From NCBI RefSeq assembly GCF_947568905.1, contig NC_079166.1, positions 48,174,001-48,238,000 on the forward strand: a DNA stretch of 64,000 nucleotides. The letters run 5' to 3'. Shown piece after piece: positions 1-64,000 of the stretch (positions are counted from its first letter, which is position 1; every line of letters starts with the position of its first letter). The stretch is from Ostrea edulis. Taxonomy: Eukaryota. The translations under genes were made by a program, and so were the position numbers. Below the pieces are notes generated by a model. The model ran no database searches. It saw nothing but the letters and a program-made list of their open reading frames with translations, and was not told the DNA's origin.

Positions 1-749
1 AGGAACACTGTACCCTCAAAATATAATTGTCATTTTTTCTAGATGCTTTTACCGTACATGTACACCAATCATGTGCATCCTAAAATTCCTACCATGTGTA
101 TGCTTAGATTTATATTTAGTTCAAAGATTGAAAGTTAGTGAATGCAAATTCTGTTTTAGATTGTAGAATTTTTAGGATGTGCATTTTGGAATTTAGTTTT
201 TAAAAACACAAAAGTTTTTTAGAATTGAAATACCTGTTGAAATAATTTTGAATTTTTTTTTCTTAAAAAGAAAAGGTTGATATTTTTGTCACAGGAATTC
301 ATATAGAGCACACTTTCATAGATTTTAAACCCCAAGAGTTTTTTGACACACAAGTCCTGGCATTTGTTTGGGTTTTTTTCTCTCGAATTACATAGAAGAG
401 TGTGTGTGTGTGAGTGTGATTTTAAGTCACCATGATGACATTTCCCCCTAAAACAACATTTTAATCCTTTCGTCTGTATTGTATCATGTTTATCTTTGTG
501 TGTTAGATGAGTTTTTGAAGTCTTGTAAGTAGATATTATGTATAGAATATGTAATGCATATGATCAAGTTATAAATTCATTAAGATACTGGTATATATAC
601 TATGTAGTGCTACATATGTATATCATAACATATTCAGGCTCATTAATTAAACTCTGATATAAGTGAAATCAAATAGACCCAAGTTTTATCAACAGACAAG
701 TCATCAGGTATTTCATATACATGTATGTTATGATGTCTTAAGTCATTTG

Positions 750-1082
750 AGAAAGAGAGAGAGATAGAGAGGAGACACACAGATAGAGAAAGACAGAAAG
801 AAAGAGAGACAGACATAAAGAAAGAGAAACAGAGAGAGAGAGACACACAGAGATAGAGAGGGACACAGAGAAAGACAGGGATAGAGATAGAGAGAGAGAG
901 AGAGAGAGAGACACACACACAGACATAGAGAGACTTAAGAGACATACAGAGACATAGAGAAAGAGAGACACCAAGAGAAAGAGAGACACAGAAAGAAACA
1001 CAGAGAGACTCATAGAGAAAAGTACACATGGGGAGAGAGACAGACAGAGAGAGAGAGAGAGAGCTGAGACAGACAGAGAGTA
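750..1082. repeat. Imperfect (GA)n/(GACA)n microsatellite tract
   Basis: Direct reading of gagagaga/gacaga runs; source of spurious S/L-rich ORFs at 643-1212 and 738-1013. Confidence 0.95.
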
Positions 1083-1197
1083 TCAGAGAAAAATATTTTG
1101 GTGCTAGGAGAGAAAAAAATAGATTGTTTAATTTTGAAATATTTTTATGACGTTGCCAAATGACAAAATAACATTCCATAGTGCCTTGAATTTTAAG

Positions 1198-4100
1198 GTT
1201 TATGGATCCCAATGCTGGTCCATTATCAGAGTTAGAAAGATGGCGGCGTCGTCAACGGTTACTGACCAGTATTACAGAACAGCTGAAAAGTAAAGAATGC
1301 AAAGCAGTGATAGGTGTCTTGATAACAGCTAAGTCCAGATTGCTGAAGAAATGGAAAAATGTGGATGCTCAGTGAGTGGGAATGTTTTGATTGTAAACTA
1401 TATAAAACCTTTTAGGTAATGCATTTATGGACTTAATTCACTTGAGAGTTCCCATGTTTGTGCTTCCTTTCAAATTTTATGAACTGTTTCAGTTTTTAAA
1501 TTTTACATTTGATTTTTAGGATTACTGATGCCATGAATGACACCAAAGACAAAGTGAAATACCTAGAATCTCTGAGGCGCCATTTTGACCAGCTCTATCA
1601 AGATGCAACACCAGCCTCCATCATTAACAACGCCATTCCAGGTATAGTCAACAGCGTGCGCCAGATGGACTCCATTTCCCGGTACTATGCCAGAACTGGT
1701 TTTCTTGGTATTGTATTTACCAAGATCACGAACCAGCTGGTGTTAGCCTGCAAGGAGTACATAAAGAATTGCACCATTACTGCTTATGACGGAGATGAAT
1801 TGTGGGTAAGAATCAAGGAGGAAATCAGAAATCGAGATTCGTTGCCAGTAGTGGACCCACAGCAAAGACTGCTGAGAAATCAAGTGGAGGCAAAAATTAA
1901 GGTATACTATCTAGCATATACAGATGATTACAAATCATAGGCTAGATACTGTATGTGTACTAATTTTAGTGTGTTCGAATTTTGGTACAATTCAAGCTGA
2001 TACATTATGTGACACACTGTAAAAGTGGTAATTTACACATGGGGGAAATTTACACTAATTACGAGGTCAAGTAATAAGCATGTAAATGTCCCCCACATGT
2101 GTAGTTATAAATATTTGATATGATATATATTATCTTCAGTTACCGCGTAATTTAACCCCACGTGTAATGTTGAATGTGGAAAAATGCGTACTTAACCCCC
2201 AGCGTAAATAACCACTTTTACAGTACTGTTAACCCCCAGCGTAAATAACCACTTTTACAGTACTGTTAACCAACTTTTTTTCACGAGCGAGAAATTTTCA
2301 CGAGAATAGTGAGAACCTAATCATTGGAAATACTTCTCACCGTGAATCAGTCCATTAATGTCTCTTGTATTTGTTTAAGATAATCTAAGTCACGAAAATT
2401 AGTCGCCGTGAAATAGTTCATCACTGGTAAAGCCCAAAATAAAGAAGTTGCAAGTAAAAGTTGATTTTCAATAATCATGATATAGTACAACTAGTACTTC
2501 TTCTATGTGTGATAAATTTTTGGATGAACAGAGATTTTAATATTTTAGTGCAACCATAAATTAGTGCTTGTGCTACTCTGCTGAAATCACACTAAAACAA
2601 GTACACCATAATGCTAGAAAGTTCAGAATTAGAAGGAATAATTTTAATTAATCAAAATTTCCTAGTAACAGCATTGTGAAGAAATCTAAGTACAGTACAA
2701 ATCTAATGAATTTTTGAAATGATTTGAACACTGATTAAAACAAAGAATTTATTTCAGTACAGTAAAACATGGTTACAACAAAATTTACATGCTTATAATG
2801 AATTCATGCTTACATTGAAATGATTTTCATTCCCTATAGTATTAAAACATATTCATGAACGTATTGGATAAAAAGAATAATTACGTTTAAAATGAATCAA
2901 AATTGTTTGTCCCCCAGCACTTTGCTATAAGATCGTTTTATTGTATAAGGTTTTATTCAAAGACTCTAGAAGTTCGACAAAATAAATCTATTTTATCTTT
3001 GACATAGCTCTGCACCAGAACACATACTTTTTCTATGACACAGTAGCATTTGAACTGAAATGGCCCATTTTATAATTTCAGCAACAAGGTGCCCTGACTA
3101 GAGGAAAGACCAAGGAGGGGAAGGATCTGGGTTTACAGGACGACAGTTTGTACGGCAGACTGAAGGCATGCCTGACCCTACAAGGATACTACAGGGAGAC
3201 CCTCAGGTCACTCAGAGACTCCCTCGGGCAGACCACCAACATGTCTCACTTCCCCTCCCTCAGTAGTGTGGGGGGACCTGGCAGTTTTACTACCAGGTAA
3301 CTATGTTTTTGTGTTTCCTGTAGAGTGTATGTGAAAAGGCAACCAGACTCAGGAAAACAGTAGGTAAAGGGGCAGAAGTGGCAACTATGGAAGATGGATA
3401 ACGTGAATGAATGCAGCATTTTTGAGAAATATCACACAAGGCTGAACACCCCTCCAAAAAAAAATCCTTGATCTTAATACAGATCTCTTCCCATATCGCT
3501 TGTTGCAAGTTACAAGGTCCATATTTCTTTGGTAAAACTGTATACATTTATTATAATGGAAAATATTGCATGTGTATGTGTTTACATAATCCTGCTAACT
3601 AGCAGATGGACAAATGACATAAAAAGCTAATAGGTCATTGCCTTGGCAACTTATTAGGCATAGTGATGATTATTGAATACTGTTGGATGAGAATTTACAT
3701 GTAATAGAAAGTCAATATGAAGAAAGTAAGTGATTTTAGGTGAAAATTGTGAATACAAATCTTTTCTGTTTCAGATCGAAGCCCAGCAATGCTTCACGAT
3801 CAGGGCCATCTGTGTCTCCTAAGAAAGGAATCTCCACTCTAATGACGAACGATGCTGGCCATGGTGTTTCTATCGCTGATGAAGATGCCATTATGTCACA
3901 CATGGACAGCTACTGTAACCGGATCAGACAGCTGATTGATGTCATCAATACACTGGCTCAGTACAACAAGTAAGAGATTAAATAATCTAAGCACTTAGGA
4001 TTTTCATGTCAGGTTTTGAATGAAATGTACTTGATAGATTGTATACAAAGTATTATGTCTGAGTGATAATATATAAAAGCTGCCTGTGTTGTGTTGAGAT

Positions 4101-7100
4101 CAGTCCCTAGACCAGTCCCTATGTTGCAGACTCAGACTGACACAGTGAGGGTTTTTGATTGTCTCATGACATGGAACCACAGTGTGTCATCAGTTAGTCC
4201 TAATGTTTTTTCTCATCCTAAAAACTGTTGAATGTTTGATGATTGCCATTTCTGAAAGTCTGAGGTCAGCCCTGAGATTCCATCCTTGATGGCTTGTCAC
4301 ACAGCGAACACTCTGCTAACTGAACTTTAAGAACATACATAATAGTTTGTAAGGAAGGGTTTTACATGAGAGAGTATGGTGGTCGCTTTCTTGGATAAGT
4401 TTTCTTCATGTATCCCAGTCTCTTCCCTCGCTGATGGTCACCTTACATCTAGCATCCAAGCCAACAATTCATTATCTGTCACATGTTAGTGGTATAAAGG
4501 TTATACTATTTTAAAGGTTGTCTACCTCCACCATTGGAGTTCCCAAACCCAGGAAGGAGGACCTTGTGGTGGATGATGAAGACAGTGATGAGTACAAGTA
4601 CAGGAAATACCGAGAGAACAAAGCCAACAAGTGTAAGTCATACAGGAGTGTAAGTCACTAAACAAGTCATACAGGAGTGTAAGTCACTAAACAAGTCATA
4701 CAGGAGTGTAAGTCACTAAACAAGTCATACAGGAGCTGTAAGTCACTAATCAAGTCATACAGGAGTGTAAGTCACTAAACAAGTCATACAGGAGTGTAAG
4801 TCACTAAACAAGTCATACAGGAGCTGTAAGTCACTAATCAAGTCATACAGGAGTGTAAGTCACTGAACAAGTCATACAGGAGTGTAAGTCACTAAACAAG
4901 TCATACAGGAGTGTAAGTCACTAAACAAGTCATATAGGAGCTGTAAGTCACTAAACATGGCTCATACAGGAGCTGCAAGTCACTGAACATGGCTCATACA
5001 AGAGCTGCAAGTCACTAGTTTAAGCTTTGAATGTCATGGAAAATAAGATGGATGCTAAAAAAAATCCGGGAATATCAGGCTTTCTAAAGTGGTTGAATTT
5101 TAAAATTTCTTACCAATCTTTGTCGAAATTTTGAAGTATTGCATATTCTTAATTTTGTTATTCAGTTATGAATCTACTAGTATATATTTTACTAGATGAA
5201 ATTCATTGACTCACTTTCTTTGAGTAGAATTGGGCATAGAAAATCAATGAAATCAATGAAGGGTCTTGATAAGTCTGTATGAACCATGCTGATTAAATCA
5301 GAGCCCACCTTATTTATACAGAGTCTGACTTCCCAGAAATACAATAAATGTATGTTAATTTTCTTACAGTGGAGTATGATGATGAGGAAGATGAGGGCAT
5401 AACCATCACAGTTCCCTCCCCTGAGAGGAGTGGACTGAGGGCCATCAAAGAGGCTGAGGAGAACCAGGAGGACAATATCTCCGAAATTGAGGAGTCTGCG
5501 GAATTAAAAGAGAAAGCAGCTGCTCAAGAGGATGCTGATGATGTGTTTGAATCTGTGAACAACAACAAGGGGCTCAGTGAAGAGGAGCTCATGGTACTCA
5601 GTACGTAATATTTGTATTGGTCAATCACTTTAACCAGATTCCTGCAGGTGTTTCATTTGGGACATAAATACAAAAGAGAAAAATAGGAAAATATGCAAAG
5701 TGATCTGTAAAATGTATGCTAAATATTACGGTATATACTGTTAGGTGAACTTTCAGAAAATTTTTTAAATTTACCGAGTTGTCAAAGCAAAATATGGTGT
5801 ATTAGATTTCCTAGCAGTTTGTGATAAGTAAGAATGGGAAGATGTTAATGTGTAGATGTGATCAGACTGATCATTCTGTGTAGTTAAGAGGTATATGTGT
5901 ATTTGTACATTTCACCAATAGGGCGGTACTTCCCGGAGGATGAAGAAGAGGAAGGACCCAGCATTTCAGCCATTATTTCAGAACATCTTCAACAGATGAC
6001 ACAGGCCATGAGTGACAACGTCACCACAAAAACCATGCTGGATGTGGAATCCAAGGTAATGACCTCTGACCTTTGAGTATAAAATCTAGAATATCAGATG
6101 TGTGAGGTGTGGCATTATAAAGAAGGAACTATTAGATGATTTCTTTTGGGGGAAAAATTAAATGGATACTTTTAATGATCTGATGCAATCTATAGTGTTG
6201 ATTTTCCTTTGACATTTGTCATGTTTGTTAGTATGAACTGATGTTTTGATTTTATGCACCATGCAGACTTGATTTTCATTAACATTCACGGACTCCTGTG
6301 TACACCCGTTTTAACATACTACACTGGCTTCAGTTGGAAAGGTTTTGATATTCCATCAGGCACCATCTTTATGTCACTGACCAGAATTGTTTTCAGGATT
6401 CTCTTGTAGAATCACTTGTTTTCATGGGGTCAGTTTTTGGTGGTTTAAGAAAAATGAGTTCGTTGGTAAGGAATTGACTTTGTCATTGACAAATTGATAT
6501 TCTTTATTGTAGTTCAGTTTCTCATTGAGGATTTAAATTTTACACCATGATATTAATGAAAATACAATCCCCATGGAAATTAATGATTTTGTAATATATG
6601 CTCTTTCACATAAACTTTTATCGATGTCTACTGATATTTCCCACCATCTATTGTTAGATACATTCTATAAAGTTAGCAATCAACCTTTTTTCACAGACTC
6701 GTTACTATGGCATGCCTGGATTGGTAACTCTTTCTTTGAATGTTTATCTTTGATATATAATATTTTAGCAGATATAGGATTTTATATGAAATTGTTTTCC
6801 TTTTGAGTCCTTTGAAATACTTCCATTTCCCAACATGCTAGAATTAGAGACTGACTTACGTACAGAGCATGATGATTTACAGAGATACAATTTCATTCAC
6901 CTCCTCGTATTCCCCTGCATGTTCAGCTTTTCAAACAAACATTATTGATGATTGTTGTTGTTTTTTTTACCTGGCCTTTTGTGCAAGTTTAGCATCAAAT
7001 TCATGATGTAAATGTGATGAAATGTTTGCATGCATTATAGAATGGTGAATTTTAGTCTTATGTCTGCTATTTGTACATGTATATAGGAAACTGAAATTTT

Positions 7101-9735
7101 CCTTTTTGTCCTGAACTGTAACTTGGAGTGAAACAGCTGTGTGTACATGTATCATGCGATACTGAGCTTTTATCATATTCCAGAAATTACATGATTATTT
7201 CTCTCAGTATTTATTTTCTTGTTTGTTTCACATCTAAGTTTTTGACACAATACAATATGCTTCAATAACTTTGCAGATATATGATGTACCAATGGAAATT
7301 CAATGTCTACATGATTATATGGGAAATGCTTTAGTCTATTGTACTTGCAGCATCACCTAGCATGTATCTTGAAATTTATAGTGCTACCTTTTCATATGAA
7401 ATCATAATATTTTTTCCACCAGTTTGAAGTTTACATTCTGCCTTAAAATCATTTCTGAATGTTTACATTTCTTTTCTAGATGTGTCTTATTTACAAAAAC
7501 TTAGATTTAGAATTATATTGATATGTAATAGAATTGAGTAATGAATGTTTATTGTCTTTGAAGTCTCTGATAGTAAAAGAAAATTGTCATTATGGGAAAC
7601 CATTAATTATATTACTGTTTTGATAATACATGCAGCTTAATATGTACTTTTACTTATTCAAAGGATAAAGACAGATTTGAAGACTATTATACCAACTTTG
7701 CACAAATTGTCACTGACTTGGAGACTTTCCTTGCTGCATACCTTCATGCCATATTCATTGGGAAAACCAAAACACAGCAGGCATTGGACACAATCACCAG
7801 GTATGATAACATCTGTTGTTATTCAGTTAATGATGATAATGATGATGAAATTGATTATGATGATGATTGAAATAGACAATATACTGTCAGGAAAAAATTA
7901 TTATTCCAGATTTACCCCAGTCCAAAACAGACCAGGAATTAGAATTTGCATCTCAGAGAAATTTGTTGAAATTTTCAATTGGTATGAATCAGACCTGGAA
8001 GAAGTCCATCAGATTTATGATGCTCACAAGGTAATGATAAAAATAGGTGAATTAAGCAGAGATACTTCCACCAAGTGTATCATAGTCTTTAACAATGGAA
8101 GTAGAATTGTATTATAGATATAATCTGTCTTTTGTCTAGAATAACCCTCAGTTGGTTAGGAATGCTCCCCCAGTAGCTGGAGCCATCCACTGGTCTAGAC
8201 AACTACTCAAACGCATTGAGGATCCCATGAAGATTTTTCGTGACAACAAGGCTGTGAATCAGTTAGGTGACTTTGGCAGGATAGTGCGGATCTACAACAA
8301 GCTTGCAACTGCTTTGGTTACATTTGAAAGCCTGTGGTTCACCCAATGGAAGAACAGAATTGACCATGCTAGGAATGGACTGAGAGCCACTCTCTTTGTA
8401 CACCATCCCACCACTGATGAGATTGTTGTCAATGCCGATGAAAGGTAATGGTTGTTAGATGTTGTCAAGCTGAAATTTCCACAACTTGGTGTTATGTCCT
8501 GAGCTGTGTTGTGCCCCGGGAATTTTATATCTAACCTTGTGGAACTTAAAATTATCAACAAAATTTAAAAAGCAGTTTACATCTACTTTATAACAAGAAA
8601 ACTGCAAAGGTACATATAGTTATCTTTGTACTAAGTTATTGATGTGTATATATGTATTTGAACTTTATTTAATTTTTCACAGAGCAAATGTTCTATTGTG
8701 ATATATGAACCAATTTGAACTTACACATATAGTCATTTGCTTTCAAAGAGTGTTGGAACTGATCCATGAGGCAAAGTGGCTGACTAGGCTAGGAATCCAG
8801 ATTCCAGATGCAGCAATAGCCATCATGCAGCAGGAATCCAGATTCAAGAGCTACAAGAGCCACCTGGAGCTGGTGCTGAATGAATACAAGGAAGTATGTG
8901 AAGCTATTCCGGAGCCACTCCAGAAACTGTTTGCAGTCCATACAGAACATGTGGAGCAGCAACTCCAGCCCGGACTCAGCACACTGGCCTGGAACAGCAT
9001 GAATATAGGTAGTACAGATGTACTTAAAACTTGTTAAAAATGTGCAAGAAATAAGTTACAGTACAGGTTATGCTGTAGGATTAATGTTGAAGTAATGGGG
9101 ACATTACAAAATTATTTCATATCAATTAAGGAAGAACTTCAGCAGATTTCTTTCATGAAAAGCCAATTTTGTTACTTATTGTTAATATGTCAATGTTTCA
9201 GCATTTTATTAACAATTTCATTTTTGAAAATATTAAAACAGAACCTAAGAAAGGTATGAACTTTTTAGGGATGCCTGCTTTAACTGAATGGCCAAAAATA
9301 AAAATTAAAATGCATGATGTGTGTTCAGGAAGGTTTAGACAGAAAGTAACAAAAATCAGTAGTATTATTCAGTAGTCATAGTGTAAAGTTTTTACCTAGG
9401 TAAAAAAATTCTAAAGCTCATTGTTATTTTCATTGAAATGTGGATATGGGAGCAACTTTGTTCTTTCTCATAGTCTGTTTGACCACTGAGAAACATTTCC
9501 TTTAGATTATTTGTTTTCTCTGAAGGCTCATCTCAACATTATGTAGGAAAACACCGGTTTTATATTTACAATCATTTCAGATGCTTTCCTGCATCAGATC
9601 CACACAGCCACCCAGAAACTGAAGTCAATGGAGACCAAAGTAGCAGAGATAATGGAGAGACAGGTGTTCTCTACACTGGATGACATCAGCAACTTCTATC
9701 TGTTTGACATCGACGAGGCATTTGCCAGATCCTGG
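1198..9735 (+). CDS. Dynein tail, DHC_N1 region (exons 1-12) with acidic and Ser-rich insertions
   Basis: GPLSELERWRRRQRLLTSITEQLKSKECKAVIGVL..ITDAMNDTKDKVKYLESL and NNPQLVRNAPPVAGAIHWSRQLLKRIEDPM match the conserved axonemal dynein N1 segment. Exons 3-7 add DDEDSDE, EYDDEEDE and EDEEEE stretches. Confidence 0.9.
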
Positions 9736-12700
9736 GTTAGAAATCTTCAATATTCTTCTACTAATGGCATTAAATGATGCTATATTTTTTTTATTATGCA
9801 CCTTCAACTTTTTTACAGTGGGGTAATCATATATCGTCGACTGACCAGTTTTCTCATTAATCACTTGGATTAGATAAATAAACAACACGTCTGCCTTTAA
9901 AGTAATTAAATTCCTTTACATTCATCCAAAAATTCCTAATCCATTGGTACGTTAATTGCATATATTTTCGTAACAAAAAACATGTCACTTTGTGGTCTTA
10001 AAACGTTGACATCACCTATTTCGGTGACCATTGTTAATATAGGTTTACCAAAAGTTTGTAACTGTTAAAATGTGTATACAGGAGGAATGTGCAACTAATC
10101 GTCAATGAATAGAATAACATAGTGTAGAATTCTAGACTTTTGGTATACTTTATATGAATTTGAAGGTTTACTTGAAAAAGTAATAAGTAAATGGGCTTAT
10201 TTTTTGGGTGCTAATGTTGATTTTTTGCATACTCTCCTTCAAGTACTTCATTTTCGGAAAAAAATTGAAGAAGTGTTCTGTGTATGTTTGCAAACACTAT
10301 GGCGAAATTGATGACGTAATCAACACCCGGAAATGACAATGCGCACACGTAAACCAAAGGTCACCGATTCTGGTCAGTCACCGAAATAGGGCAGTCGACG
10401 ACACAATGAACTGTTCACTTTGCTATGGAATTTCAGTCTTGGAAAAGTTGATTTGGACTTTGAATTTCAATTTCAGCCCCCTGAAGATTTCAGAGAAGTG
10501 ATGCTGAGAAGTGCCCAAGACAGATCTCGTAAATTGCAGGAAATGGTGAGAACGGTAGCAGACGGCCTACAGAAAGTGGCCAACACCCTGGCACTCAGAA
10601 AGGTGAGGGAAGTTTTTACACTTTTTCTGTTTAGTTTGTGGTAGAATTAGAAAAGTACAGAATTCAATTCAGTGATGCATCTTTTCATTATTGCATATTT
10701 TGTTAAATGATAAAATTCAATTTAGAAAAAGGTATCACACATTCTATACCATGGTGATTCTTGAATTTTTATCAATATATGTAGAACTATAGGAAGACTT
10801 GACTGTGCTTTCATAAGAGCACTGGAGTATGTTTATATTTAGTTTCAATTCCATTCAAACAGCCTTGCATATGTCAGATTTGTGTATTAAATCTTGTCAT
10901 TAATTTAGGTTTGTTACAAATATCAGATTTGTGTATTAATTCTTGTCATTACTTATACAATATAGGTTTGATACAAATACCATATTATGAGCTTCATATT
11001 GTCTTAGTAGGCATAATTGATTTGTAAAATACAGGTAGATTAGAATTATTTGGAATTATAGTATAATAAGGTACTGCATGTTAGTGCAATTTTCTCATAT
11101 GGAAGAGTCTTAAATGAAGTAGAGTGCAAAAAATAAACTTTTTCTCATTTCATTTTCACTGTTCGAACAAAAAATTGACCGGACTAATTTCATTGTCAGT
11201 GTTGTCTGTAACTTCATTCTCTAACTGATCACATGGTGCAATGCGACCCACTTTTCAGGAATATGACCTCACTTCAATGCGGGGAGAAATGCATTCCAAG
11301 CTCATTGGGTACAAGCGGCGCCAAATCGTCAGGGAGCCACAGCGCCGGCCATCCTCTTCACCGTCTCTTATTCCAATGATGGTCACTATTATAAAACACT
11401 GCATGATTAATTGGGCTTATTTATTCCATTATAATTCATTTCAATGCCAGTTTGAAACAATGGGTAATTCTTGCTTTACTCGCTTACCTGTAAATCCAAT
11501 ATTTATCAGGAATCTCACATGCAGGAAACTAATTTTTCTCTGAAATCTACCACTTTTCAGGAATCCAATAAGTTATGTCTCATTTTTTTCCCCATAGCAA
11601 TTTGAAAGATGTAATGATTGTTGATTTCAAGTATTTATTAAAATGATAAATTATGATAAGTAATTGAAAGATTTCAAACTGGCATCACATTACTAACATA
11701 CACCTATATTAGCCTTTGTATCAGATTTTGGAATATTGGTAATTAATTTATGCATAATTGTTTTAGAAATTCAAATTCATTTGCAAGGAAACTAGGATAC
11801 AATGGCAAATAGCAAGTGTCAAATTTGTTTACTGACATCAAAACTTCCTTTCCAGTGTTTATCATTCCAGCACTACACCTCTTCATTAAATAATGGTGAC
11901 GGACCTGGTATTTCTACTGATGACCATTTTTCTCCTTGTATATATTTGTCTTACATGTTTGTTTGACTGTTCTTCATGTCTATTAGGGCTCTTAGAATGG
12001 ACTTTGGTTTCTGAGTACTCGAGTGTATCTGATCGGGTTGTATTGAATGATACACATATTTATATTTCTTTATTTTTATCTTGGCACACTTTCATTTTCA
12101 ATTTTGAAAAGCAATACAGTGTATCATTTTTGAGTTTATAGATTTAATGCATGTTTTTTTTTAGCATTGGATTAAGGTTTAATTTTTAAAAAAATGTTTT
12201 TATCAGTTTGAAAAGTAATTTAAAAAAAAAGAATTATAAAAATTTTGATTTTAGTGAACTTTTACATCTTTAGGTAATTAAGGTATTAAAATTTTGAGTG
12301 GAATTTCAGTGCCCTGAGTATTTCCCAGGCCTTTTAGATATGCTATCTAATTGATCACTTTGTGCCATTGCAGAGTGAGCATCATGGGAAATCTAAGAAG
12401 ATGGCACTTATGATGGATGAAGAGGAAGTGGCACGGGAAAAACAGAAAGCCATGGAAGAAGAGCACCACGTGGCTGAACTCATTGGTGAGGTCAAGGTCA
12501 TAGGGGATGCATGGCCTTTAACTACTAAAAATATTTATTGATAGAAATTTTTTTTTATAGATGCTCATTTACATTTCTCTATTTTGAAATGTATTAAATG
12601 ATGATGTTGAATGCCTGTATTTGGTACAATTTTTCCTGTATGGCTATACCGTAGAGAATCAATCAACCTCACTTCATATTTTTGAACAGCACATTATAAG

Positions 12701-15700
12701 GATGAAGTTTATGATGCTGTATTGAGTGCCACCTACAAGTCCCTGGCAGCACTGGCAGAGTCCACAGGCTGTGAAGGGGAGGTAATCCGTGCCATCAGCT
12801 CACTGTCCAATGCCTCGAGTGACCACCATGGTACACCAAGATCTGCCAGAATGCATTCTGCTCGCAGTCGAATTTCCTCTGCAGTGTCTGAGAAATCCAG
12901 ACCCCAAACGAGCTTGTCGCAGCTTTCTACCATGACTTGGACAACAGAAAAGACAAATGAAGTGACTTATCTTCAGTAAGAATTAACTGTTTTATGTAAA
13001 TAATGCTAATACAAAAATGGAAGTAATTAAATTACACATCAGAATCATAACGTGTTGTAGAATAGTATGGCATTCTCTAAATGTCACATGGAACTTGCAT
13101 ACTGTAAAGCCCAGGCCTTATTTCTCACAGCGCATGGTAAAACTTGATAAATTGAATTTTTCAGTTCACATGTCACGGTCAAAATGGCTATTTGTGCTCT
13201 AATTTACATTTCCTAACATGTACTGTATCATGGTCTTTAACAGTGCACTTTGTCATTCATATATCATGAGATTTCAACCATTAAATTGTATAAAACTGTC
13301 TCAAAAAGGAATGCAAGATCACTCGATAAAGGAAGGATTAGAAAACCCAAATGTTCAACCTTTCTTTAGGACAATGAACAAATTAAATTTTTTTCACTAT
13401 GTGCATGTACTCGAAATGTAGTTTGATGTAACAAATTATTGAATTAATATATGTTGGTTTGAATAGTAAAGCATTTTTTTTTTCTCATATGAAAATAAGT
13501 ATATTTATTCTTCATAAATACTGTGTAATTAGTATTAAATGATGTTTTAGACTCACCATCGATTCCCATGTGATTTCTTATTATACTTTAGCATAAAAAA
13601 TGTAGACACTTTGCGACATGTCCCACAAAAGATTTACTCCAAGACATTTTATTTTCTTTCTTTGATTTTAATTAATATCCATTTGTTAATGCTATTGATA
13701 CATGTATCTCTATGAAAGAATATGAAAACATCTCACATGGACATTTTATGTCATATTCTATCATGATAAACTGGGATTTTTTTTTTACTTTTGACATGCA
13801 CCCAACTTCCATCCCAGAAACCTAGTATTTTCTAATCAAATTAACTATTAAAGGATTGCTTTGTTTTGAAAGTAAATAAGGCTTGCTGTCCTTAAACTGT
13901 GTAATTTAGAAAGATTTATACCGATCTACATGTGCCAACTGATGTATAAACTAGTACATGTTTTGTACTATTGATATTAACAGCTGTGTGCTTTATTTGT
14001 AGATTTGAAGTAGAAGTGGGATTTAACATTCCCAACATCACCCTCAATCCCTCGCTAGATCTGGCCCAGACTGCCATCATAGAGGTCGCTAACGCCATAT
14101 TGGAGGCCACCAGAAGTAATTAAACTACAATCAATCTTAATTAGATATTGATATCATAAATTAGAATTTGATTTATTGTGTGCTGAGGAAAGTTATTTTT
14201 AGCTGGTATGAAAATTCATATTAGGATATAGATGAAGCAATCTGGTAAATGAATGGAGGATGTGCGAAAATCAACAGAAAGGGGCATATTTGTTTGATTA
14301 ATTGGATGAAATGTCAATAATTTTGAATAAGAAAGCACTTTTGTATGTGCCATTGGGTACCTGTAACAAGCACTTTGTATGTGCCATTGGGTACCTGTAA
14401 CAAGCACTTTTGTATGTGCCATTGGGTACCTGTAACAAGCACTTTTGTATGTGCCGTTGGGTACCTGTAACAATTTTTAAAAACATAGATTGAGTTTTTA
14501 TCCCCTCATAATTTATTGTAAGAGGGGATTTAGTACATGTAATGGAACCGTTCGTGTGTGGGTGAGTATGTGTGTAACACTGAGCTTGTAGACCCTCTAC
14601 TGGCCACACTTTTTGCTTGATTACTTTGATACTTTTCATGTAGCTTTCTTATCAAGAGAGGGAAAAACCTGTTGATTTTTGGATCAAAAGGTCAAATGTC
14701 AAGATCACTATGGGACTTAATAGAAAAAGCTTGTAGACACTCATTACGAGGGGATATATCCTGACTTACAGAGCTCTTGTTTAGAAATGATTCTAGGTTT
14801 GCATAAGAATAGAGAGCTCTTGTTTAGAAATGATTCTAGGTTTGCATAAGAATAGAGAGCTCTTGTTTAAAAATGATTCTAGGTTTGCATAAGAATAGAG
14901 AGCTCTTGTTTAGAAATGACTCTAAGTTTGCATAAGAATAGAGAGCTCTTGTTTAGAAATGATTCTAGGTTTGTATAAGAATGCAGAGTTCTTGTTTAGA
15001 AATGATTCTAGGTTTGTATAAGAATGCAGAGCTCTTGTTTAGAAATGATTCTAGGTTTTACTGCCTTCTAATTTGCAGACATTGACTGGTTATCTCTCCA
15101 TGGAACAGAGAATTTCTACAGCTCAATCTCACAGGATGAGAATGTCCAGGAAATGACCAAACAGGTAGCTGATATAGTGCAAGGTAAGGTCATTACATTA
15201 AGTACTTAAAACTTCATTTGTCACCATTTTCTTTAAAGTCAGAAAGTGTCTGAATCCTCATTTTTTTGTGGATTGTGTATATAGTGACTTTTTAGTTCAA
15301 TCTGTGCACTATTGCAGGTTGGCTTAGATTACTGTTGATTCCTAAATATACACGAGAAATTTATTATCGCATAATTTTGCAAGAGGCATCACTCGCAAAA
15401 TGAAATTACTCACTTTTAGTTTTCTGTTGCTGTAATACATATAAGAACTCTTGAATAACAGAAGAAATGGGAATTCATGTGCACACGATTTGACATATAC
15501 GAGTCTTTTCGCTATATTAAGTACTAGCATAAAATGTGGAATCTACTGTATTCTGTTCTTTTCTTCAAATTATTGTTTCAGTTTTAAATATTATGATATG
15601 TTTTTAAGGGGGACTTACCTCTGTTTTTAAAGGTAAATGATGAGTAGAAATGCATGTCTTGCATGTCAAATTAAAACGAGTGCTGACAAATTGAGCACAT

Positions 15701-18700
15701 ACCAACATCTAAGAAACAACTCCCCTTGCATGTGACAGACCCTTCTTTTATATATAGATTGTTTAAATTTCTATCTGAATGGCTATTGTGAAGTGCTTAA
15801 AGCAATGAATTTCAGATTACTTGCAGTACTATATTGAATTTGCATGAATTAAAATGGGAAAAAATTGCCCATGAAGTTTGCCCATTTGACCATGACACCT
15901 CATTGATGACATGAAGTTTGCAGATTTGACAATGACACCTGATTAATGACATGAAGTTTGCAAATTTGACAATGACACCTCATTAATGACATGAAGTTTG
16001 CAGATTTGACCATGACACCTGATTAATGACATGAAGTTTGCAAATTTGACAATGACACCTCATTAATGACATGAAGTTTGCAGATTTGACCATGACACCT
16101 GATTAATGACATGAAGTTTGCAAATTTGACAATGACACCTCATTAATGACATGAAGTTTACAGATTTGACCATGACACCTCATTAATGACATGAAGTTTG
16201 CAGATTTGACAATGACACCTCATTAATGACATGAAGGTTTAGAGTAGTTACTGGGTTTTGCTGTGTGTTTGCTTTTAGGCTTAAACAATGTCCATTAAGA
16301 CAGAAGAGTATAAAGCTTTGTGTGAAATCTTACACTGATGAACTGATGATTTTTATTTTTAAAAAATTCAAATTCAAAATGTGTGTGTGTGTGTGTAAAG
16401 TAACTGAGTTTTTGATATTTCAGAGCTGGAATCCACAGTCAACAAACACCTGTTCCACTTCAGTTATTATAACTTCCTGTGGAAAGATGATCTCCATGGT
16501 AACTTTAAGGAGTTTATCCTTGCTGAGCCTGGCATGTTTAACATTAAGAAGGAGGTGGAACGCTTCCTGTACATAGAGAAGAAAGTCCTCGGCATCCCCA
16601 AAGTGCTGCCTGTTGGTTGTATATGTCTAAGGACAGACCCCATTAAGGATGCTCTGCATGGATTTGCCATGGCTTGGAAGATTCAGTTTGCGTCAGTATT
16701 ACATGAAGAAGCCAAGGTAATTTCCTCTTTCACCAAAAAAGAAAATCTCAGAATGGCTATTATGTTTAGTTTCCTCAAAGTCATATGATAAATCTTAAGT
16801 TATAACTGTTCAAACTTTAGTTGTCCATAGAAACTTTATCAACCACTGAGAGAGTTACATGTAGTTGAAAGAAGATTGAAAGAAAATGTTATGATCAAGA
16901 GTTAATGCCCTTGGCAGATTAAAATGACTCCCTTAACATTAATAAAGTGTTCATATCCGTTCTCACACAGAAAAAGTTGGATTCAGCCGTGTTGTACAGA
17001 CTGAATGTCCGTAACAGACTAGAGCTACACGTCCAGTCTCTGGATCAGCTGAACAGTGCCCTACAGCTACTGGAGGAACTCAGAGACATGGAGAACAAGG
17101 TAGACAGCATCTACCTGCCCATAGAGACCATGTATGAGAAGCTAAGGTAAGACCCAGGTGTCAGGTGAATGTTTGTCACATGACCTTATCAAGAATGATA
17201 CATTTATGTCTAGTAACAGTACAGATGAAGCTTATTAATTTCTCAGTCATTTGGAAGATGAAATATCTTTTTTTAGTTAATTCCTTGGGTGTTTTGATGT
17301 ACAATTTCTTATTTCAAAATGAATGGGACTTAAGATAGATTTTGAATGAATAGATATGTACTTTTACAGGGAGTTTGAGCTTCGTTTGCCAAGGAATGAA
17401 GTAGAGGAAGTAGATCAGCTCCGTGACAAATGGTTAGAGCTGATGGATCTAGCGGAACAAGTAAGGGAAAATCTCCTGAAGGAACGGCGAGGAGCTTTCG
17501 AACAAGAGCTGGACAAAAATGTAAAAGCTTTCGTGGTAGAGGTGATGGAATTTAGAAATGCTTTTGATTCTCAAGGACCAAACGCCCCCAATACTGCGCC
17601 AGCAAAGGCAGTGGCTAGTTTGCAAGAGTTTCAGCAAAAGTACAAATTGTATGACTCTAAACGGAACACACTTGTGTCTGTATCAAAGCTGTTTGGCATT
17701 GTGTGTAAACCATTCCCTGAACTGGATAAAACTGGTGAAGAACTAGATCTGCTCAGTCAATTGTATGGACTGTTCCAAAAGTTTATCCGGTTTGATACCA
17801 GATTTAAAGACACCCTGTGGGCAGATGTAGATCTTGACGCTGCATTCATTGAGGTATGCATAAAATAAAAAAGAAGCAAAAACCTCCTCAAAACTCATAT
17901 ATATTAATCATGATTATAGGAAGTCTTAGCCAGAGCAAAATTGATACTTCAACAATGTATTACTGATGCAATCCTTTGATGACCCACACTGCTTACTCTT
18001 TAGGTGGAAGGTTACTGGGATGAGTGCCTAGCTCTGCCAAGTAAACTCAAGGACTGGGATGCTTACCATGATCTTAAAACCTCACTACAAAACTACCTAG
18101 AAGTGTTCCCCCTGCTCCGAAAACTCAACTCCAAGGTAATGTAGCAATCCGATTAAATGGATGATAAACCACATCGGGATCATTGCACTGCAACTTCCTG
18201 CTCTATTCCACTCCCGCCATTTATTATTTTTATATCTGTTTGCAGCTTCTTCTTTTTCTCATTGAGGGAAGGAATATTTAAAAAAGACTCTTTAATGAAT
18301 TATAGTATAATTGCATACAGTCACATGTCTTATTATAGTAAACATGTAATTGCATATAGTCACGTGCCATTATAACTGCATACTGTCGCATGCTCTAAGT
18401 ATAACTACAGACTGTCAGGTGCTATAAGTATAACTACAGACTGTCAGGTGCTATAAGTATAACTGCATACTGTCGCATGCTCTAAGTATAACTACAGACT
18501 GTCAGGTGCTATAAGTATAACTACAGACTGTCAGGTGCTCTAAGTATAACTACAGACTGTCAGGTGCTATAAGTATAACTACAGACTGTCAGGTGCTATA
18601 AGTATAACTACAGACTGTCAGGTGCTATAAGTATAACTACAGACTGTCAGGTGCTATAAGTATAACTACAGACTGTCAGGTGTTGATGACAATATTCACC

Positions 18701-21700
18701 AGCATGTATAGTATCTTTGCAATTAAATGAATAAAACCTTAGCTTCATTATTTATAAATTTAATTCAGTTTACTACTATATATTTGTATATTTAGTTTCA
18801 TAGTGACCTAGATTCATACTTGAATAATATTTCTGCAAAACTAATAATTCCTGTAATATATTTCACGTCAGTCTTTTCTATGTATTTTGCTGATGAGTAT
18901 TTTAAGCTTACATCCCCTTCATTAATTTTTCTCTCCATCCCTTGTTTACTTCTACATTGCTTACATATCCAGGGAAGTATTAAGTACCATATACCAGTAA
19001 GTAATGACCTTACCTGTCTGTCTGCCTGTCTGTAAATAACATCAGATGCTCAATGTTTCCTTGCCAAATTTTCATTCTCTTAGATTTTGAAGACAAAATT
19101 CCTGCATTTAAATAATAAAAAATTCAAAACAACATCTTATAAATATCATAAGAAAAATTCAAATTTTTAGTGACAAATGAAGTGTATAAAACTAGCAGGA
19201 AAATTGGGCATGCATTTATGCATATTTTACTTAGCATCCTTTTAGTTTGTAAAATGAAAATTTTACATGTAGCTAATAAGAGGGCTTAAATTAACATGGA
19301 GATTGGACTTTTTGATTAAATAGATGTACTTGTGCATGTGTCGAAATTTTTACCCGTATGTCGATCATGTCAGTTGTCTTGATCTAAAACTTGTTCTGAA
19401 ACCTTGGTGTGGGATTGAATATAATCTTAATTTTTTTTTTCCATTTTGTCATTGACTTACATAGTTCTCTGAGTATTTTTAGCAACATTTTAGATTAGGC
19501 TATTAGAATTTTAGCAATTAATTCACAAATCTTAATTCTATTCTTCATTTCATGTAAGTTTTCTTTTTTGATAGATGATGTAGTGAGTTATAATTAAGGA
19601 ACCCCTTTTGAATATGACTGTGTTCTTGTAATGGCAATGTTTTTTCATGCATCATGTTTTCTTCAGGAAATCCGAAACCGCCACTGGCTAGATGTGATGA
19701 ATGTGACTGGAGTAAAATTCCAGCTGGAGGCCAATGTCTTCAAATTGTCACACCTACTGGACATAGGACTAATCAAGTTAGTACAAAGTGTAACACCTAC
19801 TGGATATAGGACTAATCAAGATAGTACAAAATCCACTTACTGGACTAGTTAGTACTATTATAGTATACTGGGTCAAACTTTGGATGTCCGTCTTATTAGC
19901 CCAGTGCATTCTGATAAATGCAACTTGCCGCTTCAGAATTTAAGACTTTGGGTTCAAATAGCAATTCCACAACTTATTGATTTTTATACCCCCCGCAACA
20001 AGTTGTGGGGGGGTATACTGGAATCAGGTTGTCCGTCCGTCCGTCTGTAGACGCAATGGTTTCCGGGCTCTAAAGCATTATCCTTTCCACCTACCGTCAC
20101 CATATCATATATATGGACTACCCATGGGATGAAGATGTTCCCTATCGATTTTGGGGTCCAAAGGTCAAGCGCACTGGACATTGAAGTAGCAATATGGTTT
20201 CCGGGCTCTAAAGCGTTATCCTTTCCACCTACAGTCACCATATCATACATATGGACTACCCATGGGATGAAGATGTTCCCTATCGATTTTGAGGTCAAAA
20301 GGTCAAAGGTCAAGTGCACTGGACATTGAAGTAGCAATATGGTTTCCGGGCTCTAAAGCGTTATCCTTTCCACCTACAGTCACCATATCATACATATGGA
20401 CTACCCATGGGATGAAGATGTTCCCTATTGATTTTGGGGTCAAAAGGTCAAAGGTCATTCGCACATCGAAGTAGCAATATGGTTTCCATTTAAATTCTTT
20501 AATGGCTTTTTTCATCGCATGGAGATGCTGTGTTCCTAGATACCTTTTGGATCATAATACTGAAGTTTTACCTATTACCAACACCCTTTGGGAGATTGGG
20601 GTAAGCGGGGGGTATTCTTAGTGAGCATTGCTCACAGTACCTCTTGTTTCAAATAATATAGCAGAAAAACAAGTTGCTATGGAAGTTACATGTATTTGAA
20701 AAGTTGAAGCAGTTCAATGTTTACAATATGGAATGCTTTTCATAAGATATGGAGAGAAAAAAACTATACCTCAGCTAAACTGCATGGGAATTACATCTTG
20801 TGAATTTATGTTTTCAGACACAAGTCTGACATAGAAGAAATCTGTATGAGTGCAAGCAGAGAACTCGAACTTGAGATCAAACAGCGAGTCACGGAAGATG
20901 AATGGAATGAGCAAATGCTGACCTTTGAGCATTACAAGAACCGTGGCCCCATGTTCCTAGACAAGGTCTCCACAGAACGCCTGTTGGAACAGCTGGAGGA
21001 TGCTCAGGCTCTTCTGGCCAGCATGCTGACCTCCAAGTATATCGCCCCACTCCGGGATGATACTGCCCTCTGGGCGAAGAAGCTAAAGGATGTTACAGAG
21101 GTTCTGGAGTTGTGGCTGCAGGTTCAGGACCTGTGGCAGTACCTAGAGGCAGTGTTCAGTAACTCTGTAACCGCCAAAGAACTTCAGCTGGAGGCAAAGA
21201 GGTTTGCCAGGACTGACAAGAGCTGGACCAAAATGATGAAGACCACTTACTTTGAGATGAGAGGAGTTTTGCAGGTAAAAAGCTGGTCAACATCAAACTT
21301 AAGACATGATACATATAGAGGTGTACTTAGAATGAAATAGGTCAAGTATTCTAAATTTTCTGTTTTGTCTCTGCAGTGCTGTACCGGTGATGAGGTGCCA
21401 AAGGTGAACCTTCTTCGTAACATGCAGCAGGAGTTGGAGATCTGCTTTAAATCTCTGATGGAGTACCTGGATAACAAGAGACGGGCCTTCCCACGATTCT
21501 ACTTTGTGTCTGACCCTGTCCTACTGGCCATGCTCAGCCGACCTAATGACCTTGAGTCTGTCAGACCACACCTCAAGTAAGTTTTCAAGGTCATGGTAAC
21601 AGAGATTTTATCATAACAACTTCATATTCCTTATTTGCTTCATTAAATTTGTAGCTGAGACAGAATATGATGAAATGTGATTATTACACATTCATTCATT

Positions 21701-24700
21701 GTTATTGTGGTGTAGCTAAAGTTTGATGAACAAAACAAATTTATTATAGAGCAAATCCAAAGTAAAACTACAGTAATTCTTTTGTTTTAGAAATATTTGT
21801 GTGATTCATCAGTACCCATTTCATGATGGTCATTGCATCTTTGGGTTCATTATGTGGAATTCTATTTCATTTTTCATTTGAAACTAAATCTCAATCCACA
21901 AATCTCAAGACATGAATTTTCAATGCATTTTATCTGACCATCTTGATCAGCTGTTTGAAAATACATTTAGTAGTAGATTCTACAAACTCTAATCATTGTC
22001 TTAGTAAAGCGTTTTAAATGTCTGGTGTTTAGGTCCATCTTCAGTGCTATTTATGATGTCAAGTTAGAGGAAGCCGACACCGGGATAGAGGAGCCAACGG
22101 ATGAGATTGGATTCGCTCAGTCTAGAACCGGCACCCAATCCCGGGGTAATCGCTCCACCAGTGTCCTGTCTCCAGGGCTGAGGAGCAACACTCCACCCAA
22201 AATTGACAAACGACTGACGGAGATCTACGTGAGTATTTTAACTGCAGGGTTTTCCAATTATTTTTCAACCCCATTTAACAATATACACACACATTGAGAA
22301 AATATATCATAGTCACTCTTTTCATGAGTTGTATTTTCTTAATGATCATTGATAAAACATTGTCTTATGACTTTTCATTTATAATCTTGTATGCATAGTG
22401 TACTTTATTCTTCTTTGTTAAAATTTCTAAATTTTATTCTGTCAAATCACTATAGATTCCAGTAAGTACAATGTAGTGTTTGAACATAGTTGCAAGTAGA
22501 TTCTTTTTCAGAATACATGCTAGAAGTAAATTTAGATTTAGGGCAAATTAAGATAAAAAATTTTAAAAAGTTCACTGTTTAGAAAAAGAATGAATTTGAA
22601 AGTGGATCATGATGCACACTTTAAAATCACTACTTCAATCAAGATTTGGTAACTGACTGAAAATACTTTTGCATTTAACACTAGCTTCTATACATGTAGC
22701 CACCACATGTAGAATACTTTAAAAATTGTATTTGAATTAACTGTTAGAAAAGTATTGAACTGTACACACTCACTTTAGCTGTTTCTAACTTTCTTCCGTG
22801 GTTTGTTAGACCCCTGTGCCTGGCCGTAGACAATCTCAGTCTTTGGATGAGGTCAGAAGATACAATCTGACCCCAAGGCCCCGGGCTTCATCCAGCCTCA
22901 GGTTACATTCAAGTCAGGGTACATACTGGACCGAATTTGCGATATCCCCTAGTTTGCTAGGAGTAAGTTAAAGGCTGGTGCAGGGATATATGTCCTAACT
23001 CAGGGGCTTTATAAATATACATGTGATCATTATATGTAAAGGTCCTAAAACATATTTAGCTTTTATGTATTCATATTATACTTAATTCAACAAAATGGGA
23101 TGGTCTTGTTCGTAATTAATGTACATGTATATGTAAACAGTATTTGCTTCAAAGAAAGAAGTTGTAACATATTTGAAGGCATGTTATTAATACATGGGTC
23201 TCAATAACTCATTATTAAATATTAATTCCAGATTTATAGTAAGTTGTAGATTTTATTTGTGACAGAGGGTCACAGTTGCAAGTTATTTTGTATAGAATAT
23301 AAAAGCTTTGTTTTCAGATTCCTGAGATTTGCAAATACATTGAGGAGATGGGGGTTAGGGGTAATCAGAATTACATATTTAGTGCGTAGATACATGAGAA
23401 TTTCAATATTAAATTTTTCATTGTATGAATTTTATAAGGAAGAACCTAGCTCTAAACAAAAAGAGGAGGAGGGTTCTGCTGTAAAACATAAGCCACCAAA
23501 AGTTCACAAGGTATCCAGAATTCATCATGAAATATTCATGGAATGTAATTTTATTTTGTGGAAAAATGAGAAAATGGAAATGAAATATTCTACAATTTTA
23601 AAAACAATTTTGATACAGTTTCTTGATAAAATAATTTGATACAGAAAAATTATCTCCCAGTCGTAATTTTCATTTGTCCGTGCACGATTATATCAGCAGG
23701 AAAAGGACAGTACTAAAAAGAGAGTAAGATCCAAGATGTCAGGAATAAAGGGAGTGAACTTCTCCCTATACGTAAGAATCTGCACCTCGAATGTTTACAA
23801 CCATTCTTTGTATATTGGTATTGTGCAGTTGTGTTCCTTCAAGGTTATCTTTTAAGATGTACGTGTGACTGCATCAGTTTTTTGCCATGGAAACCATTTT
23901 GGATGAATATGGCATTTTTGTTGACATTTAAATTTTTGTATTTCATTATCAGCACATGGTGTATTTTGATTGTGTGTTTTGGTAGTACATGTACATTGTA
24001 TATATTAGATGCATGTGGTTCATGTTTCTATTTCAGGTTTGATCCCTCATTATTAAAAATTCAAATTTGATTTTAAATATTCTATGTATATACATATCTT
24101 GTACAAATTCTCTAAAAAATTATTTTCATCTTATATAAAATATATCATGCATTAAAATAATGTGTATACAGCTGTGTTTGCATCAATGTATTGCATGTTT
24201 CAGACTATTTTGAAAATGCATGCTGCATTACATTATATTCATGGATTTGCAATTTTATCGTTTGTGAATTTCAAATTCTTCATAGAATATTTGTGGAAAA
24301 TTTTAGAATAGCTATCGGATAAGAATGATTTTATGTTCAGAATGATTTTATTATTGGCAAGTCTAACCATCCATGCATTTATAACGTTTGGTGCCAATGT
24401 GATTATAGAGTGTGAATCCCAGTGCGATGGCCCATGGCCCCGCCTACTTACCATCGGAGGGAATCATCAAGGATGTTGTCATCAGAGACGCAGTGTCTGT
24501 CTCCAGCTCTGACGGGGAGATGATCGTACTGCACGAAAAGGTAAACAAATGAAGTCACCATCCAGAGGTCTGAGTTGTGAAAATGAGAATATGCACACAA
24601 ACTGAAGCTATAGTATAGATCATGTCAATAAGATGAAAGTGATGCAGAAAAGTTGGGCACATTTTTATTTATAATTACATGATTTTGCAGTTAGTAGTTA

Positions 24701-27700
24701 TGAGCTATCAGCTATCTATAATTTGCATTTTATTTTCCAGGTTTGCCTGAATGATGGAGTGGAGGTTTGGTTACAGAGACTAAAAGATTCTGTAGCAAAG
24801 ACATTGAGGGAACTGAACATCAGCATCATCCAGGATTGTAACAATGGAGTCATGATGGATGAATGGGCAGCCAAGGTTGGTGAAGGGGCATATTTTGAAT
24901 TAGAGCAGGCAAACATCAAAAGCATTTGTAAAATTATCAAATTTTTTGAGCATGTTGAGACTGCTAAACCAGATAATAACCGATCTGGAGTGATCTCCCT
25001 TCTGAGTACTACATAATTTCTGCTCCCTTATGTACAATGTACTAGCAACACAGCAGGGTCACTAGGAAGGTTTGACTGAGTTGAATTTTTCTGTCTTGTC
25101 AGTACCCAGCACAAGTTTGCAGAATTGGAATGCTATATTATTGGACTAAGGAATGTGACCAGGGTATTGGTGAACTCAAGTACGACCGCAAGGCACTACA
25201 GCATGTATGTACACTCATATTTCTGTCTTACTGTAAGTTACACAGATTGGCCCACTGTAAGTTACATGTTAAATTGGTGCCAGATAGGGAAATTTTCTTG
25301 GAACAGATCAAATTAGTTGCATTTTCAGCCAAAAAATACCTATGTTTTTGATGATGATACTTTCTGGAATAAACTTGTATTGAACAAAAATGTAGCATCA
25401 ATCCATGAATATATACCAATATCTGTTTGAACTATTTATAGAACACTCTGAAAAAGTACCAAGCATCCACAGCCAAATTGACCACTGTCCTAACAAAAGG
25501 AGCCTGGCGGACATTGGAGGAGCCCATGTTACCGCTCCACAAGGCCAGGCTGGAGTCCATGATTGCTGTAAGTTTAACAAAATCTTTCACTCAAATTTTC
25601 AAGAAATTTGAAATGTTAACTTTATGGTAAGCGTAAACAAAGAAGTGAAGGCTGCTGGAATGACATGGGCTGAGCTAAAGAGGATCGCCCGGAACCGTGT
25701 ATGTTGGAAGAATGTGGTTGCGGCCCTATGTTCCCCAGGGAACCCAGAGGATTAAGTCGATCAAGTCAACTTTATGGTACAATGATTTAAGGACGTGTGT
25801 TCTAGACAGATATTCCTTATCTTGGGACTGACTATTGTCCTGGTGCAACACTGGATAGATAATCTAATAGATGCTGCAGAACTATGTACTACCCAGTCAG
25901 TGTTATGTTATTTTGTTCTCAGTATTCAAAAATGTGGAAAGACTGACATTATTTGAGGTGAACATGTAAATTTCAATCACACCATGGTTGACTCTGTAGC
26001 ATTGAATGCCTTAGAGCAAAAGTATCTATTGTAGAATCATTCATTTTTGTGGGAATTGCAAATTTTCGAGGTTTGGAAGAATACAATTTTGTAGGGACGT
26101 GATTTTGTGTCAGCAGTTTTGATTATGTTTATTGTACTTCCGTTTTCCTTGTTCATGGAAGATTTGAATTTGTGGGTCTATCCATACCATAACATTAAAA
26201 TTAAATTCACCACAAAAATCAGTGGTCTTTCAGTAAGTCTGAACAGACAGTAATTTTAGATAGTGGTTTTGCATCTAAAAATGCCAATTTGTTTGGTAAG
26301 AAATTAAACATGTGCTAATATACCTCTCCCTCTTTCAGCAATCCCTCTATCTGAGAGATGTTTTAGAGAACATGTGCAGTAGAAAATCTTTGAGGGAAAC
26401 AACAGATTTTGAATGGAGGAGATGCATTCGTTGTTACTTCCACCCAGTTGGTAAGGTTTTCAAATTCCCACTTTCAAATGCGTTATCTGAAATATGTATC
26501 AACAAAGTTAATATAGTTTTGAGTCAATCTTATGAAAAATTCTTTTGAAATTGAACAGGTTTATACAGCCTTATATGCTGTCGAAATTACTAAAAGCTGT
26601 TTTGATTTATTTTTCAAAAATCTAAATTAAAATTTGAGCCAGGAAGCTATTGTGTCAGGCATTTTGTACAACTGTTCATGCTTATTAAAGAAATTAGCTA
26701 ACAGAGTGTGTGACATTTATAGTTTGTATAAAAATTAGTTTGATTTTTCATATGTTTGATTAGCTAATGATGAGACTTTTGAAAATGAGTCCATTGATAT
26801 TAAAACTGAGGCCAGTGTCAGCGACCTTTCCATACGTAAGCAGGAGTACCAGGGTGAAAACGGTGTTGGGCTGTCATATTTATTTCTTAGCTTCTAAATT
26901 TCACCAAGTTTTTTTGTTCCTTTAGTTTTTAAAGTGCATTTTGATTTTTTTCTTTTCTTCAGCTGCATAGTAATCCTTTTATTTATCTTAAAGTCATATT
27001 TTCTTCAAGTATTATTCAATTATTAATAATTATATCTCAAAATTTAAAAGTAAGTTTTTAAATTATATGTATCTTCCTTTTCAATAATACATGTACTTAT
27101 AAATTTCTCACATACTAGTAAACACTCACTTTTATTATAAATCATTTCTGCTCATAGTTTTTGTTAAATCTAAGAATGCAATAATTTTTCATTATTGAAA
27201 CTTAGCAAAATGTATTTGGAATATTTAGTAAGTTTGGTCTTTTTCTTTTCCTGTAACCTCATTCAGGAGGCTTGATATTTTTACAGTGCTACAAGATGAT
27301 TTCTAAAAAACTTAGTTCTAATGTGCAAGTTTGATGTGCTGCATTACAGATACATTGCAAAGCAAAAGTTTTCTAAACTTTAAGGAAAATATGTCTTATA
27401 ATCCTACAGCTTCTCCGGGAAAGCAAAACTCGCGCATGAGTTTGAGTGGTAAAAGTTTTGTGTTCATTGCCTGTAACATTTTGTGGCTAAATTAGACAAT
27501 TCCCAAAGATCAAAAATGTGACACCTGATTGTAATTTTACCTTCATTCACCTTCCGTGGACACCAGCGCATGTAATGTAATTTCTCATATACCCAACACT
27601 GACCATTCTTCTTAAAACTTTTTATTCCAGTGAACTTTTCATTAATATTAATTACAGACAAGTCTATTATCAGCTGTGTGTGTTTGAGTGTGTGGGATTA

Positions 27701-30700
27701 TCATTTTTTCTGTATTTTTATTTATTGGCATCACTGATATTTGGGTTGCTTTGAAGGAGATTGGTTTTGTGTTGCTTTGTAGTTTACAGGACAGCGTACT
27801 TAACATCTAACAGTCACCACAACTGTTACATAATACATCTGATGTATTAAACTCTACATTTAACAGTCACCGCAACTGTTACAGAATACATCTGATGTAT
27901 TAAACTCTACATTTAACAGTCACCACAACTGTTACAGAATACATCTGATGTATTAAACTCTACATTTAACAGTCACCACAACTGTTACAGAATACATCTG
28001 ATGTATTAAACTCTACATTTAACAGTCACCACAACTGTTACAGAATTCATCTGATGTATTAAACTCTACATTTAACAGTCACCACAACTGTTACAGAATT
28101 CATCTGATGTATTAAACTCTACATTTAACAGTCACCGCAACTGTTACAGAATACATCTGATGTATTAAACTCTACATTTAACAGTCACCACAACTGTTAC
28201 AGAATACATCTGATGTATTAAACGTTACATTTAACAGTCACCACAACTGTTACAGAATTCATCTGATGTATTAAACTCTACATTTAACAGTCACCGCAAC
28301 TGTTACAGAATACATCTGATGTATTAAACTCTACATTTAACAGTCACCACAACTGTTACAGAATTCATCTGATGTATTAAACTCTACATTTAACAGTCAC
28401 CACAACTGTTACAGAATTCATCTGATGTATTAAACGTTACATTTAACAGTCACCACAACTGTTACAGAATACATCTGATGTATTAAACGTTACATTTAAC
28501 AGTCACCGCAACTGTTACAGAATTCATCTGATGTATTAAACGTTACATTTAACAGTCACCGCAACTGTTACAGAATTCATCTGATATATTAAACTCTACA
28601 TTTAACAGTCACCACAACTGTTACAGAATACATCTGATGTATTAAACTCTACATTTAACAGTCACCACAACTGTTACAGAATACATCTGATGTATTAAAC
28701 TCTACATTTAACAGTCACCACAACTGTTACAGAATACATCTGATGTATTAAACTCTACATTTAACAGTCACCACAACTGTTACAGAATACATCTGATGTA
28801 TTAAACTCTACATTTAACAGTCACCACAACTGTTACAGAATACATCTGATATATTAAACTCTACATTTAACAGTCACCACAACTGTTACAGAATACATCT
28901 GATATATTAAACTCTACATTTAACAGTCACCACAACTGTTACAGAATACATCTGATGTATTAAACTCTACATTTAACAGTCACCACAACTGTTACATAAT
29001 ACATCTGATGTATTAAACTCTACATTTAACAGTCACCGCAACTGTTACAGAATACATCTGATGTATTAAACTCTACATTTAACAGTCACCACAACTGTTA
29101 CAGAATACATCTGATGTATTAAACTCTACATTTAACAGTCACCACAACTGTTACAGAATACATCTGATGTATTAAACTCTACATTTAACAGTCACCACAA
29201 CTGTTACAGAATACATCTGATGTATTAAACTCTACATTTAACAGTCACCGCAACTGTTACAGAATACATCTGATGTATTAAACTCTACATTTAACAGTCA
29301 CCACAACTGTTACAGAATACATCTGATGTATTAAACTCTACATTTAACAGTCACCACAACTGTTACAGAATACATCTGATGTATTAAACTCTACATTTAA
29401 CAGTCACCACAACTGTTACAGAATTCATCTGATGTATTAAACTCTACATTTAACAGTCACCGCAACTGTTACAGAATTCATCTGATGTATTAAACTCTAC
29501 ATTTAACAGTCACCACAACTGTTACAGAATACATCTGATGTATTAAACTCTACATTTAACAGTCACCACAACTGTTACAGAATACATCTGATATATTAAA
29601 CTCTACATTTAACAGTCACCACAACTGTTACAGAATTCATCTGATGTATTAAACTCTACATTTAACAGTCACCACAACTGTTACAGAATACATCTGGGGC
29701 TAATGTATTAAACTCAAATTTCACTGTCACAGAAATTGTGACATGGCCTTGACCTATTTCTAAAGAAAAATTAAAAGTCCAAATACTGGGGGGGGGGGGG
29801 GGGGGGGGGATCAGTTTATGAAATCAGACTCTTCACTCCTATCTTAACGGTTGTAACAAGTCCTTCAGGATTAAAGAAATATTTAAATAACTTGTTAACA
29901 TCATATCTTGTCTTTCTGACATCAATGTTTGGTTCATGAGCCAAAACCTACCTCACAAGGCAAGGAATTCTGACTGTCGGATGTCAATTATGCTCCACTT
30001 TTGTTTTGCTGAATTAGCTCTTTTGCAAGATATTCACACCCTTGAGAGACTATGAATGCATAGGTTGAAATATAACATTTGTGGACTTCTAATAGTCTTG
30101 CTCAATTATTCTCCACCCCAACCCCCTATATTAACCAATCATTCAATGATCTCCTTGTACATTTATGCTACAATAGCTATGTTTAATATTTAGTAACAGA
30201 CTTTGCTTTCATTGTTTACACAATTTTGATAATATTACATGTATTGTGAGTTTATAGTAAAAGCTTTTGTTTAATAATTTAATATTTTCCGCTTTTTAAC
30301 TCGTGTCAGAAAATTAACAATAAATGCAGATTTTGCTCTTTGATAAAACATTCATGAATTATCTGTGTACAACTATAATTTTCCTTTGCAGAAGATAAAC
30401 AAGAACCTCTAATATGGATACTCGACACACCTTATTTCTATGGCAACGAATTCTATGGAACAAATGCAGGCGTGGCCTTGACCCCGGTCACTGAACGATG
30501 TTTCTTGACCATGTCTCAGGCACTGAACAACTATCAAGGCAGCTGTGTATCAGGTCCTGTTGGTGTGGGCAAGACAGAGACTGTCAAAGGGCTGGCCAAT
30601 GTGCTGGGACACTACATTGGAACATTCCAGTGCTCCACTGAGTCAGACACTAGTGCCATGGGCAAGATTGTTCAGGGAACTGCCATGGTAATTAAGTGAA

Positions 30701-33700
30701 TTTTCTATGGATTGACTATGAGGTGTTTTGATGATTTATTGTGTTAAGTGTACAATCTGCTGGTTTATTTTGAATAATGAGTCACCATATCAAAGATATG
30801 CAGGAAACTTTGTACATCCAAACATGCTGTACAGTTTTATTTGGATTTCTGAATACTATGTACAGAGGTAAAACCAGGTGGTTTTGAAGTGTTTATTATT
30901 GCTTACTAAACGTTTGACTCTCATCTTGCTTTTTGTTTAGGATGGCTGTTGGTGCTGTTTTGATGAGGTCCAGAGTTTGAACAAACAAGCGATGTCCGTC
31001 CTACTGGACCAGATGACTGCTGTCATTATGGCCCTGAAGGCCAGACAGCCGTACGCCACACTCAGTGATGGACAGGAGGTATGCTACTGTAACTAACTAT
31101 CCTTACTGGGAAAGACTTTATACTCAGCTTGAAGAATTCAGTGAATGTCAACACTGAATAATGTACCTGTACATTCACTCAATGTGATGCATTGCAGGGC
31201 ACATAACTCTTTAAAAACTGATTTATACACAAGTAGTGACACTTAATTGTGATTGAGTCATAAACTTCAATATGGTCATTATTCAAATGCATTGAAAAAA
31301 ATCCCCCAAAAAATCTTCAGTTATATGTACTATTTGAACTCAAATTTGAGATCTAGAATGTTTCTGTTTTAAGATCTCCATCAAGAGAACTTCTGCTGTC
31401 CACATGACCTATAACAAGGAAACGGCCCCTCCTGGCTGTAGCCTGCCAATCGATGTCAGATCTCTGTTTAGAATGGTATCCCTTGTCAAACCAGACTTCA
31501 GCCTCATTCTGAAGGCAAAGTGTGCCGCCATGGGATTCAGAGCACCGAGTGTACTAGGGGCCCGTCTCAAAACTCTGACAGAGCTGGCCAAGGATGAATT
31601 GTGAGTTTTATTCATATTTTCTCCTGTTCATTTTGAATTAACAAATGAGGTTAACAAATGAGGGGATGTGTGTAGTACAGGGAAATGTCAGATGATAGAG
31701 ACGGAAAAAAGACAGGAGGTGACACGTGTTGGAAGGGAGGGTAATGGAATTAGTATTAGGTAATCAATTGTTGGATGATATTAATACATGTGTACATATT
31801 TCCTCTTTATCCATGGTTATAAGAAATCCATAGAATTTTATACCAGAAATGTAAGGGATAAATGGTAGAATTGCATTCAAAGCTGCAGAATTTTGTACCC
31901 ATCGACTGAACAGAAAAATAAATCCATGGACTTTTACCCTGTGAAAAAAATTACAACTGCAGAAGTTAGAATTAATCACCACCACCACAGCCATATAGAT
32001 AGCAAAAGGAGTGGTGAAGCCGAACCACCATTAAACAACCTGAAACGTGAAGGTGATGAGAAATACATACAGACATATTTTCTTTGAATCAGGCCACCAG
32101 AGTGTCATCACCACTTCAGTGTGGCCACACTTGTTGGAGTTCTGAACAGAGCCACACAGAAAAGAAAGTTCATTAGGGACGAGAGATCAGTGGATCGACT
32201 TGAGGCCAAAGACAGGGAAACTTCACGATCAGACAGCCAGGCCTCAGAGGCCCCATCAAAAATAGTCAATCCGCAGCAGAGTGTTGCAGGTAGGCTGATG
32301 CATAGCTTAAGTGGAGAATGTTTGGCCTTTACCTGATACATGTAAAATATCTGAGAGTAATGAACATATAATTTGAAAAGTGTTAAATTTGAAAATCATC
32401 GATGAATGTTTTATATACTTTTAGCTATAGATCTATGAAAGCTTTTTTTAAACTTAGATGCCTGTATGCTAATTCTAAGCGGCATCATTTCATTTATTCC
32501 CTCCTTCTAATTGAAAATCTCAGAAAAAACTCTTCAAACACTGTTTTTATATAAAATTATTTGTGATTAGCACTGGATTTAATAGGACTGTTGCACAAAC
32601 AGTTGCATGCATTGCTTACATTTTCAAAAATGTAGGTCCGAAAATTCTCCCCAAGTTCCATCATTGCCAATTTACCACTCGCAGACAATCGAATGGTGAG
32701 AGAAATAGCCTCAAACTGTTTCTGTATAGTTATTGAAATGTTTCTGTTCAAGCATGTTAGCCAAAACTGGTTTTTGTTGCTGTTTTTGATTTAAAGGAAA
32801 ATTTTGGACATGAATGCATGTAGAGTTTATTCTTTGTCAACTGTTCAAAGATCGTAAACTCTGCACAAACTTACAGAAGTTGGTAACCCAAATTTCTGAA
32901 GTTTTGAGTTTTCCATCTTGAGTGAATTATGTTAAACTTTGAAGTGTTACTGGCACAAACTCATTGAATGTCTTCTACTTTTCTGATTACCACAGTCCAA
33001 CAATACTTTGCCTCTCTTAATGGTAAGCGATAGAATAGTTCAGTGGAAGCTGCTAGTATATGTGTTTAATGTTGTCTAATCTAGAATGGCAGGGCTTTCC
33101 TTGGTTTCTATGAATAAAGGACAGCATCTAAAACTTATAGTATCTGGATTTTTGAATTGATTAATTTGAAGATGATCTAATCATGTTGCCTGTCATGTAT
33201 CATATCCCACGCAATTATTTTTGATTTTTCACATTCATTTATTTTTAGTTTCAGTAATCATTTTTCACCACTAAAAGTTTTTTTTAATTGTCTTCTTTAG
33301 ATATTTGAGTTTAAAGGATGCATTTGACTTTTGTTTTGATTTATGTAGCACTGCATATATTATTAGAAACTAGTTGGTTGTTACAATTTTCTTTCATATG
33401 CAGTATATTGTGACATTACCAGATCTCATAAACACTGTTCATTTGTTGTTCATGCAAGATTTATAAATAATTATTACTATGATTTTGGAATATTCACCTT
33501 CAATTTTCTATCTTTTTTTAAAAAAAATTTGTGGATGCATAATGGCATTTATCAACAATTGTCTCCGATAAATGCTTTTAATTACTGGGCAGGTGCGGTA
33601 ACACTTTCAGCCTTGTTAACCTTGAGCATTTTTAAGACCATGAATACTAAGCGCATTGTATGACCGTTTCAAACCTAGAATGAACCTGATTTCTTCTTTT

Positions 33701-36700
33701 TTTTTCCCATAAATAATTTCCCAATTTTTTTTTTATTAAAGGGGGAGGGGTTACGGTACATGTGCTGTATTTAGATGTTCCTGTGTATTAGAAACTATCT
33801 TTGTAAATAGAATTTGTGTTTTTATTTCATGTGATGTATATTAAATGTCTGCATGTCCAAATTAGAGGTTGTAATGTAAATCAAATATATTCTTGAATAT
33901 TCAAATGTAGTCATGAATATTCAAATTGCAGTTCCAAATATAGTAATATCTGAGGAACCAGACTCCAGTGAAATGCATGTTCATTTCCCCCGTAGAGGGA
34001 CCATCCATGGTATATAAACATTCCCTCTGAAAAAGATTAATTAATATCAAAATAGTAGTTTATACTTATTAAATGTTGTTGCACAATATATATAGTCTTT
34101 TTAACAACCTGGACTCTCGATTCCTTTAAAAAAAGAGCATTGACCATTTAATTACATGTATATCTTATAATGCTTAATCTTTATATCTGTGCAGTATATT
34201 TTAAAGGGAAAAATATCTTAATGTTTCAAATATGTATATGACATTTTCCATAGAATTTAGTGCTGCTTATTCAAAATAACTTGTAAATTTAAAATATGAA
34301 AATTTGATGCTGGTTCTGTTAATGCTAAGCAAGTATATATACTAAGGCAATTTGATAAAGTTTCATCTCTGAACTCATTGTCATTATCTTTCTCATGCTG
34401 AAGAAAGGCTTCTTGACAAAACTAATCTAGGTTGAGACTTTGGGACTCTGAAATCTGACATAACAAACTGGGAGTCTAACACTCAGTGAGCTTTCATTTG
34501 GTAAACTCCTGGAGTGGTGATGGGTAGATTGAATGGAAGATAGAATTGCTTTGATATTTTTCCTTTAGTTTGCTTTGATATAATGTCATTGTATATACAA
34601 TTGAAATCAAGTCAATACCATCTTGCATTTGAATAATATTTACTCCATATTTCTAAATTGTGCAGTATTTACCAAATGTGTGTCATTTTAATGTTTCATT
34701 GGAATTTTTCAGTGGCAACCAGTGGTATGAAAATGACCACAGGTATTGGTGTTAATCGTAAATCTGGTACACCTAACCCACTGACTGTAGCAGGTAAACT
34801 AGAGCATGCTCTGGTGGCACAGACAATAAAAGAAATAGTCGGACCGAGATTTACTGACCAGGTAACTTCTTTTAGTCATGAATGTGTGACTATAAAAAAA
34901 ATCTAAAAGATATAAAAAATAAGAAAAAATTATTAAACCATTTTATGTACTTTTTATAACATTTCTCGTCCAGTTGAAGATATGATTAACATCCTGTATT
35001 TAGCCAAAGTTCTTCAAATTCTCTCTTTCTCATTATTAACATGGCAAATCTATGACTTATCTACTTTCACTTTCATTTTGTAGAACATGAAGATATTTAA
35101 GCACATACTTGATGATGTGTTTGCTGGGCTACCTGACCCTCCAGTGGTCCATCAGATCCCCTCGGCTAGAACCCGTGGCTTCGATGTGGAACTGGTCCTC
35201 AAACAGAAGTGTATAGATAAAGGTCTTATGTCTCATGAACCATGGATAGAGCGGTGTAAACAGCTGTACAACATTTCCAAAGTACATCATGGTAAGACCT
35301 GCAACATACAAGCAAACTGTGAACAAGTTTGGTATAGTTGTTTGATTTTTTCTTCGTGTTCTGCTGATAATTAAGTACTATACATTTAGATGTATGTTTG
35401 AATCAGATGCATCTCATCATTGCATAATGACTTTATCTATACTTCAAATTTACTAAATCAAATCCTAATCTGAAGAATGAGAACATGAGGAAATCTGTTG
35501 AAGTGCAGTTTAGAAATTCTGCTTACGGTGTACTAAGCACTTTATTGACCTGACTGTGACGATCTGTTGTGTTCACTAGGAGTGATAGTGGCTGGCCCCC
35601 CAGGCAGTGGCAAGAGCAGCTGTATCCAGACTCTGGTCGATGCCCTCAGTCTGTCCAATCAGGCGGGAGCATCAAGACAATCTCAGACTAGCAGGACCAC
35701 AGGAAACATACAGGAGAACCAGCACAAACTCATCAAAATCAACCCTATGGTGGTCGACGACTGTCAACTTATGTTTGGTTACCTCAATGTAAACAATGAC
35801 TGGGTAGATGGGATTTTCACCTCAGCCTGTAGAAAGGCAAACAGGGTAAAAGAAAATATTTAACACCATCATTGATTTATATGCACGTGTACGAGAATAT
35901 TTAACACCATCATTGATTTATATGTACATGTACCAGGTATTTAGTTGTTAACAGTACTAAGAGATAGGATCTGGCAGTAAAATCTCTAGCTGCATTTATT
36001 TATCTGTTCATAGAACCAGAGCACGACATGGCTTTGTTTGGATGGACCATTAAACCCGGGATGGGCTGACAACTTCAACCCTATTCTCAATGGTGATAAG
36101 GTAGTAGCAGTTTATTACTTCTACAATGTGTAAACAAAATATAAAATTTAATTAGATGAATTCATAGGTATTTGAAATATCTTAAAATCTTTTGTATACT
36201 TATCATTATTGTGTGTGTGAATGGGGGGGTTGGGGGGTTGGACAGGGTAAAGGGTGGTGGGAGAGGGGAAAGAGAGGAGGGAGAGGAGAAGGAAGAAAGG
36301 GGGAAGAGGGAGTGAAGGGGAAGGAGGGGGGGGGGGAGAGAAGAAGTGAAAGGGGAAGGAGGAAGGGAGATAAGAGGGAAGGAGGAAGGGAGATAAGAGG
36401 AAAGGGGAAGGAGGATGGGAGATAAGAGGAAAGGGGAAGGAGGAAGGGAGATAAGAGGAAAGGGGAAGGAGGGAGGGAGAGAAGAGGAAAGGGAAGGGGA
36501 AGAAGAGGAAAGGAAGAGAATGGGAAAGAGAAGAAGAAAGGAGGAGGATGGAGAGAAAAGAAAAGGAGAAGAAGGGAGAGGGAGAAAGGGCAGGAAATGG
36601 AGCTGGGGGAGGAAAGTGCAAGGGAAAGGAGCAAGAGGAGAGGAAAGGGAAGGAGGGAGAGGTGGGAGGGGGTGGATCAGGAGAAGGGGGTGGGGGAGAA

Positions 36701-39700
36701 AGGGATAGGGAGATATCAAGAATCAACCCACCCCCCCATTTATTCTCCCATATTCCTTATTTTTTCTCCCTGTTCCCCATTCACTTCCATGCTTTATCCC
36801 CCCCCCCATTTATTCTCCCATATTCCTGTTTTTATTACCCTTCTCCCCATTCTCCTCCATGCTTTATTTCCTGTGTCTCTGTTGTAGGTCCTACACCTGA
36901 AGAATGGAGACAAAATGTTCCTGTCAGACAACATCATTGTCATTTTTGAGACAGACAACCTAATCAATGCCTCACCTGCCTCAGTCTCTAGATCAGTAGG
37001 TCTTCATATTTGTAAATGAGATTTGGATTGTAAACCAACTTATTTTTTTCATATCATAATTCAGGAGTCATTGTTTAAATACCCTTCAATGGAATGCAAA
37101 TACATACATATTGTGGCTGTATGAGCCTACATTTACAACAGAATGATTCGTTTGAGTAAAAATATTCACAGAAGCAGTTACAAATATCGAGGAGATTTCT
37201 TGCACCTGTTGGTTGTAGAATTTATTGGAAAGTTTGAAATGTTCACACCAATTTCCTAATGCTATGCATGTTTAATAATAACAGTGTATAATGATGAAAG
37301 CACCCCAGAAAATTTAACGGAGACAATATGAATGACCATATTATCCTTAAAAAGTTAAGGGCAGTACATTTGACTGCAGTACTCCTAGAAAGTGGTTAGA
37401 ATTGAGTTGATGCTAGTTGTAATTTATTGTACCTCTACTGATTTTTTTCTATATAAAAGTAATACATTACAACTGTCTATTTCCCTAAAAATGCACTATT
37501 TCTCTGGCTGATGAGTACTCCCTGCAAAATCAGTGCTACTTCCTGGGACTACTCCCTCATTGGCATTTATTTTTAACCAATCAAATGCTTGGTAGACAAA
37601 GTGTCCCAGAAATTGCGAGATATGTGATGTACTTTTTTAGCAAATGTCATAAGATCAATTGGAGAGATGTCTGAAATTAGGTTTGAGAAAAATAATGAAT
37701 TAAAATTGTTTTCGTATGATAAAACAGTTATAGAATGGGTATTTCAGGACATGGTAAATCTATGGTCCCCCTCGAGAAATAGCTTTCTTGTCCTGGGAGA
37801 CTGTAAATTTCCTGTTTCCTTATACCCACTCTGTAACTGCATACTATCCGTGTTACAGTTTACTGATCGTTGTGAAAAACTGTCTTTCATTGAAATTCCG
37901 TACACAATGTTATATAGATTTTACATGAACTACATAATGATTTCTCCTGATGCTGTAGGGTATTGTGTACATTGACAAAGATGTTCTGGGCTGGAAACCA
38001 ATAGCTGATGCTTGGCTGGAAAGCAGGTCCCCTCAAGAAATACATGTAAGTTTCCAATTATCATGGTCCCCCCTAGCAAATCAAAAATCATTTTTAATGA
38101 TAACAATTTCTATGTAGAATATAAAACATTTCATGTACTTTGTGCCCTTTGATTATAAATTGCTGACTCCAATATTCATATATTTTAATGATTCTGTTAG
38201 ATACATGTAGTTCTATGTGTTAAAATGAAGAAAAAAATCCTTTCCTCATTTAATGGAAATTGTTAGACACCCCCCTATGTTTACACTAATAACATGTACA
38301 TACTGTTACCTAATGCCACTCTGTGTTTTTCCATTGCTCTATAGGAGCAGGTAAGATGTGTGTATGTCACTGTTTTCTGTGTTTCTAGTGGTGTCACATT
38401 GTGTCAGATTAAATTGCAAGGCCATCTGAAAAAAAATGGTTCCTCTCAACTTATGTGAAGGGGCTCATAATCAGATTACTTAAACAGTTTGTCATAAAAC
38501 CATAGTGATTATTTATGATTTCATGAAAAGTAAATTAGAAAGTGATTCATTCTGATTATTATTTTTATACTTAGATTTACATAATTTTCTGTCATTCATA
38601 TATTAGGAATCGATCATTTTAGTGAGAGGAACCAAATTATTTTGGCCTACCACTTTGTAATTGCCAATAACATCTCGCGAAATGGATTGATTACTAACTC
38701 AATAAAAGAAAGAGGTTTATTGACTGATCAACATTTTCCTTCAGAATGTTCCACATCACAAATTTACCAGGGTAAGACCAACCAGCAGTGATGTCATGTC
38801 TATATATAGATCAGGGTATCTCTCCAAATATGGCTGTCAGTATCTAACTCCCTGGTTGGCGGTCTCTGTCTATGATAAATCTATTTTTTATCCCTGGGAT
38901 GGTTCTTTTAAGTCTAAAACAGCATTTCAGATGATGTATAAGTAAATCATGAGGGGAAAAAAATTTCATACTTTTGCAATTTATCTTTTTAAACTTTGCT
39001 TGGATATTTAACAATTTCTTTTAATAATTGCTTATATGCATTTAAAAAAAAAATTGCAATAATTGTTAACAAAATGTTTTTTAATCATTGAATACATTTA
39101 TTGTATTTTGATTATGAATCATTGGTTAGTACTCAGTACTTTGGAATAAGAAATTATAAGTGGAAAGTGAAGTGTTTGTGTTTCAAATTATTTCAACAAT
39201 GAATAAGTAAAATCTACCTCAAACAATCAGGTACTAGAATATTTACCTTATCCTAGTCAATCCGCACAAAGTTAATACTATTATAGAATATGTAATCCAA
39301 AGGACAGCTAGTATGCAAACTAAAGTGATTGTAGTAGATGTAACCTGCTAAATGCTGTAGAGAGACTTACAGGCTAATTGAAATTTAACCAAGTTTATAT
39401 GCAAAATAATTTGTAACTGGCAAGAAATGTTGATTTGTAACTGTTGTTGTCTAGGACGAGTTGGCTCACCAGTTACTGATCACAGTGAGTGGTGTTGGGT
39501 GTTCACTCTTTAGTTCCTCTTTTGGATCTGGTTGACTTTATTCAATTATGCATCATACCTTTCAATTGCCAAATTTTTGTTTAAATCAACAAATAGTTTT
39601 GACCAGATAGTCAGAAGTTCAATGTGACATAAGAGTTAATTCAATTTTTGTTGGGAAGCAGATAAACACACTAGGTGTAGAGAACAGGACTTGATGCATC

Positions 39701-42700
39701 ATTGATATTTTATTGTAAACTTCAATCATTATATTTGTCTTGTAGAATAAAATAAATGTATGTAGATCAGATTAGGTGTCTGCCAGTAGAACTGACACAA
39801 AATGTCAAGTCATGCTGTAGATTTCATCTGATGTACTTCCTGTTACCAATCCTGTTTTCAATTGCTAGTTCAGTTTTTTGTTCCAAGTGTGTGTTGAATG
39901 TAATTTTTCTTTATTTCACTTGCATTACTTTGACAGTATCAGAAAAAGCCTGATGCAGGCGATACTCTTGATCCCGAACCAATCAGAACGGTGGAAGGGG
40001 TAAAGCTACAGATATTGGGGTTGGAGGGTGGTTCTGTTATGTGTGTGGCAGAGTCCAACTTTCGCACCGTGTTTTGTAGTAAATCTTGCATTATTGATGT
40101 GGTTTGAAGTGAGGACAAGTGAGATGAAAATTGTGTATAAAAAGTAATGAATTGATGAGTAAGGTAATGGGATTTTAAGGTCTAATGTTGAGAAAAGCAT
40201 TGGGAGGATGTGACTGTGTTTTGGGGTGGGGAGGTTTATTCTGAGATTAGCACTTACAAATTGTGTTATGCTGTGGAATCATTGAAATTTCTGGGAGCCA
40301 ATTTTTGTGGAATACCAAGATTTTCCAGTTTCATTGGGATACAATTCAGAGGATATGATTTCTGTCTATTGAAACATCACATAAAGTTTTATTTTGTTAG
40401 CCTCGAAGTCCACAAATATTGAACCTCCTGAAAATTATTGATTCCACATTAGTTAGTGCACTATGCAATGTGTAGATTAGAGTGGTAAGCACAAGGCAAA
40501 GAAATCTATTTTAACGACATTTTCCTTTGGAAATATAAAGCTCTCGCATTACATATGCTACATATGCTTAGTGTTGACTCTTTAAGCTCTTTATGATTCA
40601 GTACTTATTTCACTACAGGTGCTTCAACGAGCCTTTGCAAAGACCTTGGATCCAATATCCCAGTTTGTACTCAATGAAGCCAGGTATTCCTTTTATTTAG
40701 ATATACTCAAGTTATATGTTTTTAAACAGAGAATTTCATTTTTCTGTGAAAATACTGTAGATATAGATACTAGTAAATCATTAAAAGATGAACAAAGGTA
40801 AATTAACTGTTGATGGTTTTCGTTGAATGTTGATCTACATCTTTACAGTGTTTTATAAACACAGTAACAACAATTGTTCACAGTAATATTTCACCTCTTA
40901 AGTCACAGTTGCTGCAAAACTGTAAATCTCAGGAAAATATTGGGACAGACCAATATTTTCCTTGAGAGCTATAGTTCTGCAGCTTATGTCTCGGTGGAGT
41001 ATGTACTTTGTATATTTAGAAATTACTAGATGAAAATGATAAAGATTATAACATTGTGCTTCAGACCCCGGCTGTCCCTGTCGCTGGTAGGAATGTTTAA
41101 GACATGTCTGGGACTCCTCAGTTCCATGCTGGCCAACAACAATGAGATTGGAGGCGAGCTCCATATTGAACGTCTGTATCTGTTCTGCCTCATCTGGACG
41201 TTTGGTGGACTGCTGGACAGTGCAGACAGAAAGTCATTTAGTGACATCCTTAAGAACCTCTCTAATGCGTGAGTGCAGATGTTTTTATATATATGTACCT
41301 GTCACTTTGCATGAATACAGATGCATAACTCAGTTGTAATAGATATCTCTAGTGAGTGTAATCCACTTGTACAGATAGAAGTCTGTAACGTATCATTACA
41401 CATCGATTTCTCTTTAGGGCTATTCCAGAAATAAATACATGGGGGGGTCGGGAGGCACCTTTTGTATATACCAAGCACCCATAAAAAAAAAAGAAAAAAT
41501 TACCCCATGACCCATCAAATTAATAAACTCATTTTACAATGACCCATCTAAAAAAAAAAAAACTAACCAGACCCACCACAAAAATATTTTTAAAAATGAA
41601 AACGGTACAAATCTCGCGAGGTTTTTGGGACAAACATTCTAGTCAATGACGCGGTAATGCCTGTGCGACATTGTATCACATTAGTTCTGAAGAAACGATG
41701 TCACATCAACAATCAAAGGCATCTATGGCGGGAATGTTGGAAAGATTGGGAGTCCAAACGATGCTATTATCATGAAATGGGTATGGATATGTTTTTCCAC
41801 GAATCGTTCGTCTTCTAATGGAGCCCGCGCCCGGAGGCCTCTATATCACCATCACACCGACTGATAAATATAACGCATCGGTACCCTCGTATAAATCAAC
41901 TAAGGTTTGCCTATTTTTATTAGAAAACGGAATACCTATTGGTTTCAAAATATTCCCAAAATCGATGCACTGTAAACTGTAATAATCTAAAGAACAGAGT
42001 TTGCCGCCATCACGTCCAAAGGGACCCTACTAAACGCGCCTCTAATTTGAAGAGTGCTGTAATGGAAAGTTATTCGCTGCAAAGAGCGACAACTCGAATA
42101 GTTCTACGTTACTTCCGATTTCCGATTTCGAAAGCAGCATTTCGAAAGCACGTTTTCAATTTTCCCTCCGACGTTTTGTAACCAACACGACTAGAGCGAC
42201 AATAAAAATATTCTGAAAACTCAACACCCATGTGGCACAAAATAAAACAATAGAAACTACCCACTACCCATAATAAATATTTTTTTAACAGTCCAACCAC
42301 GGACCAATTAAGATATGCAAAAATACGACCACCCACACAAAGAAATATCATTTGCCGCCCGACCCCCCCATTTGATCATTTCTGGAACAGCCCTTAGTAA
42401 ATGAGTACTTGTGACTGATCTCACACTCTATAAAGCAGAAGACAAAAACTGTAATCAATTTTTATTTGTGTGAAAGAAATATGAGTCAGATTCACAACAT
42501 CCTTTTCTCTCAGTGTTTGTTTCCACAAACCAATCATTTTTGCACATTCAGAAGTTGCAAGAGTTGGCTCACTCAGAAATTATGTTTGTTGCAAATGTGT
42601 TTCCAAACGGTGATTCACAACTGATAAAATGAATAAAAGTTGATTTACTGGGATTTGAAATACCTTTATTTCTAAAATGTGGGGTCAGATAAGAGATCCG

Positions 42701-45700
42701 ACTCTGCACTCTCATTTGATGAGTCTGATACGTTTTTTTTTGTGTGTGTGAAAAAACGGATAGCATATGGGCAGATAATTCAAGATTATATGAGTAGGAT
42801 TTTAGGATTCTCAATCCAAATAAAAAGCCATTCAAATCAAGGATTTAACAATCCATGCAAACATTTGTCTTTAAAACTTTGAATAAAAACTTAGTTTTTG
42901 ATATGTACATTTGCAGACTGCCAGATGATGATCGAGATATCTGCGTGTTTGATTACTATGTAGATGAATCTGGTGAATGGGATCCATGGACCTCAAAGTG
43001 AGTTATCTCCCTTTGACTGAAAAGGTGAAAATTACACGTTCTAAACATTTGGAAAGAATGACTTAACTTCCAATTTTTATTTAGACTGCCAGAAGCTGTA
43101 TATTCTGACAATCAAGACATGCTGGGGGAAGTCTTTGTGCCATCAGTAGACACAGTGAGTACTGGATCACATTTCATTCTATAAAGCCTGTCAGTTTACA
43201 TTTTGTTTTTGTTGTTGTAATTGCTTCAGTGAATTTGTCTGTCTACAGCTGCAACAATTTTATCAATTGCAATAATTTCCTTCAACAGATAAGAACAAGG
43301 AACTTGATGGAGTTTGCCTCTTTCTCTGGCCTCAATGTTCTGTTAGTGGGGGCCAATGGTTCAGGGAAAACCAAACTCATTGAGGAGTTCATCGATTACA
43401 TGGAAAGACTAGGTATGCATGAACTGATGATAGATACGTAGAATTATTTGTTCATCTTTCCATGGTAACTGTTGAAATGATTAGACAATTTGGAAACCAC
43501 CAGTATAAGGGTGAAAGAATGGAGGCATTGAGAATGAGAAATGCATTGTCTGAAGAAGGGAATAATGATTGTAAAAATAAATATTATTACAAAACTCACA
43601 CTGCTTTGAGAGATGACTAGAGATACTTCTGTGTTTCCAGACCCCCAGGCAGCAGTGTGGAAGAGACTGGTGTTCTCTGGATCCTCCACGGCTAAACAGC
43701 TCCAGTCCTTCTTAGATTCCAACATCTATCACAGACAAGGTCAGTACATACTTAAAGCTGTATGACCCGATGTTCATGTATTATTTTTGTACATAATTAC
43801 TTTAAAACAGATTAATTACTTTATAAAGTTATTAACTTTCCCTTAATTACATGCTTGAAAACATCTGCATGTAAAAGAAAACAGTGCGAATATTATTTAG
43901 TAAGTAAATATAGTGGCTACATATATAAATCATCCCATAATAGACGTCTATAAATAGACCCACGCGCGTCAGGGGAATCCCAACATGATGTATTAACTCA
44001 TACGCAACTGTCTAGTTTTAAGGCTGAAAGAGCGTAAAACAACGAATTACTAAGAGGTATTTGATATTTTTATTTCTATTAAACTTATGGTACGGTACTG
44101 TTATAACAAAATACAGATAAGACCACCGATGATCTGAAAGTTTGAACTGGTCACGTGACTGTCACTTGAAATGGCAGAGTGACGCAGTTATTTGTAAACA
44201 TCGATTTAAAATCAAATTATTTGGGTTAAAACAGGTGAAATAATTTATGATATATCGTACAGTCTCATAACTACATACGTGCGATGATTTAATAGCGTTT
44301 TTACGAGATGGAAAAAAATATTGTAATTCGGACCATACAGCTTTAAGGCAGCCCTGTTTTGTGACAGCTTTAGGTTCCTTGACGATGCATTTGAGGGCAA
44401 TTAGTGTTAAACAATTCTCTACTAAAGACAATGTCAACTGTGACAGTGTTGTTGGATCTTTGAAAAAATACATTTGGTGAATGACTTTGGAATCATTGCA
44501 ATAGCTTATATTATGTTTACATTCCATGTGAAATCGGAGTACACATGATTTCGAGTTTATTTTGCTTTAGGCTTTGTGTATGGTGCCAAAGACAAGAAGA
44601 AGCTGAAGGTGTTCATTGATGATGTGAACCTACCAGTTCCTGATGAGTATGATGTACAGAGGTGCAATGAGGTAACAGTCCAGGAGAAGTAAAAAATTCA
44701 AATCATGGAAATAGAAATCATACCTTTGAAAATACATGATCCGCCCCTGATAATATAAAAAATTTATTACTTTACAGTTGCTTCGCCAGCTTTTGGATGA
44801 CAAGATTTTGTGTAAACTACAGAAGCCATTTGAGATGAAAACGGTGGAGGGAATGAGTATTATCTCTGCCATGTCCATGTCTGAGCAGGCCAATGTCAGC
44901 AGCCGTCAGCTCTCGGACAGGCTACTGGTCAGTCTAACTGCAAGGCATCTGTCATTTTTTGGGGGAGAGACTCATTATACTGAGTGTGGTTGTAACTGTG
45001 TTTTGTATTATTTCAGAGGCATTTTGCAGTCTTCAATCTCTCAACTCCACAAGAAGATGCATTGAAGAGTATTGTTCATGGAATTTTAGATGTAAGACCT
45101 ACAAGAAATTTTCTCAAACTTCTGATATTCATGTAGATACATATATATACCCATTACAGTATACCTTTATTATGCAGATAAGACAGACTTTGTTATTTTG
45201 GTATACTTGTAGTTCTACTCTGCTAATTAAGGTTCTATATGTAAATAGGTGAACATGACAGATGGAGACCGCCCTGGTCTTGACATTGACCTTCACAATG
45301 GACTGGTCAAGGCCTCATGTGAGTTGTTGAAGTCTCTGCAGAATGTACTGCGACCTTCACCAATGCATGGTAGACGACATTATCTCTTCACACTGAAAGA
45401 CATTACAACTTGCTTCCAGGTAAAGTTTAACTTTTAAGTACATAGAAGGGGCTCAGAATGGAAACTGATGAATGATACTGATGTATACAGTTAACTGGTT
45501 ATGTGAGAGGAAAATGAGTATGAAAGTCATGTGATGTATCTTTTTATTGATTTATAGTGTTTGAAACGATTACCAGAGGAAAGCAGGGCAGATGAGACTT
45601 TGATCCCTGTCATATCTCTATGGCGACATGAAATGCATAGAATTATCCGAGATCGCCTGAGTCGAACATCTGACCTGATATGGTTTGACTCTACAATCAA

Positions 45701-48700
45701 GGAAATCATTGAACAGGTAAAACATGAATTATTAGGATTCCACTAAGTGTGTGGATTCAGGCTGATAACATTTCAGTTGGTTTACTGTGAACATTTGTCT
45801 TCTACTTTAACCAAAAAATCACTGCTCATCCATTACAACACCATTGTTATTTATTGTATGGATAAGCATTGTTAATCATATTGGTAGCTAGGTCTCCTAT
45901 TTGATTTTGTGGTATTTTTACAGACATTGTTAATCGTATTGGTAAGGTCTTCTATAACTGTTTGATTTTGTGGTATTTTTATAGACATGGCCAGAACTGA
46001 AGGATCCGCTCCTGGACTATTTTGTGACCTTCCCCACAGATGCTAGACTTTATCAGAGGCCAGTCACTTCTGTCGGTACCAAACATATCAAGGTAAGGAA
46101 ATAGAGTGCTTTATCAGACTTATAGTGCTGATCAATTTTTAAATTAATTTTCACGTTAAACTAATTTGTTTATCATAAGTCTTTGTGAAAGTTTACCCAG
46201 TTCTCACTTTTCAATTCACACCAATCTATATACATTTAATTATGTATTTTCCAATTATTTTTATTGGATAAAAAGAACTGGATAGTACTGGAAGATAATT
46301 TTTGTTCACAGCTTTTTATGTGATATTGGTTTTATTCTTGTATTCCAAATGAAATCTGTTTCCACTCTGTTTTGAAGTCATAGTTTTATTTCATTATTGA
46401 TGCACTTTTGATTTCAAGGATTTATCACTCAATGAAAATAGCATTAATAAACTGCTGTGAAAATAAGTCTTTATGCAGTAATAGTGCTTAGAATTGTATC
46501 ACGTCAATTCCAGTATTGAAGAAATCTCAATAAGATTATGTGGGACTGATTTTATAATAACTTTTACAGGTTGTCCTACAGCCAATTGAGAACCTGAGGG
46601 ATGTACACAGCTGTTTGAGCACTCACCTGACCAGATATAACGAGGAGTTCGGAAATATCCGACTGGATGTTATGCTGTCGGATTTCATCATCTCCCATGT
46701 TATCAGAATGCACCGAGTTCTTAGCTTCCATCATGGGTCAGTAAAGGGGCTAGTTAAAATATCCCATTCCATTATTAAACAATCTTCCCTATATCAGTTC
46801 TTTCCCAAAATATAAGAAATCTTGGTTCATGTTGTTTACAGTGAGAACATGTTGTTGATTGGTTTATGTTGTTTACAGTGGGAACATGTTGTTGATTGGT
46901 TTATGTTGTTTACAGTGGGAACATGCTGTTGATTGGTTTATGTGGTTTATGTTGTTTACAGTGAGAACATGCTGTTGATTGGTTTATGTTGTTTACAGTG
47001 GGAACATGCTGTTGATTGGTTTATGTGGTTTATGTTGTTTACAGTGAGAACATGCTGTTGATTGGTTTATGTTGTTTACAGTGAGAACATGCTGTTTATT
47101 GGTTTATGTTGTTTACAGTGAGAACATGCTGTTGATTGGTTTATGTTGTTTACAGTGAGAACATGCTGTTGATTGGTTTATGTTGTTTACAGTGGGAACA
47201 TGCTGTTGATTGGTTTATGTTGTTTACAGTGGGAACATGCTGTTGATTGGTTTATGTTGTTTACAGTGGGAACATGCTGTTGATTGGTGCAGTGGGCTCC
47301 CACCTGGCCACCCTGTGTAAACTTGCTCTTCATGTAGCAGATGTCCCCATTCACAAAATGGACACCTCCAAGAGGAGCAACTTCTTTGATGGCTTGAGGT
47401 CTGCTGTAAGACTCTGCGGGTCAGAGGGTAAAATCCTGGCTCTTATGTTCACAGTAAGTATGATACTTTTTAGAATTTGTAACACTTCTCAAGCAAATTA
47501 ATTTCTTTGTGTGTTTCATATGTTACGATATGTATCATTTGAACTAAAGATGCCTTATATAATGTGTTGCAGTACACTGTGTTAAGTATAGGTATTCATT
47601 TTCATGAGATATCTTATAAGCATATGAAATCATGATACTTTTTCATCAAAACACAGAAATAATAGTTTTAAGTATGAAACTGAGGTAATGAGCATAAACT
47701 TTTGACAGATCCATGTACAATATTCACTTTTTCGAAAACATTGGAGGGTTACTTCTTATTTGAAGTCTCGGTACTAGTTCTATGATAATTGAATTCATGA
47801 TGAAGGTATCAATTAAAGAATAGGCACAGTCATATATCACACTGATTTTGACTACAGATGACTCTGTTTACCTGATCAAGATTTAGGGCTCACGGTGGGT
47901 GTGACCAGTTGACAAGGGATGCTTACTCCTCCTAGGCACCTGATCCACCTCTGGTATCCAGGTGTCCATGTTTGCCCAACTCTATATTTTGTATTGCTTA
48001 CAGGGGTTATGAGATTGATCACTATGCGTTTTATCCACGCCTTTTATCAAAATGAGTTGGAAGTCCCAACTACATTTTCTTTATGTATTTTAACCTCAAT
48101 ATCTCAAACCCTTGGATATCTCAAAGTTTTCTTTTTGCCCCAATGAGTTTGAGATAATAAGATTCGACTGTATTCTGAAAAGTCCATCATAACTTGATCT
48201 ATTTTATTCCTCCAGGCACGAGACCTTGAGGACCCTGTGTACTTGGACGCCATCAACAGTCTGCTGATTAGTGGCGAGTATCCACACCTGTTTACCAATG
48301 ATGAAATGGAGGGATTACTACTGGTAAAACATTTAACCAAGAGTACAAGTGAACATGGCTTTTAAAAAAATGAATATTATTAATATTTTCTTGTCATGAC
48401 ACACGTACAGGTGTATTCATACATTATAAACCTTTCTGCCCACAGGCCATTGGTCCAGCTATGAAGAGGGAGTTTCCCAGCCTTTCGGTTGATCCAATGA
48501 AATTCTTTGTTGCAAGAGTGAAGAGTAATTTGCATATCTTGATGTGCCTGCAGCCAATGAACAGTCTTCTGAAGTTATCTGCAAGGTATTTATTTTGATT
48601 TTTTTTTTTATTGTACAAAAAAATATGAGTTTTTTGAAAATTCATTGTGCATAAATTCACTTGAATTATACTATCAATTGTCCTTTTTCAGTCAGTATCC

Positions 48701-51700
48701 CGGTTTGCTGAGTGGGTGTGCCATTAACTGGATGTGTGATTGGCCTCAGGAAGCCTTACTGGGAGAAGCTTCCTACTTCATCACCCGCTACCAACTCACC
48801 GAGGAGTTTGAAAATCTCAGGTTCATATTTATCAAGTGGTATACATTATGAGCATAATAGATATCAAACCCTTGTTAGTTCTTGGGTGAACTGCAAACTG
48901 AAGACAAATTTGTTGCATTGCGAATAATTGGGTAGGAAGATTTTCCTGGTTTTATTTTAAAAAAAAAAGAAGAAGACATTCATGGTCATTTTTCAAGGTT
49001 TATCATTCTTTACTCATGATATTCACATACTTTCATGTAGGATTTGAAGTTATTGATGTGTGAAAACCACAAATCAAGATAGAGTTTAGGCTATCATGAA
49101 AATTAGTGATTTCAATGCATTTCATGTTTTTTGCACAGTGAAAAAGTGACATCATGCTTGGCCAACATTCACAGCTTTGTCCTGAGGGACTGTGCCCAAT
49201 TACCATGGGCAGGTGACCTCAGTGAGGATATAAACATTAATCAGGTCAAGGTCGAGAAAAAGAAGGACCAACAGATTGTCAAATTCCTCCCAGCCAAGGT
49301 CCCCAATCTGCCTTATTCCAAGGTCATCCTGCAAGAGAAGATCAAGTGAGTTTATTTAAATATCTTGACAACTGATATGAAATTAATGAAATTTCCTATT
49401 TGTATTAAGTACATGTGACTGATTATTGCAAACATTATGAATTGAATAAATTCATGTACCGTATATACTCGCCTATAAGTCGGTCTGCCTATAGGTCGGT
49501 TGTATTTTTTAAGGTTATTTTGTAGGAATTTGCCATTGACCCGCTTATAAGTCGGTACAAATTTTTGTCGGAATCAGTTGACAATTTCAAGTCAATGCTC
49601 TAGTGTTTTTACCTATGTTTCAAAAAATATTTTGAGAAATTAATAATTATGAGGTGCTCAATATCCAAGCCATATCTATTTGGGGTTTAAACACAACCCT
49701 TGATCTATTATGGACAATGATCCCTTGTTTACCTAAGCCATTATGGTCTCCTAATTACCAGTACTTGACACTGTGTTTACTAAGTGGCACGTGCCTTTCG
49801 AAAACTGTTATTGTGGGATTCTGGTATAATTCATTGTATCAACAAGAGAGTTTTTAAGAGTCAAGAATGATGATCTAAATTATCTGTTAACAATATTCAA
49901 TCTTTTATGAAATATATTTCAGCTGGTATACATATGAATATTTCAATATTAAATCGGGTTTGTAATTCAATTTTACCGATAAACGATAGATTACCGGTAT
50001 GTAAATAATTTTTAACTAGATAAAAAATATGTGAATACTTGTACTTTATACATAATTTTAAAATTCATAAACAATACAATATGTCTAGATATTTGTGAAC
50101 AATAATAATTTGTGTGGTAGTCCATGATAATCGTCGGAGTTGTTGAAAAAACACTACATTACGCCGCCCAGAAAAATACCAATCTTCTTAGGACGCACCT
50201 ATAAGTCGGATATAGAGTTTTGGACCAAAAATTGACTCCCAAAAATCCGACTTGTAGGCGAGTATATACGGTATATAATATATATATATATATATATAAT
50301 CACATTGCTTTGACTTGAACCTGACTTATAGGCGAGTATATACGGTACACATTTGTGTTGTTGTATTGTGAACTTGATTTCTATTTGCAGACTTCAGCAC
50401 AGATCAGATGACATGAAAGCCAAAAATGAGACATATGTTGGACCCACAACGTACAGGAGATTTATGGAAACATTCAAGTTCCTGTACAACACAAAATGTC
50501 AGGAGAGAACGGAAACCGTGGACCAACTCAAGTCAGTTCTGCCACTGTTGTCTCACTTCCTGTGTTCCTGTCAGATTATTTGAACATCTTCAGAAATTTA
50601 AGAAGATAGGTTTTTTTTTAAGAAGAAAAAAAACATAATGGATAAATCATGCTAAGATCAATAAGTAAAAAATAATATCAATGGTTATGTAAGAGTGAAT
50701 TAAAGGTAATCAAAATTATATGTTTGACGTATCTCCCAATCAACTTAGAAATGATGAAGTTGATTATAGTAAGAAACCATGACTTTGTAAAGTGCAGCTG
50801 TGTGCATGGTTTTCTTTGTCCTGCAGACGAGTGCTTCATACCTTGGATCAAACACGTCACGATGTCAAGATCATGAAGAAGGCCATCAAAACCATCACCA
50901 CCAAATTTGAAGATGCCAAAAAGACAACCAGCAATCTGATGAAACAGTTGACCACCAAAGCCACGGCTCTGGAGAAACTGAAGTCCCGAGTGACGGTTGG
51001 CACAGACCTCGAGGCCCACATGAAGCTGTACATGACAGAGAGCGAGGATGAGGAGGAGGAGGAGCTTCTTCTACAGGAGGAGTACGATGATTACGATAAG
51101 GAGTTTGACAAGATGAGGGAGGCGAAGCTAAAGAACCGACAAGCTGTGGCCAAGGAGGAGCTCATTCAGGCTCAGAAACACGTGGAGGAGTGTCGGCAGA
51201 ACTTGGAGTACGCCAGACAGCAGGTGAGGGGTCAATGATACAGGGAGGTATCTACAAATTAAGCCTATACAGGGAGGGTATTGCTCCAGTTCTGTTTTGT
51301 TCTAATTTTGCTGTTCTTTTTGGTCCTCATTTTCTTTTGAGAAATTTTGTAAAGGATGTATGTATTGATTAAACAAGTCAAAATGGGGAGATCAGAAATT
51401 GGTTGATATAGTATTTCAGTACATCAGAGCAGAAATAACTGTAGATGAACATTTTCCAGAGGACAGTGTATTATGATTTCTGTAATTACATGTGTAATGT
51501 TTGTGCTCCGTTTACCATCATCTGGATGGCTTGATCAGGAATCAAAAAGAAAATACTTCATTTGCTTTATTTTGTGGTTGATGAATTGGATGTTCTTTTT
51601 CAATACTTGTAGAGAATATTTTGTGTTCTAGGTTATAATCTGGAAGGCCAAAGTAGACAGGCCTAGTATTGAGAGGCTGAAAGGATTTGGTAATCCACCA

Positions 51701-54700
51701 AATTTGGTCGGACAGGTGATGGAGATGGTAATGATACTGATTGGAAAACGTCTTCCATCGCAGCGGCTGTACGAGACCAGGGAACTGACCGGCAAGGAGG
51801 AAATGTCCAGTCGCATGTCCTCTAGTTCCAGCAGCACCAGGATTGGAGTGAAGAAAGGTGGGTGGATAGAAAAATAATCTTTGATTAATAAATTTAGATG
51901 TGTTTTACAAGTTGAATTTCATTTGAGGAAATGCTAAATTAAGTCAATTTGGTGAAAATGTTTATGATCAGAAGCAGTTTTTACACTCACTTTCTATTTG
52001 TTTTTTTCTTTGAATTTAAACTTTAGGTGTGTATGCATGGAGACGTGAATACCAATTTTACTACTTTTTGTTTGTGACCTGATTTTTGTGTTAATTTAGA
52101 TAACCAGTTTGGATATGGTATGAGCAATATCAAAGTTTCAATATTCTATTTATAGCTTTATATCTACACCTATTTTGCTAAGGTTCATCTTTATCCATTA
52201 CATTATTTTGCATTTCCATTTTCACACCCATATCATATAAAAAGATATATGTGCGAGCTTTTTTCAGTAAAGATTTGATGTATACCACATACATTTTTAA
52301 ACTACCTTTTATTAGTGCAATACACGAACATTTATGTGTATCTGATACTTACACTAGCATAAGAATGGGGGGATAGCATATAACTGATCAGTCAGCTGTA
52401 GTATTTACAAACATTAAAACAATACTTATTTTGTGATATTTACACAGAATAAAACAGAAAGTGATACATGTATTTTATAAATATGTACATTGTAAACATG
52501 ATAGAATTTGACTAAAAATGGTAAATTTTATTTTGATTTGACAGTAGAAAGGACAATGCTAATTAATTCAAAATAGCACTCATTGCTAGTTCCAATAGCA
52601 TTTACAAGAGTAAGAATGAAACAAGATTATAATTCAGAATTACTCAGCAAACTTTGATAGCATTCAAATTCTACAAGCATTGATATCATTCAAATTCAAC
52701 AAGCATTGCTAGCATTCAAAATTCAACAAGCATTGCTAGCATTCAAAATTCAACAAGCATCGCTAGCATTCAAAATCTGCAAGTAAAGCATTAAGAAAAC
52801 TAGCATTAATGCCATAACAAAATTAGGTCCCTGTACTGTGTTCATTTTTTTTTTTTTTTAATTTATCATACTTTCATTTCAATGCTAGAACACCTTATAT
52901 GACAAGTTCAAATTTTGTAATTTAAAGGTTTAGTTTGCCAGAAATATGATAAGCAAATTGCTGTGAATGAATGCGATAATGTACATGCATTTTCAAAGAT
53001 TTAAGACTATAGCTGCAGATAATATGTCTGTCCCGGTATTTTGAATTCGCCAGAGAGCTAGAGATCTGCAGCTATAAGATTTAGCATTTATGTCATTATT
53101 CTGAAGGGGCCATTAGCTTCCAAAGTTATATTTGCTGATTGTTACCAAAAGGACGAAAACAACTTTACAGTATATAAAAATCACTGCTGACATATTAAAA
53201 TTCATACATGGTCTTTTGATGTAACTTTGACCTTTGAATTTGTTATGTTTATATAGAAATAATGGCCGAAATATTATTGTATGAAAGTAAAGTACATAAT
53301 TCATTGCAGAAAAATTTTACGTAATTTTCATATAATTTTATTGGGGGTCACTTTATTTACTGTCAGATTTATTTTTCTTTATTTTATTCAATGCATTCCA
53401 GCATTTTAAACAGAAATTCAGAATTTAAAAGTTTTCACCTTCAAATTGAAAGCTAATGCTCCTATAAGGTTTAAAAGGTATATAATTGACTCAATACTTT
53501 TCAATGAATATTTGTATGACTTATGAATACAAAGGTGTAGATTGTACATGTTTTTCATGCCTGGGCACTGGTTGATGGGCTGCTATTATACATTTTTATT
53601 GATCACATTTCCTCCCAACTTTCACCTTGGTAATTGGTTGACATGTTTTGTCCGGGAACTGGGTCATTGTGTTCTCATTTCTCTACAGACCGAAAGAAAT
53701 CTGCACGTAGTTCCGCAGGAAATGCCCCACAAGGTATCATGGGTAACCGCTAGCTAAGAATGAAGTAGAGATATTCTTTGAATGTTCTGCTCTATTTATC
53801 TTTTTGTGTTTTGATGTTTTGACAGGCTATTCATAATTATTTAATGCTACTACATCTAATATGTTAAACATATATGTTTTGTAAAGAGTTAAACTTACAT
53901 TGATATAAGTGTGTCTGTATGTAGTCTACATTGCATAATAGTAAATATGAATTTTTCAAACAACTTTTGCACTCTTATTTTTACCAGGAGAAATCAAGTG
54001 CAAGTTGCCACACACAGTTTTGCTGTAACTCCCCCTTTGTTTTAGCAGAAAGTGCAATTTCTTTTTCTTGTTTTTGATCTCTACTGTAACAGACAGAAAT
54101 AAAATTAAATTAAGTTCATGGCTGAACCAACTTTGTTTAAAGTTTTCATCATAAAAAGAAAAGTCCAAGATCAGTGATCAAAATATTTTATGAAATATTA
54201 AAGAATAAACCAGAAACTGTACACAAAATTCCAATGTAGGATTGAGTCTTACTGCATGGCTTTATGATGGTCCTGTTGAAAAGGTCCATTCAAATTGCCT
54301 ATATCTCTTCCTATTTGACACAGAGGAAAAGAAACTGAAAAGATCCATTCAAATTGACCATATATCTGAAGTCCTTTCTTATACAGAGGAATGGAAAAAA
54401 GCAATACCTGTTACACTGTTATTCTGAGTGTGTTTGTTAGATTGGTGACAGATACATGTAAACTGTTTATGTGATCAGTTTTGTGTTGGTGAAAGGTATA
54501 TTCATTTGTGTGTGCTGTGTGAGTATTGTATTTTCAAAACTTTTGAAGGTAGTACACATTTATGTATACATTGTGGTAGTATAATTATGTATGAGATATG
54601 AAAATGAACTAGCAAAGATAAAATGCAGTACAATATCAAAAGATAACAGTTAGCTCTTTAAGTGATATTATAAAACTGATACATTAGGCTGAACCAATAT

Positions 54701-57700
54701 GAGAGCTGTTGAATAATATCAATGTTTGGAACTGCATTAAAATTTATCACACTTACATTTATGTATATATCAACTGAACAACCAGTTCAGAAAAAACATT
54801 TTACATGTATTAATTATCAAGTGAGAAAGGTTTTTTTTTTCTCACAGGCAAATGAAGGTTGATTCAGTCTCAGGTTTTGGATTAAATTGTCAAGATATAC
54901 AAATATTTCACAATGAAATAAAACTATATTTATGGAAAATGATATTTAAATTTCATCGTTTTTAATTTTCACAGGTAAGAAGGATGGAAGTGACAAGTTT
55001 GATCGCGCTCAGTGGAAGTCCATGCAGCAGACAATGAATGATGCCACCAAGTTCGTGGACATGTTGCACAATGTATCATGGGAAGATGGCTTGTCTGAGG
55101 ATGTCCTTCGGGGTAAAATATCGTATTATATAGTTTTTACTTTAATGGGGTTCATTTTGGTTCTTAGAGAACTGTATCTCGAAAAATTCAACTGAGGTTT
55201 GTTATTTATTGTAATAATTATTCAATTCAAATCTTTACCTAGCTGTTGAAAGTTACCTGGCTGTTTCCAGAGAAGGTCAACTAGGTGTTACAGGGGAAGG
55301 AACTCTGTTGGACAATGCTCTAGGTATAAAGCTTAATTAACAGCTTAATTACAAAAACATATATAGAATTAAAAGGAAACAGATACTTAATTGAAAAATT
55401 AAACTATGATTTGTATTTTGATCTCTAAATGTTTTGTCAAATGACTGTTTTATAAATGACTTTTTGATGTGAAGTCTTGGGACTGTATTGAAATTTACTC
55501 TGTCAACATGAATTCACAAGTGATTCACTCTGAGAGTATTACCTGATAACTTGAATAGCCTTTAGGATAAAAGCACATGTTAATGAAAAAATTATCTTCC
55601 CTCAGATACAACATTTGCTGCCAAGAAAAGAACACCATCCCCTGATGCCACAAAGGGAATTACGATTGCCAATGCTAAATATAGCAGTGAAGACTGTGCC
55701 ACACTCGTGCAGTACACTATTGCCATTGTGGAGTACACCCGCCTCTGTGGTCCACTCAAGGCATCCCTCGAGAAGCTTCATGAGCTGGAACGAGAGATCG
55801 AAGAAAATGAACGTCTGCAGAGAGAGAGTCAAGAGGAGGTGGGACTAAATACAGTCATATACATTGAATTTCCTGATACATATACTCGTAATTCCCTTCA
55901 TATTAATTACAGTAATTGTGTGAAATAAAAATTGAAATTGCACTGAAAATTCAATCAAACAGAAACATTTGACAATTCAAAAATGGTTACGTCTGTATAC
56001 ATTAATTATGAGCTATGGGAAAACTCTTCATATATAGTAAATGGACAATGATTTTTTTTTTTTTTTTTCATTAGTTGCTTCAACAGATCTTTTGAAGATG
56101 TTAGGAAAAAAAGATTAAATGTAAATTTTGATAATTTGAATTGCTAGAAGTAATTTTGTGACTGATATGATATTTGATAGAGGAATTCCCCCTTTCCACA
56201 CAGAAGAAGGGTAATTCTATATGCTTCAAAATGATAGATATTCAGCTGTTTGGTTTTATTTTCTTTGATTTTTATTTAATGAAATTTGAAACAGAGGTTT
56301 AGGTACATGTATTTAACATCTAAAATTAACAACAAAACAGTATTAACCTGGTGGCTGGTGAGTTTAAAAAATAAAAAAAATAATGATTAAGGAAAATTTT
56401 ATGTAAACTAGAAATATTCTGACATTTTATTATATGTAGAAATAAATTTCTATATTTTCTATCTTAGAAAATAATAATTATCCTAGTTCTTTAAAAAGAA
56501 ATTTCTGAATAAATTCCTGTTGATATCATCCAAAAATATATTCAAAATACCTTGTTCAATAAAAATTTAATTTTCTATAAAATTCTTGTAGCAAGAATTT
56601 TTCTTTTTCTTTCACATAAAATTTTGTTCACACTACTTCTTTCAACCCACAACATTTTTTCAACAAACATTATTAAATAGTGATGGTAAGATTTTGGTTT
56701 TCAGCCCCATTTTACACGAGATATTAAGTAACGTAATGTGATTTGTGTACTCTGTAATTTTTCCGAAATAACAGCGTCTTCGGAGGTCAAAACTGACGCC
56801 GTCTCCTAAACCTCAACCAAAGGTTTGTGGGCATGTTGACTCCTAATGTAACAATCTGTTGTAGCTTTGTAACTTTGTCTTATGTTACTAAAGAAATTGA
56901 GTCAAATTTAGCATGTCTCAGTTTTTATGTATTCATAGGTACATCACATTTCAATTCACAATCCTGTCGCAAATTTTCTTTAATTTTTTTTATTTTTGGT
57001 TTTATACTGCAAAGAAAAGATGGGAGCACATTGTGTTTGGCATCTCTGTCTGTCTGACCACAACTTTGACAATGGTCATAATATTGAGACTCTCGGTATG
57101 ATCAAATAATTTGTTGTGTCTTATAAGTCCCTTTGAAAAATTTTCACTCAAAGTGAGATGTCTTGTGGTCAAATAAAAGGACAAAGTTTGAAGTCATGTA
57201 AAGGTCACTGTGATTATGACAAACTCAAATTTTAACTTTTGTCCAAACCTTTAATCTATACAAGATTTATTTAAGTAAGAAAGTCAATGTCAAACTTTGT
57301 TCGATCAAATTTGATGTCAGGTCAACTTGTTGCAGTCGAACTGGTCAATGTCTATTGTGAATTCTTAAAAAATCCTGTGTATTACAAATGAAGACAATTT
57401 ATATAATTATGACATTCTGTATTCCTGTTATGTCAAGGTCCCAAATATCAAGTAAATTAAAAACATGTTATATGTAAATATTGCCAATCTGCTAATTCAA
57501 GAGCTGAAACTGAATTGTGTAATTGTAGCCTAAAATATGATGGGTTGTTTTTTTAGCTTTTAAATTGGGGGGTGGGGGGGGGGGGGGGGGGTAGCTTGCC
57601 TAATCTGAAAACCACAATGAGCTTTTCTGATTGAAGTTGTCTGTAAAATTTTCAATTTCTCTCAAGAACAACTTTGTTATTTCATTCAGACTAGGCTATA

Positions 57701-60700
57701 TGCTTTCTTGGGAAATAGGAATTGAATTTTGTCAACATGAAGGGGCGTTCCCCTTTTCAAGTTGAGATGAAAACATTTGTTGAAAACGTGCTGAAGAGAT
57801 TAAGAATCTTCTCAAGAACGGCGGAGATAGGCACGGCAGCTCACTGTAGATTTTTTTTAGTTTACATAAAAAATTGGTGAAAATGTGTGTTAACATATGC
57901 CTCTCTCCACATCCTTTGGTACCTCACTTTGAAATTGCTTCTAATGGGGCTGATATGCAAGTAAAAAAAATTTGTAAAACTATTTGTAAATGTTTTTAAA
58001 TATTGCCTAAAACCCATATTTACTGCAAAATATTCCTATAAAACCACCTTTATTTTTACATTATTCACAAATCTCTACCTTGAAATTCAATAGAAAATAT
58101 TACCTAAAAATTGAAATCCGTCAGCAATGTCTTTCTATTGGTGCATTTCATGCATTAATGACCAATTTATATTGTTGTTTGATCGAATAATAGAAAATCC
58201 CACACAAATACAACATATCTTAAATAGTTTGTTTTAATGTCATAGGATACCTGAGACTTTGGACACATCATTTGCTGTGTTTATGTGGGATTTTCAAACA
58301 ACAATGTAAATTGGTCACTAATGGATGAAATTCAACAATAAATAGATGTTTTTTCAGTGAATTTTCAATTAAAGATTTGTAAATGATGCAAAAATTAAAG
58401 GCGGTTTCATAAGAAAATTTGTGAAATAGTTTTACAAAATTCTGTAACAAAATATTTTAGGGTATCCTGTGTTCTTAATGAGGGATATGATAGTCAATCA
58501 CACTGCTGTAATGAGGGATATGATATTCAATCACACTGCTGTAATGAGGGATATAATATTCAATCACACTGCTGTAATGAGGGATATAATATTCAATCAC
58601 ACTGCTGTAATGTTGAATTAAGTTAAACCCTTACTTAACTGACAAATCAAGGTAATAAGTGCTCAGGTGAGCAATATGGCCCATGGGCCTTTCTCTTTTT
58701 TGAAATTTTAATTGCAACTTCTGCCTTCCATCACAGAACACCTCTATTTTTGCTTTGGAATTTAGATGTGATGTGACGTAATGCGTGTATTTATTTTGGA
58801 GTTTGCATACTCTACATAAAAGAAATGAAACGTATCCTTAGAAATTGTAGGAATAAAACTAGGATGACAGACCATAATACGAGTTTGTTTGTGATTTGTT
58901 GTGATAGTATACAGAATTACTGGTGTAATATTTACTACATGTAGTACTTAACATAGCTGACTGGGATTGTGTAGAGTGTTGTATAATTCAGTTATGTAGA
59001 GAGCTTTAGGAACCGTTATAAAAATGACTTTAGTGTACAGATTTGAGGTGTTTTAAAAAGAATGGTGGACTAACAGAATTTTTACAGCAGGTTCTCAGCG
59101 GTCATGGACCAGTAAATGTCAGTTACAAAACGAGTACCATGAACAAGTTCATGTCAATTATTAGAAAGTAGTAAGATTGGATTTAATTTTTAAGAAATGA
59201 ATTTGTTGGTGGATGTATTTCTGGAAATGATATACATACGAGTGTACTTTAATAATATACTTTATGGCACAATTTACAAGGGCGATCAGTTGAGTGTTGT
59301 TGAGTCTGATGACATTAAAAACTCGAGTGTAAGTACTGCAGACACACATGGACAACCTCTCCTTTAGGTTTAGTTATGTACAGTAAATTATTATTATTAA
59401 ATGTTTTGTGATAGTAATCGGAGTTCTGACACAGGGAGCATAAGGTAATGGGGTGTTCATATGTCAGTACCTTGATTGCTATCCAGCATATAGTACATGC
59501 ATGCAAAACTCTACATTATTTGAGAATAGTAAAACTCTTAGCTGCCTATCATAGTTAGATACATGTAGCACTATACTGCTATCAGGAATATTACCTGTAA
59601 ATGATTTCCTGTCAAGGCAGTCTTTACATACAAGATTTTCCTTTTTCTCTTGGGATTAAAAGACTTGGTTAAACAACAGTAAAATTTGGCTCTAATTCTG
59701 ACTATAATATAACATTACATGAATAACAGGGATCGATGTATGTTAAAAAAAAAATCTGTTACTATATTACATGTATGACATCACAAAACATCCATAATCT
59801 GCTTTTTTTTCTTCAAATTACCAAAGATCCCTAGTTTTCAAGGCTTCAGAAACTTATAATGGACGATATGCATCAATGATCAAATTGACAATATCTTTAA
59901 TTCACAGAGATAATTTTGGTCAATGCTTGTGGTCCATGATGTCTATTAAAAATAGGCATCTAACAGTGGGCACATTTGAAACATTTCATGGAAAGTGTAA
60001 CGACTTTGTGATGTCATAATCAATCAAGGAAAAATCAATCTTCATTTTTATTTCTGACAAATTCAACATGGAAATTGCTGAATATCGGATTAATATCTAA
60101 TAAATTGAAGGATGTTTAAATTTTGGGGTCAGAATTGGCTGTTGTTCAATGTAGTTCTTTGTGGATCAGAATCAGTTTCTGGTTAGGAACTTTACCAGCC
60201 AAAATTAGCATCAAGTCTTTGTAATGAAGTACAAAAAGAAAAATGAAAATGGGTCAAATTTTGACAACCTGAGTACATGTTAATCTTAAAATGCAGACGT
60301 AGAGGACATTTATATGTAGTGTGATTTTATATTGAGTTCAAATGTTATATTCATGAGGCTATATACATCATTTCAATGAGTTGAATGTTGTATATGTAAA
60401 ATTAAACTGTTACATATATAAATACTTTGTTTATCTCATACTTTTATAATTCCATTGAATTTCTTCCTCTGTCTATGTCACCAATTTACCTCACACAAGG
60501 TAACGTTGTGTTTTTACTACCTCACACAAGGTTACGTTGTGTTTTTACTACCTCACACAAGGTTACGTTGTGTTTTTACTACCTCACACAAGGTTACATT
60601 GTGTTTTTACTACCTCACACAAGGTTACGTTGTGTTTCTACTACCTCACACAAGGTAACATTGTGTTTTTACTACCTCACTCAAGGTTACGTTGTGTTTT

Positions 60701-63700
60701 TACTACCTCACACAAGGTTACGTTGTGTTTCTACTACCTCACACAAGGTTACGTTGTGTTTCTACTACCTCACACAAGGTTACGTTGTGTTTTTACTACC
60801 TCACACAAGGTAACGTTGTGTTTTTACTACCTCACACAAGGTTACGTTGTGTTTTTACTACCTCACACAACGTTACATTGTGTTTTTACTACCTCACACA
60901 AGGTTACATTGTGTTTTTACTACCTCACACAAGGTTACGTTGTGTTTTTACTACCTCACACAAGGTTACGTTTTGTTTTTACTACCTCACACAACGTTAC
61001 GTTGTGTTTTTACTACCTCACACAAGGTTATGTTGTGTTTTTACTACCTCACACAAGGTTACGTTTTGTTTTTACTACCTCACACAACGTTACATTGTGT
61101 TTTTACTACCTCACACAAGGTAACGTTGTGTTTTTACTACCTCACACAAGGTAACGTTGTGTTTTTACTACCTCACACAAGGTTACGTTTTGTTTTTACT
61201 ACCTCACACAAGGTTACGTTGTGTTTTTACTACCTCACACAAGGTTACGTTGTGTTTCTACTACCTCACACAAGGTAACGTTGTGTTTTTACTACCTCAC
61301 ACAAGGTTACGTTGTGTTTTTACTACCTCACACAAGGTTACGTTGTGTTTCTACTACCTCACACAAGGTTACGTTGTGTTTCTACTACCTCACACAACGT
61401 TACGTTGTGTTTCTACTACCTCACACAACGTTACGTTGTGTTTTTACTAGCGTGCAATAACAGGAAGTACCATCAGCCAACTTGCATGCATTGAATAACT
61501 GGCAGTGCCTTTATCCAACGTGTTGGTGAAAGCTGTAGTGTATGTATGTGTACATTGGGTGATGTACCTCTTACCTATGAGATTACAATCAAGGTCTCTA
61601 ATTTGAATTACAATGTTAACACTGTAGATGTAGAGTATAAAGTATTAATTTAAAATAAACTATTCCTTAAGGACTGGTTGTTCTAAAAATAGCAGAAGCA
61701 TGATGTATTGGAAACTAGTAGTGCAGTATTCACAAAGTATATATAGTCATCATGAATATATATGAAGTCCTTAGTTAGTAACAGTCTGACTTTGCCGACA
61801 TCATATTGAGTAAGTTTTCCTAAAGATATGCATGATGATTATTCTGGAAGACTTTCAGCTCCATCTATTCTTCAGTGTATATTATATAGTTATATTGCAT
61901 GTGATCACAAAATGCCTTATAGTTATACAATGTGTAGTACTCAGTGGCAAATTTATTTATAACATTGTATGTAATACAATGTACAAGTTGATTAATTTGT
62001 TAATTATCTATACAAGCAAAAACGTACATCACCAGCTAAGAATTAAGACATTTAACCTTGATTTTCATTTTAATTTGGGAATATGAGTATAACTATATTT
62101 ACCTTTAACATTGTCTGTAATTTAACTAATTATATAACCATTCATGAATTAGTCAGGATTTAACATGTATGAATGACCTAAATTAATACAGGTCACAGAG
62201 GATCGAACCGCCACCCCGGAGCCGGAGCCTGATTACACAGAGGCGGACCTGCCTAGTCTACAAGACACAGTCAACAGTCTTCAGCAACAGTTTGACCTCT
62301 CAGTGGTGGAGAAACATTCCCTGGAGATGGAGCTACAGTCAATGAACGAACGCCTGAAAGCTGCCACAGAAATGGTGGATAGGTGAGAACTTTAATATTG
62401 ATCAATTTAAAGGTGTGCTGCCCTAAATTCATTTTCATTGGGGGGGGGGGGGTGTAATTTTCTTTGTTTTTATGGCATAAGAATTAGAATGCTCACAAAT
62501 TTTAAATCCTTCATGAATAATAGGAGAAAATGAGTCGTGAACAAGATTAGTAATGCCACAACTGTGAACATGTTCAATGCTTATTTGTCTCAATCCAAAA
62601 AAATTCTACCATACAAAAATTAATATTTCTTCAAATGTTCAAAAAATTTCAAATGCATAATACATTTTATGAAATGAATTTGTATTTTATCTAGATTAAG
62701 TATGTATTGCTTCTTTTAAAACATTAATTAATCAATGTTTAGTAGAACTAAACCATTATGTATCCAAACAGAAATCAAATTTAGTATTATATTTTTACAA
62801 TTTTATGCTTCACAGTTTAATTACAGAGGTTTTTCTTGAGATGATGAATGATATTGAATTTTCCTTGCAGTTTAAAGCCCCAGGAAGCCTCGTGGAGGAA
62901 GCATGTGAAAGAGAATGACTGTAATGAGGTGATGTTGGCTAACTGTCTGACTGCCGCCGCCTTCCTGGCGTACTGTGGCCCAGCCAGTATCGATGTCAGG
63001 TAGGAAACAGATGCCCGAAATACATTTTTATGCCCGAAATATATTTTTATGCCCCAACAAATGGAGATGAATACACTAAATTTCACTTTCATTGCTATGC
63101 CAACTTTAGCATGTTTCAGCTACTTTCCAAATATTGACTGTTAAATAAACACAACATTGTATTTGTACCAGGTAGGATATGTTGGGAATTTCTCTAATCA
63201 TGAAATAGCGTTACTGTATTTCAGTGATATTTGTTTTGACCTATGACTTGTCTTTGACTTTTCAGAAAGAGAATGGGAGAGTTCTACATGCAGGTGTGCG
63301 AGTTCCATGGCCTCCCTATGCCCAGGAACAAATTGTTCAGAAATATGGAGTTGATTGACTTCCTTTACAAACCTGTAAGTTATCACAAAATCATGGGAAA
63401 ATGTTGCAATTGTAAAATACTCAGGATGAGCCAAAAGCTTTTCCATTATAGTGATGGAAGCTATTAACACTATATTTTACTTTGGTAAACCTTCTTGGAG
63501 AAAAAAATCTGAGCACAGCTGCCACTATTCTCTTAATCTCCACAATGAAGATTTCCCTCAGTAAGTTGTTGGTTTTACAGATGGATGTGATACGAATGGA
63601 GACCATGAGGTTGTCCATCACCAAGCTGATGTTGGAGAATGCCTGCTTCCTGATGCAGAAGGAAAGTATGATGGCCTGGCCTCTCCTCTGTGACCCCACC

Positions 63701-63766
63701 AGCCGGGTCCTGGACTGGCTCAGAAACTTTTATGGACACACCGGTCTAGTGGAGGTTAAATATTCG
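1198..63766 (+). CDS. Divergent axonemal dynein heavy chain, outer-arm gamma/DNAH5-DNAH8-like (partial, 68 core exons, 5' and 3' ends outside window)
   Basis: Phase-consistent GT-AG exons: 1198-1371,1520-1901,3082-3296,3775-3969,4517-4632,5370-5600,5922-6055,7664-7800,7910-8030,8140-8444,8749-9008,9581-9735,10477-10602,12374-12485,12690-12975,14003-14115,15079-15183,16424-16716,16971-17146,17370-17853,18004-18135,19667-19776,20818-21274,21377-21576,22033-22228,24409-24540,24741-24875,25103-25204,25442-25567,26339-26450,30392-30687,30941-31078,31374-31600,32093-32289,34713-34861,35084-35291,35580-35845,36014-36100,36888-36995,37959-38045,40619-40683,41065-41268,42917-42997,43085-43154,43289-43412,43641-43739,44571-44671,44778-44927,45017-45091,45249-45419,45558-45716,45985-46092,46570-46736,47267-47453,48216-48323,48446-48585,48692-48820,49139-49345,50391-50531,50827-51223,51632-51857,54975-55112,55243-55323,55606-55838,62192-62382,62871-62999,63266-63374,63581-63766. 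Dynein hallmarks: GPLSELERW, RNAPPVAGAIHWSRQL, IRNRHW, RRAFPRFYFVSD, YPAQV, TDFEW, YGNEFYG, four P-loop regions, WPLLCDP. Confidence 0.95.
2015..2262. mobile_element. Non-autonomous DNA transposon (MITE-like) with duplicated right TIR
   Basis: Left ACTGTAAAAGTGGTAATTTAC; its inverse GTAAATAACCACTTTTACAGT ends at 2224 and again at 2261. Confidence 0.7.
2261..2472. mobile_element. Degenerate MITE with TACTGT(T/A)AACCAACTT-type termini
   Basis: Left tactgttaaccaactttt, right aaaagttgattttcaata; CpG-rich interior; partial related terminus near 37025. Confidence 0.5.
4627..5017 (+). repeat. 29-30 bp minisatellite (about 13 units) built on the exon 5 splice donor
   Basis: Unit gtaagtcactaaacaagtcatacaggagt; GTAAGT at 4633 (real), then 4650, 4679, 4708, 4738, 4767, 4796, 4826, 4855, 4884, 4913, 4943. 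Confidence 0.95.
10008..10396. mobile_element. MITE-like insertion with 14-bp perfect inverted repeats
   Basis: CCTATTTCGGTGAC at 10015-10028 and GTCACCGAAATAGG at 10377-10390; CpG-rich relative to intron. Confidence 0.6.
10477..17146 (+). CDS. Dynein tail/neck between DHC_N1 and DHC_N2 (exons 13-19)
   Basis: Continuous frame including FEVEVGFNIPNITLNPSLD and YNFLWKDD..EVERFLYIEKK, typical of the dynein mid-tail. Confidence 0.85.
11259..11381 (+). CDS. Candidate cassette exon, 123 nt, phase 0-0 (EYDLTSMRGE...QRRPSSSPSLIPMM)
   Basis: Acceptor cccacttttcag, GC-rich open frame matching host intron phase. Donor G|GTCACT is weak. Confidence 0.35.
14333..14472. repeat. 35-bp tandem repeat x4
   Basis: Unit aagcacttttgtatgtgccattgggtacctgtaac. 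Confidence 0.95.
14495..14770 (+). mobile_element. Short Helentron/HINE (pearl/CvA-like) non-autonomous element
   Basis: T-run plus subterminal tatcccctc with nearby inverse gaggggat, GT-rich microsatellite, core ttgatttttggatcaaaaggtcaa, distal gaggggata at 14748-14756. Confidence 0.55.
14771..15058. repeat. 43-bp tandem repeat, about 6.7 copies, ending about 20 nt upstream of exon 17 acceptor
   Basis: Unit agagctcttgtttagaaatgattctaggtttgcataagaatag. Confidence 0.95.
15870..16235. repeat. 40-bp tandem repeat, about 9 copies, with alternating variants
   Basis: Unit atgacatgaagtttgca(g/a)atttgac(c/a)atgacacct(c/g)atta. Confidence 0.95.
17370..26450 (+). CDS. Dynein DHC_N2/linker region (exons 20-30)
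   Basis: LPSKLKDWDAY, EIRNRHW, WLQVQDLWQYLEAVF, RRAFPRFYFVSDPVLLAMLS, SSDGEMIVL, YPAQV, TDFEWRRCIRCY. Confidence 0.92.
18370..18683. repeat. 29-bp tandem repeat, about 10 copies
   Basis: Unit ctataagtataactacagactgtcaggtg. Confidence 0.95.
19980..20648 (+). mobile_element. Helentron-associated (HINE, pearl/CvA-type) element with three internal about 140-bp repeats
   Basis: T-run, subTIR ATACCCCCCGC (19986-19996) and inverse GCGGGGGGTAT (20605-20615), (GTCC)n microsatellite, core repeats starting ggtttccgggctc at 20058, 20196, 20341 (partial at 20481), 3' hairpin GTGAGCATTGCTCAC, ends ctcttgtt. Confidence 0.85.
22810..23771 (+). CDS. Four candidate phase 0-0 cassette exons: 22810-22851 (TPVPGRRQSQSLDE), 23318-23353 (IPEICKYIEEMG), 23439-23510 (EEPSSKQ..VHK), 23697-23771 (QEKDSTKK..SLY)
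   Basis: Each has a pyrimidine tract plus AG, a GT donor (GTCAGA, GTTAGG, GTATCC, GTAAGA), length divisible by 3 and no stop. The 3' end of the first is uncertain (alternatives 22901, 22918). Confidence 0.5.
25630..25767 (+). mobile_element. 5'-truncated RTE-clade LINE (3' end) with 12-bp target-site duplication
   Basis: Encodes ..GMTWAELKRIARNRVCWKNVVAALCSPGNPED*, resembling RTE ORF C-termini; short aagtc-type tail; TSD AACTTTATGGTA at 25618-25629 and 25768-25779. Confidence 0.85.
26030..26235. mobile_element. Degenerate dispersed repeat (TACTGT..ACAGTA-type MITE family; similar copies near 6395-6570 and 40270-40440)
   Basis: Shared motif tgtagaatca...ttt(c/t)gtggg..aattttcg..aaattaaat in three introns. 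Confidence 0.45.
26764..27448 (+). CDS. Two candidate phase 1-1 cassette exons: 26764-26835 (NDETFENESIDIKTEASVSDLSI) and 27410-27448 (SPGKQNSRMSLS)
   Basis: ttgattag..C|GTAAGC and atcctacag..G|GTAAAA; 72 and 39 nt, open, same phase as host intron 26451-30391. Confidence 0.5.
27808..29695. repeat. 53-bp satellite, about 35.6 copies, each unit with two hairpins
   Basis: Unit taacagtcaccacaactgttacagaatacatctgatgtattaaactctacatt; stems TAACAGT/ACTGTTA and AATACAT/ATGTATT. Confidence 0.97.
29788..29809 (+). repeat. G22 homopolymer (further G runs near 57566-57591 and 62440-62453)
   Basis: Direct reading. Confidence 0.9.
30392..35291 (+). CDS. Dynein AAA1 module (exons 31-36), divergent
   Basis: YGNEFYG..LTPVTERCF, Walker A GPVGVGKT, Walker B WCCFDE, LPIDVRSLFRMVSLVKPD. 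Confidence 0.92.
32636..34430 (+). CDS. Candidate phase 1-1 cassette exons: 32636-32695 (PKILPK..RRQSN), 32996-33022 (QQYFASLN), 33932-34009 (..HFPRRGTIH), weaker 34404-34430 (RLLDKTNL)
   Basis: AG/GT flanked (donors GTGAGA, GTAAGC, GTATAT, GTTGAG); 60, 27, 78 and 27 nt, open in phase 1 like host intron 32290-34712. Confidence 0.5.
35580..43154 (+). CDS. Dynein AAA2 module (exons 37-44)
   Basis: Walker A GPPGSGKS, WVDGIFT, WLCLDGP, FETDNLINASPASVSRSG, FCLIWTFGG. Confidence 0.92.
36220..36885. repeat. About 500-bp polypurine tract followed by about 160-bp polypyrimidine-rich tract
   Basis: G/A-only runs with internal aggaagggagataagaggaaagggga repeats, then cccccccatttattctcccatattcct x2. 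Confidence 0.92.
38345..39999 (+). CDS. Four candidate phase 0-0 micro-exons: 38345-38350 (EQ), 38745-38771 (NVPHHKFTR), 39455-39484 (DELAHQLLIT), 39937-39999 (YQKKPD..TVEG)
   Basis: Sites: ctatag|GAGCAG|gtaaga; ccttcag|..AGG|gtaaga; gtctag|..ACA|gtgagt; ttgacag|..GGG|gtaaag. Lengths 6, 27, 30, 63 nt. Confidence 0.55.
41416..42394. mobile_element. 979-bp non-autonomous DNA transposon with about 42-bp TIRs (Kolobok-like termini)
   Basis: 5' AGGGCTATTCCAGAAATAAATACATGGGGGGGTCGGGAGGCA; 3' reverse complement AGGGCTGTTCCAGAAATGATCAAATGGGGGGGTCGGGCGGCA; imperfect TTAA-like flanks; CpG-rich; no transposase ORF. Confidence 0.85.
43289..46092 (+). CDS. Dynein AAA3 module (exons 45-52)
   Basis: Walker A GANGSGKT, Walker B VFIDDVNLP, LRHFAVF, HYLFTLKDI, WRHEMHRIIRDRL. 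Confidence 0.92.
43915..44555. mobile_element. Probable interspersed repeat (class unresolved) filling most of intron 46
   Basis: CpG-rich block distinct from neighbouring intron DNA; no termini confidently identified. Confidence 0.35.
46570..50531 (+). CDS. Dynein AAA4 module (exons 53-59), P-loop degenerate
   Basis: GNMLLIGAVGSHLATLCKLA (AAA4 position), INSLLISGEYPHLF, YPGLLSGCAINWMCDWPQEAL, YVGPTTY. Confidence 0.9.
46829..47288 (+). repeat. 37-bp minisatellite (12 units) built on the exon 54 splice acceptor
   Basis: Unit ttatgttgtttacag|tg(g/a)gaacatgctgttgattggt; AG ends at 46841, 46878, 46915, 46961, 46998, 47044, 47081, 47118, 47155, 47192, 47229 and 47266 (real). Confidence 0.96.
47857..48040 (+). 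mobile_element. Fragment of a common bivalve interspersed repeat (retroelement 3' end-like)
   Basis: gggtgtgaccagttgacaagggatgcttactcctcctaggcacctgatccacctctggta recognised from memory as a recurrent oyster repeat; class not verified. Confidence 0.5.
48090..48172. mobile_element. MITE remnant with TACAGTCGAA-type terminus
   Basis: Ends tttgagataataagattcgactgta, the inverse of the tacagtcgaacctcgttatctcgaa terminus type. Confidence 0.4.
49459..50271. mobile_element. Tc1/mariner-superfamily MITE with TA TSD; extra copy of right TIR at 50323-50345
   Basis: TIRs CCGTATATACTCGCCTATAAGTCGG and CCGACTTGTAGGCGAGTATATACGG, TA on both sides, then (TA)n. Confidence 0.88.
50827..62999 (+). CDS. Dynein stalk CC1, microtubule-binding domain and CC2 (exons 60-66)
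   Basis: Heptad coiled coil, then RPSIERLKGFGNPPNLVGQVMEMVMILIG (H1-H2), WKSMQQ (H3), LVQYTIAIVEY..GPLK (H6/CC2 start) and AAFLAYCGP after the stalk. Confidence 0.88.
52675..52783. repeat. 27-bp tandem repeat, about 4 copies
   Basis: Unit agcattgctagcattcaaaattcaaca. Confidence 0.85.
53008..53076. mobile_element. 69-bp mini inverted-repeat element
   Basis: TATAGCTGCAGAT (53008-53020) and ATCTGCAGCTATA (53064-53076), a perfect 13-bp inverted repeat. Confidence 0.5.
53689..53733 (+). CDS. Candidate 45-nt phase 1-1 cassette exon in MTBD loop (DRKKSARSSAGNAPQ)
   Basis: gttctcatttctctacag acceptor, AAG|GTATCA donor; continues the K/S-rich insertion of the flanking exons. Confidence 0.6.
56775..56822 (+). 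CDS. Candidate 48-nt phase 0-0 cassette exon in stalk CC2 insertion (RLRRSKLTPSPKPQPK)
   Basis: aataacag acceptor, AAG|GTTTGT donor; GC/CpG-rich island in AT-rich intron, in frame. Confidence 0.55.
57592..58695 (+). mobile_element. Degenerate Helentron-type element related to the oyster Cg170/HindIII satellite family
   Basis: 5' tagcttgcctaatctgaaaaccacaatgagcttttctga, core ..ctcaagaacaact..gaaggggcgttccccttttcaag, 3' gctcaggtgagcaatatggcccatgggcct; family recognised from memory. Confidence 0.55.
58476..58611. repeat. 33-bp tandem repeat x4
   Basis: Unit taatgagggatat(g/a)atattcaatcacactgctg. Confidence 0.92.
60488..61448. repeat. 31-bp minisatellite, about 31 copies, hairpin unit
   Basis: Unit acctcacacaaggttacgttgtgtttttact; stem ACACAA/TTGTGT; explains ORFs with 31-aa periodicity. 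Confidence 0.97.
63266..63766 (+). CDS. Start of dynein AAA5 region (exons 67-68); gene continues beyond window
   Basis: ENACFLMQ..WPLLCDPTSRVLDWL corresponds to the canonical xPLLIDPQxQxxxWI motif. Donor GTAAGT at 63767. Confidence 0.88.
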
Positions 63767-63772
63767 GTAAGT

Positions 63773-63775
<3 letters not shown>

Positions 63776-63815
<40 letters not shown>
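63776..63815. repeat. (TA)n microsatellite just after exon 68 donor
   Basis: Direct reading. Confidence 0.9.
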
Positions 63816-63818
<3 letters not shown>

Positions 63819-64000
63819 TTCTGACCCTAGAAGTGCAACTTCTTTCTTTGTCACTTTAGTCCAGGATGTGAATGCAAAAGATTTCATAAGTCACAAGATA
63901 TATAAAATGTCTCCTTGTGAGGAATTTTTCAAAGGCAAAATCTCTTCAAACAAATATTGTAAAGTCACCAATTCAATTCTTCATACAACACGGCCAGGTG

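What the first reader, a model, noticed from the sequence alone, without database searches (positions are those of the whole stretch)
11259..56822. Hidden modular splicing system: about 17 frame-preserving cassette exons clustered in the long introns of a dynein heavy chain
Seven long introns each hide small AG/GT-flanked open segments with length divisible by 3 and phase equal to the host intron. Phase 0: 11259-11381; 22810-22851, 23318-23353, 23439-23510, 23697-23771; 38345-38350, 38745-38771, 39455-39484, 39937-39999; 56775-56822. Phase 1: 26764-26835, 27410-27448; 32636-32695, 32996-33022, 33932-34009, 34404-34430; 53689-53733. The core exons join without them, so they would be optional. 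Independent inclusion would give very many isoforms differing in the linker, AAA1, AAA2, MTBD and stalk. Dynein heavy chains are not known to me for such combinatorial splicing. Caveat: I selected candidates by these criteria, so some may be chance.
Basis: partly seen in the sequence, partly recalled or inferred. Interest (0 to 1): 0.85.

Follow-up and report, generated by a model that had tools for sequence, protein, structure and literature searches.

The report
Optional mini-exons in oyster DNAHX dynein
The flat-oyster gene for DNAHX, a recently described giant non-motile dynein, builds many of its floppy surface insertions from small in-frame exons; in related molluscs, echinoderms and an acorn worm the gene models include or skip such exons at the same sites, which no paper I found has described.

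Summary
All 17 segments have the stated properties: AG/GT flanks, length divisible by 3, open in phase. Those criteria alone are worthless. The seven host introns hold 957 such segments, as many as wrong-phase, reverse-strand and simulated controls.

Independent evidence still supports 12 of the 17 as real exons:
- Five are exons of the only Ostrea edulis RefSeq model (XP_056013991.1).
- Six are clear homologues of exons in Magallana, Crassostrea or Saccostrea protein isoforms. One of these (23439-23510) is also joined to exon 22228 in an RNA contig.
- One (27410-27448) is a frame-preserving conserved island in a Saccostrea cucullata intron.

Five have no support: 22810, 23318, 32636, 34404 and 38345. 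Four further cassettes were missed: 6697, 18973, 52100 and 56181.

The gene is the oyster orthologue of DNAHX (Chai et al. 2025). The cassettes lie at DNAHX-specific insertion sites. RefSeq isoforms of 14 species vary within species at the same recurrent sites.

So a modular cassette system is real. Skipping within O. edulis, independent combination and function are not shown.

The scan had first-reader notes on subsets of this window (s1-302103, s1-301995) and no follow-up.

The parts
1..64000 (+). Part of Ostrea edulis LOC125674124 (XP_056013991.1 = P0298, 5413 aa), residues about 234-4289. It is the oyster orthologue of the DNAHX dynein heavy chain.
   Evidence: tblastn and exact exon mapping of P0298 on the window. 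It is 49% identical over its full length to sea-urchin DNAHX XP_041462850 (P0185), against 27-30% on partial alignments to canonical DNAH5/8. Pfam domain map.
11259..11381 (+). Exon A, 123 nt, phase 0, in the tail after DHC_N1. Real. Present in all oyster isoforms seen.
   Evidence: RefSeq exon. Best match of the M. gigas peptide scores 146. Present in all 11 oyster proteins. Part of it is variable only in Mercenaria and Gigantopelta isoforms.
22810..22851 (+). Candidate, 42 nt, peptide TPVPGRRQSQSLDE. Unsupported.
   Evidence: No counterpart in any oyster isoform. Skipped in the one RNA contig that crosses it (junction 22228->23439). Splice score ranks 14/957. Carries an RRxS motif.
23318..23353 (+). 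Candidate, 36 nt, peptide IPEICKYIEEMG. Unsupported, probably chance.
   Evidence: No homologue. Skipped in the RNA contig. Splice score ranks 11/957. Its composition is unlike the confirmed cassettes.
23439..23510 (+). Cassette B1, 72 nt, phase 0, between the linker and AAA1. Real, and not in the O. edulis RefSeq model.
   Evidence: An RNA contig of run X2 joins 22228 to 23439 with GT..AG. Homologous to the M. gigas and S. echinata block, scores 67 and 71. The block is absent from M. gigas X27 and C. virginica X2.
23697..23771 (+). Cassette B2, 75 nt, phase 0. Real, and not in the O. edulis RefSeq model.
   Evidence: tblastn hit of C. angulata X10. Score 77 to the M. gigas block QEKEALKKRLRSKISGLRGANCSQF; near-identical to the corresponding S. 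echinata block (alignment). Skipped together with B1 in M. gigas X27.
26764..26835 (+). Cassette C1, 72 nt, phase 1, just before AAA1. Real.
   Evidence: RefSeq exon. The RNA contig joins 26450->26764 and 26835->30392. Skipped in S. echinata X5, and partly variable in Mya. 124 nt of downstream intron is conserved in S. cucullata.
27410..27448 (+). Cassette C2, 39 nt, phase 1. Probably real. Not annotated in any isoform seen.
   Evidence: It lies in one of only two conserved islands in the 3.9 kb host intron when compared with S. cucullata. Both species have 39 nt and keep AG and GT, with indels only outside the exon. The peptides are SPGKQNSRMSLS and SSGKQNTRLSLS. Of 7 nucleotide changes, none is at a second codon position. 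It is skipped in the RNA contig.
32636..32695 (+). Candidate, 60 nt, phase 1. Unsupported.
   Evidence: No homologue. The S. echinata peptide at this site does not match it, scoring 15, which is background. Splice score ranks 55/957. Carries RRQS.
32996..33022 (+). Cassette D2, 27 nt, phase 1, between the AAA1 large and small subdomains. Real, and not in the O. edulis RefSeq model.
   Evidence: VQQYFASLN matches VQQYFASFN of Crassostrea with score 45 against 18 for the next segment. Absent from M. gigas X10.
33932..34009 (+). Cassette D3, 78 nt, phase 1. Real.
   Evidence: RefSeq exon. Absent from C. angulata X1, X8 and X10.
34404..34430 (+). Candidate, 27 nt. Unsupported, probably chance.
   Evidence: No homologue. 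Weak splice sites, rank 143/957.
38345..38350 (+). Candidate 6-nt micro-exon (Glu-Gln) at the AAA2 large/lid junction. Unproven but plausible.
   Evidence: Best splice score of all 957 segments. No oyster isoform shows it. At the same site Haliotis has a 2-residue insert (NQ), and Mizuhopecten X1 differs from Argopecten by a leading EK.
38745..38771 (+). Cassette E2, 27 nt, phase 0. Real.
   Evidence: RefSeq exon. Present in C. angulata. Absent from all five M. gigas isoforms seen (X4/10/14/19 carry E3 instead), C. virginica X2 and S. echinata X5.
39455..39484 (+). Cassette E3, 30 nt, phase 0. Real, and not in the O. edulis RefSeq model.
   Evidence: DELAHQLLIT matches EEMAHQLLVS of M. gigas X4, X10, X14 and X19, score 38.
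39937..39999 (+). Cassette E4, 63 nt, phase 0, ending ..TVEG. Real, and not in the O. edulis RefSeq model.
   Evidence: tblastn hit. Score 77 to C. angulata YQRKPETDTYEPEPIKTVEG. A cassette ending in TVEG is optional in Mytilus, Mizuhopecten, Mya and Mercenaria.
53689..53733 (+). Cassette F2, 45 nt, phase 1, in the Ser-rich insertion of the microtubule-binding domain. Real, and not in the O. edulis RefSeq model.
   Evidence: DRKKSARSSAGNAPQ scores 74 against the Crassostrea block. Splice score ranks 2/957.
56775..56822 (+). Cassette G1, 48 nt, phase 0, in the returning stalk helix. Real.
   Evidence: RefSeq exon. Absent from M. gigas X19 and X27, C. angulata X10 and C. virginica X2.
6697..6723 (+).
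   Evidence: RefSeq exon. Skipped in C. angulata X8 and S. echinata X5.
18973..18996 (+). Not in the O. edulis RefSeq model.
   Evidence: cag|...|gtaagt flanks. GSVKYHIP is present in Crassostrea and absent in S. echinata X5. An 8-11 residue optional block sits at the same site in six other mollusc isoform sets.
52100..52117 (+).
   Evidence: RefSeq exon. Present in M. gigas, absent in C. angulata and C. virginica.
56181..56210 (+). Not in the O. edulis RefSeq model.
   Evidence: Score 39 against 19 background to C. angulata RASPFPRRKR. tag|...|gtaatt flanks.

Best explanation
The window holds most of the flat-oyster DNAHX gene. DNAHX is a roughly 5,400-residue offshoot of the outer-arm DNAH5/8 dynein heavy chains, reported in sea urchin to be non-motile and studded with disordered insertions.

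In this gene at least 16 small internal exons of 18-123 nt sit in introns of matching phase, and all have lengths divisible by 3. They encode Ser/Pro/Arg/Lys-rich loop segments. Where this could be mapped, those segments fall at insertion sites that canonical DNAH5/8 lack.

Because each exon is symmetrical, the spliceosome can include or skip it without disturbing the fold. Gene models of other oysters use different subsets. At the AAA2 site, for example, the subsets are none, E2, E3, or E2+E4.

Shown here:
- the exons exist;
- they are conserved among oysters;
- other species' RefSeq models differ by them;
- one cassette missing from the O. edulis model is spliced into RNA.

Inferred, not shown:
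- the choices are regulated, for instance sperm versus gill or larval cilia;
- they tune loop length, charge and possible basophilic-kinase sites on the linker/AAA1 junction, the AAA1 and AAA2 hinges, the microtubule-binding domain and the stalk.
For: Gene identity: and the paper read.

Exon reality:
- 5 are RefSeq exons of O. edulis.
- 6 are best and well-separated matches of optional blocks in other oysters' proteins.
- Junction 22228->23439 is seen in an RNA contig.

Optionality:
- The five M. gigas isoforms seen differ at the N-terminal cassette, B1+B2, D2, E3 and G1.
- C. angulata differs at 6697 and G.
- S. echinata X5 lacks 6697, 18973 and C1.

Recurrence: within-species variable blocks fall at the same sites in 14 of 15 species sets. 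The counts are G in 11, aa 5040 in 11, F in 9, E in 8 and B in 7.

Insertion sites: at least 5 cassettes coincide exactly with segments absent from canonical DNAH5/8, namely aa 226-237, 719-730, 2227-2252, 2867-2875 and 4701-4712. Others lie inside such segments.

Regulation hint: intron conservation with S. cucullata runs 124 and 48 nt beyond cassettes C1 and C2, against 4-15 nt beyond neighbouring constitutive exons.

Composition: Ser 11.6%, Pro 9.7%, Arg and Lys 8.7% each, and no Cys or Trp.
Against: - Most of the evidence for skipping comes from automated RefSeq models whose underlying reads I could not see.
- O. edulis has a single annotated isoform. For this species I have only one low-depth RNA contig set, from a run coded as another organism label and about 98% identical.
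- Exon A is constitutive in oysters.
- Five candidates have no support, and two of them (22810, 23318) are skipped in the one contig that crosses them.
- No tissue data, no long reads and no protein-level evidence.
- The kinase-site idea rests on 2 RRx[ST] motifs.
Confidence: 0.8

Rival explanations
1. The five unsupported candidates (22810-22851, 23318-23353, 32636-32695, 34404-34430, 38345-38350) are chance pseudo-exons that passed the reader's filter.
For: 957 segments meet the filter by chance. None of the five has a homologue in 11 oyster proteins. 22810 and 23318 are skipped in the RNA contig. 23318 and 34404 differ from the confirmed cassettes in composition or splice strength.
Against: Four of them rank in the top 55 of 957 by splice score, and 38345 ranks first. 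Two-residue inserts occur at the same site in Haliotis and Mizuhopecten. 22810 and 32636 both encode RRQS, a motif type found in the whole 5413-residue protein only inside cassettes. Only 15 of 110 cluster members could be inspected.
Confidence: 0.6
2. The exons are real, but the isoform diversity is splicing noise or annotation inflation. Frame-preserving exons in disordered loops would be skipped at low level without consequence, and Gnomon would turn each rare junction into a model.
For: All skipping evidence is model-based. The cassettes encode low-complexity loops whose sequence and length drift fast between orders. [quoted passage not shown]
Against: The same few sites out of roughly 90 introns are variable in molluscs, echinoderms and a hemichordate. 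Cassette peptides are well conserved among oyster genera. Flanking intron conservation is longer at cassettes than at constitutive exons. Different oyster species' main models use different subsets at site E.
Confidence: 0.15
3. All of roughly 17 cassettes are chosen independently, giving thousands of functionally distinct dynein isoforms.
For: Many sites, all frame-neutral. At least 25-27 numbered isoforms per species in Magallana, Mya and Mercenaria.
Against: B1 and B2 always travel together in the isoforms seen. Several cassettes are constitutive in oysters. Isoform lists built from short reads do not show combinations on one molecule. No data on independence.
Confidence: 0.1

Closest known systems
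DNAHX dynein heavy chain subfamily (Chai, Suchenski Loustaunau, Zheng, Yang, Zhang 2025, bioRxiv 10.1101/2025.01.18.633724; type sequence XP_041462850 of Lytechinus variegatus)
   Same: Same gene family. The oyster protein is 49% identical over its full length to the type sequence, is over 5,000 residues long, and has many disordered insertions in the tail, motor, stalk and microtubule-binding domain.
   Different: The paper treats the insertions as fixed features of one protein and never mentions splicing, exons or isoforms of DNAHX. Here many of the insertions, or parts of them, are separate optional exons.
RefSeq (Gnomon) isoform sets of the orthologous genes, e.g. Magallana gigas XP_065927403-XP_065927427, Crassostrea angulata LOC128183562, Mya arenaria LOC128236579, Mercenaria mercenaria XP_0533973xx
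   Same: These models already contain the homologues of 11 of the 12 supported candidates (all but 27410-27448), and they show them included or skipped.
   Different: They are automated and unpublished as a finding. The O. edulis gene has a single model that lacks 9 of the 16 cassettes. 27410-27448 is in none of the models seen.
Loop-insert cassette exons of myosin II heavy chains (non-muscle myosin IIB/IIC B1 and B2 inserts, smooth-muscle SM-B 7-residue insert). From my own knowledge, not checked here.
   Same: Small in-frame optional exons that lengthen surface loops of a motor domain and change its kinetics or regulation.
   Different: Those have one or two sites per gene and demonstrated kinetic effects. 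Here there are ten or more sites, in a dynein believed to be non-motile, and no functional data.
Alternative splicing of cytoplasmic dynein intermediate chains (DYNC1I1/2). From my own knowledge, not checked here.
   Same: The well-known case of splice isoforms within dynein complexes. It affects disordered, phosphorylated N-terminal regions.
   Different: It concerns an accessory chain, not the heavy chain or motor domain.

Membership tests
DNAHX heavy-chain subfamily | Closest relative is XP_041462850 and its orthologues, not DNAH5/8 | tested here: met
   49% identity over 5,497 aligned columns to P0185 (= XP_041462850.1), against 27-30% on partial alignments to mollusc, fish and bird DNAH5/8.
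DNAHX heavy-chain subfamily | Unusual length (over 5,000 residues) caused by many insertions along the whole chain | tested here: met
   5413 residues. 32 segments of 8 or more residues have no counterpart in four canonical DNAH5/8 sequences.
DNAHX heavy-chain subfamily | Insertions in the stalk coiled coil and in the microtubule-binding domain (before helix 3, in helix 5) | tested here: inconclusive
   Insertions at aa 3770-3845, 3894-3922, 3970-4004 and 4048-4100. The Pfam MT profile matches only weakly. Assignment to individual helices is my inference from sequence motifs, not a structural alignment.
DNAHX heavy-chain subfamily | Poorly conserved AAA1 catalytic motifs | tested here: inconclusive
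   Walker A reads GPVGVGKT and Walker B reads CFDEVQ, against canonical GPAGTGKT and CFDEFNR. GKT and DE are kept. Sensor and arginine-finger residues were not examined.
DNAHX heavy-chain subfamily | Non-motile, locked pre-powerstroke, forms the dynein-X heterodimer | not testable with these tools
   Needs biochemistry or cryo-EM.
Cassette-exon (exon-skipping) alternative splicing | Internal exon with its own AG acceptor and GT donor, and the reading frame kept with or without it | tested here: met
   All 16 supported cassettes have lengths divisible by 3.
Cassette-exon (exon-skipping) alternative splicing | Products with and without the exon in one species (other oysters and bivalves) | tested here: met
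   By RefSeq models only. M. gigas varies at the N-terminal cassette, B1+B2, D2, E3 and G1. C. angulata varies at 6697 and G. Mercenaria, Mya, Mytilus and the scallops vary at the same sites.
Cassette-exon (exon-skipping) alternative splicing | Products with and without the exon in Ostrea edulis itself | tested here: inconclusive
   Only B1 has any evidence. It is included in an RNA contig and skipped in the single RefSeq model. I could not see the reads behind that model.
Cassette-exon (exon-skipping) alternative splicing | Extended conservation of flanking intron, usual for regulated exons | tested here: met
   Conservation runs 124 nt beyond C1 and 48 nt beyond C2, against 4-15 nt beyond five neighbouring constitutive exons, O. 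edulis versus S. cucullata. Only this one region could be compared.
SRRM3/4 (eMIC)-dependent neural micro-exons | UGC motif just upstream of the acceptor | tested here: not met
   TGC in positions -20..-3 occurs at 5 of 16 cassettes against 20 of 67 constitutive acceptors, so there is no enrichment. It is present at 38345.
SRRM3/4 (eMIC)-dependent neural micro-exons | Neural-specific inclusion | not testable with these tools
   No tissue-resolved reads were available.
Mutually exclusive tandem-duplicated exons (Dscam or Mhc type) | Alternatives are similar in sequence and length, and exactly one is used | tested here: not met
   E2, E3 and E4 are unrelated peptides of 9, 10 and 21 residues. 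C. angulata uses E2+E4 together, and some isoforms use none.

The most novel reading that the evidence does not exclude
DNAHX carries an ancient, bilaterian-wide splicing programme. About ten fixed sites are toggled by small cassette exons. Among them are the insertion before helix 3 of the microtubule-binding domain and an insertion in the returning stalk helix, which are among the kinds of insertion (stalk coiled coil, MTBD) that Chai et al. propose disrupt microtubule binding. Different cilia or sperm stages would then get DNAHX variants with different microtubule binding, autoinhibition or phospho-regulation.
Probability: 0.2. Interest if true: 0.8.

Novelty: new member of a known kind. 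Interest (0 to 1): 0.55.

Why it matters
DNAHX was recognised only in 2025, and its insertions are the proposed reason it is a non-motile dynein. If many of those insertions are optional exons used at the same sites from oysters to sea stars, the protein is a family of variants rather than one molecule. The structural conclusions drawn from one sea-urchin sperm isoform may then not hold for other tissues or species.

The result gives dynein researchers concrete junctions to test. It gives annotators seven unannotated exons in the flat-oyster gene. It also shows that a careful reading of raw introns recovered 12 of the 14 cassettes now known in those seven introns.

Tried and rejected
- An exact-match depth-first spliced aligner wandered into absurd 1-5 nt exons, because the window differs from the RefSeq protein at a few residues. 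I replaced it with anchor-based junction solving.
- The genome-contig scan was wasted. That collection holds only bacteria and archaea.
It had no record for shorter isoforms or partial models. As a result only one foreign oyster region (S. cucullata, window 24.7-30.7 kb) could be compared at DNA level.
- The third protein search, for oyster fragments spanning sites D and E, found none.
- Runs X7 and X8, which I expected to be RNA, gave intronic pieces without junctions and look like DNA. Run X1 gave nothing.
- The S. echinata peptide at site D is not a homologue of 32636-32695.
- The eMIC-type UGC motif is not enriched at the cassettes.
- The PKA-type motif idea is thin. Both RRx[ST] motifs of the 5413-residue protein lie in cassettes A and D3, but that is only two motifs, so it remains a hint.
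- Splice-site score alone does not separate real from unsupported candidates. Several confirmed cassettes have weak sites, ranking 65-144.

Full report
**What is in the window.** The + strand carries about 70 exons of one very large gene. Long open segments hit outer-arm dynein heavy chains in the PDB only moderately. A search of protein representatives, followed by two homology searches, led to a family of 5,200-5,500-residue 'DNAH5-like' proteins found from placozoans and cnidarians to amphibians.

The 90% cluster of the oyster member contains XP_056013991.1, 'uncharacterized protein LOC125674124 [Ostrea edulis]' (P0298, 5413 aa). This protein maps onto the window with near-perfect identity, covering residues about 234-4289. 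I solved every junction between anchors and obtained the exact exon table.

A literature search turned up Chai et al. 2025 (PMC11785096), who define DNAHX from sea-urchin XP_041462850. [quoted passage not shown] That accession is my P0185. P0298 is 49% identical to it over the full length, against 27-30% on partial alignments to canonical DNAH5/8. The window therefore holds the flat-oyster DNAHX gene.

**The observation.** All 17 segments are as described: AG before, GT after, length divisible by 3, open in the stated phase. The phases of the host introns are right.

The criteria have no discriminating power. The seven host introns contain 957 segments of 6-150 nt that meet them. The controls give 1027 and 995 in the wrong phases, 1002 on the reverse strand, and 816 +/- 51 in simulated introns.

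The particular picks are a different matter. With splice-site matrices trained on 68 other junctions of this gene, they all fall in the top 144 of 957, and 10 fall in the top 14.

**Independent tests of the 17.**

*(i) The species' own RefSeq model.* These five are exons of the only annotated isoform.
- 11259-11381
- 26764-26835
- 33932-34009
- 38745-38771
- 56775-56822

*(ii) Other oysters' proteins.* I aligned P0298 with five Magallana gigas isoforms, three Crassostrea angulata isoforms, one C. virginica isoform and one Saccostrea echinata isoform. I then scored each foreign block against all 957 in-phase segments.

| Candidate | Score of best match |
|---|---|
| 23439-23510 | 67-71 |
| 23697-23771 | 77 |
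| 32996-33022 | 45, against 18 for the next segment |
| 39455-39484 | 38 |
| 39937-39999 | 77 |
| 53689-53733 | 74 |

*(iii) RNA.* Only 6 kb could be laid once. Contigs of run X2 are coded as another organism label and are about 98% identical to the window. They join 21576->22033, 22228->23439, 25567->26339, 26450->26764 and 26835->30392. Cassette 23439-23510, which the RefSeq model lacks, is therefore spliced into RNA. Candidates 22810, 23318 and 27410 are skipped in these contigs.

*(iv) Genomic conservation.* The only foreign oyster DNA I could fetch was a 12 kb S. cucullata contig that covers window 24.7-30.7 kb. Inside the 3.9 kb host intron it aligns at just two islands: 26730-26959, around 26764-26835, and 27404-27496, around 27410-27448. 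The second island keeps a 39-nt exon with AG and GT. Indels occur only outside the exon, and the seven substitutions fall at first or third codon positions, none at second.

The tally is 12 supported and 5 without support (22810, 23318, 32636, 34404, 38345).

For the 6-nt candidate 38345-38350 there is only a hint. It has the best splice score of all 957 segments. At the same protein site Haliotis has a two-residue insert, and Mizuhopecten X1 differs from Argopecten by a leading two residues.

- 6697-6723 (27 nt). Annotated, and skipped in C. angulata X8.
- 18973-18996 (24 nt). Unannotated in O. edulis, with homologues in Crassostrea and other molluscs.
- 52100-52117 (18 nt). Annotated.
- 56181-56210 (30 nt). 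Unannotated, and matches a C. angulata block.

**Are they optional?** By gene models of other species, yes for most.
- The five M. gigas isoforms seen differ by an N-terminal 12-residue block, B1+B2 together, D2, E3 and G1.
- C. angulata isoforms differ at 6697 and G.
- S. echinata X5 lacks 6697, 18973 and C1.
- At the AAA2 site, oysters show four states: none; E2 (O. edulis model); E3 (M. gigas); and E2+E4 (C. angulata).

Exon A (11259-11381) is present in every oyster protein seen.

I cannot see the reads behind these models, and isoform lists do not tell which choices co-occur. The claim of independent combination therefore stays open.

**Where they lie.** From the Pfam coordinates and an alignment with canonical DNAH5/8, several cassettes coincide exactly with DNAHX-specific insertions (aa 226-237, 719-730, 2227-2252, 2867-2875, 4701-4712). 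Others lie inside larger insertions, including sites B, D, F and G.

| Site | Location |
|---|---|
| 18973 | linker |
| B and C | between the linker and AAA1 |
| D | between the two halves of the AAA1 profile |
| E | between the AAA2 core and its lid |
| F | in the Ser-rich insertion after helix 1 of the microtubule-binding domain |
| G | in the returning stalk helix |

The helix-level placement of F and G is my inference from sequence motifs. The cassette peptides are rich in Ser, Pro, Arg and Lys and contain no Cys or Trp. This fits the disordered insertions reported for the sea-urchin protein.

**Beyond oysters.** RefSeq lists many isoforms of this gene in other animals. I aligned each species' isoforms together with P0298 and tabulated the blocks that vary within a species. 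They fall again and again at the same places:

| Site | Species sets (of 15) with a variable block |
|---|---|
| G | 11 |
| aa 5040 | 11 |
| F | 9 |
| E | 8 |
| B | 7 |
| 1706 | 6 |
| 4701 | 6 |

The list includes bivalves, gastropods, sea stars, a sea cucumber, a sea urchin and an acorn worm. An extra site at aa 2474 is confined to deuterostomes. At site B the flanking residues are almost invariant across molluscs, while the inserted cassettes differ completely between orders. Mercenaria even uses alternative sets there.

**Mechanism and rivals.** The best reading is ordinary exon skipping applied at many sites. Symmetrical small exons add or remove pieces of surface loops at the positions where DNAHX differs from working dyneins. 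Regulation is suggested by two things:
- Intron conservation is longer next to cassettes C1 and C2 than next to constitutive exons.
- The variable sites recur across phyla.

The main rival is that skipping is harmless noise turned into models by the annotation pipeline. I give that 0.15.

What the variants do is inference. Both RRx[ST] motifs of the whole protein lie in cassettes. Axonemal heavy chains are known to be phosphorylated in loop regions (Sakato-Antoku et al. 2025). This remains only a hint.

The cassettes do not fit two other known kinds of alternative exon:
- eMIC-type micro-exons: the defining UGC motif is not enriched.
- Mutually exclusive duplicated exons: the alternatives are unrelated in sequence, and more than one or none can be used.

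**Known or new.** The DNAHX paper contains no mention of splicing, exons or isoforms of DNAHX, and it is the only paper holding the name. Searches for alternative splicing of axonemal heavy chains found nothing relevant. The information exists implicitly in automated RefSeq models of sister species. I class it as a new member of a known kind.

**Limits.**
- One 6 kb RNA lay with low-depth contigs.
- One foreign genomic region.
- 15 of 110 oyster cluster members inspected.
- No tissue information.

Noticed in passing
window 27803-29696: A 53-nt minisatellite of about 36 copies at 97% match fills half of the 3.6 kb intron after cassette C1. It explains the strong negative GC skew at 28-30 kb.
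   Followed up: partly
window 60487-61449: A 31-nt tandem repeat of about 31 copies lies inside the 5.4 kb intron after cassette G1. It produces long spurious ORFs in all three + frames. The gene's introns hold many other minisatellites as well (4635-5017, 14770-15058, 15870-16236, 18371-18682, 20056-20487).
   Followed up: partly
window 46822-47288: A 37-nt tandem repeat of about 12 copies ends at the acceptor of exon 47267-47453. Each unit contains a ..TTTACAG acceptor-like motif. This is the 'array of 12 acceptors' of note s1-301996.
   Followed up: no
L003 6364-7100 (Saccostrea cucullata): The last ~53 nt of the exon orthologous to window 24741-24875, together with ~13 nt of the following intron including its donor site, is repeated about ten times in tandem (period ~66 nt) in the Saccostrea intron. 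It forms a string of decoy donor sites.
   Followed up: no
window 36186-36946, both strands: A purine-rich simple-sequence block in intron 36101-36887 gives long Gly/Arg/Glu/Lys ORFs on + and Pro/Ser/Leu ORFs on -. It is not coding.
   Followed up: no
P0298 aa 226-237, just upstream of or at the window start: A 12-residue N-terminal block (RTVVFPDEPPTY) is skipped in M. gigas X14 and S. echinata X5, and an optional block sits at this position in Mytilus, Mercenaria and Mya (homologous by sequence in the latter two). I could not place it in the window as one open segment.
   Followed up: partly
P0298 aa 4701-4712 and 5040-5046 (downstream of the window): Two more recurrent optional sites, variable in 6 and 11 of 15 species sets. 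They lie at the AAA5/AAA6 boundary and between the AAA6 lid and the C-terminal domain.
   Followed up: partly
Isoform sets of Asterias, Apostichopus, S. purpuratus, Ptychodera (Oedu aa ~2474): A 29-34 residue optional block inside AAA1 is found only in the deuterostome DNAHX isoform sets. By its sequence (..MKNMISVLLHAVG..) it looks structured rather than disordered.
   Followed up: no

What the first reader, a model, noticed from the sequence alone, without database searches (positions are those of the whole stretch)
30392..47453. Intact but catalytically eroded dynein motor: candidate slow, regulatory or structural heavy chain
Compared with canonical DNAH5/8 motifs: AAA1 keeps Walker A (GPVGVGKT), Walker B (CFDE) and the AAA2-donated Arg finger (SVSR). 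It loses FNR (now VQS), TMNPGYAGR (now TYNKETAPPG) and the sensor-II HYDFGLR (now HHFSVA, Arg absent). AAA3 loses PGGGRN and has NLRD changed to TLKD. The AAA4 P-loop GVGGSGKQS is GAVGSHLAT (no Lys). About 3,920 codons stay in frame over 68 exons, implying selection on a protein with altered or weak ATPase cycling.
Basis: partly seen in the sequence, partly recalled or inferred. Interest (0 to 1): 0.75.

Follow-up and report, generated by a model that had tools for sequence, protein, structure and literature searches.

The report
Oyster copy of non-motile dynein DNAHX

Summary
The stretch 30392-47453 runs from the acceptor of one exon to the donor of another and holds 27 exons (about 1,214 codons).

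The whole gene has 101 exons and encodes 5,484 aa. It runs from about 2.9 kb before the window to about 23 kb beyond it. It is fully open, with 99 GT-AG introns and one GC-AG intron. The window holds 78 exons, not 68.

The protein is not a canonical DNAH5/8. It is the orthologue of sea-urchin DNAHX (XP_041462850; Chai et al. 2025 preprint, PMC11785096):
- Two trees give a 100% SH-aLRT split.
- It has the same Walker-A Thr-to-Val change, and has lost the sensor-I loop and the sensor-II Arg.
- It has the same AAA4 small-domain insertion and stalk/microtubule-binding-domain insertions.
- Its length exceeds 5,000 aa.

Three canonical DNAH5/8-class loci lie elsewhere in this genome.

Spliced contigs confirm eight junctions (seven between adjacent model exons) across AAA1 and into AAA2. 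All 10 exonic differences fall on third codon positions, and 9 are synonymous.

Two small additions: the AAA4 P-loop Gly-Lys is lost in all 90 DNAHX-like proteins examined, and the subfamily also occurs in internal fertilisers and bdelloid rotifers.

The parts
1..64000 (+). Part of the DNAHX gene: exons 4-81 of a 101-exon model, encoding residues 238-4354 of 5,484. The gene starts about 2,860 bases before the window and ends about 22,940 bases after it.
   Evidence: tblastn chains with the annelid protein P0161 and the Crassostrea angulata protein P0199, junction refinement, and an open 16,455-base CDS
30392..47453 (+). The finding's stretch: 27 exons, 3,641 coding bases, residues 2321-3534, from AAA1 to the AAA4 P-loop
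   Evidence: Exon list. Spliced contigs confirm the junctions 26835/30392, 31078/31374, 31600/32093, 34861/35084, 35291/35580, 35845/36014 and about 36100/36888.
30553..30576 (+). AAA1 Walker A GPVGVGKT: Lys kept, canonical Thr replaced by Val, as in sea-urchin DNAHX V2221
30953..30976 (+). AAA1 Walker B CCFDE kept; the following conserved Asn-Arg replaced by Gln-Ser
31407..31436 (+). AAA1 sensor-I loop TYNKETAPPG: Asn kept; Pro, Tyr and Gly-Arg of MNPGYAGR lost
32106..32129 (+). AAA1 sensor-II helix HHHFSVAT: the Arg of HYDFGLR is Ala
35594..35617 (+). AAA2 Walker A GPPGSGKS, intact
36981..36992 (+). AAA2 Arg finger SVSR that points into the AAA1 site, kept
43349..43372 (+). AAA3 Walker A GANGSGKT, with canonical Gly-Lys-Thr. 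Canonical DNAH5/8 have Ala-Lys-Thr here.
44877..44909 (+). AAA3 segment that replaces the canonical PGGGRN
47286..47312 (+). Degenerate AAA4 P-loop GAVGSHLAT: Gly-Lys replaced by His-Leu, which is the most common state across the subfamily
49200..50415 (+). [quoted passage not shown] It corresponds to the DNAHX pre-sensor-II insert.
   Evidence: Alignment. The AlphaFold2 model of the C. angulata orthologue shows a beta-hairpin followed by a helix.
51035..62230 (+). Stalk and microtubule-binding-domain exons carrying insertions shared with DNAHX. The inserted segments start at 51035, 51089, 51758, 51842, 55269 and 55821.
   Evidence: The precomputed Pfam lists of the DNAHX-like relatives lack PF12777, which the canonical proteins have.

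Best explanation
The stretch encodes AAA1 to the start of AAA4 of the oyster orthologue of DNAHX. DNAHX is an animal-specific sister subfamily of the outer-arm DNAH5/DNAH8 (Chlamydomonas gamma) heavy chains.

Shown here:
- The gene is a complete, expressed, selectively constrained 101-exon gene of 5,484 codons.
- It groups with the sea-urchin type member and not with canonical DNAH5/8.
- It carries the subfamily's diagnostic changes.

Inferred from the sea-urchin cryo-EM work:
- AAA1 still binds ATP, since the Walker A Lys, the Walker B Asp-Glu and the AAA2 Arg finger are kept.
- AAA1 hydrolyses ATP or releases phosphate poorly, since the Walker A Thr is Val, the sensor-I gate residues are lost and the sensor-II Arg is lost.
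- The AAA4 small-domain insert holds the C-terminal cap, so the motor stays in the pre-powerstroke shape.
- The stalk and microtubule-binding insertions weaken microtubule binding.
- The protein therefore acts as a non-motile partner or scaffold (dynein-X) for other axonemal heavy chains, not as a force generator.
For: Closest relatives:
- The best solved-structure matches are outer-arm gamma, DNAH5 and DNAH8.
- The closest full-length relatives are proteins of more than 5,000 aa from amphibians, basal fishes, a sponge and an annelid.
- The word search recovers the Lytechinus variegatus 5,272-aa protein P0196. Its residues V2221, S2322, T2324 and K2393 match the numbering in the preprint.
- There is a sharp gap between DNAHX-like hits (544 bits or more) and canonical DNAH5/8 (436 bits or less).

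Trees:
- Two trees on separate column sets (linker; AAA2 to AAA4) both give a 100% SH-aLRT split of DNAHX-like against canonical plus protist gamma.
- Inside the DNAHX clade the order broadly follows the species tree.

Shared characters:
- Shared motif changes.
- Shared insertions.
- Length of 5,484 aa.

Paralogy:
- Three canonical DNAH5/8-class loci lie elsewhere in the genome. They are 74-97% identical (most pieces; down to 57%) to a canonical mollusc protein, against 42% for this locus.

Expression and constraint:
- Spliced contigs are present.
- 10 of 10 exonic differences are at codon position 3, and 9 are synonymous.
- AAA1 is among the least conserved domains in DNAHX (42-49% between oyster and deuterostomes) but the most conserved in canonical DNAH5 (88-89%).
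Against: - No biochemical or structural data exist for any mollusc member.
- The oyster protein keeps the Walker A Lys, the Walker B Asp-Glu, the sensor-I Asn and the Arg finger, so slow hydrolysis cannot be excluded from sequence.
- The non-motile model rests on one preprint and one species.
- The AlphaFold2 confidence in the AAA4 insert is only 47-71, and that model is of the C. angulata orthologue, not of this exact protein.
- The runs with spliced contigs are only guessed to be RNA, and their tissue is unknown.
Confidence: 0.85

Rival explanations
1. A slow but still active motor. AAA1 hydrolyses ATP at a reduced rate and the protein produces force or tension in the axoneme, for example as a brake or a slow arm.
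For: The Walker A Lys, Walker B Asp-Glu, sensor-I Asn and AAA2 Arg finger are all kept in the oyster. The Walker A Lys is kept in 90 of 90 subfamily members. That argues for a selected nucleotide-dependent function.
Against: The sensor-II Arg is replaced (Ala in this protein; Arg kept in only 5 of 87 subfamily members) and the Asn-Arg after Walker B is lost in all members tallied. The sensor-I gate Tyr and Pro are lost. AAA1 is among the least conserved domains. The stalk and microtubule-binding domain carry variable insertions. The sea-urchin member showed only ATP-bound, pre-powerstroke particles.
Confidence: 0.12
2. A decaying duplicate (pseudogene) of DNAH5/8 whose frame is open by luck.
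For: The catalytic motifs are degenerate, and motor identity to canonical DNAH5 is low at 19-34%.
Against: - The open frame is 16,455 bases over 101 exons with consensus splice sites.
- Spliced transcripts exist.
- All differences are at third codon positions.
- Orthologues run from sponge to frog with a species-like tree.
- The degenerate AAA4 P-loop is itself conserved, with His-Leu in 73 of 90.
Confidence: 0.01
3. The ordinary DNAH5 or DNAH8 orthologue of this oyster, or a member of the DNHD1 orphan class.
For: Automatic annotation names relatives 'DNAH5-like' or 'DNAH8-like'. DNHD1 is also reported to have a poor AAA1 site.
Against: Three separate canonical DNAH5/8-class loci exist in the same genome. 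Trees separate this gene from canonical DNAH5/8 at 100%. All nearest relatives are gamma-class or DNAHX, and the preprint reports no sequence kinship between DNHD1 and DNAHX. No DNHD1 sequence was put in my trees.
Confidence: 0.02

Closest known systems
DNAHX, sea-urchin type member XP_041462850 (Chai et al. 2025, bioRxiv, PMC11785096)
   Same: - Same clade in both trees.
- Length above 5,000 aa.
- Walker A Thr to Val.
- Walker B kept.
- Sensor-I Pro and Tyr lost.
- Sensor-II Arg lost.
- Insertions at the same alignment columns in the tail, after AAA1, in the AAA4 small domain, in the stalk and in the microtubule-binding domain.
- Coexists with canonical DNAH5/8.
   Different: - Oyster sensor-II position is Ala where the urchin has Lys.
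- The oyster keeps the sensor-I Asn, as the urchin does (TVNSET).
- The ambulacrarian-specific extra segment after the sensor-II helix is absent.
- The oyster gene has lineage-specific micro-exons.
- No structure or biochemistry exists for the oyster protein.
Crassostrea angulata LOC128183562 isoform X10 (P0199, 5,495 aa, 'uncharacterized protein')
   Same: 92.9% identical over the whole length, colinear exon by exon, with the same motifs.
   Different: It comes from another oyster species, and it is a predicted protein with no functional name.
Canonical outer-arm heavy chains DNAH5/DNAH8 (Chlamydomonas gamma)
   Same: The nearest canonical class. Same domain order. The linker is 32% identical, and Pfam's DHC_N1, DHC_N2 and AAA_6 are recognised; AAA_7 and AAA_8 match below Pfam's curated cut-offs.
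   Different: - The canonical chains have GPAGTGKT, FDEFNR, MNPGYAGR, HYDFGLR, PGGGRN and GVGGSGKQS, nearly invariant.
- They are about 4,600 aa long.
- They lack the AAA4 small-domain insert.
- Their stalk is intact (PF12777 present).
DNHD1 (orphan heavy chain needed for sperm flagella in mammals)
   Same: It is also reported to have a degenerate AAA1 site and many insertions, so it may be a functional analogue.
   Different: The preprint reports no close sequence kinship and insertions at other sites. It was not tested directly here.

Membership tests
DNAHX subfamily | Forms one clade with the type member XP_041462850, apart from DNAH5/DNAH8 | tested here: met
   P0196 was identified as the type member by length, organism and four residue numbers. 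The split has 100% SH-aLRT support in two trees built on different columns.
DNAHX subfamily | Unusually long heavy chain, above about 5,000 aa, because of scattered insertions | tested here: met
   The model is 5,484 aa. Most insertions of 12 aa or more are shared with Lytechinus and with most of the 22 DNAHX rows.
DNAHX subfamily | AAA1 Walker A Thr replaced (Val in the type member), with Lys and Walker B kept | tested here: met
   GPVGVGKT and CCFDE. Across the subfamily, Val occurs in 50 of 90 and Lys in 90 of 90.
DNAHX subfamily | Sensor-I loop without the conserved Pro and gate Tyr | tested here: met
   TYNKETAPPG against TMNPGYAGR.
DNAHX subfamily | Sensor-II Arg replaced | tested here: met
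   Ala in HHHFSVAT. Arg is kept in only 5 of 87 subfamily members, against 24 of 24 canonical proteins.
DNAHX subfamily | Folded insert (beta-hairpin plus helix) before sensor II in the AAA4 small domain | tested here: met
   An insertion of about 50 aa lies at the same columns as in Lytechinus and is absent from canonical chains. The AlphaFold2 model of the 92.9%-identical C. angulata orthologue gives two long strands followed by a helix, at pLDDT 47-71.
DNAHX subfamily | Insertions in stalk coiled coils and in the microtubule-binding domain | tested here: met
   Inserted segments encoded from window 51035, 51089, 51758, 51842, 55269 and 55821 are shared with 13-22 of the 22 DNAHX rows.
DNAHX subfamily | ATP trapped in AAA1, only the pre-powerstroke state, no motility | not testable with these tools
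   Needs purified protein and cryo-EM or ATPase and gliding assays. Known only for the sea urchin.
DNAHX subfamily | Pairs with a second heavy chain (dynein-X) and can form a phi particle | not tested
   The partner is unidentified even in the sea urchin, so no complex prediction was attempted.
Canonical DNAH5/DNAH8 (outer-arm gamma class) | Groups with DNAH5/8 orthologues and keeps the invariant AAA1 and AAA4 nucleotide motifs | tested here: not met
   It is separated at 100% support. The motifs are lost. Canonical copies sit at three other loci.
DNHD1 | Closest sequence kinship to DNHD1 proteins | not tested
   No DNHD1 sequence was fetched. All nearest relatives found were gamma-class or DNAHX.

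The most novel reading that the evidence does not exclude
DNAHX may have a rewired set of nucleotide sites across the whole ring, not only a dead AAA1.
- The AAA4 P-loop Gly-Lys is gone in all 90 members examined and is replaced by a conserved His-Leu.
- AAA3 carries a textbook Gly-Lys-Thr that canonical DNAH5/8 lack.
- The text of the preprint that I read and searched for Walker/AAA3 mentions (its figures are not held) discusses neither point.

The subfamily is also present in internal fertilisers and in male-less bdelloid rotifers. Its role would then extend beyond free-spawned sperm, for example to somatic cilia such as oyster gill cilia.
Probability: 0.4. Interest if true: 0.45.

Novelty: new member of a known kind. 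Interest (0 to 1): 0.3.

Why it matters
It gives a checked gene model and motif map for a bivalve member of a recently described non-motile dynein subfamily. It shows that the degenerate sites are themselves conserved. Oysters offer abundant sperm and gill cilia and could be a second experimental system.

It also cautions annotators. These genes are widely labelled 'DNAH5-like' or 'DNAH8-like', although they are a separate and probably inactive class.

Tried and rejected
- Bacterial-style ORF listing was useless, because the exons are short and a purine-rich minisatellite gives the longest ORFs.
- Gapped tblastn ran across short in-frame introns. I switched to ungapped hits, chaining and splice-site refinement.
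- Three first-pass exons were wrong and were corrected against the C. angulata protein: 32093-32293 with 34666-34861, 18907-18996 and 6673-6723.
- The alignments and trees used the first-pass model. Its roughly 38 spurious residues sit in columns that the tree filters dropped, and none touches a quoted motif. Residue numbers printed in those calls are 30-38 higher than in the final model.
- Fetching the C. angulata genomic locus for a proper dN/dS failed, because the protein exceeds the tool's 5,000-residue limit.
- No DNAHX chain is in the copy of the Protein Data Bank searched.
- A findings search for 'DNAHX' found nothing.
- The pseudogene, canonical-orthologue and DNHD1 readings were considered and rejected, as set out under the rival explanations.
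Full report
**What is in the window.** The window has 35% G+C and no N. Its + strand carries many short open segments that translate to dynein heavy chain sequence. Pfam assigns them in order to DHC_N1, DHC_N2 and AAA_6 (the AAA1 site); the AAA_7 (AAA3) and AAA_8 (AAA4) matches fall just below Pfam's curated cut-offs (19.7 vs 25.8 bits; 24.9 vs 25.6 bits). The window is G000:C3:48174001-48238000 of an 895-Mb assembly.

**Gene model.**
- I fetched 30 kb upstream and 40 kb downstream.
- I chained ungapped tblastn hits of a close relative, Crassostrea angulata LOC128183562 isoform X10 (P0199, 5,495 aa), and refined every junction against splice sites.
- I then corrected three first-pass errors.
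- The final model has 101 exons, a 16,455-base CDS and 5,484 residues. It starts with ATG and has a single terminal stop.
- All acceptors are AG and all donors are GT, except one GC donor outside the window.
- The model is 92.9% identical to P0199.
- The window holds 78 exons (12,349 coding bases, residues 238-4354).
- The finding's coordinates are exactly an acceptor (30392) and a donor (47453). They enclose 27 exons and residues 2321-3534.

**The observation.**
- AAA1 keeps the Walker A Lys, the Walker B Asp-Glu and the AAA2-donated Arg finger.
- AAA1 has Val for the Walker A Thr and Gln-Ser for the Asn-Arg after Walker B.
- The sensor-I loop lacks the Pro, the Tyr and the Gly-Arg.
- The sensor-II Arg is Ala.
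- AAA3 lacks PGGGRN.
- The AAA4 P-loop has His-Leu for Gly-Lys.

**What it is.**
- Solved-structure searches with the linker exon and the AAA1 exon put the outer-arm gamma, DNAH5 and DNAH8 class first. Scores were 113-119 bits against 67 or less for the other dynein classes in the linker, at only about 45% identity.
- A full-library search with the linker exon returned, as the nearest full-length proteins, unusually long heavy chains. These came from a caecilian, frogs, reedfish, a calcareous sponge and, through its cluster, the annelid Dimorphilus.
- A literature search found the preprint by Chai et al. (2025, PMC11785096). It describes DNAHX, a non-motile subfamily that branched from the outer-arm alpha (DNAH5/8) chain in early animals.
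- The word search with the annelid protein recovered the Lytechinus variegatus 5,272-aa protein P0196. It also recovered dozens of mollusc, annelid, nemertean, echinoderm, hemichordate, chordate, cnidarian and placozoan proteins at 544-1,001 bits. Canonical DNAH5/8 scored 436 bits or less.
- P0196 has Val at 2221, Ser at 2322, Thr at 2324 and Lys at 2393, exactly as numbered in the preprint. It is therefore the type member.

**Trees.**
- I aligned 40 full-length proteins and built two maximum-likelihood trees on non-overlapping parts. One used the linker, which leaves out the AAA1 motif columns. The other used AAA2 to AAA4.
- Both give a 100% SH-aLRT split. The window's protein, the type member and all other long proteins fall on one side. 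Canonical DNAH5/8 and protist gamma chains fall on the other.
- Within the DNAHX side the order is oyster, scallop, mussel, limpet, other lophotrochozoans, then deuterostomes, cnidarians, placozoan and sponge.
- These are quick searches, and some rows are long (sponge, rotifer, octopods, acoel). The window's own neighbourhood is short-branched.

**Paralogy.** The same genome holds three canonical DNAH5/8-class loci, at C1:77.39 Mb, C3:64.30 Mb and C2:18.27-18.29 Mb. Their AAA1 exons are mostly 74-97% identical (lowest pieces 57-63%) to a canonical abalone protein. The window's locus is 42% identical to it. A search with the window's own AAA1 exon found no second DNAHX-like copy.

**Subfamily characters.**
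- Insertions relative to canonical chains fall in the tail, before and after AAA1, in AAA2, in the AAA4 small domain, in both stalk helices, in the microtubule-binding domain, and in AAA6 and the C-terminal region. Nearly all are at the same columns as in Lytechinus and in 13-22 of the 22 other DNAHX rows.
- The AAA4 small-domain insert is about 50 aa, with conserved LPWAG and NLPYSK motifs, and is encoded at 49200-50415. It is absent from every canonical row.
- An AlphaFold2 model of the C. angulata AAA4 domain (mean pLDDT 81) places a long beta-hairpin followed by a helix there. This matches the preprint's description, though local confidence is only 47-71.
- A tally of 90 DNAHX-like and 27 canonical proteins gave the following:

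| Feature | DNAHX-like | Canonical |
|---|---|---|
| AAA1 Walker A Lys kept | 90/90 | not tallied |
| AAA1 Walker A Thr replaced | 78/90 (Val in 50) | 1/27 |
| Asn-Arg after Walker B kept | none | 26/27 |
| Sensor-II Arg kept | 5/87 | 24/24 |
| AAA4 Gly-Lys kept | 0/90 (His-Leu in 73) | 27/27 |
| AAA3 Gly-Lys-Thr | 82/91 | 2/27 (Ala-Lys-Thr in 23) |

- The AAA3 and AAA4 points are not in the text of the preprint that I read or found by term search (its figures are not held).

**Is it functional?**
- Two runs of a close relative hold spliced contigs. These reproduce eight junctions from 26835/30392 to about 36100/36888; seven join adjacent model exons (39-43 and 45-49) and the 31600/32093 junction is one of them, leaving 32289/32996 and 33022/34713 around the 27-nt micro-exon unconfirmed. 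The AAA1 exons are therefore transcribed and spliced.
- All ten exonic differences seen in the four runs lie at third codon positions, and nine are synonymous. The one replacement gives the residue found in C. angulata. Twelve further differences are intronic.
- Between oyster and deuterostome DNAHX, the linker (60-61%), AAA2 (57%) and AAA4 (53-61%) are the best conserved domains, and AAA1 (42-49%) is among the worst. In canonical DNAH5, AAA1 is the best conserved (88-89%).
- This is the pattern expected if catalysis is no longer selected but the shape of the ring is.

**Mechanism.**
- Shown here: orthology, integrity, expression, constraint, and the presence of each diagnostic sequence feature.
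- Inferred from the sea-urchin structures: ATP is bound but not turned over at AAA1. The AAA4 insert clamps the C-terminal cap, so the motor stays in the pre-powerstroke state. The stalk insertions prevent normal microtubule binding. The chain pairs with another heavy chain as dynein-X and can adopt the phi shape, perhaps to carry inner-arm dyneins on intraflagellar transport trains.
- A slow-motor alternative cannot be excluded from sequence, because the oyster keeps the minimal hydrolysis residues.

**Verdict.** The class was described in January 2025, and relatives are already predicted in public oyster annotations, so this is a new member of a known kind.

Noticed in passing
window 36101-36887: This intron holds a purine-rich minisatellite with a 29-base period, followed by a pyrimidine-rich duplicated 70-mer. 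It produces the longest 'ORFs' of the region on both strands, and none of them is coding.
   Followed up: partly
window 33540-33693: Short intronic element present at several-fold higher depth than its flanks in two DNA runs (about 590 against 95). Many contigs end there, so it is a dispersed repeat.
   Followed up: no
window 60406-61491: A tandem array that stays open in all three + frames, inside the 6.3-kb intron between 55838 and 62192.
   Followed up: no
window 6697-6723, 18973-18996, 32996-33022, 38745-38771, 53689-53733: Micro-exons of 24-45 bases that match residues of C. angulata isoform X10. Only the sequence match supports them here, and they may be alternative cassettes.
   Followed up: partly
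proteins (P0188, P0178-P0180, P0009, P0212-P0215, P0239, P0243, P0245): DNAHX-like proteins occur in a land snail, pulmonate snails, a caecilian, salamanders, a direct-developing frog and bdelloid rotifers. To my knowledge these fertilise internally or, for the rotifers, lack males. That does not fit the preprint's link to external fertilisation.
   Followed up: partly
P0247 and P0070 (Octopus, Argonauta): The octopod DNAHX-like proteins sit on a very long branch (1.0-1.6 changes per column) and have also lost the AAA1 Walker B Asp-Glu. They have gone further in erosion than the oyster.
   Followed up: no
G000 C1:77.39 Mb, C3:64.30 Mb, C2:18.27-18.29 Mb (L017-L028): This genome has three canonical DNAH5/8-class loci, one of them on the same chromosome 16 Mb from the window.
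   Followed up: partly
window 43349-43372 and relatives: The AAA3 Walker A is a textbook Gly-Lys-Thr in 82 of 91 DNAHX-like proteins. Canonical DNAH5/8 carry Ala-Lys-Thr in 23 of 27.
   Followed up: partly

What the first reader, a model, noticed from the sequence alone, without database searches (positions are those of the whole stretch)
38310..38356. 6-nt micro-exon (Glu-Gln) with SRRM3/4 (eMIC)-type architecture
The sequence reads cCTAATgccactctgtgtttttccatTGCtctatag|GAGCAG|gtaaga: a branch-point-like CTAAT, a pyrimidine tract, UGC at -10 to -8, and a strong donor. It is in phase 0, like its host intron. A UGC close to the acceptor is the established signature of neural micro-exons regulated by nSR100/SRRM4. 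A neural- or sensory-cilium-specific two-residue insertion in an axonemal dynein AAA2 region would be unexpected.
Basis: partly seen in the sequence, partly recalled or inferred. Interest (0 to 1): 0.7.

Follow-up and report, generated by a model that had tools for sequence, protein, structure and literature searches.

The report
Candidate six-base exon in oyster dynein
A six-base stretch inside an intron of a flat-oyster dynein motor gene has unusually complete splicing signals of the kind that mark nerve-cell micro-exons, and it lies in an intron already known to hold several optional mini-exons, but no transcript that includes it has been seen.

Summary
The intron sits exactly at the AAA2 large-domain/lid boundary.

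The motif is not ordinary noise:
- Its donor outscores all 51 resolved real donors of the gene.
- No equally good acceptor-donor pair occurs in 37 kb of other introns, on the opposite strand, or in 400 kb of random genome.
- A 76-nt AG-free zone, UGC and CUAAY occur together at 0 of 51 real acceptors and 1 of 719 decoys.
- The genome encodes an eMIC domain.

The intron is an annotated splicing hot spot. Three other in-frame candidates (27, 30 and 63 nt) match cassette exons in RefSeq oyster isoforms. Abalone, scallop and clam models carry x-K/Q residues first at the same junction.

Against it:
- None of 381 retrieved proteins contains …QEIH-EQ….
- The mussel and ark-shell orthologous introns lack such an exon.
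- Expression and tissue specificity could not be tested.

Verdict: probably a real, unannotated micro-exon (about 0.6) and eMIC-type (about 0.45), a new member of a known kind. Earlier scan notes on this window already listed the stacked candidates.

The parts
37959..38045 (+). Upstream constitutive exon (GIVYIDKDVLGWKPIADAWLESRSPQEIH), the end of the AAA2 large domain; donor CAT|gtaagt; ends in phase 0
   Evidence: 100% identical to Ostrea edulis XP_056013991.1 (P0312) and to Magallana isoforms
38267..38342 (+). 76-nt AG-exclusion zone upstream of the candidate acceptor
   Evidence: only 2% of the 51 real acceptors have a zone this long
38286..38290 (+). Distal CTAAT branch-point-like motif (-59)
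38310..38314 (+). Proximal CTAAT branch-point-like motif (-35)
38320..38335 (+). Pyrimidine tract (tctgtgtttttccatt), preceded by a CTCT motif
   Evidence: 75% pyrimidine in the 20 nt upstream of the YAG
38335..38337 (+). TGC (UGC) at -10..-8, between the pyrimidine tract and the AG
38343..38344 (+). Candidate acceptor AG (tatag|)
   Evidence: acceptor score 6.6 bits, 53rd percentile of real acceptors
38345..38350 (+). Candidate 6-nt micro-exon GAGCAG (Glu-Gln), phase 0
   Evidence: not present in any retrieved isoform
38351..38356 (+). Candidate donor gtaaga (CAG|GTAAGA)
   Evidence: 10.9 bits, above all 51 real donors of the gene
38745..38771 (+). 27-nt cassette exon NVPHHKFTR, annotated
   Evidence: Identical peptide in O. 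edulis P0312 and in C. angulata X1/X8/X10; good splice scores
39455..39484 (+). 30-nt cassette exon DELAHQLLIT
   Evidence: Homologous to EEMAHQLLVS in M. gigas isoforms X4/X10/X14/X19
39937..39999 (+). 63-nt cassette exon YQKKPDAGDTLDPEPIRTVEG
   Evidence: Homologous to YQRKPETDTYEPEPIKTVEG in C. angulata and to the …T[VI]EG cassettes of scallops, mussels, clams, unionids and gastropods
40619..40683 (+). Downstream constitutive exon (VLQRAFAKTLDPISQFVLNEA-R), the first helix of the AAA2 lid; acceptor tcactacag|
   Evidence: Pfam Dynein_AAA_lid starts one residue after the junction
41065..41268 (+). Next lid exon (PRLSLSLVGMFK…LSNA)

Best explanation
GAGCAG is most likely a genuine but unannotated, alternatively included 6-nt exon. 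It would be the first of four small phase-0 cassette exons (6, 27, 30 and 63 nt) in the intron that separates the AAA2 large domain from its lid in an orphan dynein heavy chain of Ostrea edulis. A 6-nt exon is too short for ordinary exon definition. Inclusion would therefore need an activator recruited to the UGC between the pyrimidine tract and the AG, most plausibly the eMIC-containing isoform of Srrm234, which this genome encodes. The exon would then be included only in cells that express that isoform (in other bilaterians, neurons and some sensory cells) and skipped elsewhere. When included, it adds Glu-Gln to a surface hinge that the other cassettes also lengthen. Shown here: the sequence features, their rarity, the frame, the hot-spot context, and the presence of an eMIC domain. 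Inferred: inclusion, dependence on the factor, tissue specificity and any effect on the motor.
For: Splice signals far above background: (no equal pair in 37 kb of introns, 64 kb of the opposite strand, or 400 kb of random genome). The combination of 76-nt AG-exclusion zone, UGC at -10 and CTAAY occurs at 0/51 real and 1/719 decoy acceptors, and it matches the published eMIC cis code (PMC8797185, bioRxiv 10.1101/2024.09.17.613571). The exon is in frame with no stop. The same intron holds three cassette exons that annotated oyster isoforms use. At the same junction, and first in the insertion, annotated models of other molluscs carry x-K/Q: Haliotis asinina NQ and H. rufescens NK (absent in H. 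cracherodii), Mizuhopecten X1 EK+cassette (Argopecten has the cassette without EK), Mercenaria/Ruditapes EKDEAK and Mya EKDEQR. A K or Q (AAG or CAG) is what a micro-exon ending on a consensus donor would encode. The eMIC-like domain …GSPSHLDKRRIT|SARKRPIPYYRPTPP is encoded on contig C1.
Against: No isoform with …QEIH-EQ… was found among 381 retrieved proteins. These include 13 full-length oyster models, but only 15 of the 110 cluster members could be listed. The single O. edulis RefSeq model lacks it. The orthologous introns of Mytilus galloprovincialis and Tegillarca granosa keep the …T[VI]EG cassette but contain no eMIC-type 6-nt exon, so deep conservation is not shown. How the x-K/Q residues of other molluscs are encoded (separate micro-exon or alternative acceptor) could not be checked, because their loci were not retrievable. 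The thresholds in the chance tests were set after the fact.
Confidence: 0.45

Rival explanations
1. Silent pseudo-exon. A fortuitous juxtaposition of a decent acceptor and a perfect donor that the spliceosome never joins, because 6 nt is too short. It would have no function.
For: It is not present in any retrieved annotated isoform, including the O. edulis model and the 13 oyster models. No counterpart exists in the mussel or ark-shell introns. Genome-wide, a few such motifs are expected by chance (extrapolated).
Against: The expected chance count in this intron is about 0.003, before the AG-exclusion zone, UGC and CTAAY combination (1/719 decoys) is counted. It is in frame and lies in an intron that demonstrably holds three used mini-exons. 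Six-base exons are routinely missed by annotation pipelines (my own knowledge).
Confidence: 0.28
2. Real micro-exon, but not under eMIC or neural control. It would be included at a low level everywhere, or in another tissue such as testis or ciliated epithelium, through its very strong donor and other activators.
For: The donor is the strongest in the gene. UGC near acceptors is common in this gene's constitutive exons (22-37%). The published work shows that UGC is not strictly required for, nor sufficient to predict, an SRRM4 response. The expression domain of this orphan dynein is unknown.
Against: The full combination of long AG-exclusion zone, CUAAY and UGC is absent from all 51 constitutive acceptors and is the published signature of eMIC exons. 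An eMIC domain is encoded in the genome.
Confidence: 0.15
3. Non-coding splicing element. The second AG (38349-38350) lies directly against GTAAGA and could act as a recursive (zero-length) splice site or decoy. After joining to exon 37959-38045 it would regenerate CAT|GTAAGA, ordering splice choices in the cassette cluster without adding residues.
For: Read from the sequence: GAGCAG|GTAAGA fits the (Y)nNCAG|GTAAGT recursive-site consensus (my own knowledge). The regenerated donor would be nearly the same as the original CAT|gtaagt.
Against: The intron is only 2.6 kb, whereas recursive sites are known from very long introns. An AG lying 6 nt upstream, the first after the branch point, should be preferred. 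No evidence for recursion exists here.
Confidence: 0.06

Closest known systems
SRRM3/4- or Srrm234-eMIC-dependent neural micro-exons (for example the 6-nt TAF1 exon 34', PMC6948980; the cis code in PMC8797185 and bioRxiv 10.1101/2024.09.17.613571)
   Same: Length of 6 nt and frame-preserving. UGC between the pyrimidine tract and the AG. Long AG-exclusion zone with CUAAY branch points and a CUCU motif. Strong donor. An eMIC domain is encoded in the same genome.
   Different: Inclusion, neural restriction and dependence on the factor are untested. There is no sequence conservation in mussel or ark shell, whereas vertebrate neural micro-exons are highly conserved. The host is an orphan dynein rather than a typical synaptic or vesicle-trafficking gene.
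Srrm3-dependent retina-enriched micro-exons in cilium-associated genes (bioRxiv 10.1101/2021.09.08.459463 / PMC9303857; seen here in title and abstract only)
   Same: That paper links micro-exons to the ciliary outer segment of sensory cells.
   Different: It is a vertebrate programme. I found no paper that joins micro-exons and dynein heavy chains in the sense proposed. Cilium expression of this oyster gene is not shown.
Annotated cassette exons at the same AAA2/lid junction in mollusc orthologues (oyster NVPHHKFTR, EEMAHQLLVS, YQRK…TVEG; scallop (EK)VPTTP…TVEG; clam EKDEAK/EKDEQR, S[MI]RLS…, FNTT…TVEG; abalone NQ/NK)
   Same: Same intron, same phase 0, optional, and inserted between …QE[IV]H and VLQRAF…. 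The candidate would be the first and shortest of the series.
   Different: The 6-nt Glu-Gln unit is not in any listed oyster isoform. Its homology to EK or N[QK] of other molluscs is an inference from position and residue type only.
Recursive splice sites / RS-exons
   Same: An acceptor lies within 6 nt of a consensus donor.
   Different: The intron is short (2.6 kb), and a competing upstream AG would give a 6-nt exon rather than a zero-length junction.

Membership tests
eMIC (SRRM3/4, Srrm234)-dependent micro-exon | Exon of 3-27 nt that preserves the reading frame | tested here: met
   6 nt, phase-0 host intron, no stop codon
eMIC (SRRM3/4, Srrm234)-dependent micro-exon | UGC motif between the pyrimidine tract and the 3' AG | tested here: met
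   TGC at -10..-8. Specificity is low on its own: 22% of constitutive acceptors in this gene have TGC at -20..-6.
eMIC (SRRM3/4, Srrm234)-dependent micro-exon | Long AG-exclusion zone, distal strong branch point (CUAAY) and a long CU-rich tract | tested here: met
   AG-exclusion zone of 76 nt (2% of real acceptors reach that), CTAAT at -35 and -59, CTCT plus a T-rich tract. The combination occurs at 0/51 real and 1/719 decoy acceptors.
eMIC (SRRM3/4, Srrm234)-dependent micro-exon | Strong 5' splice site (vertebrate micro-exons) | tested here: met
   CAG|GTAAGA scores 10.9 bits, above all 51 real donors. Drosophila eMIC exons instead have weak donors.
eMIC (SRRM3/4, Srrm234)-dependent micro-exon | The organism encodes the eMIC domain | tested here: met
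   PF15230 match of 26.8 bits (27.7 with neighbours; cut-off 27) at G000:C1:54145106-54145222, with the collinear last 12 profile positions at 54146509-54146544. The peptide is …GSPSHLDKRRIT / SARKRPIPYYRPTPP.
eMIC (SRRM3/4, Srrm234)-dependent micro-exon | The exon is included in mature mRNA | tested here: inconclusive
   No …QEIHEQ… in 381 retrieved proteins. Only 15 of 110 oyster cluster members could be listed. The fragment search was blank.
eMIC (SRRM3/4, Srrm234)-dependent micro-exon | Inclusion is neural- or sensory-enriched and depends on the eMIC factor | not testable with these tools
   It needs tissue RNA-seq, RT-PCR or minigene assays.
eMIC (SRRM3/4, Srrm234)-dependent micro-exon | Evolutionary conservation of the exon and its flanking intron | tested here: not met
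   There is no DNA similarity and no equivalent 6-nt exon in the Tegillarca (L006) or Mytilus (L007) orthologous introns. Other oyster genomes were not retrievable. Protein-level x-K/Q at the junction in abalone, scallop and clams is suggestive only.
Annotated AAA2/lid-junction cassette exons of this dynein clade | Lies between the …QEIH exon and the VLQRAF… exon, in phase 0, and is optional | tested here: met
   Position and phase. Most orthologues and several isoforms join the two exons directly.
Annotated AAA2/lid-junction cassette exons of this dynein clade | Present in at least one transcript-supported gene model | tested here: not met
   Met for the 27-, 30- and 63-nt exons but not for the 6-nt unit.
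Recursive splice site | 3' splice site directly abutting a regenerated 5' splice site inside a very long intron | tested here: not met
   AG|GTAAGA is present at 38349-38356, but the intron is 2,573 nt and an AG lying 6 nt upstream competes with it.

The most novel reading that the evidence does not exclude
The Glu-Gln unit is the oyster version of an old molluscan micro-exon (abalone N-Q/N-K, scallop E-K, clam E-K…). It would open a combinatorial set of mini-exons (6/27/30/63 nt) at the hinge between the AAA2 large domain and its lid. An eMIC-type splicing switch would then give neurons or sensory ciliated cells their own version of an orphan, catalytically divergent dynein.
Probability: 0.15. 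Interest if true: 0.65.

Novelty: new member of a known kind. Interest (0 to 1): 0.45.

Why it matters
If transcripts confirm it, this would be a clear eMIC-type micro-exon in a mollusc, a phylum in which I found no paper on micro-exons. It sits in a dynein heavy chain at a hinge that oysters, scallops, clams and snails all vary by alternative splicing. That would give a concrete, testable case for two questions: how the bilaterian micro-exon machinery is used outside vertebrates and insects, and how cell-type-specific dynein isoforms are made. It would also show that the current O. edulis gene model misses an exon. If it is not expressed, it is a useful example of how complete a false micro-exon signature can look.

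Tried and rejected
- **Repeat or transposon:** rejected. The stretch 38200-38500 is single copy in the genome, and the intron has no notable repeats.
- **Known RNA family in the intron:** none.
- **Constitutive exon missed by the model:** rejected. More than 60 orthologues from frogs to Trichoplax join the two flanking exons with no extra residue.
- **SRRM_C search at the default E-value:** blank and uninformative. Repeated at E<=10, it found the domain.
- **Word search for short transcript-derived protein fragments across the junction (P0269:2790-2925):** nothing. A blank means little.
- **Fetching orthologous loci:** most proteins exceed the 5000-residue limit or are not on record. Two frog/fish loci were too long. 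Only Tegillarca and Mytilus gave DNA.
- **The M. galloprovincialis model's odd insertion IQKICKDLFIL:** it could not be derived from locus L007 with canonical splice sites. I therefore do not count its leading 'IQ', nor the weak ATACAG|gtatgt candidate at L007:42709-42714, as support.
- **Listing more oyster isoforms:** the second listing of the 110-member oyster cluster returned the same 15 members.
- **Metagenome scans:** the scan for the exact 26-mer and the scan for the lid exon found nothing. A query with the 29-residue exon was too short.
- Exons were searched one by one, by reference.

Full report
**What is there.**
- CTAAT at 38310-38314.
- A pyrimidine tract at 38320-38335.
- TGC at 38335-38337, that is -10 to -8.
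- tatAG ending at 38344, then GAGCAG at 38345-38350, then gtaaga at 38351-38356.

The + strand of the window carries a dynein heavy chain. Pfam finds DHC_N1, DHC_N2, AAA_6, Dynein_AAA_lid and an AAA3 P-loop. The candidate lies in the intron 38046-40618:
- The upstream exon 37959-38045 encodes GIVYIDKDVLGWKPIADAWLESRSPQEIH and ends on a full codon.
- The downstream exon starts at 40619 with VLQRAFAKTLDPISQFVLNEA.

The intron is therefore phase 0, and six bases keep the frame. In the O. edulis protein, Pfam's AAA lid domain begins one residue after this junction. The site is the boundary between the AAA2 large domain and its lid.

**Which genome and gene.** The exon cores are 97-100% identical to Ostrea edulis XP_056013991.1 (P0312). 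Contig C3 of the window's assembly has the same length (98,268,724 bases) as the contig that carries that protein. The window is therefore flat oyster. An earlier scan note also calls this genome 'flat oyster'.

The gene belongs to a clade of about 5,200-5,500-residue dyneins that are automatically named 'DNAH5/8-like' or 'uncharacterized'. The clade occurs in amphibians, coelacanth, sturgeon, bichir, echinoderms, hemichordates, amphioxus, tunicates, molluscs, a brachiopod, nemerteans, an annelid, corals and Trichoplax. 'Axonemal' is an automatic label and was not tested here.

**Is the motif more than chance?** I resolved 51 real exon junctions of this gene and built donor and acceptor matrices from them.
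- The candidate acceptor scores at the median of real acceptors.
- The donor CAG|GTAAGA scores above every real donor.
- No acceptor-donor pair 3-30 nt apart reaches both scores in 37.3 kb of other introns, on the opposite strand of the window, or in 400 kb (both strands) of twenty random 10-kb pieces of the same genome.
- An estimate that assumes independence gives about 0.003 such pairs per host intron.

The region outside the matrix adds more evidence:
- The AG-free zone upstream is 76 nt. The median for real acceptors is 30 nt, and 2% reach 76.
- There is a TGC at -10. 22% of real acceptors have one at -20..-6.
- There are two CTAAT motifs at -35 and -59. 10% of real acceptors have a CTAAY within 60 nt.
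- None of the 51 real acceptors, and one of 719 equally strong decoy acceptors, has all three.

These features are the ones published for eMIC-dependent exons. They are long AG-exclusion zones, UGC close to the 3' splice site, UCUC-rich tracts and CUAAY branch points (PMC8797185), with the UGC lying between the pyrimidine tract and the AG (bioRxiv 10.1101/2024.09.17.613571). The thresholds were set at the candidate's own values, so the numbers are indicative. They still exclude the view that this is ordinary intronic noise.

**The trans-acting factor.** A six-frame search of the genome with Pfam SRRM_C found a match at the family cut-off on contig C1. The collinear last part of the profile lies 1.3 kb downstream. 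The two pieces read …GSPSHLDKRRIT and SARKRPIPYYRPTPP. From memory, this is the conserved core of the eMIC domain; I did not compare it with a reference sequence. The oyster therefore probably has the machinery.

**Context: the intron is a splicing hot spot.** Most orthologues join the two flanking exons directly, so nothing is missing from the basic protein. Many mollusc models, however, insert residues exactly here. Three other in-frame candidates in the window's intron correspond to annotated oyster exons:
- 38745-38771 (NVPHHKFTR) is in the O. edulis model and in Crassostrea angulata X1/X8/X10.
- 39455-39484 (DELAHQLLIT) matches EEMAHQLLVS of Magallana gigas X4/X10/X14/X19.
- 39937-39999 (YQKK…IRTVEG) matches YQRK…IKTVEG of C. 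angulata.

The last of these also matches the …T[VI]EG cassettes of scallops, mussels, clams, unionids and gastropods. I located that cassette in the genomic loci of Mytilus (L007:45294-45353) and Tegillarca (L006:52015-52071). All of these exons are phase 0 and optional. Three in-frame candidates in that range match annotated exons.

**Does anything like Glu-Gln occur elsewhere?** At the same junction, and always first in the insertion, annotated models show the following:

| Species | Residues at the junction |
|---|---|
| Haliotis asinina | NQ |
| H. rufescens | NK |
| H. cracherodii | none |
| Mizuhopecten X1 | EK before its cassette |
| Argopecten | the cassette without EK |
| Mercenaria, Ruditapes | EKDEAK |
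| Mya | EKDEQR |

A last residue of K or Q (AAG or CAG) is what an exon ending on a consensus donor encodes. I could not retrieve the DNA of these species, because the proteins exceed the look-up limit or are not on record. I therefore cannot say whether these residues come from a separate 6-nt exon or from an alternative acceptor. Homology to the oyster unit is an inference.

**Evidence against.**
- No retrieved protein contains …QEIH-EQ…. Of the 110 members of the oyster cluster, only 15 could be listed.
- The orthologous introns of mussel and ark shell share no DNA similarity with the oyster intron and hold no eMIC-type 6-nt exon. The unit is therefore either specific to the oyster lineage or not functional.
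- No read data were available.
- That step, which is the decisive one, is left to people with read archives.

**Judgement.** The architecture claim is verified and quantified. Three points together make a real, unannotated micro-exon the best explanation, at about 0.6 overall: the motif is very rare by chance, it is in frame, and it lies in a proven cassette cluster. Of that 0.6, about 0.45 is eMIC-type regulation and about 0.15 is some other regulation. A silent pseudo-exon remains a serious rival (about 0.28), and a recursive or decoy site is a minor one (about 0.06).

If confirmed, the finding is a new member of a known kind, of moderate interest.

Noticed in passing
window 38745-38771, 39455-39484, 39937-39999: Three further phase-0 mini-exons in the same intron correspond to cassette exons used in RefSeq isoforms of O. 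edulis, C. angulata and M. gigas. The O. edulis model includes only the 27-nt one, so the 30- and 63-nt exons are probably unannotated alternatives in this species.
   Followed up: yes
G000:C1:54145106-54145222 and 54146509-54146544 (loci L008, L009): Two collinear exons encode an SRRM_C/eMIC-like domain (…GSPSHLDKRRIT / SARKRPIPYYRPTPP). This is probably the 3' end of the oyster Srrm234 gene.
   Followed up: partly
whole gene, window 1184-63766: The dynein belongs to an orphan clade. In the hit lists it appears in amphibians, coelacanth, sturgeon, bichir, gar and many invertebrate phyla, but no amniote and no teleost beyond those groups was seen. Its members lack the Pfam MT (PF12777) hit that the DNAH5/8 proteins in the same list carry. 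RefSeq lists very many isoforms: at least 27 numbered isoforms each in M. gigas and Mya, at least 25 in Mercenaria, and 61 members in the Mytilus cluster (several species).
   Followed up: partly
window about 36100-36890: A purine-rich low-complexity stretch inside an intron. Its open frames translate to long R/G/E/K runs, and GC skew is +0.27 in 36001-38000.
   Followed up: no
window about 60400-61490: A tandem array of units of roughly 93 nt (repeated translation …TTSHKVTLCFYYLTQGYVVFLLPHTRLRCVF…) inside the 5.4-kb intron 56823-62191.
   Followed up: no
window about 20050-20470: Two to three direct copies of a unit of about 150 nt (translation WFPGSKALSFPPTVTISYIWTTHGMKMFPIDF…) in an intron upstream of the DHC_N2 exon.
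   Followed up: no
L007:45294-45353 (Mytilus galloprovincialis): The mussel …RTVEG cassette has an acceptor with a 65-nt AG-free zone and a TGC at -6. It also has an internal GT after its first 6 nt (AGACCT|gtaaat), a weak possible 6-nt alternative.
   Followed up: no
L006:54790-55650 (Tegillarca granosa): The ark-shell orthologous intron contains a tandem array of units of about 46-94 nt, each with acceptor-like …tttgtccatcag| ends. This array inflates the count of naive mini-exon candidates there.
   Followed up: no
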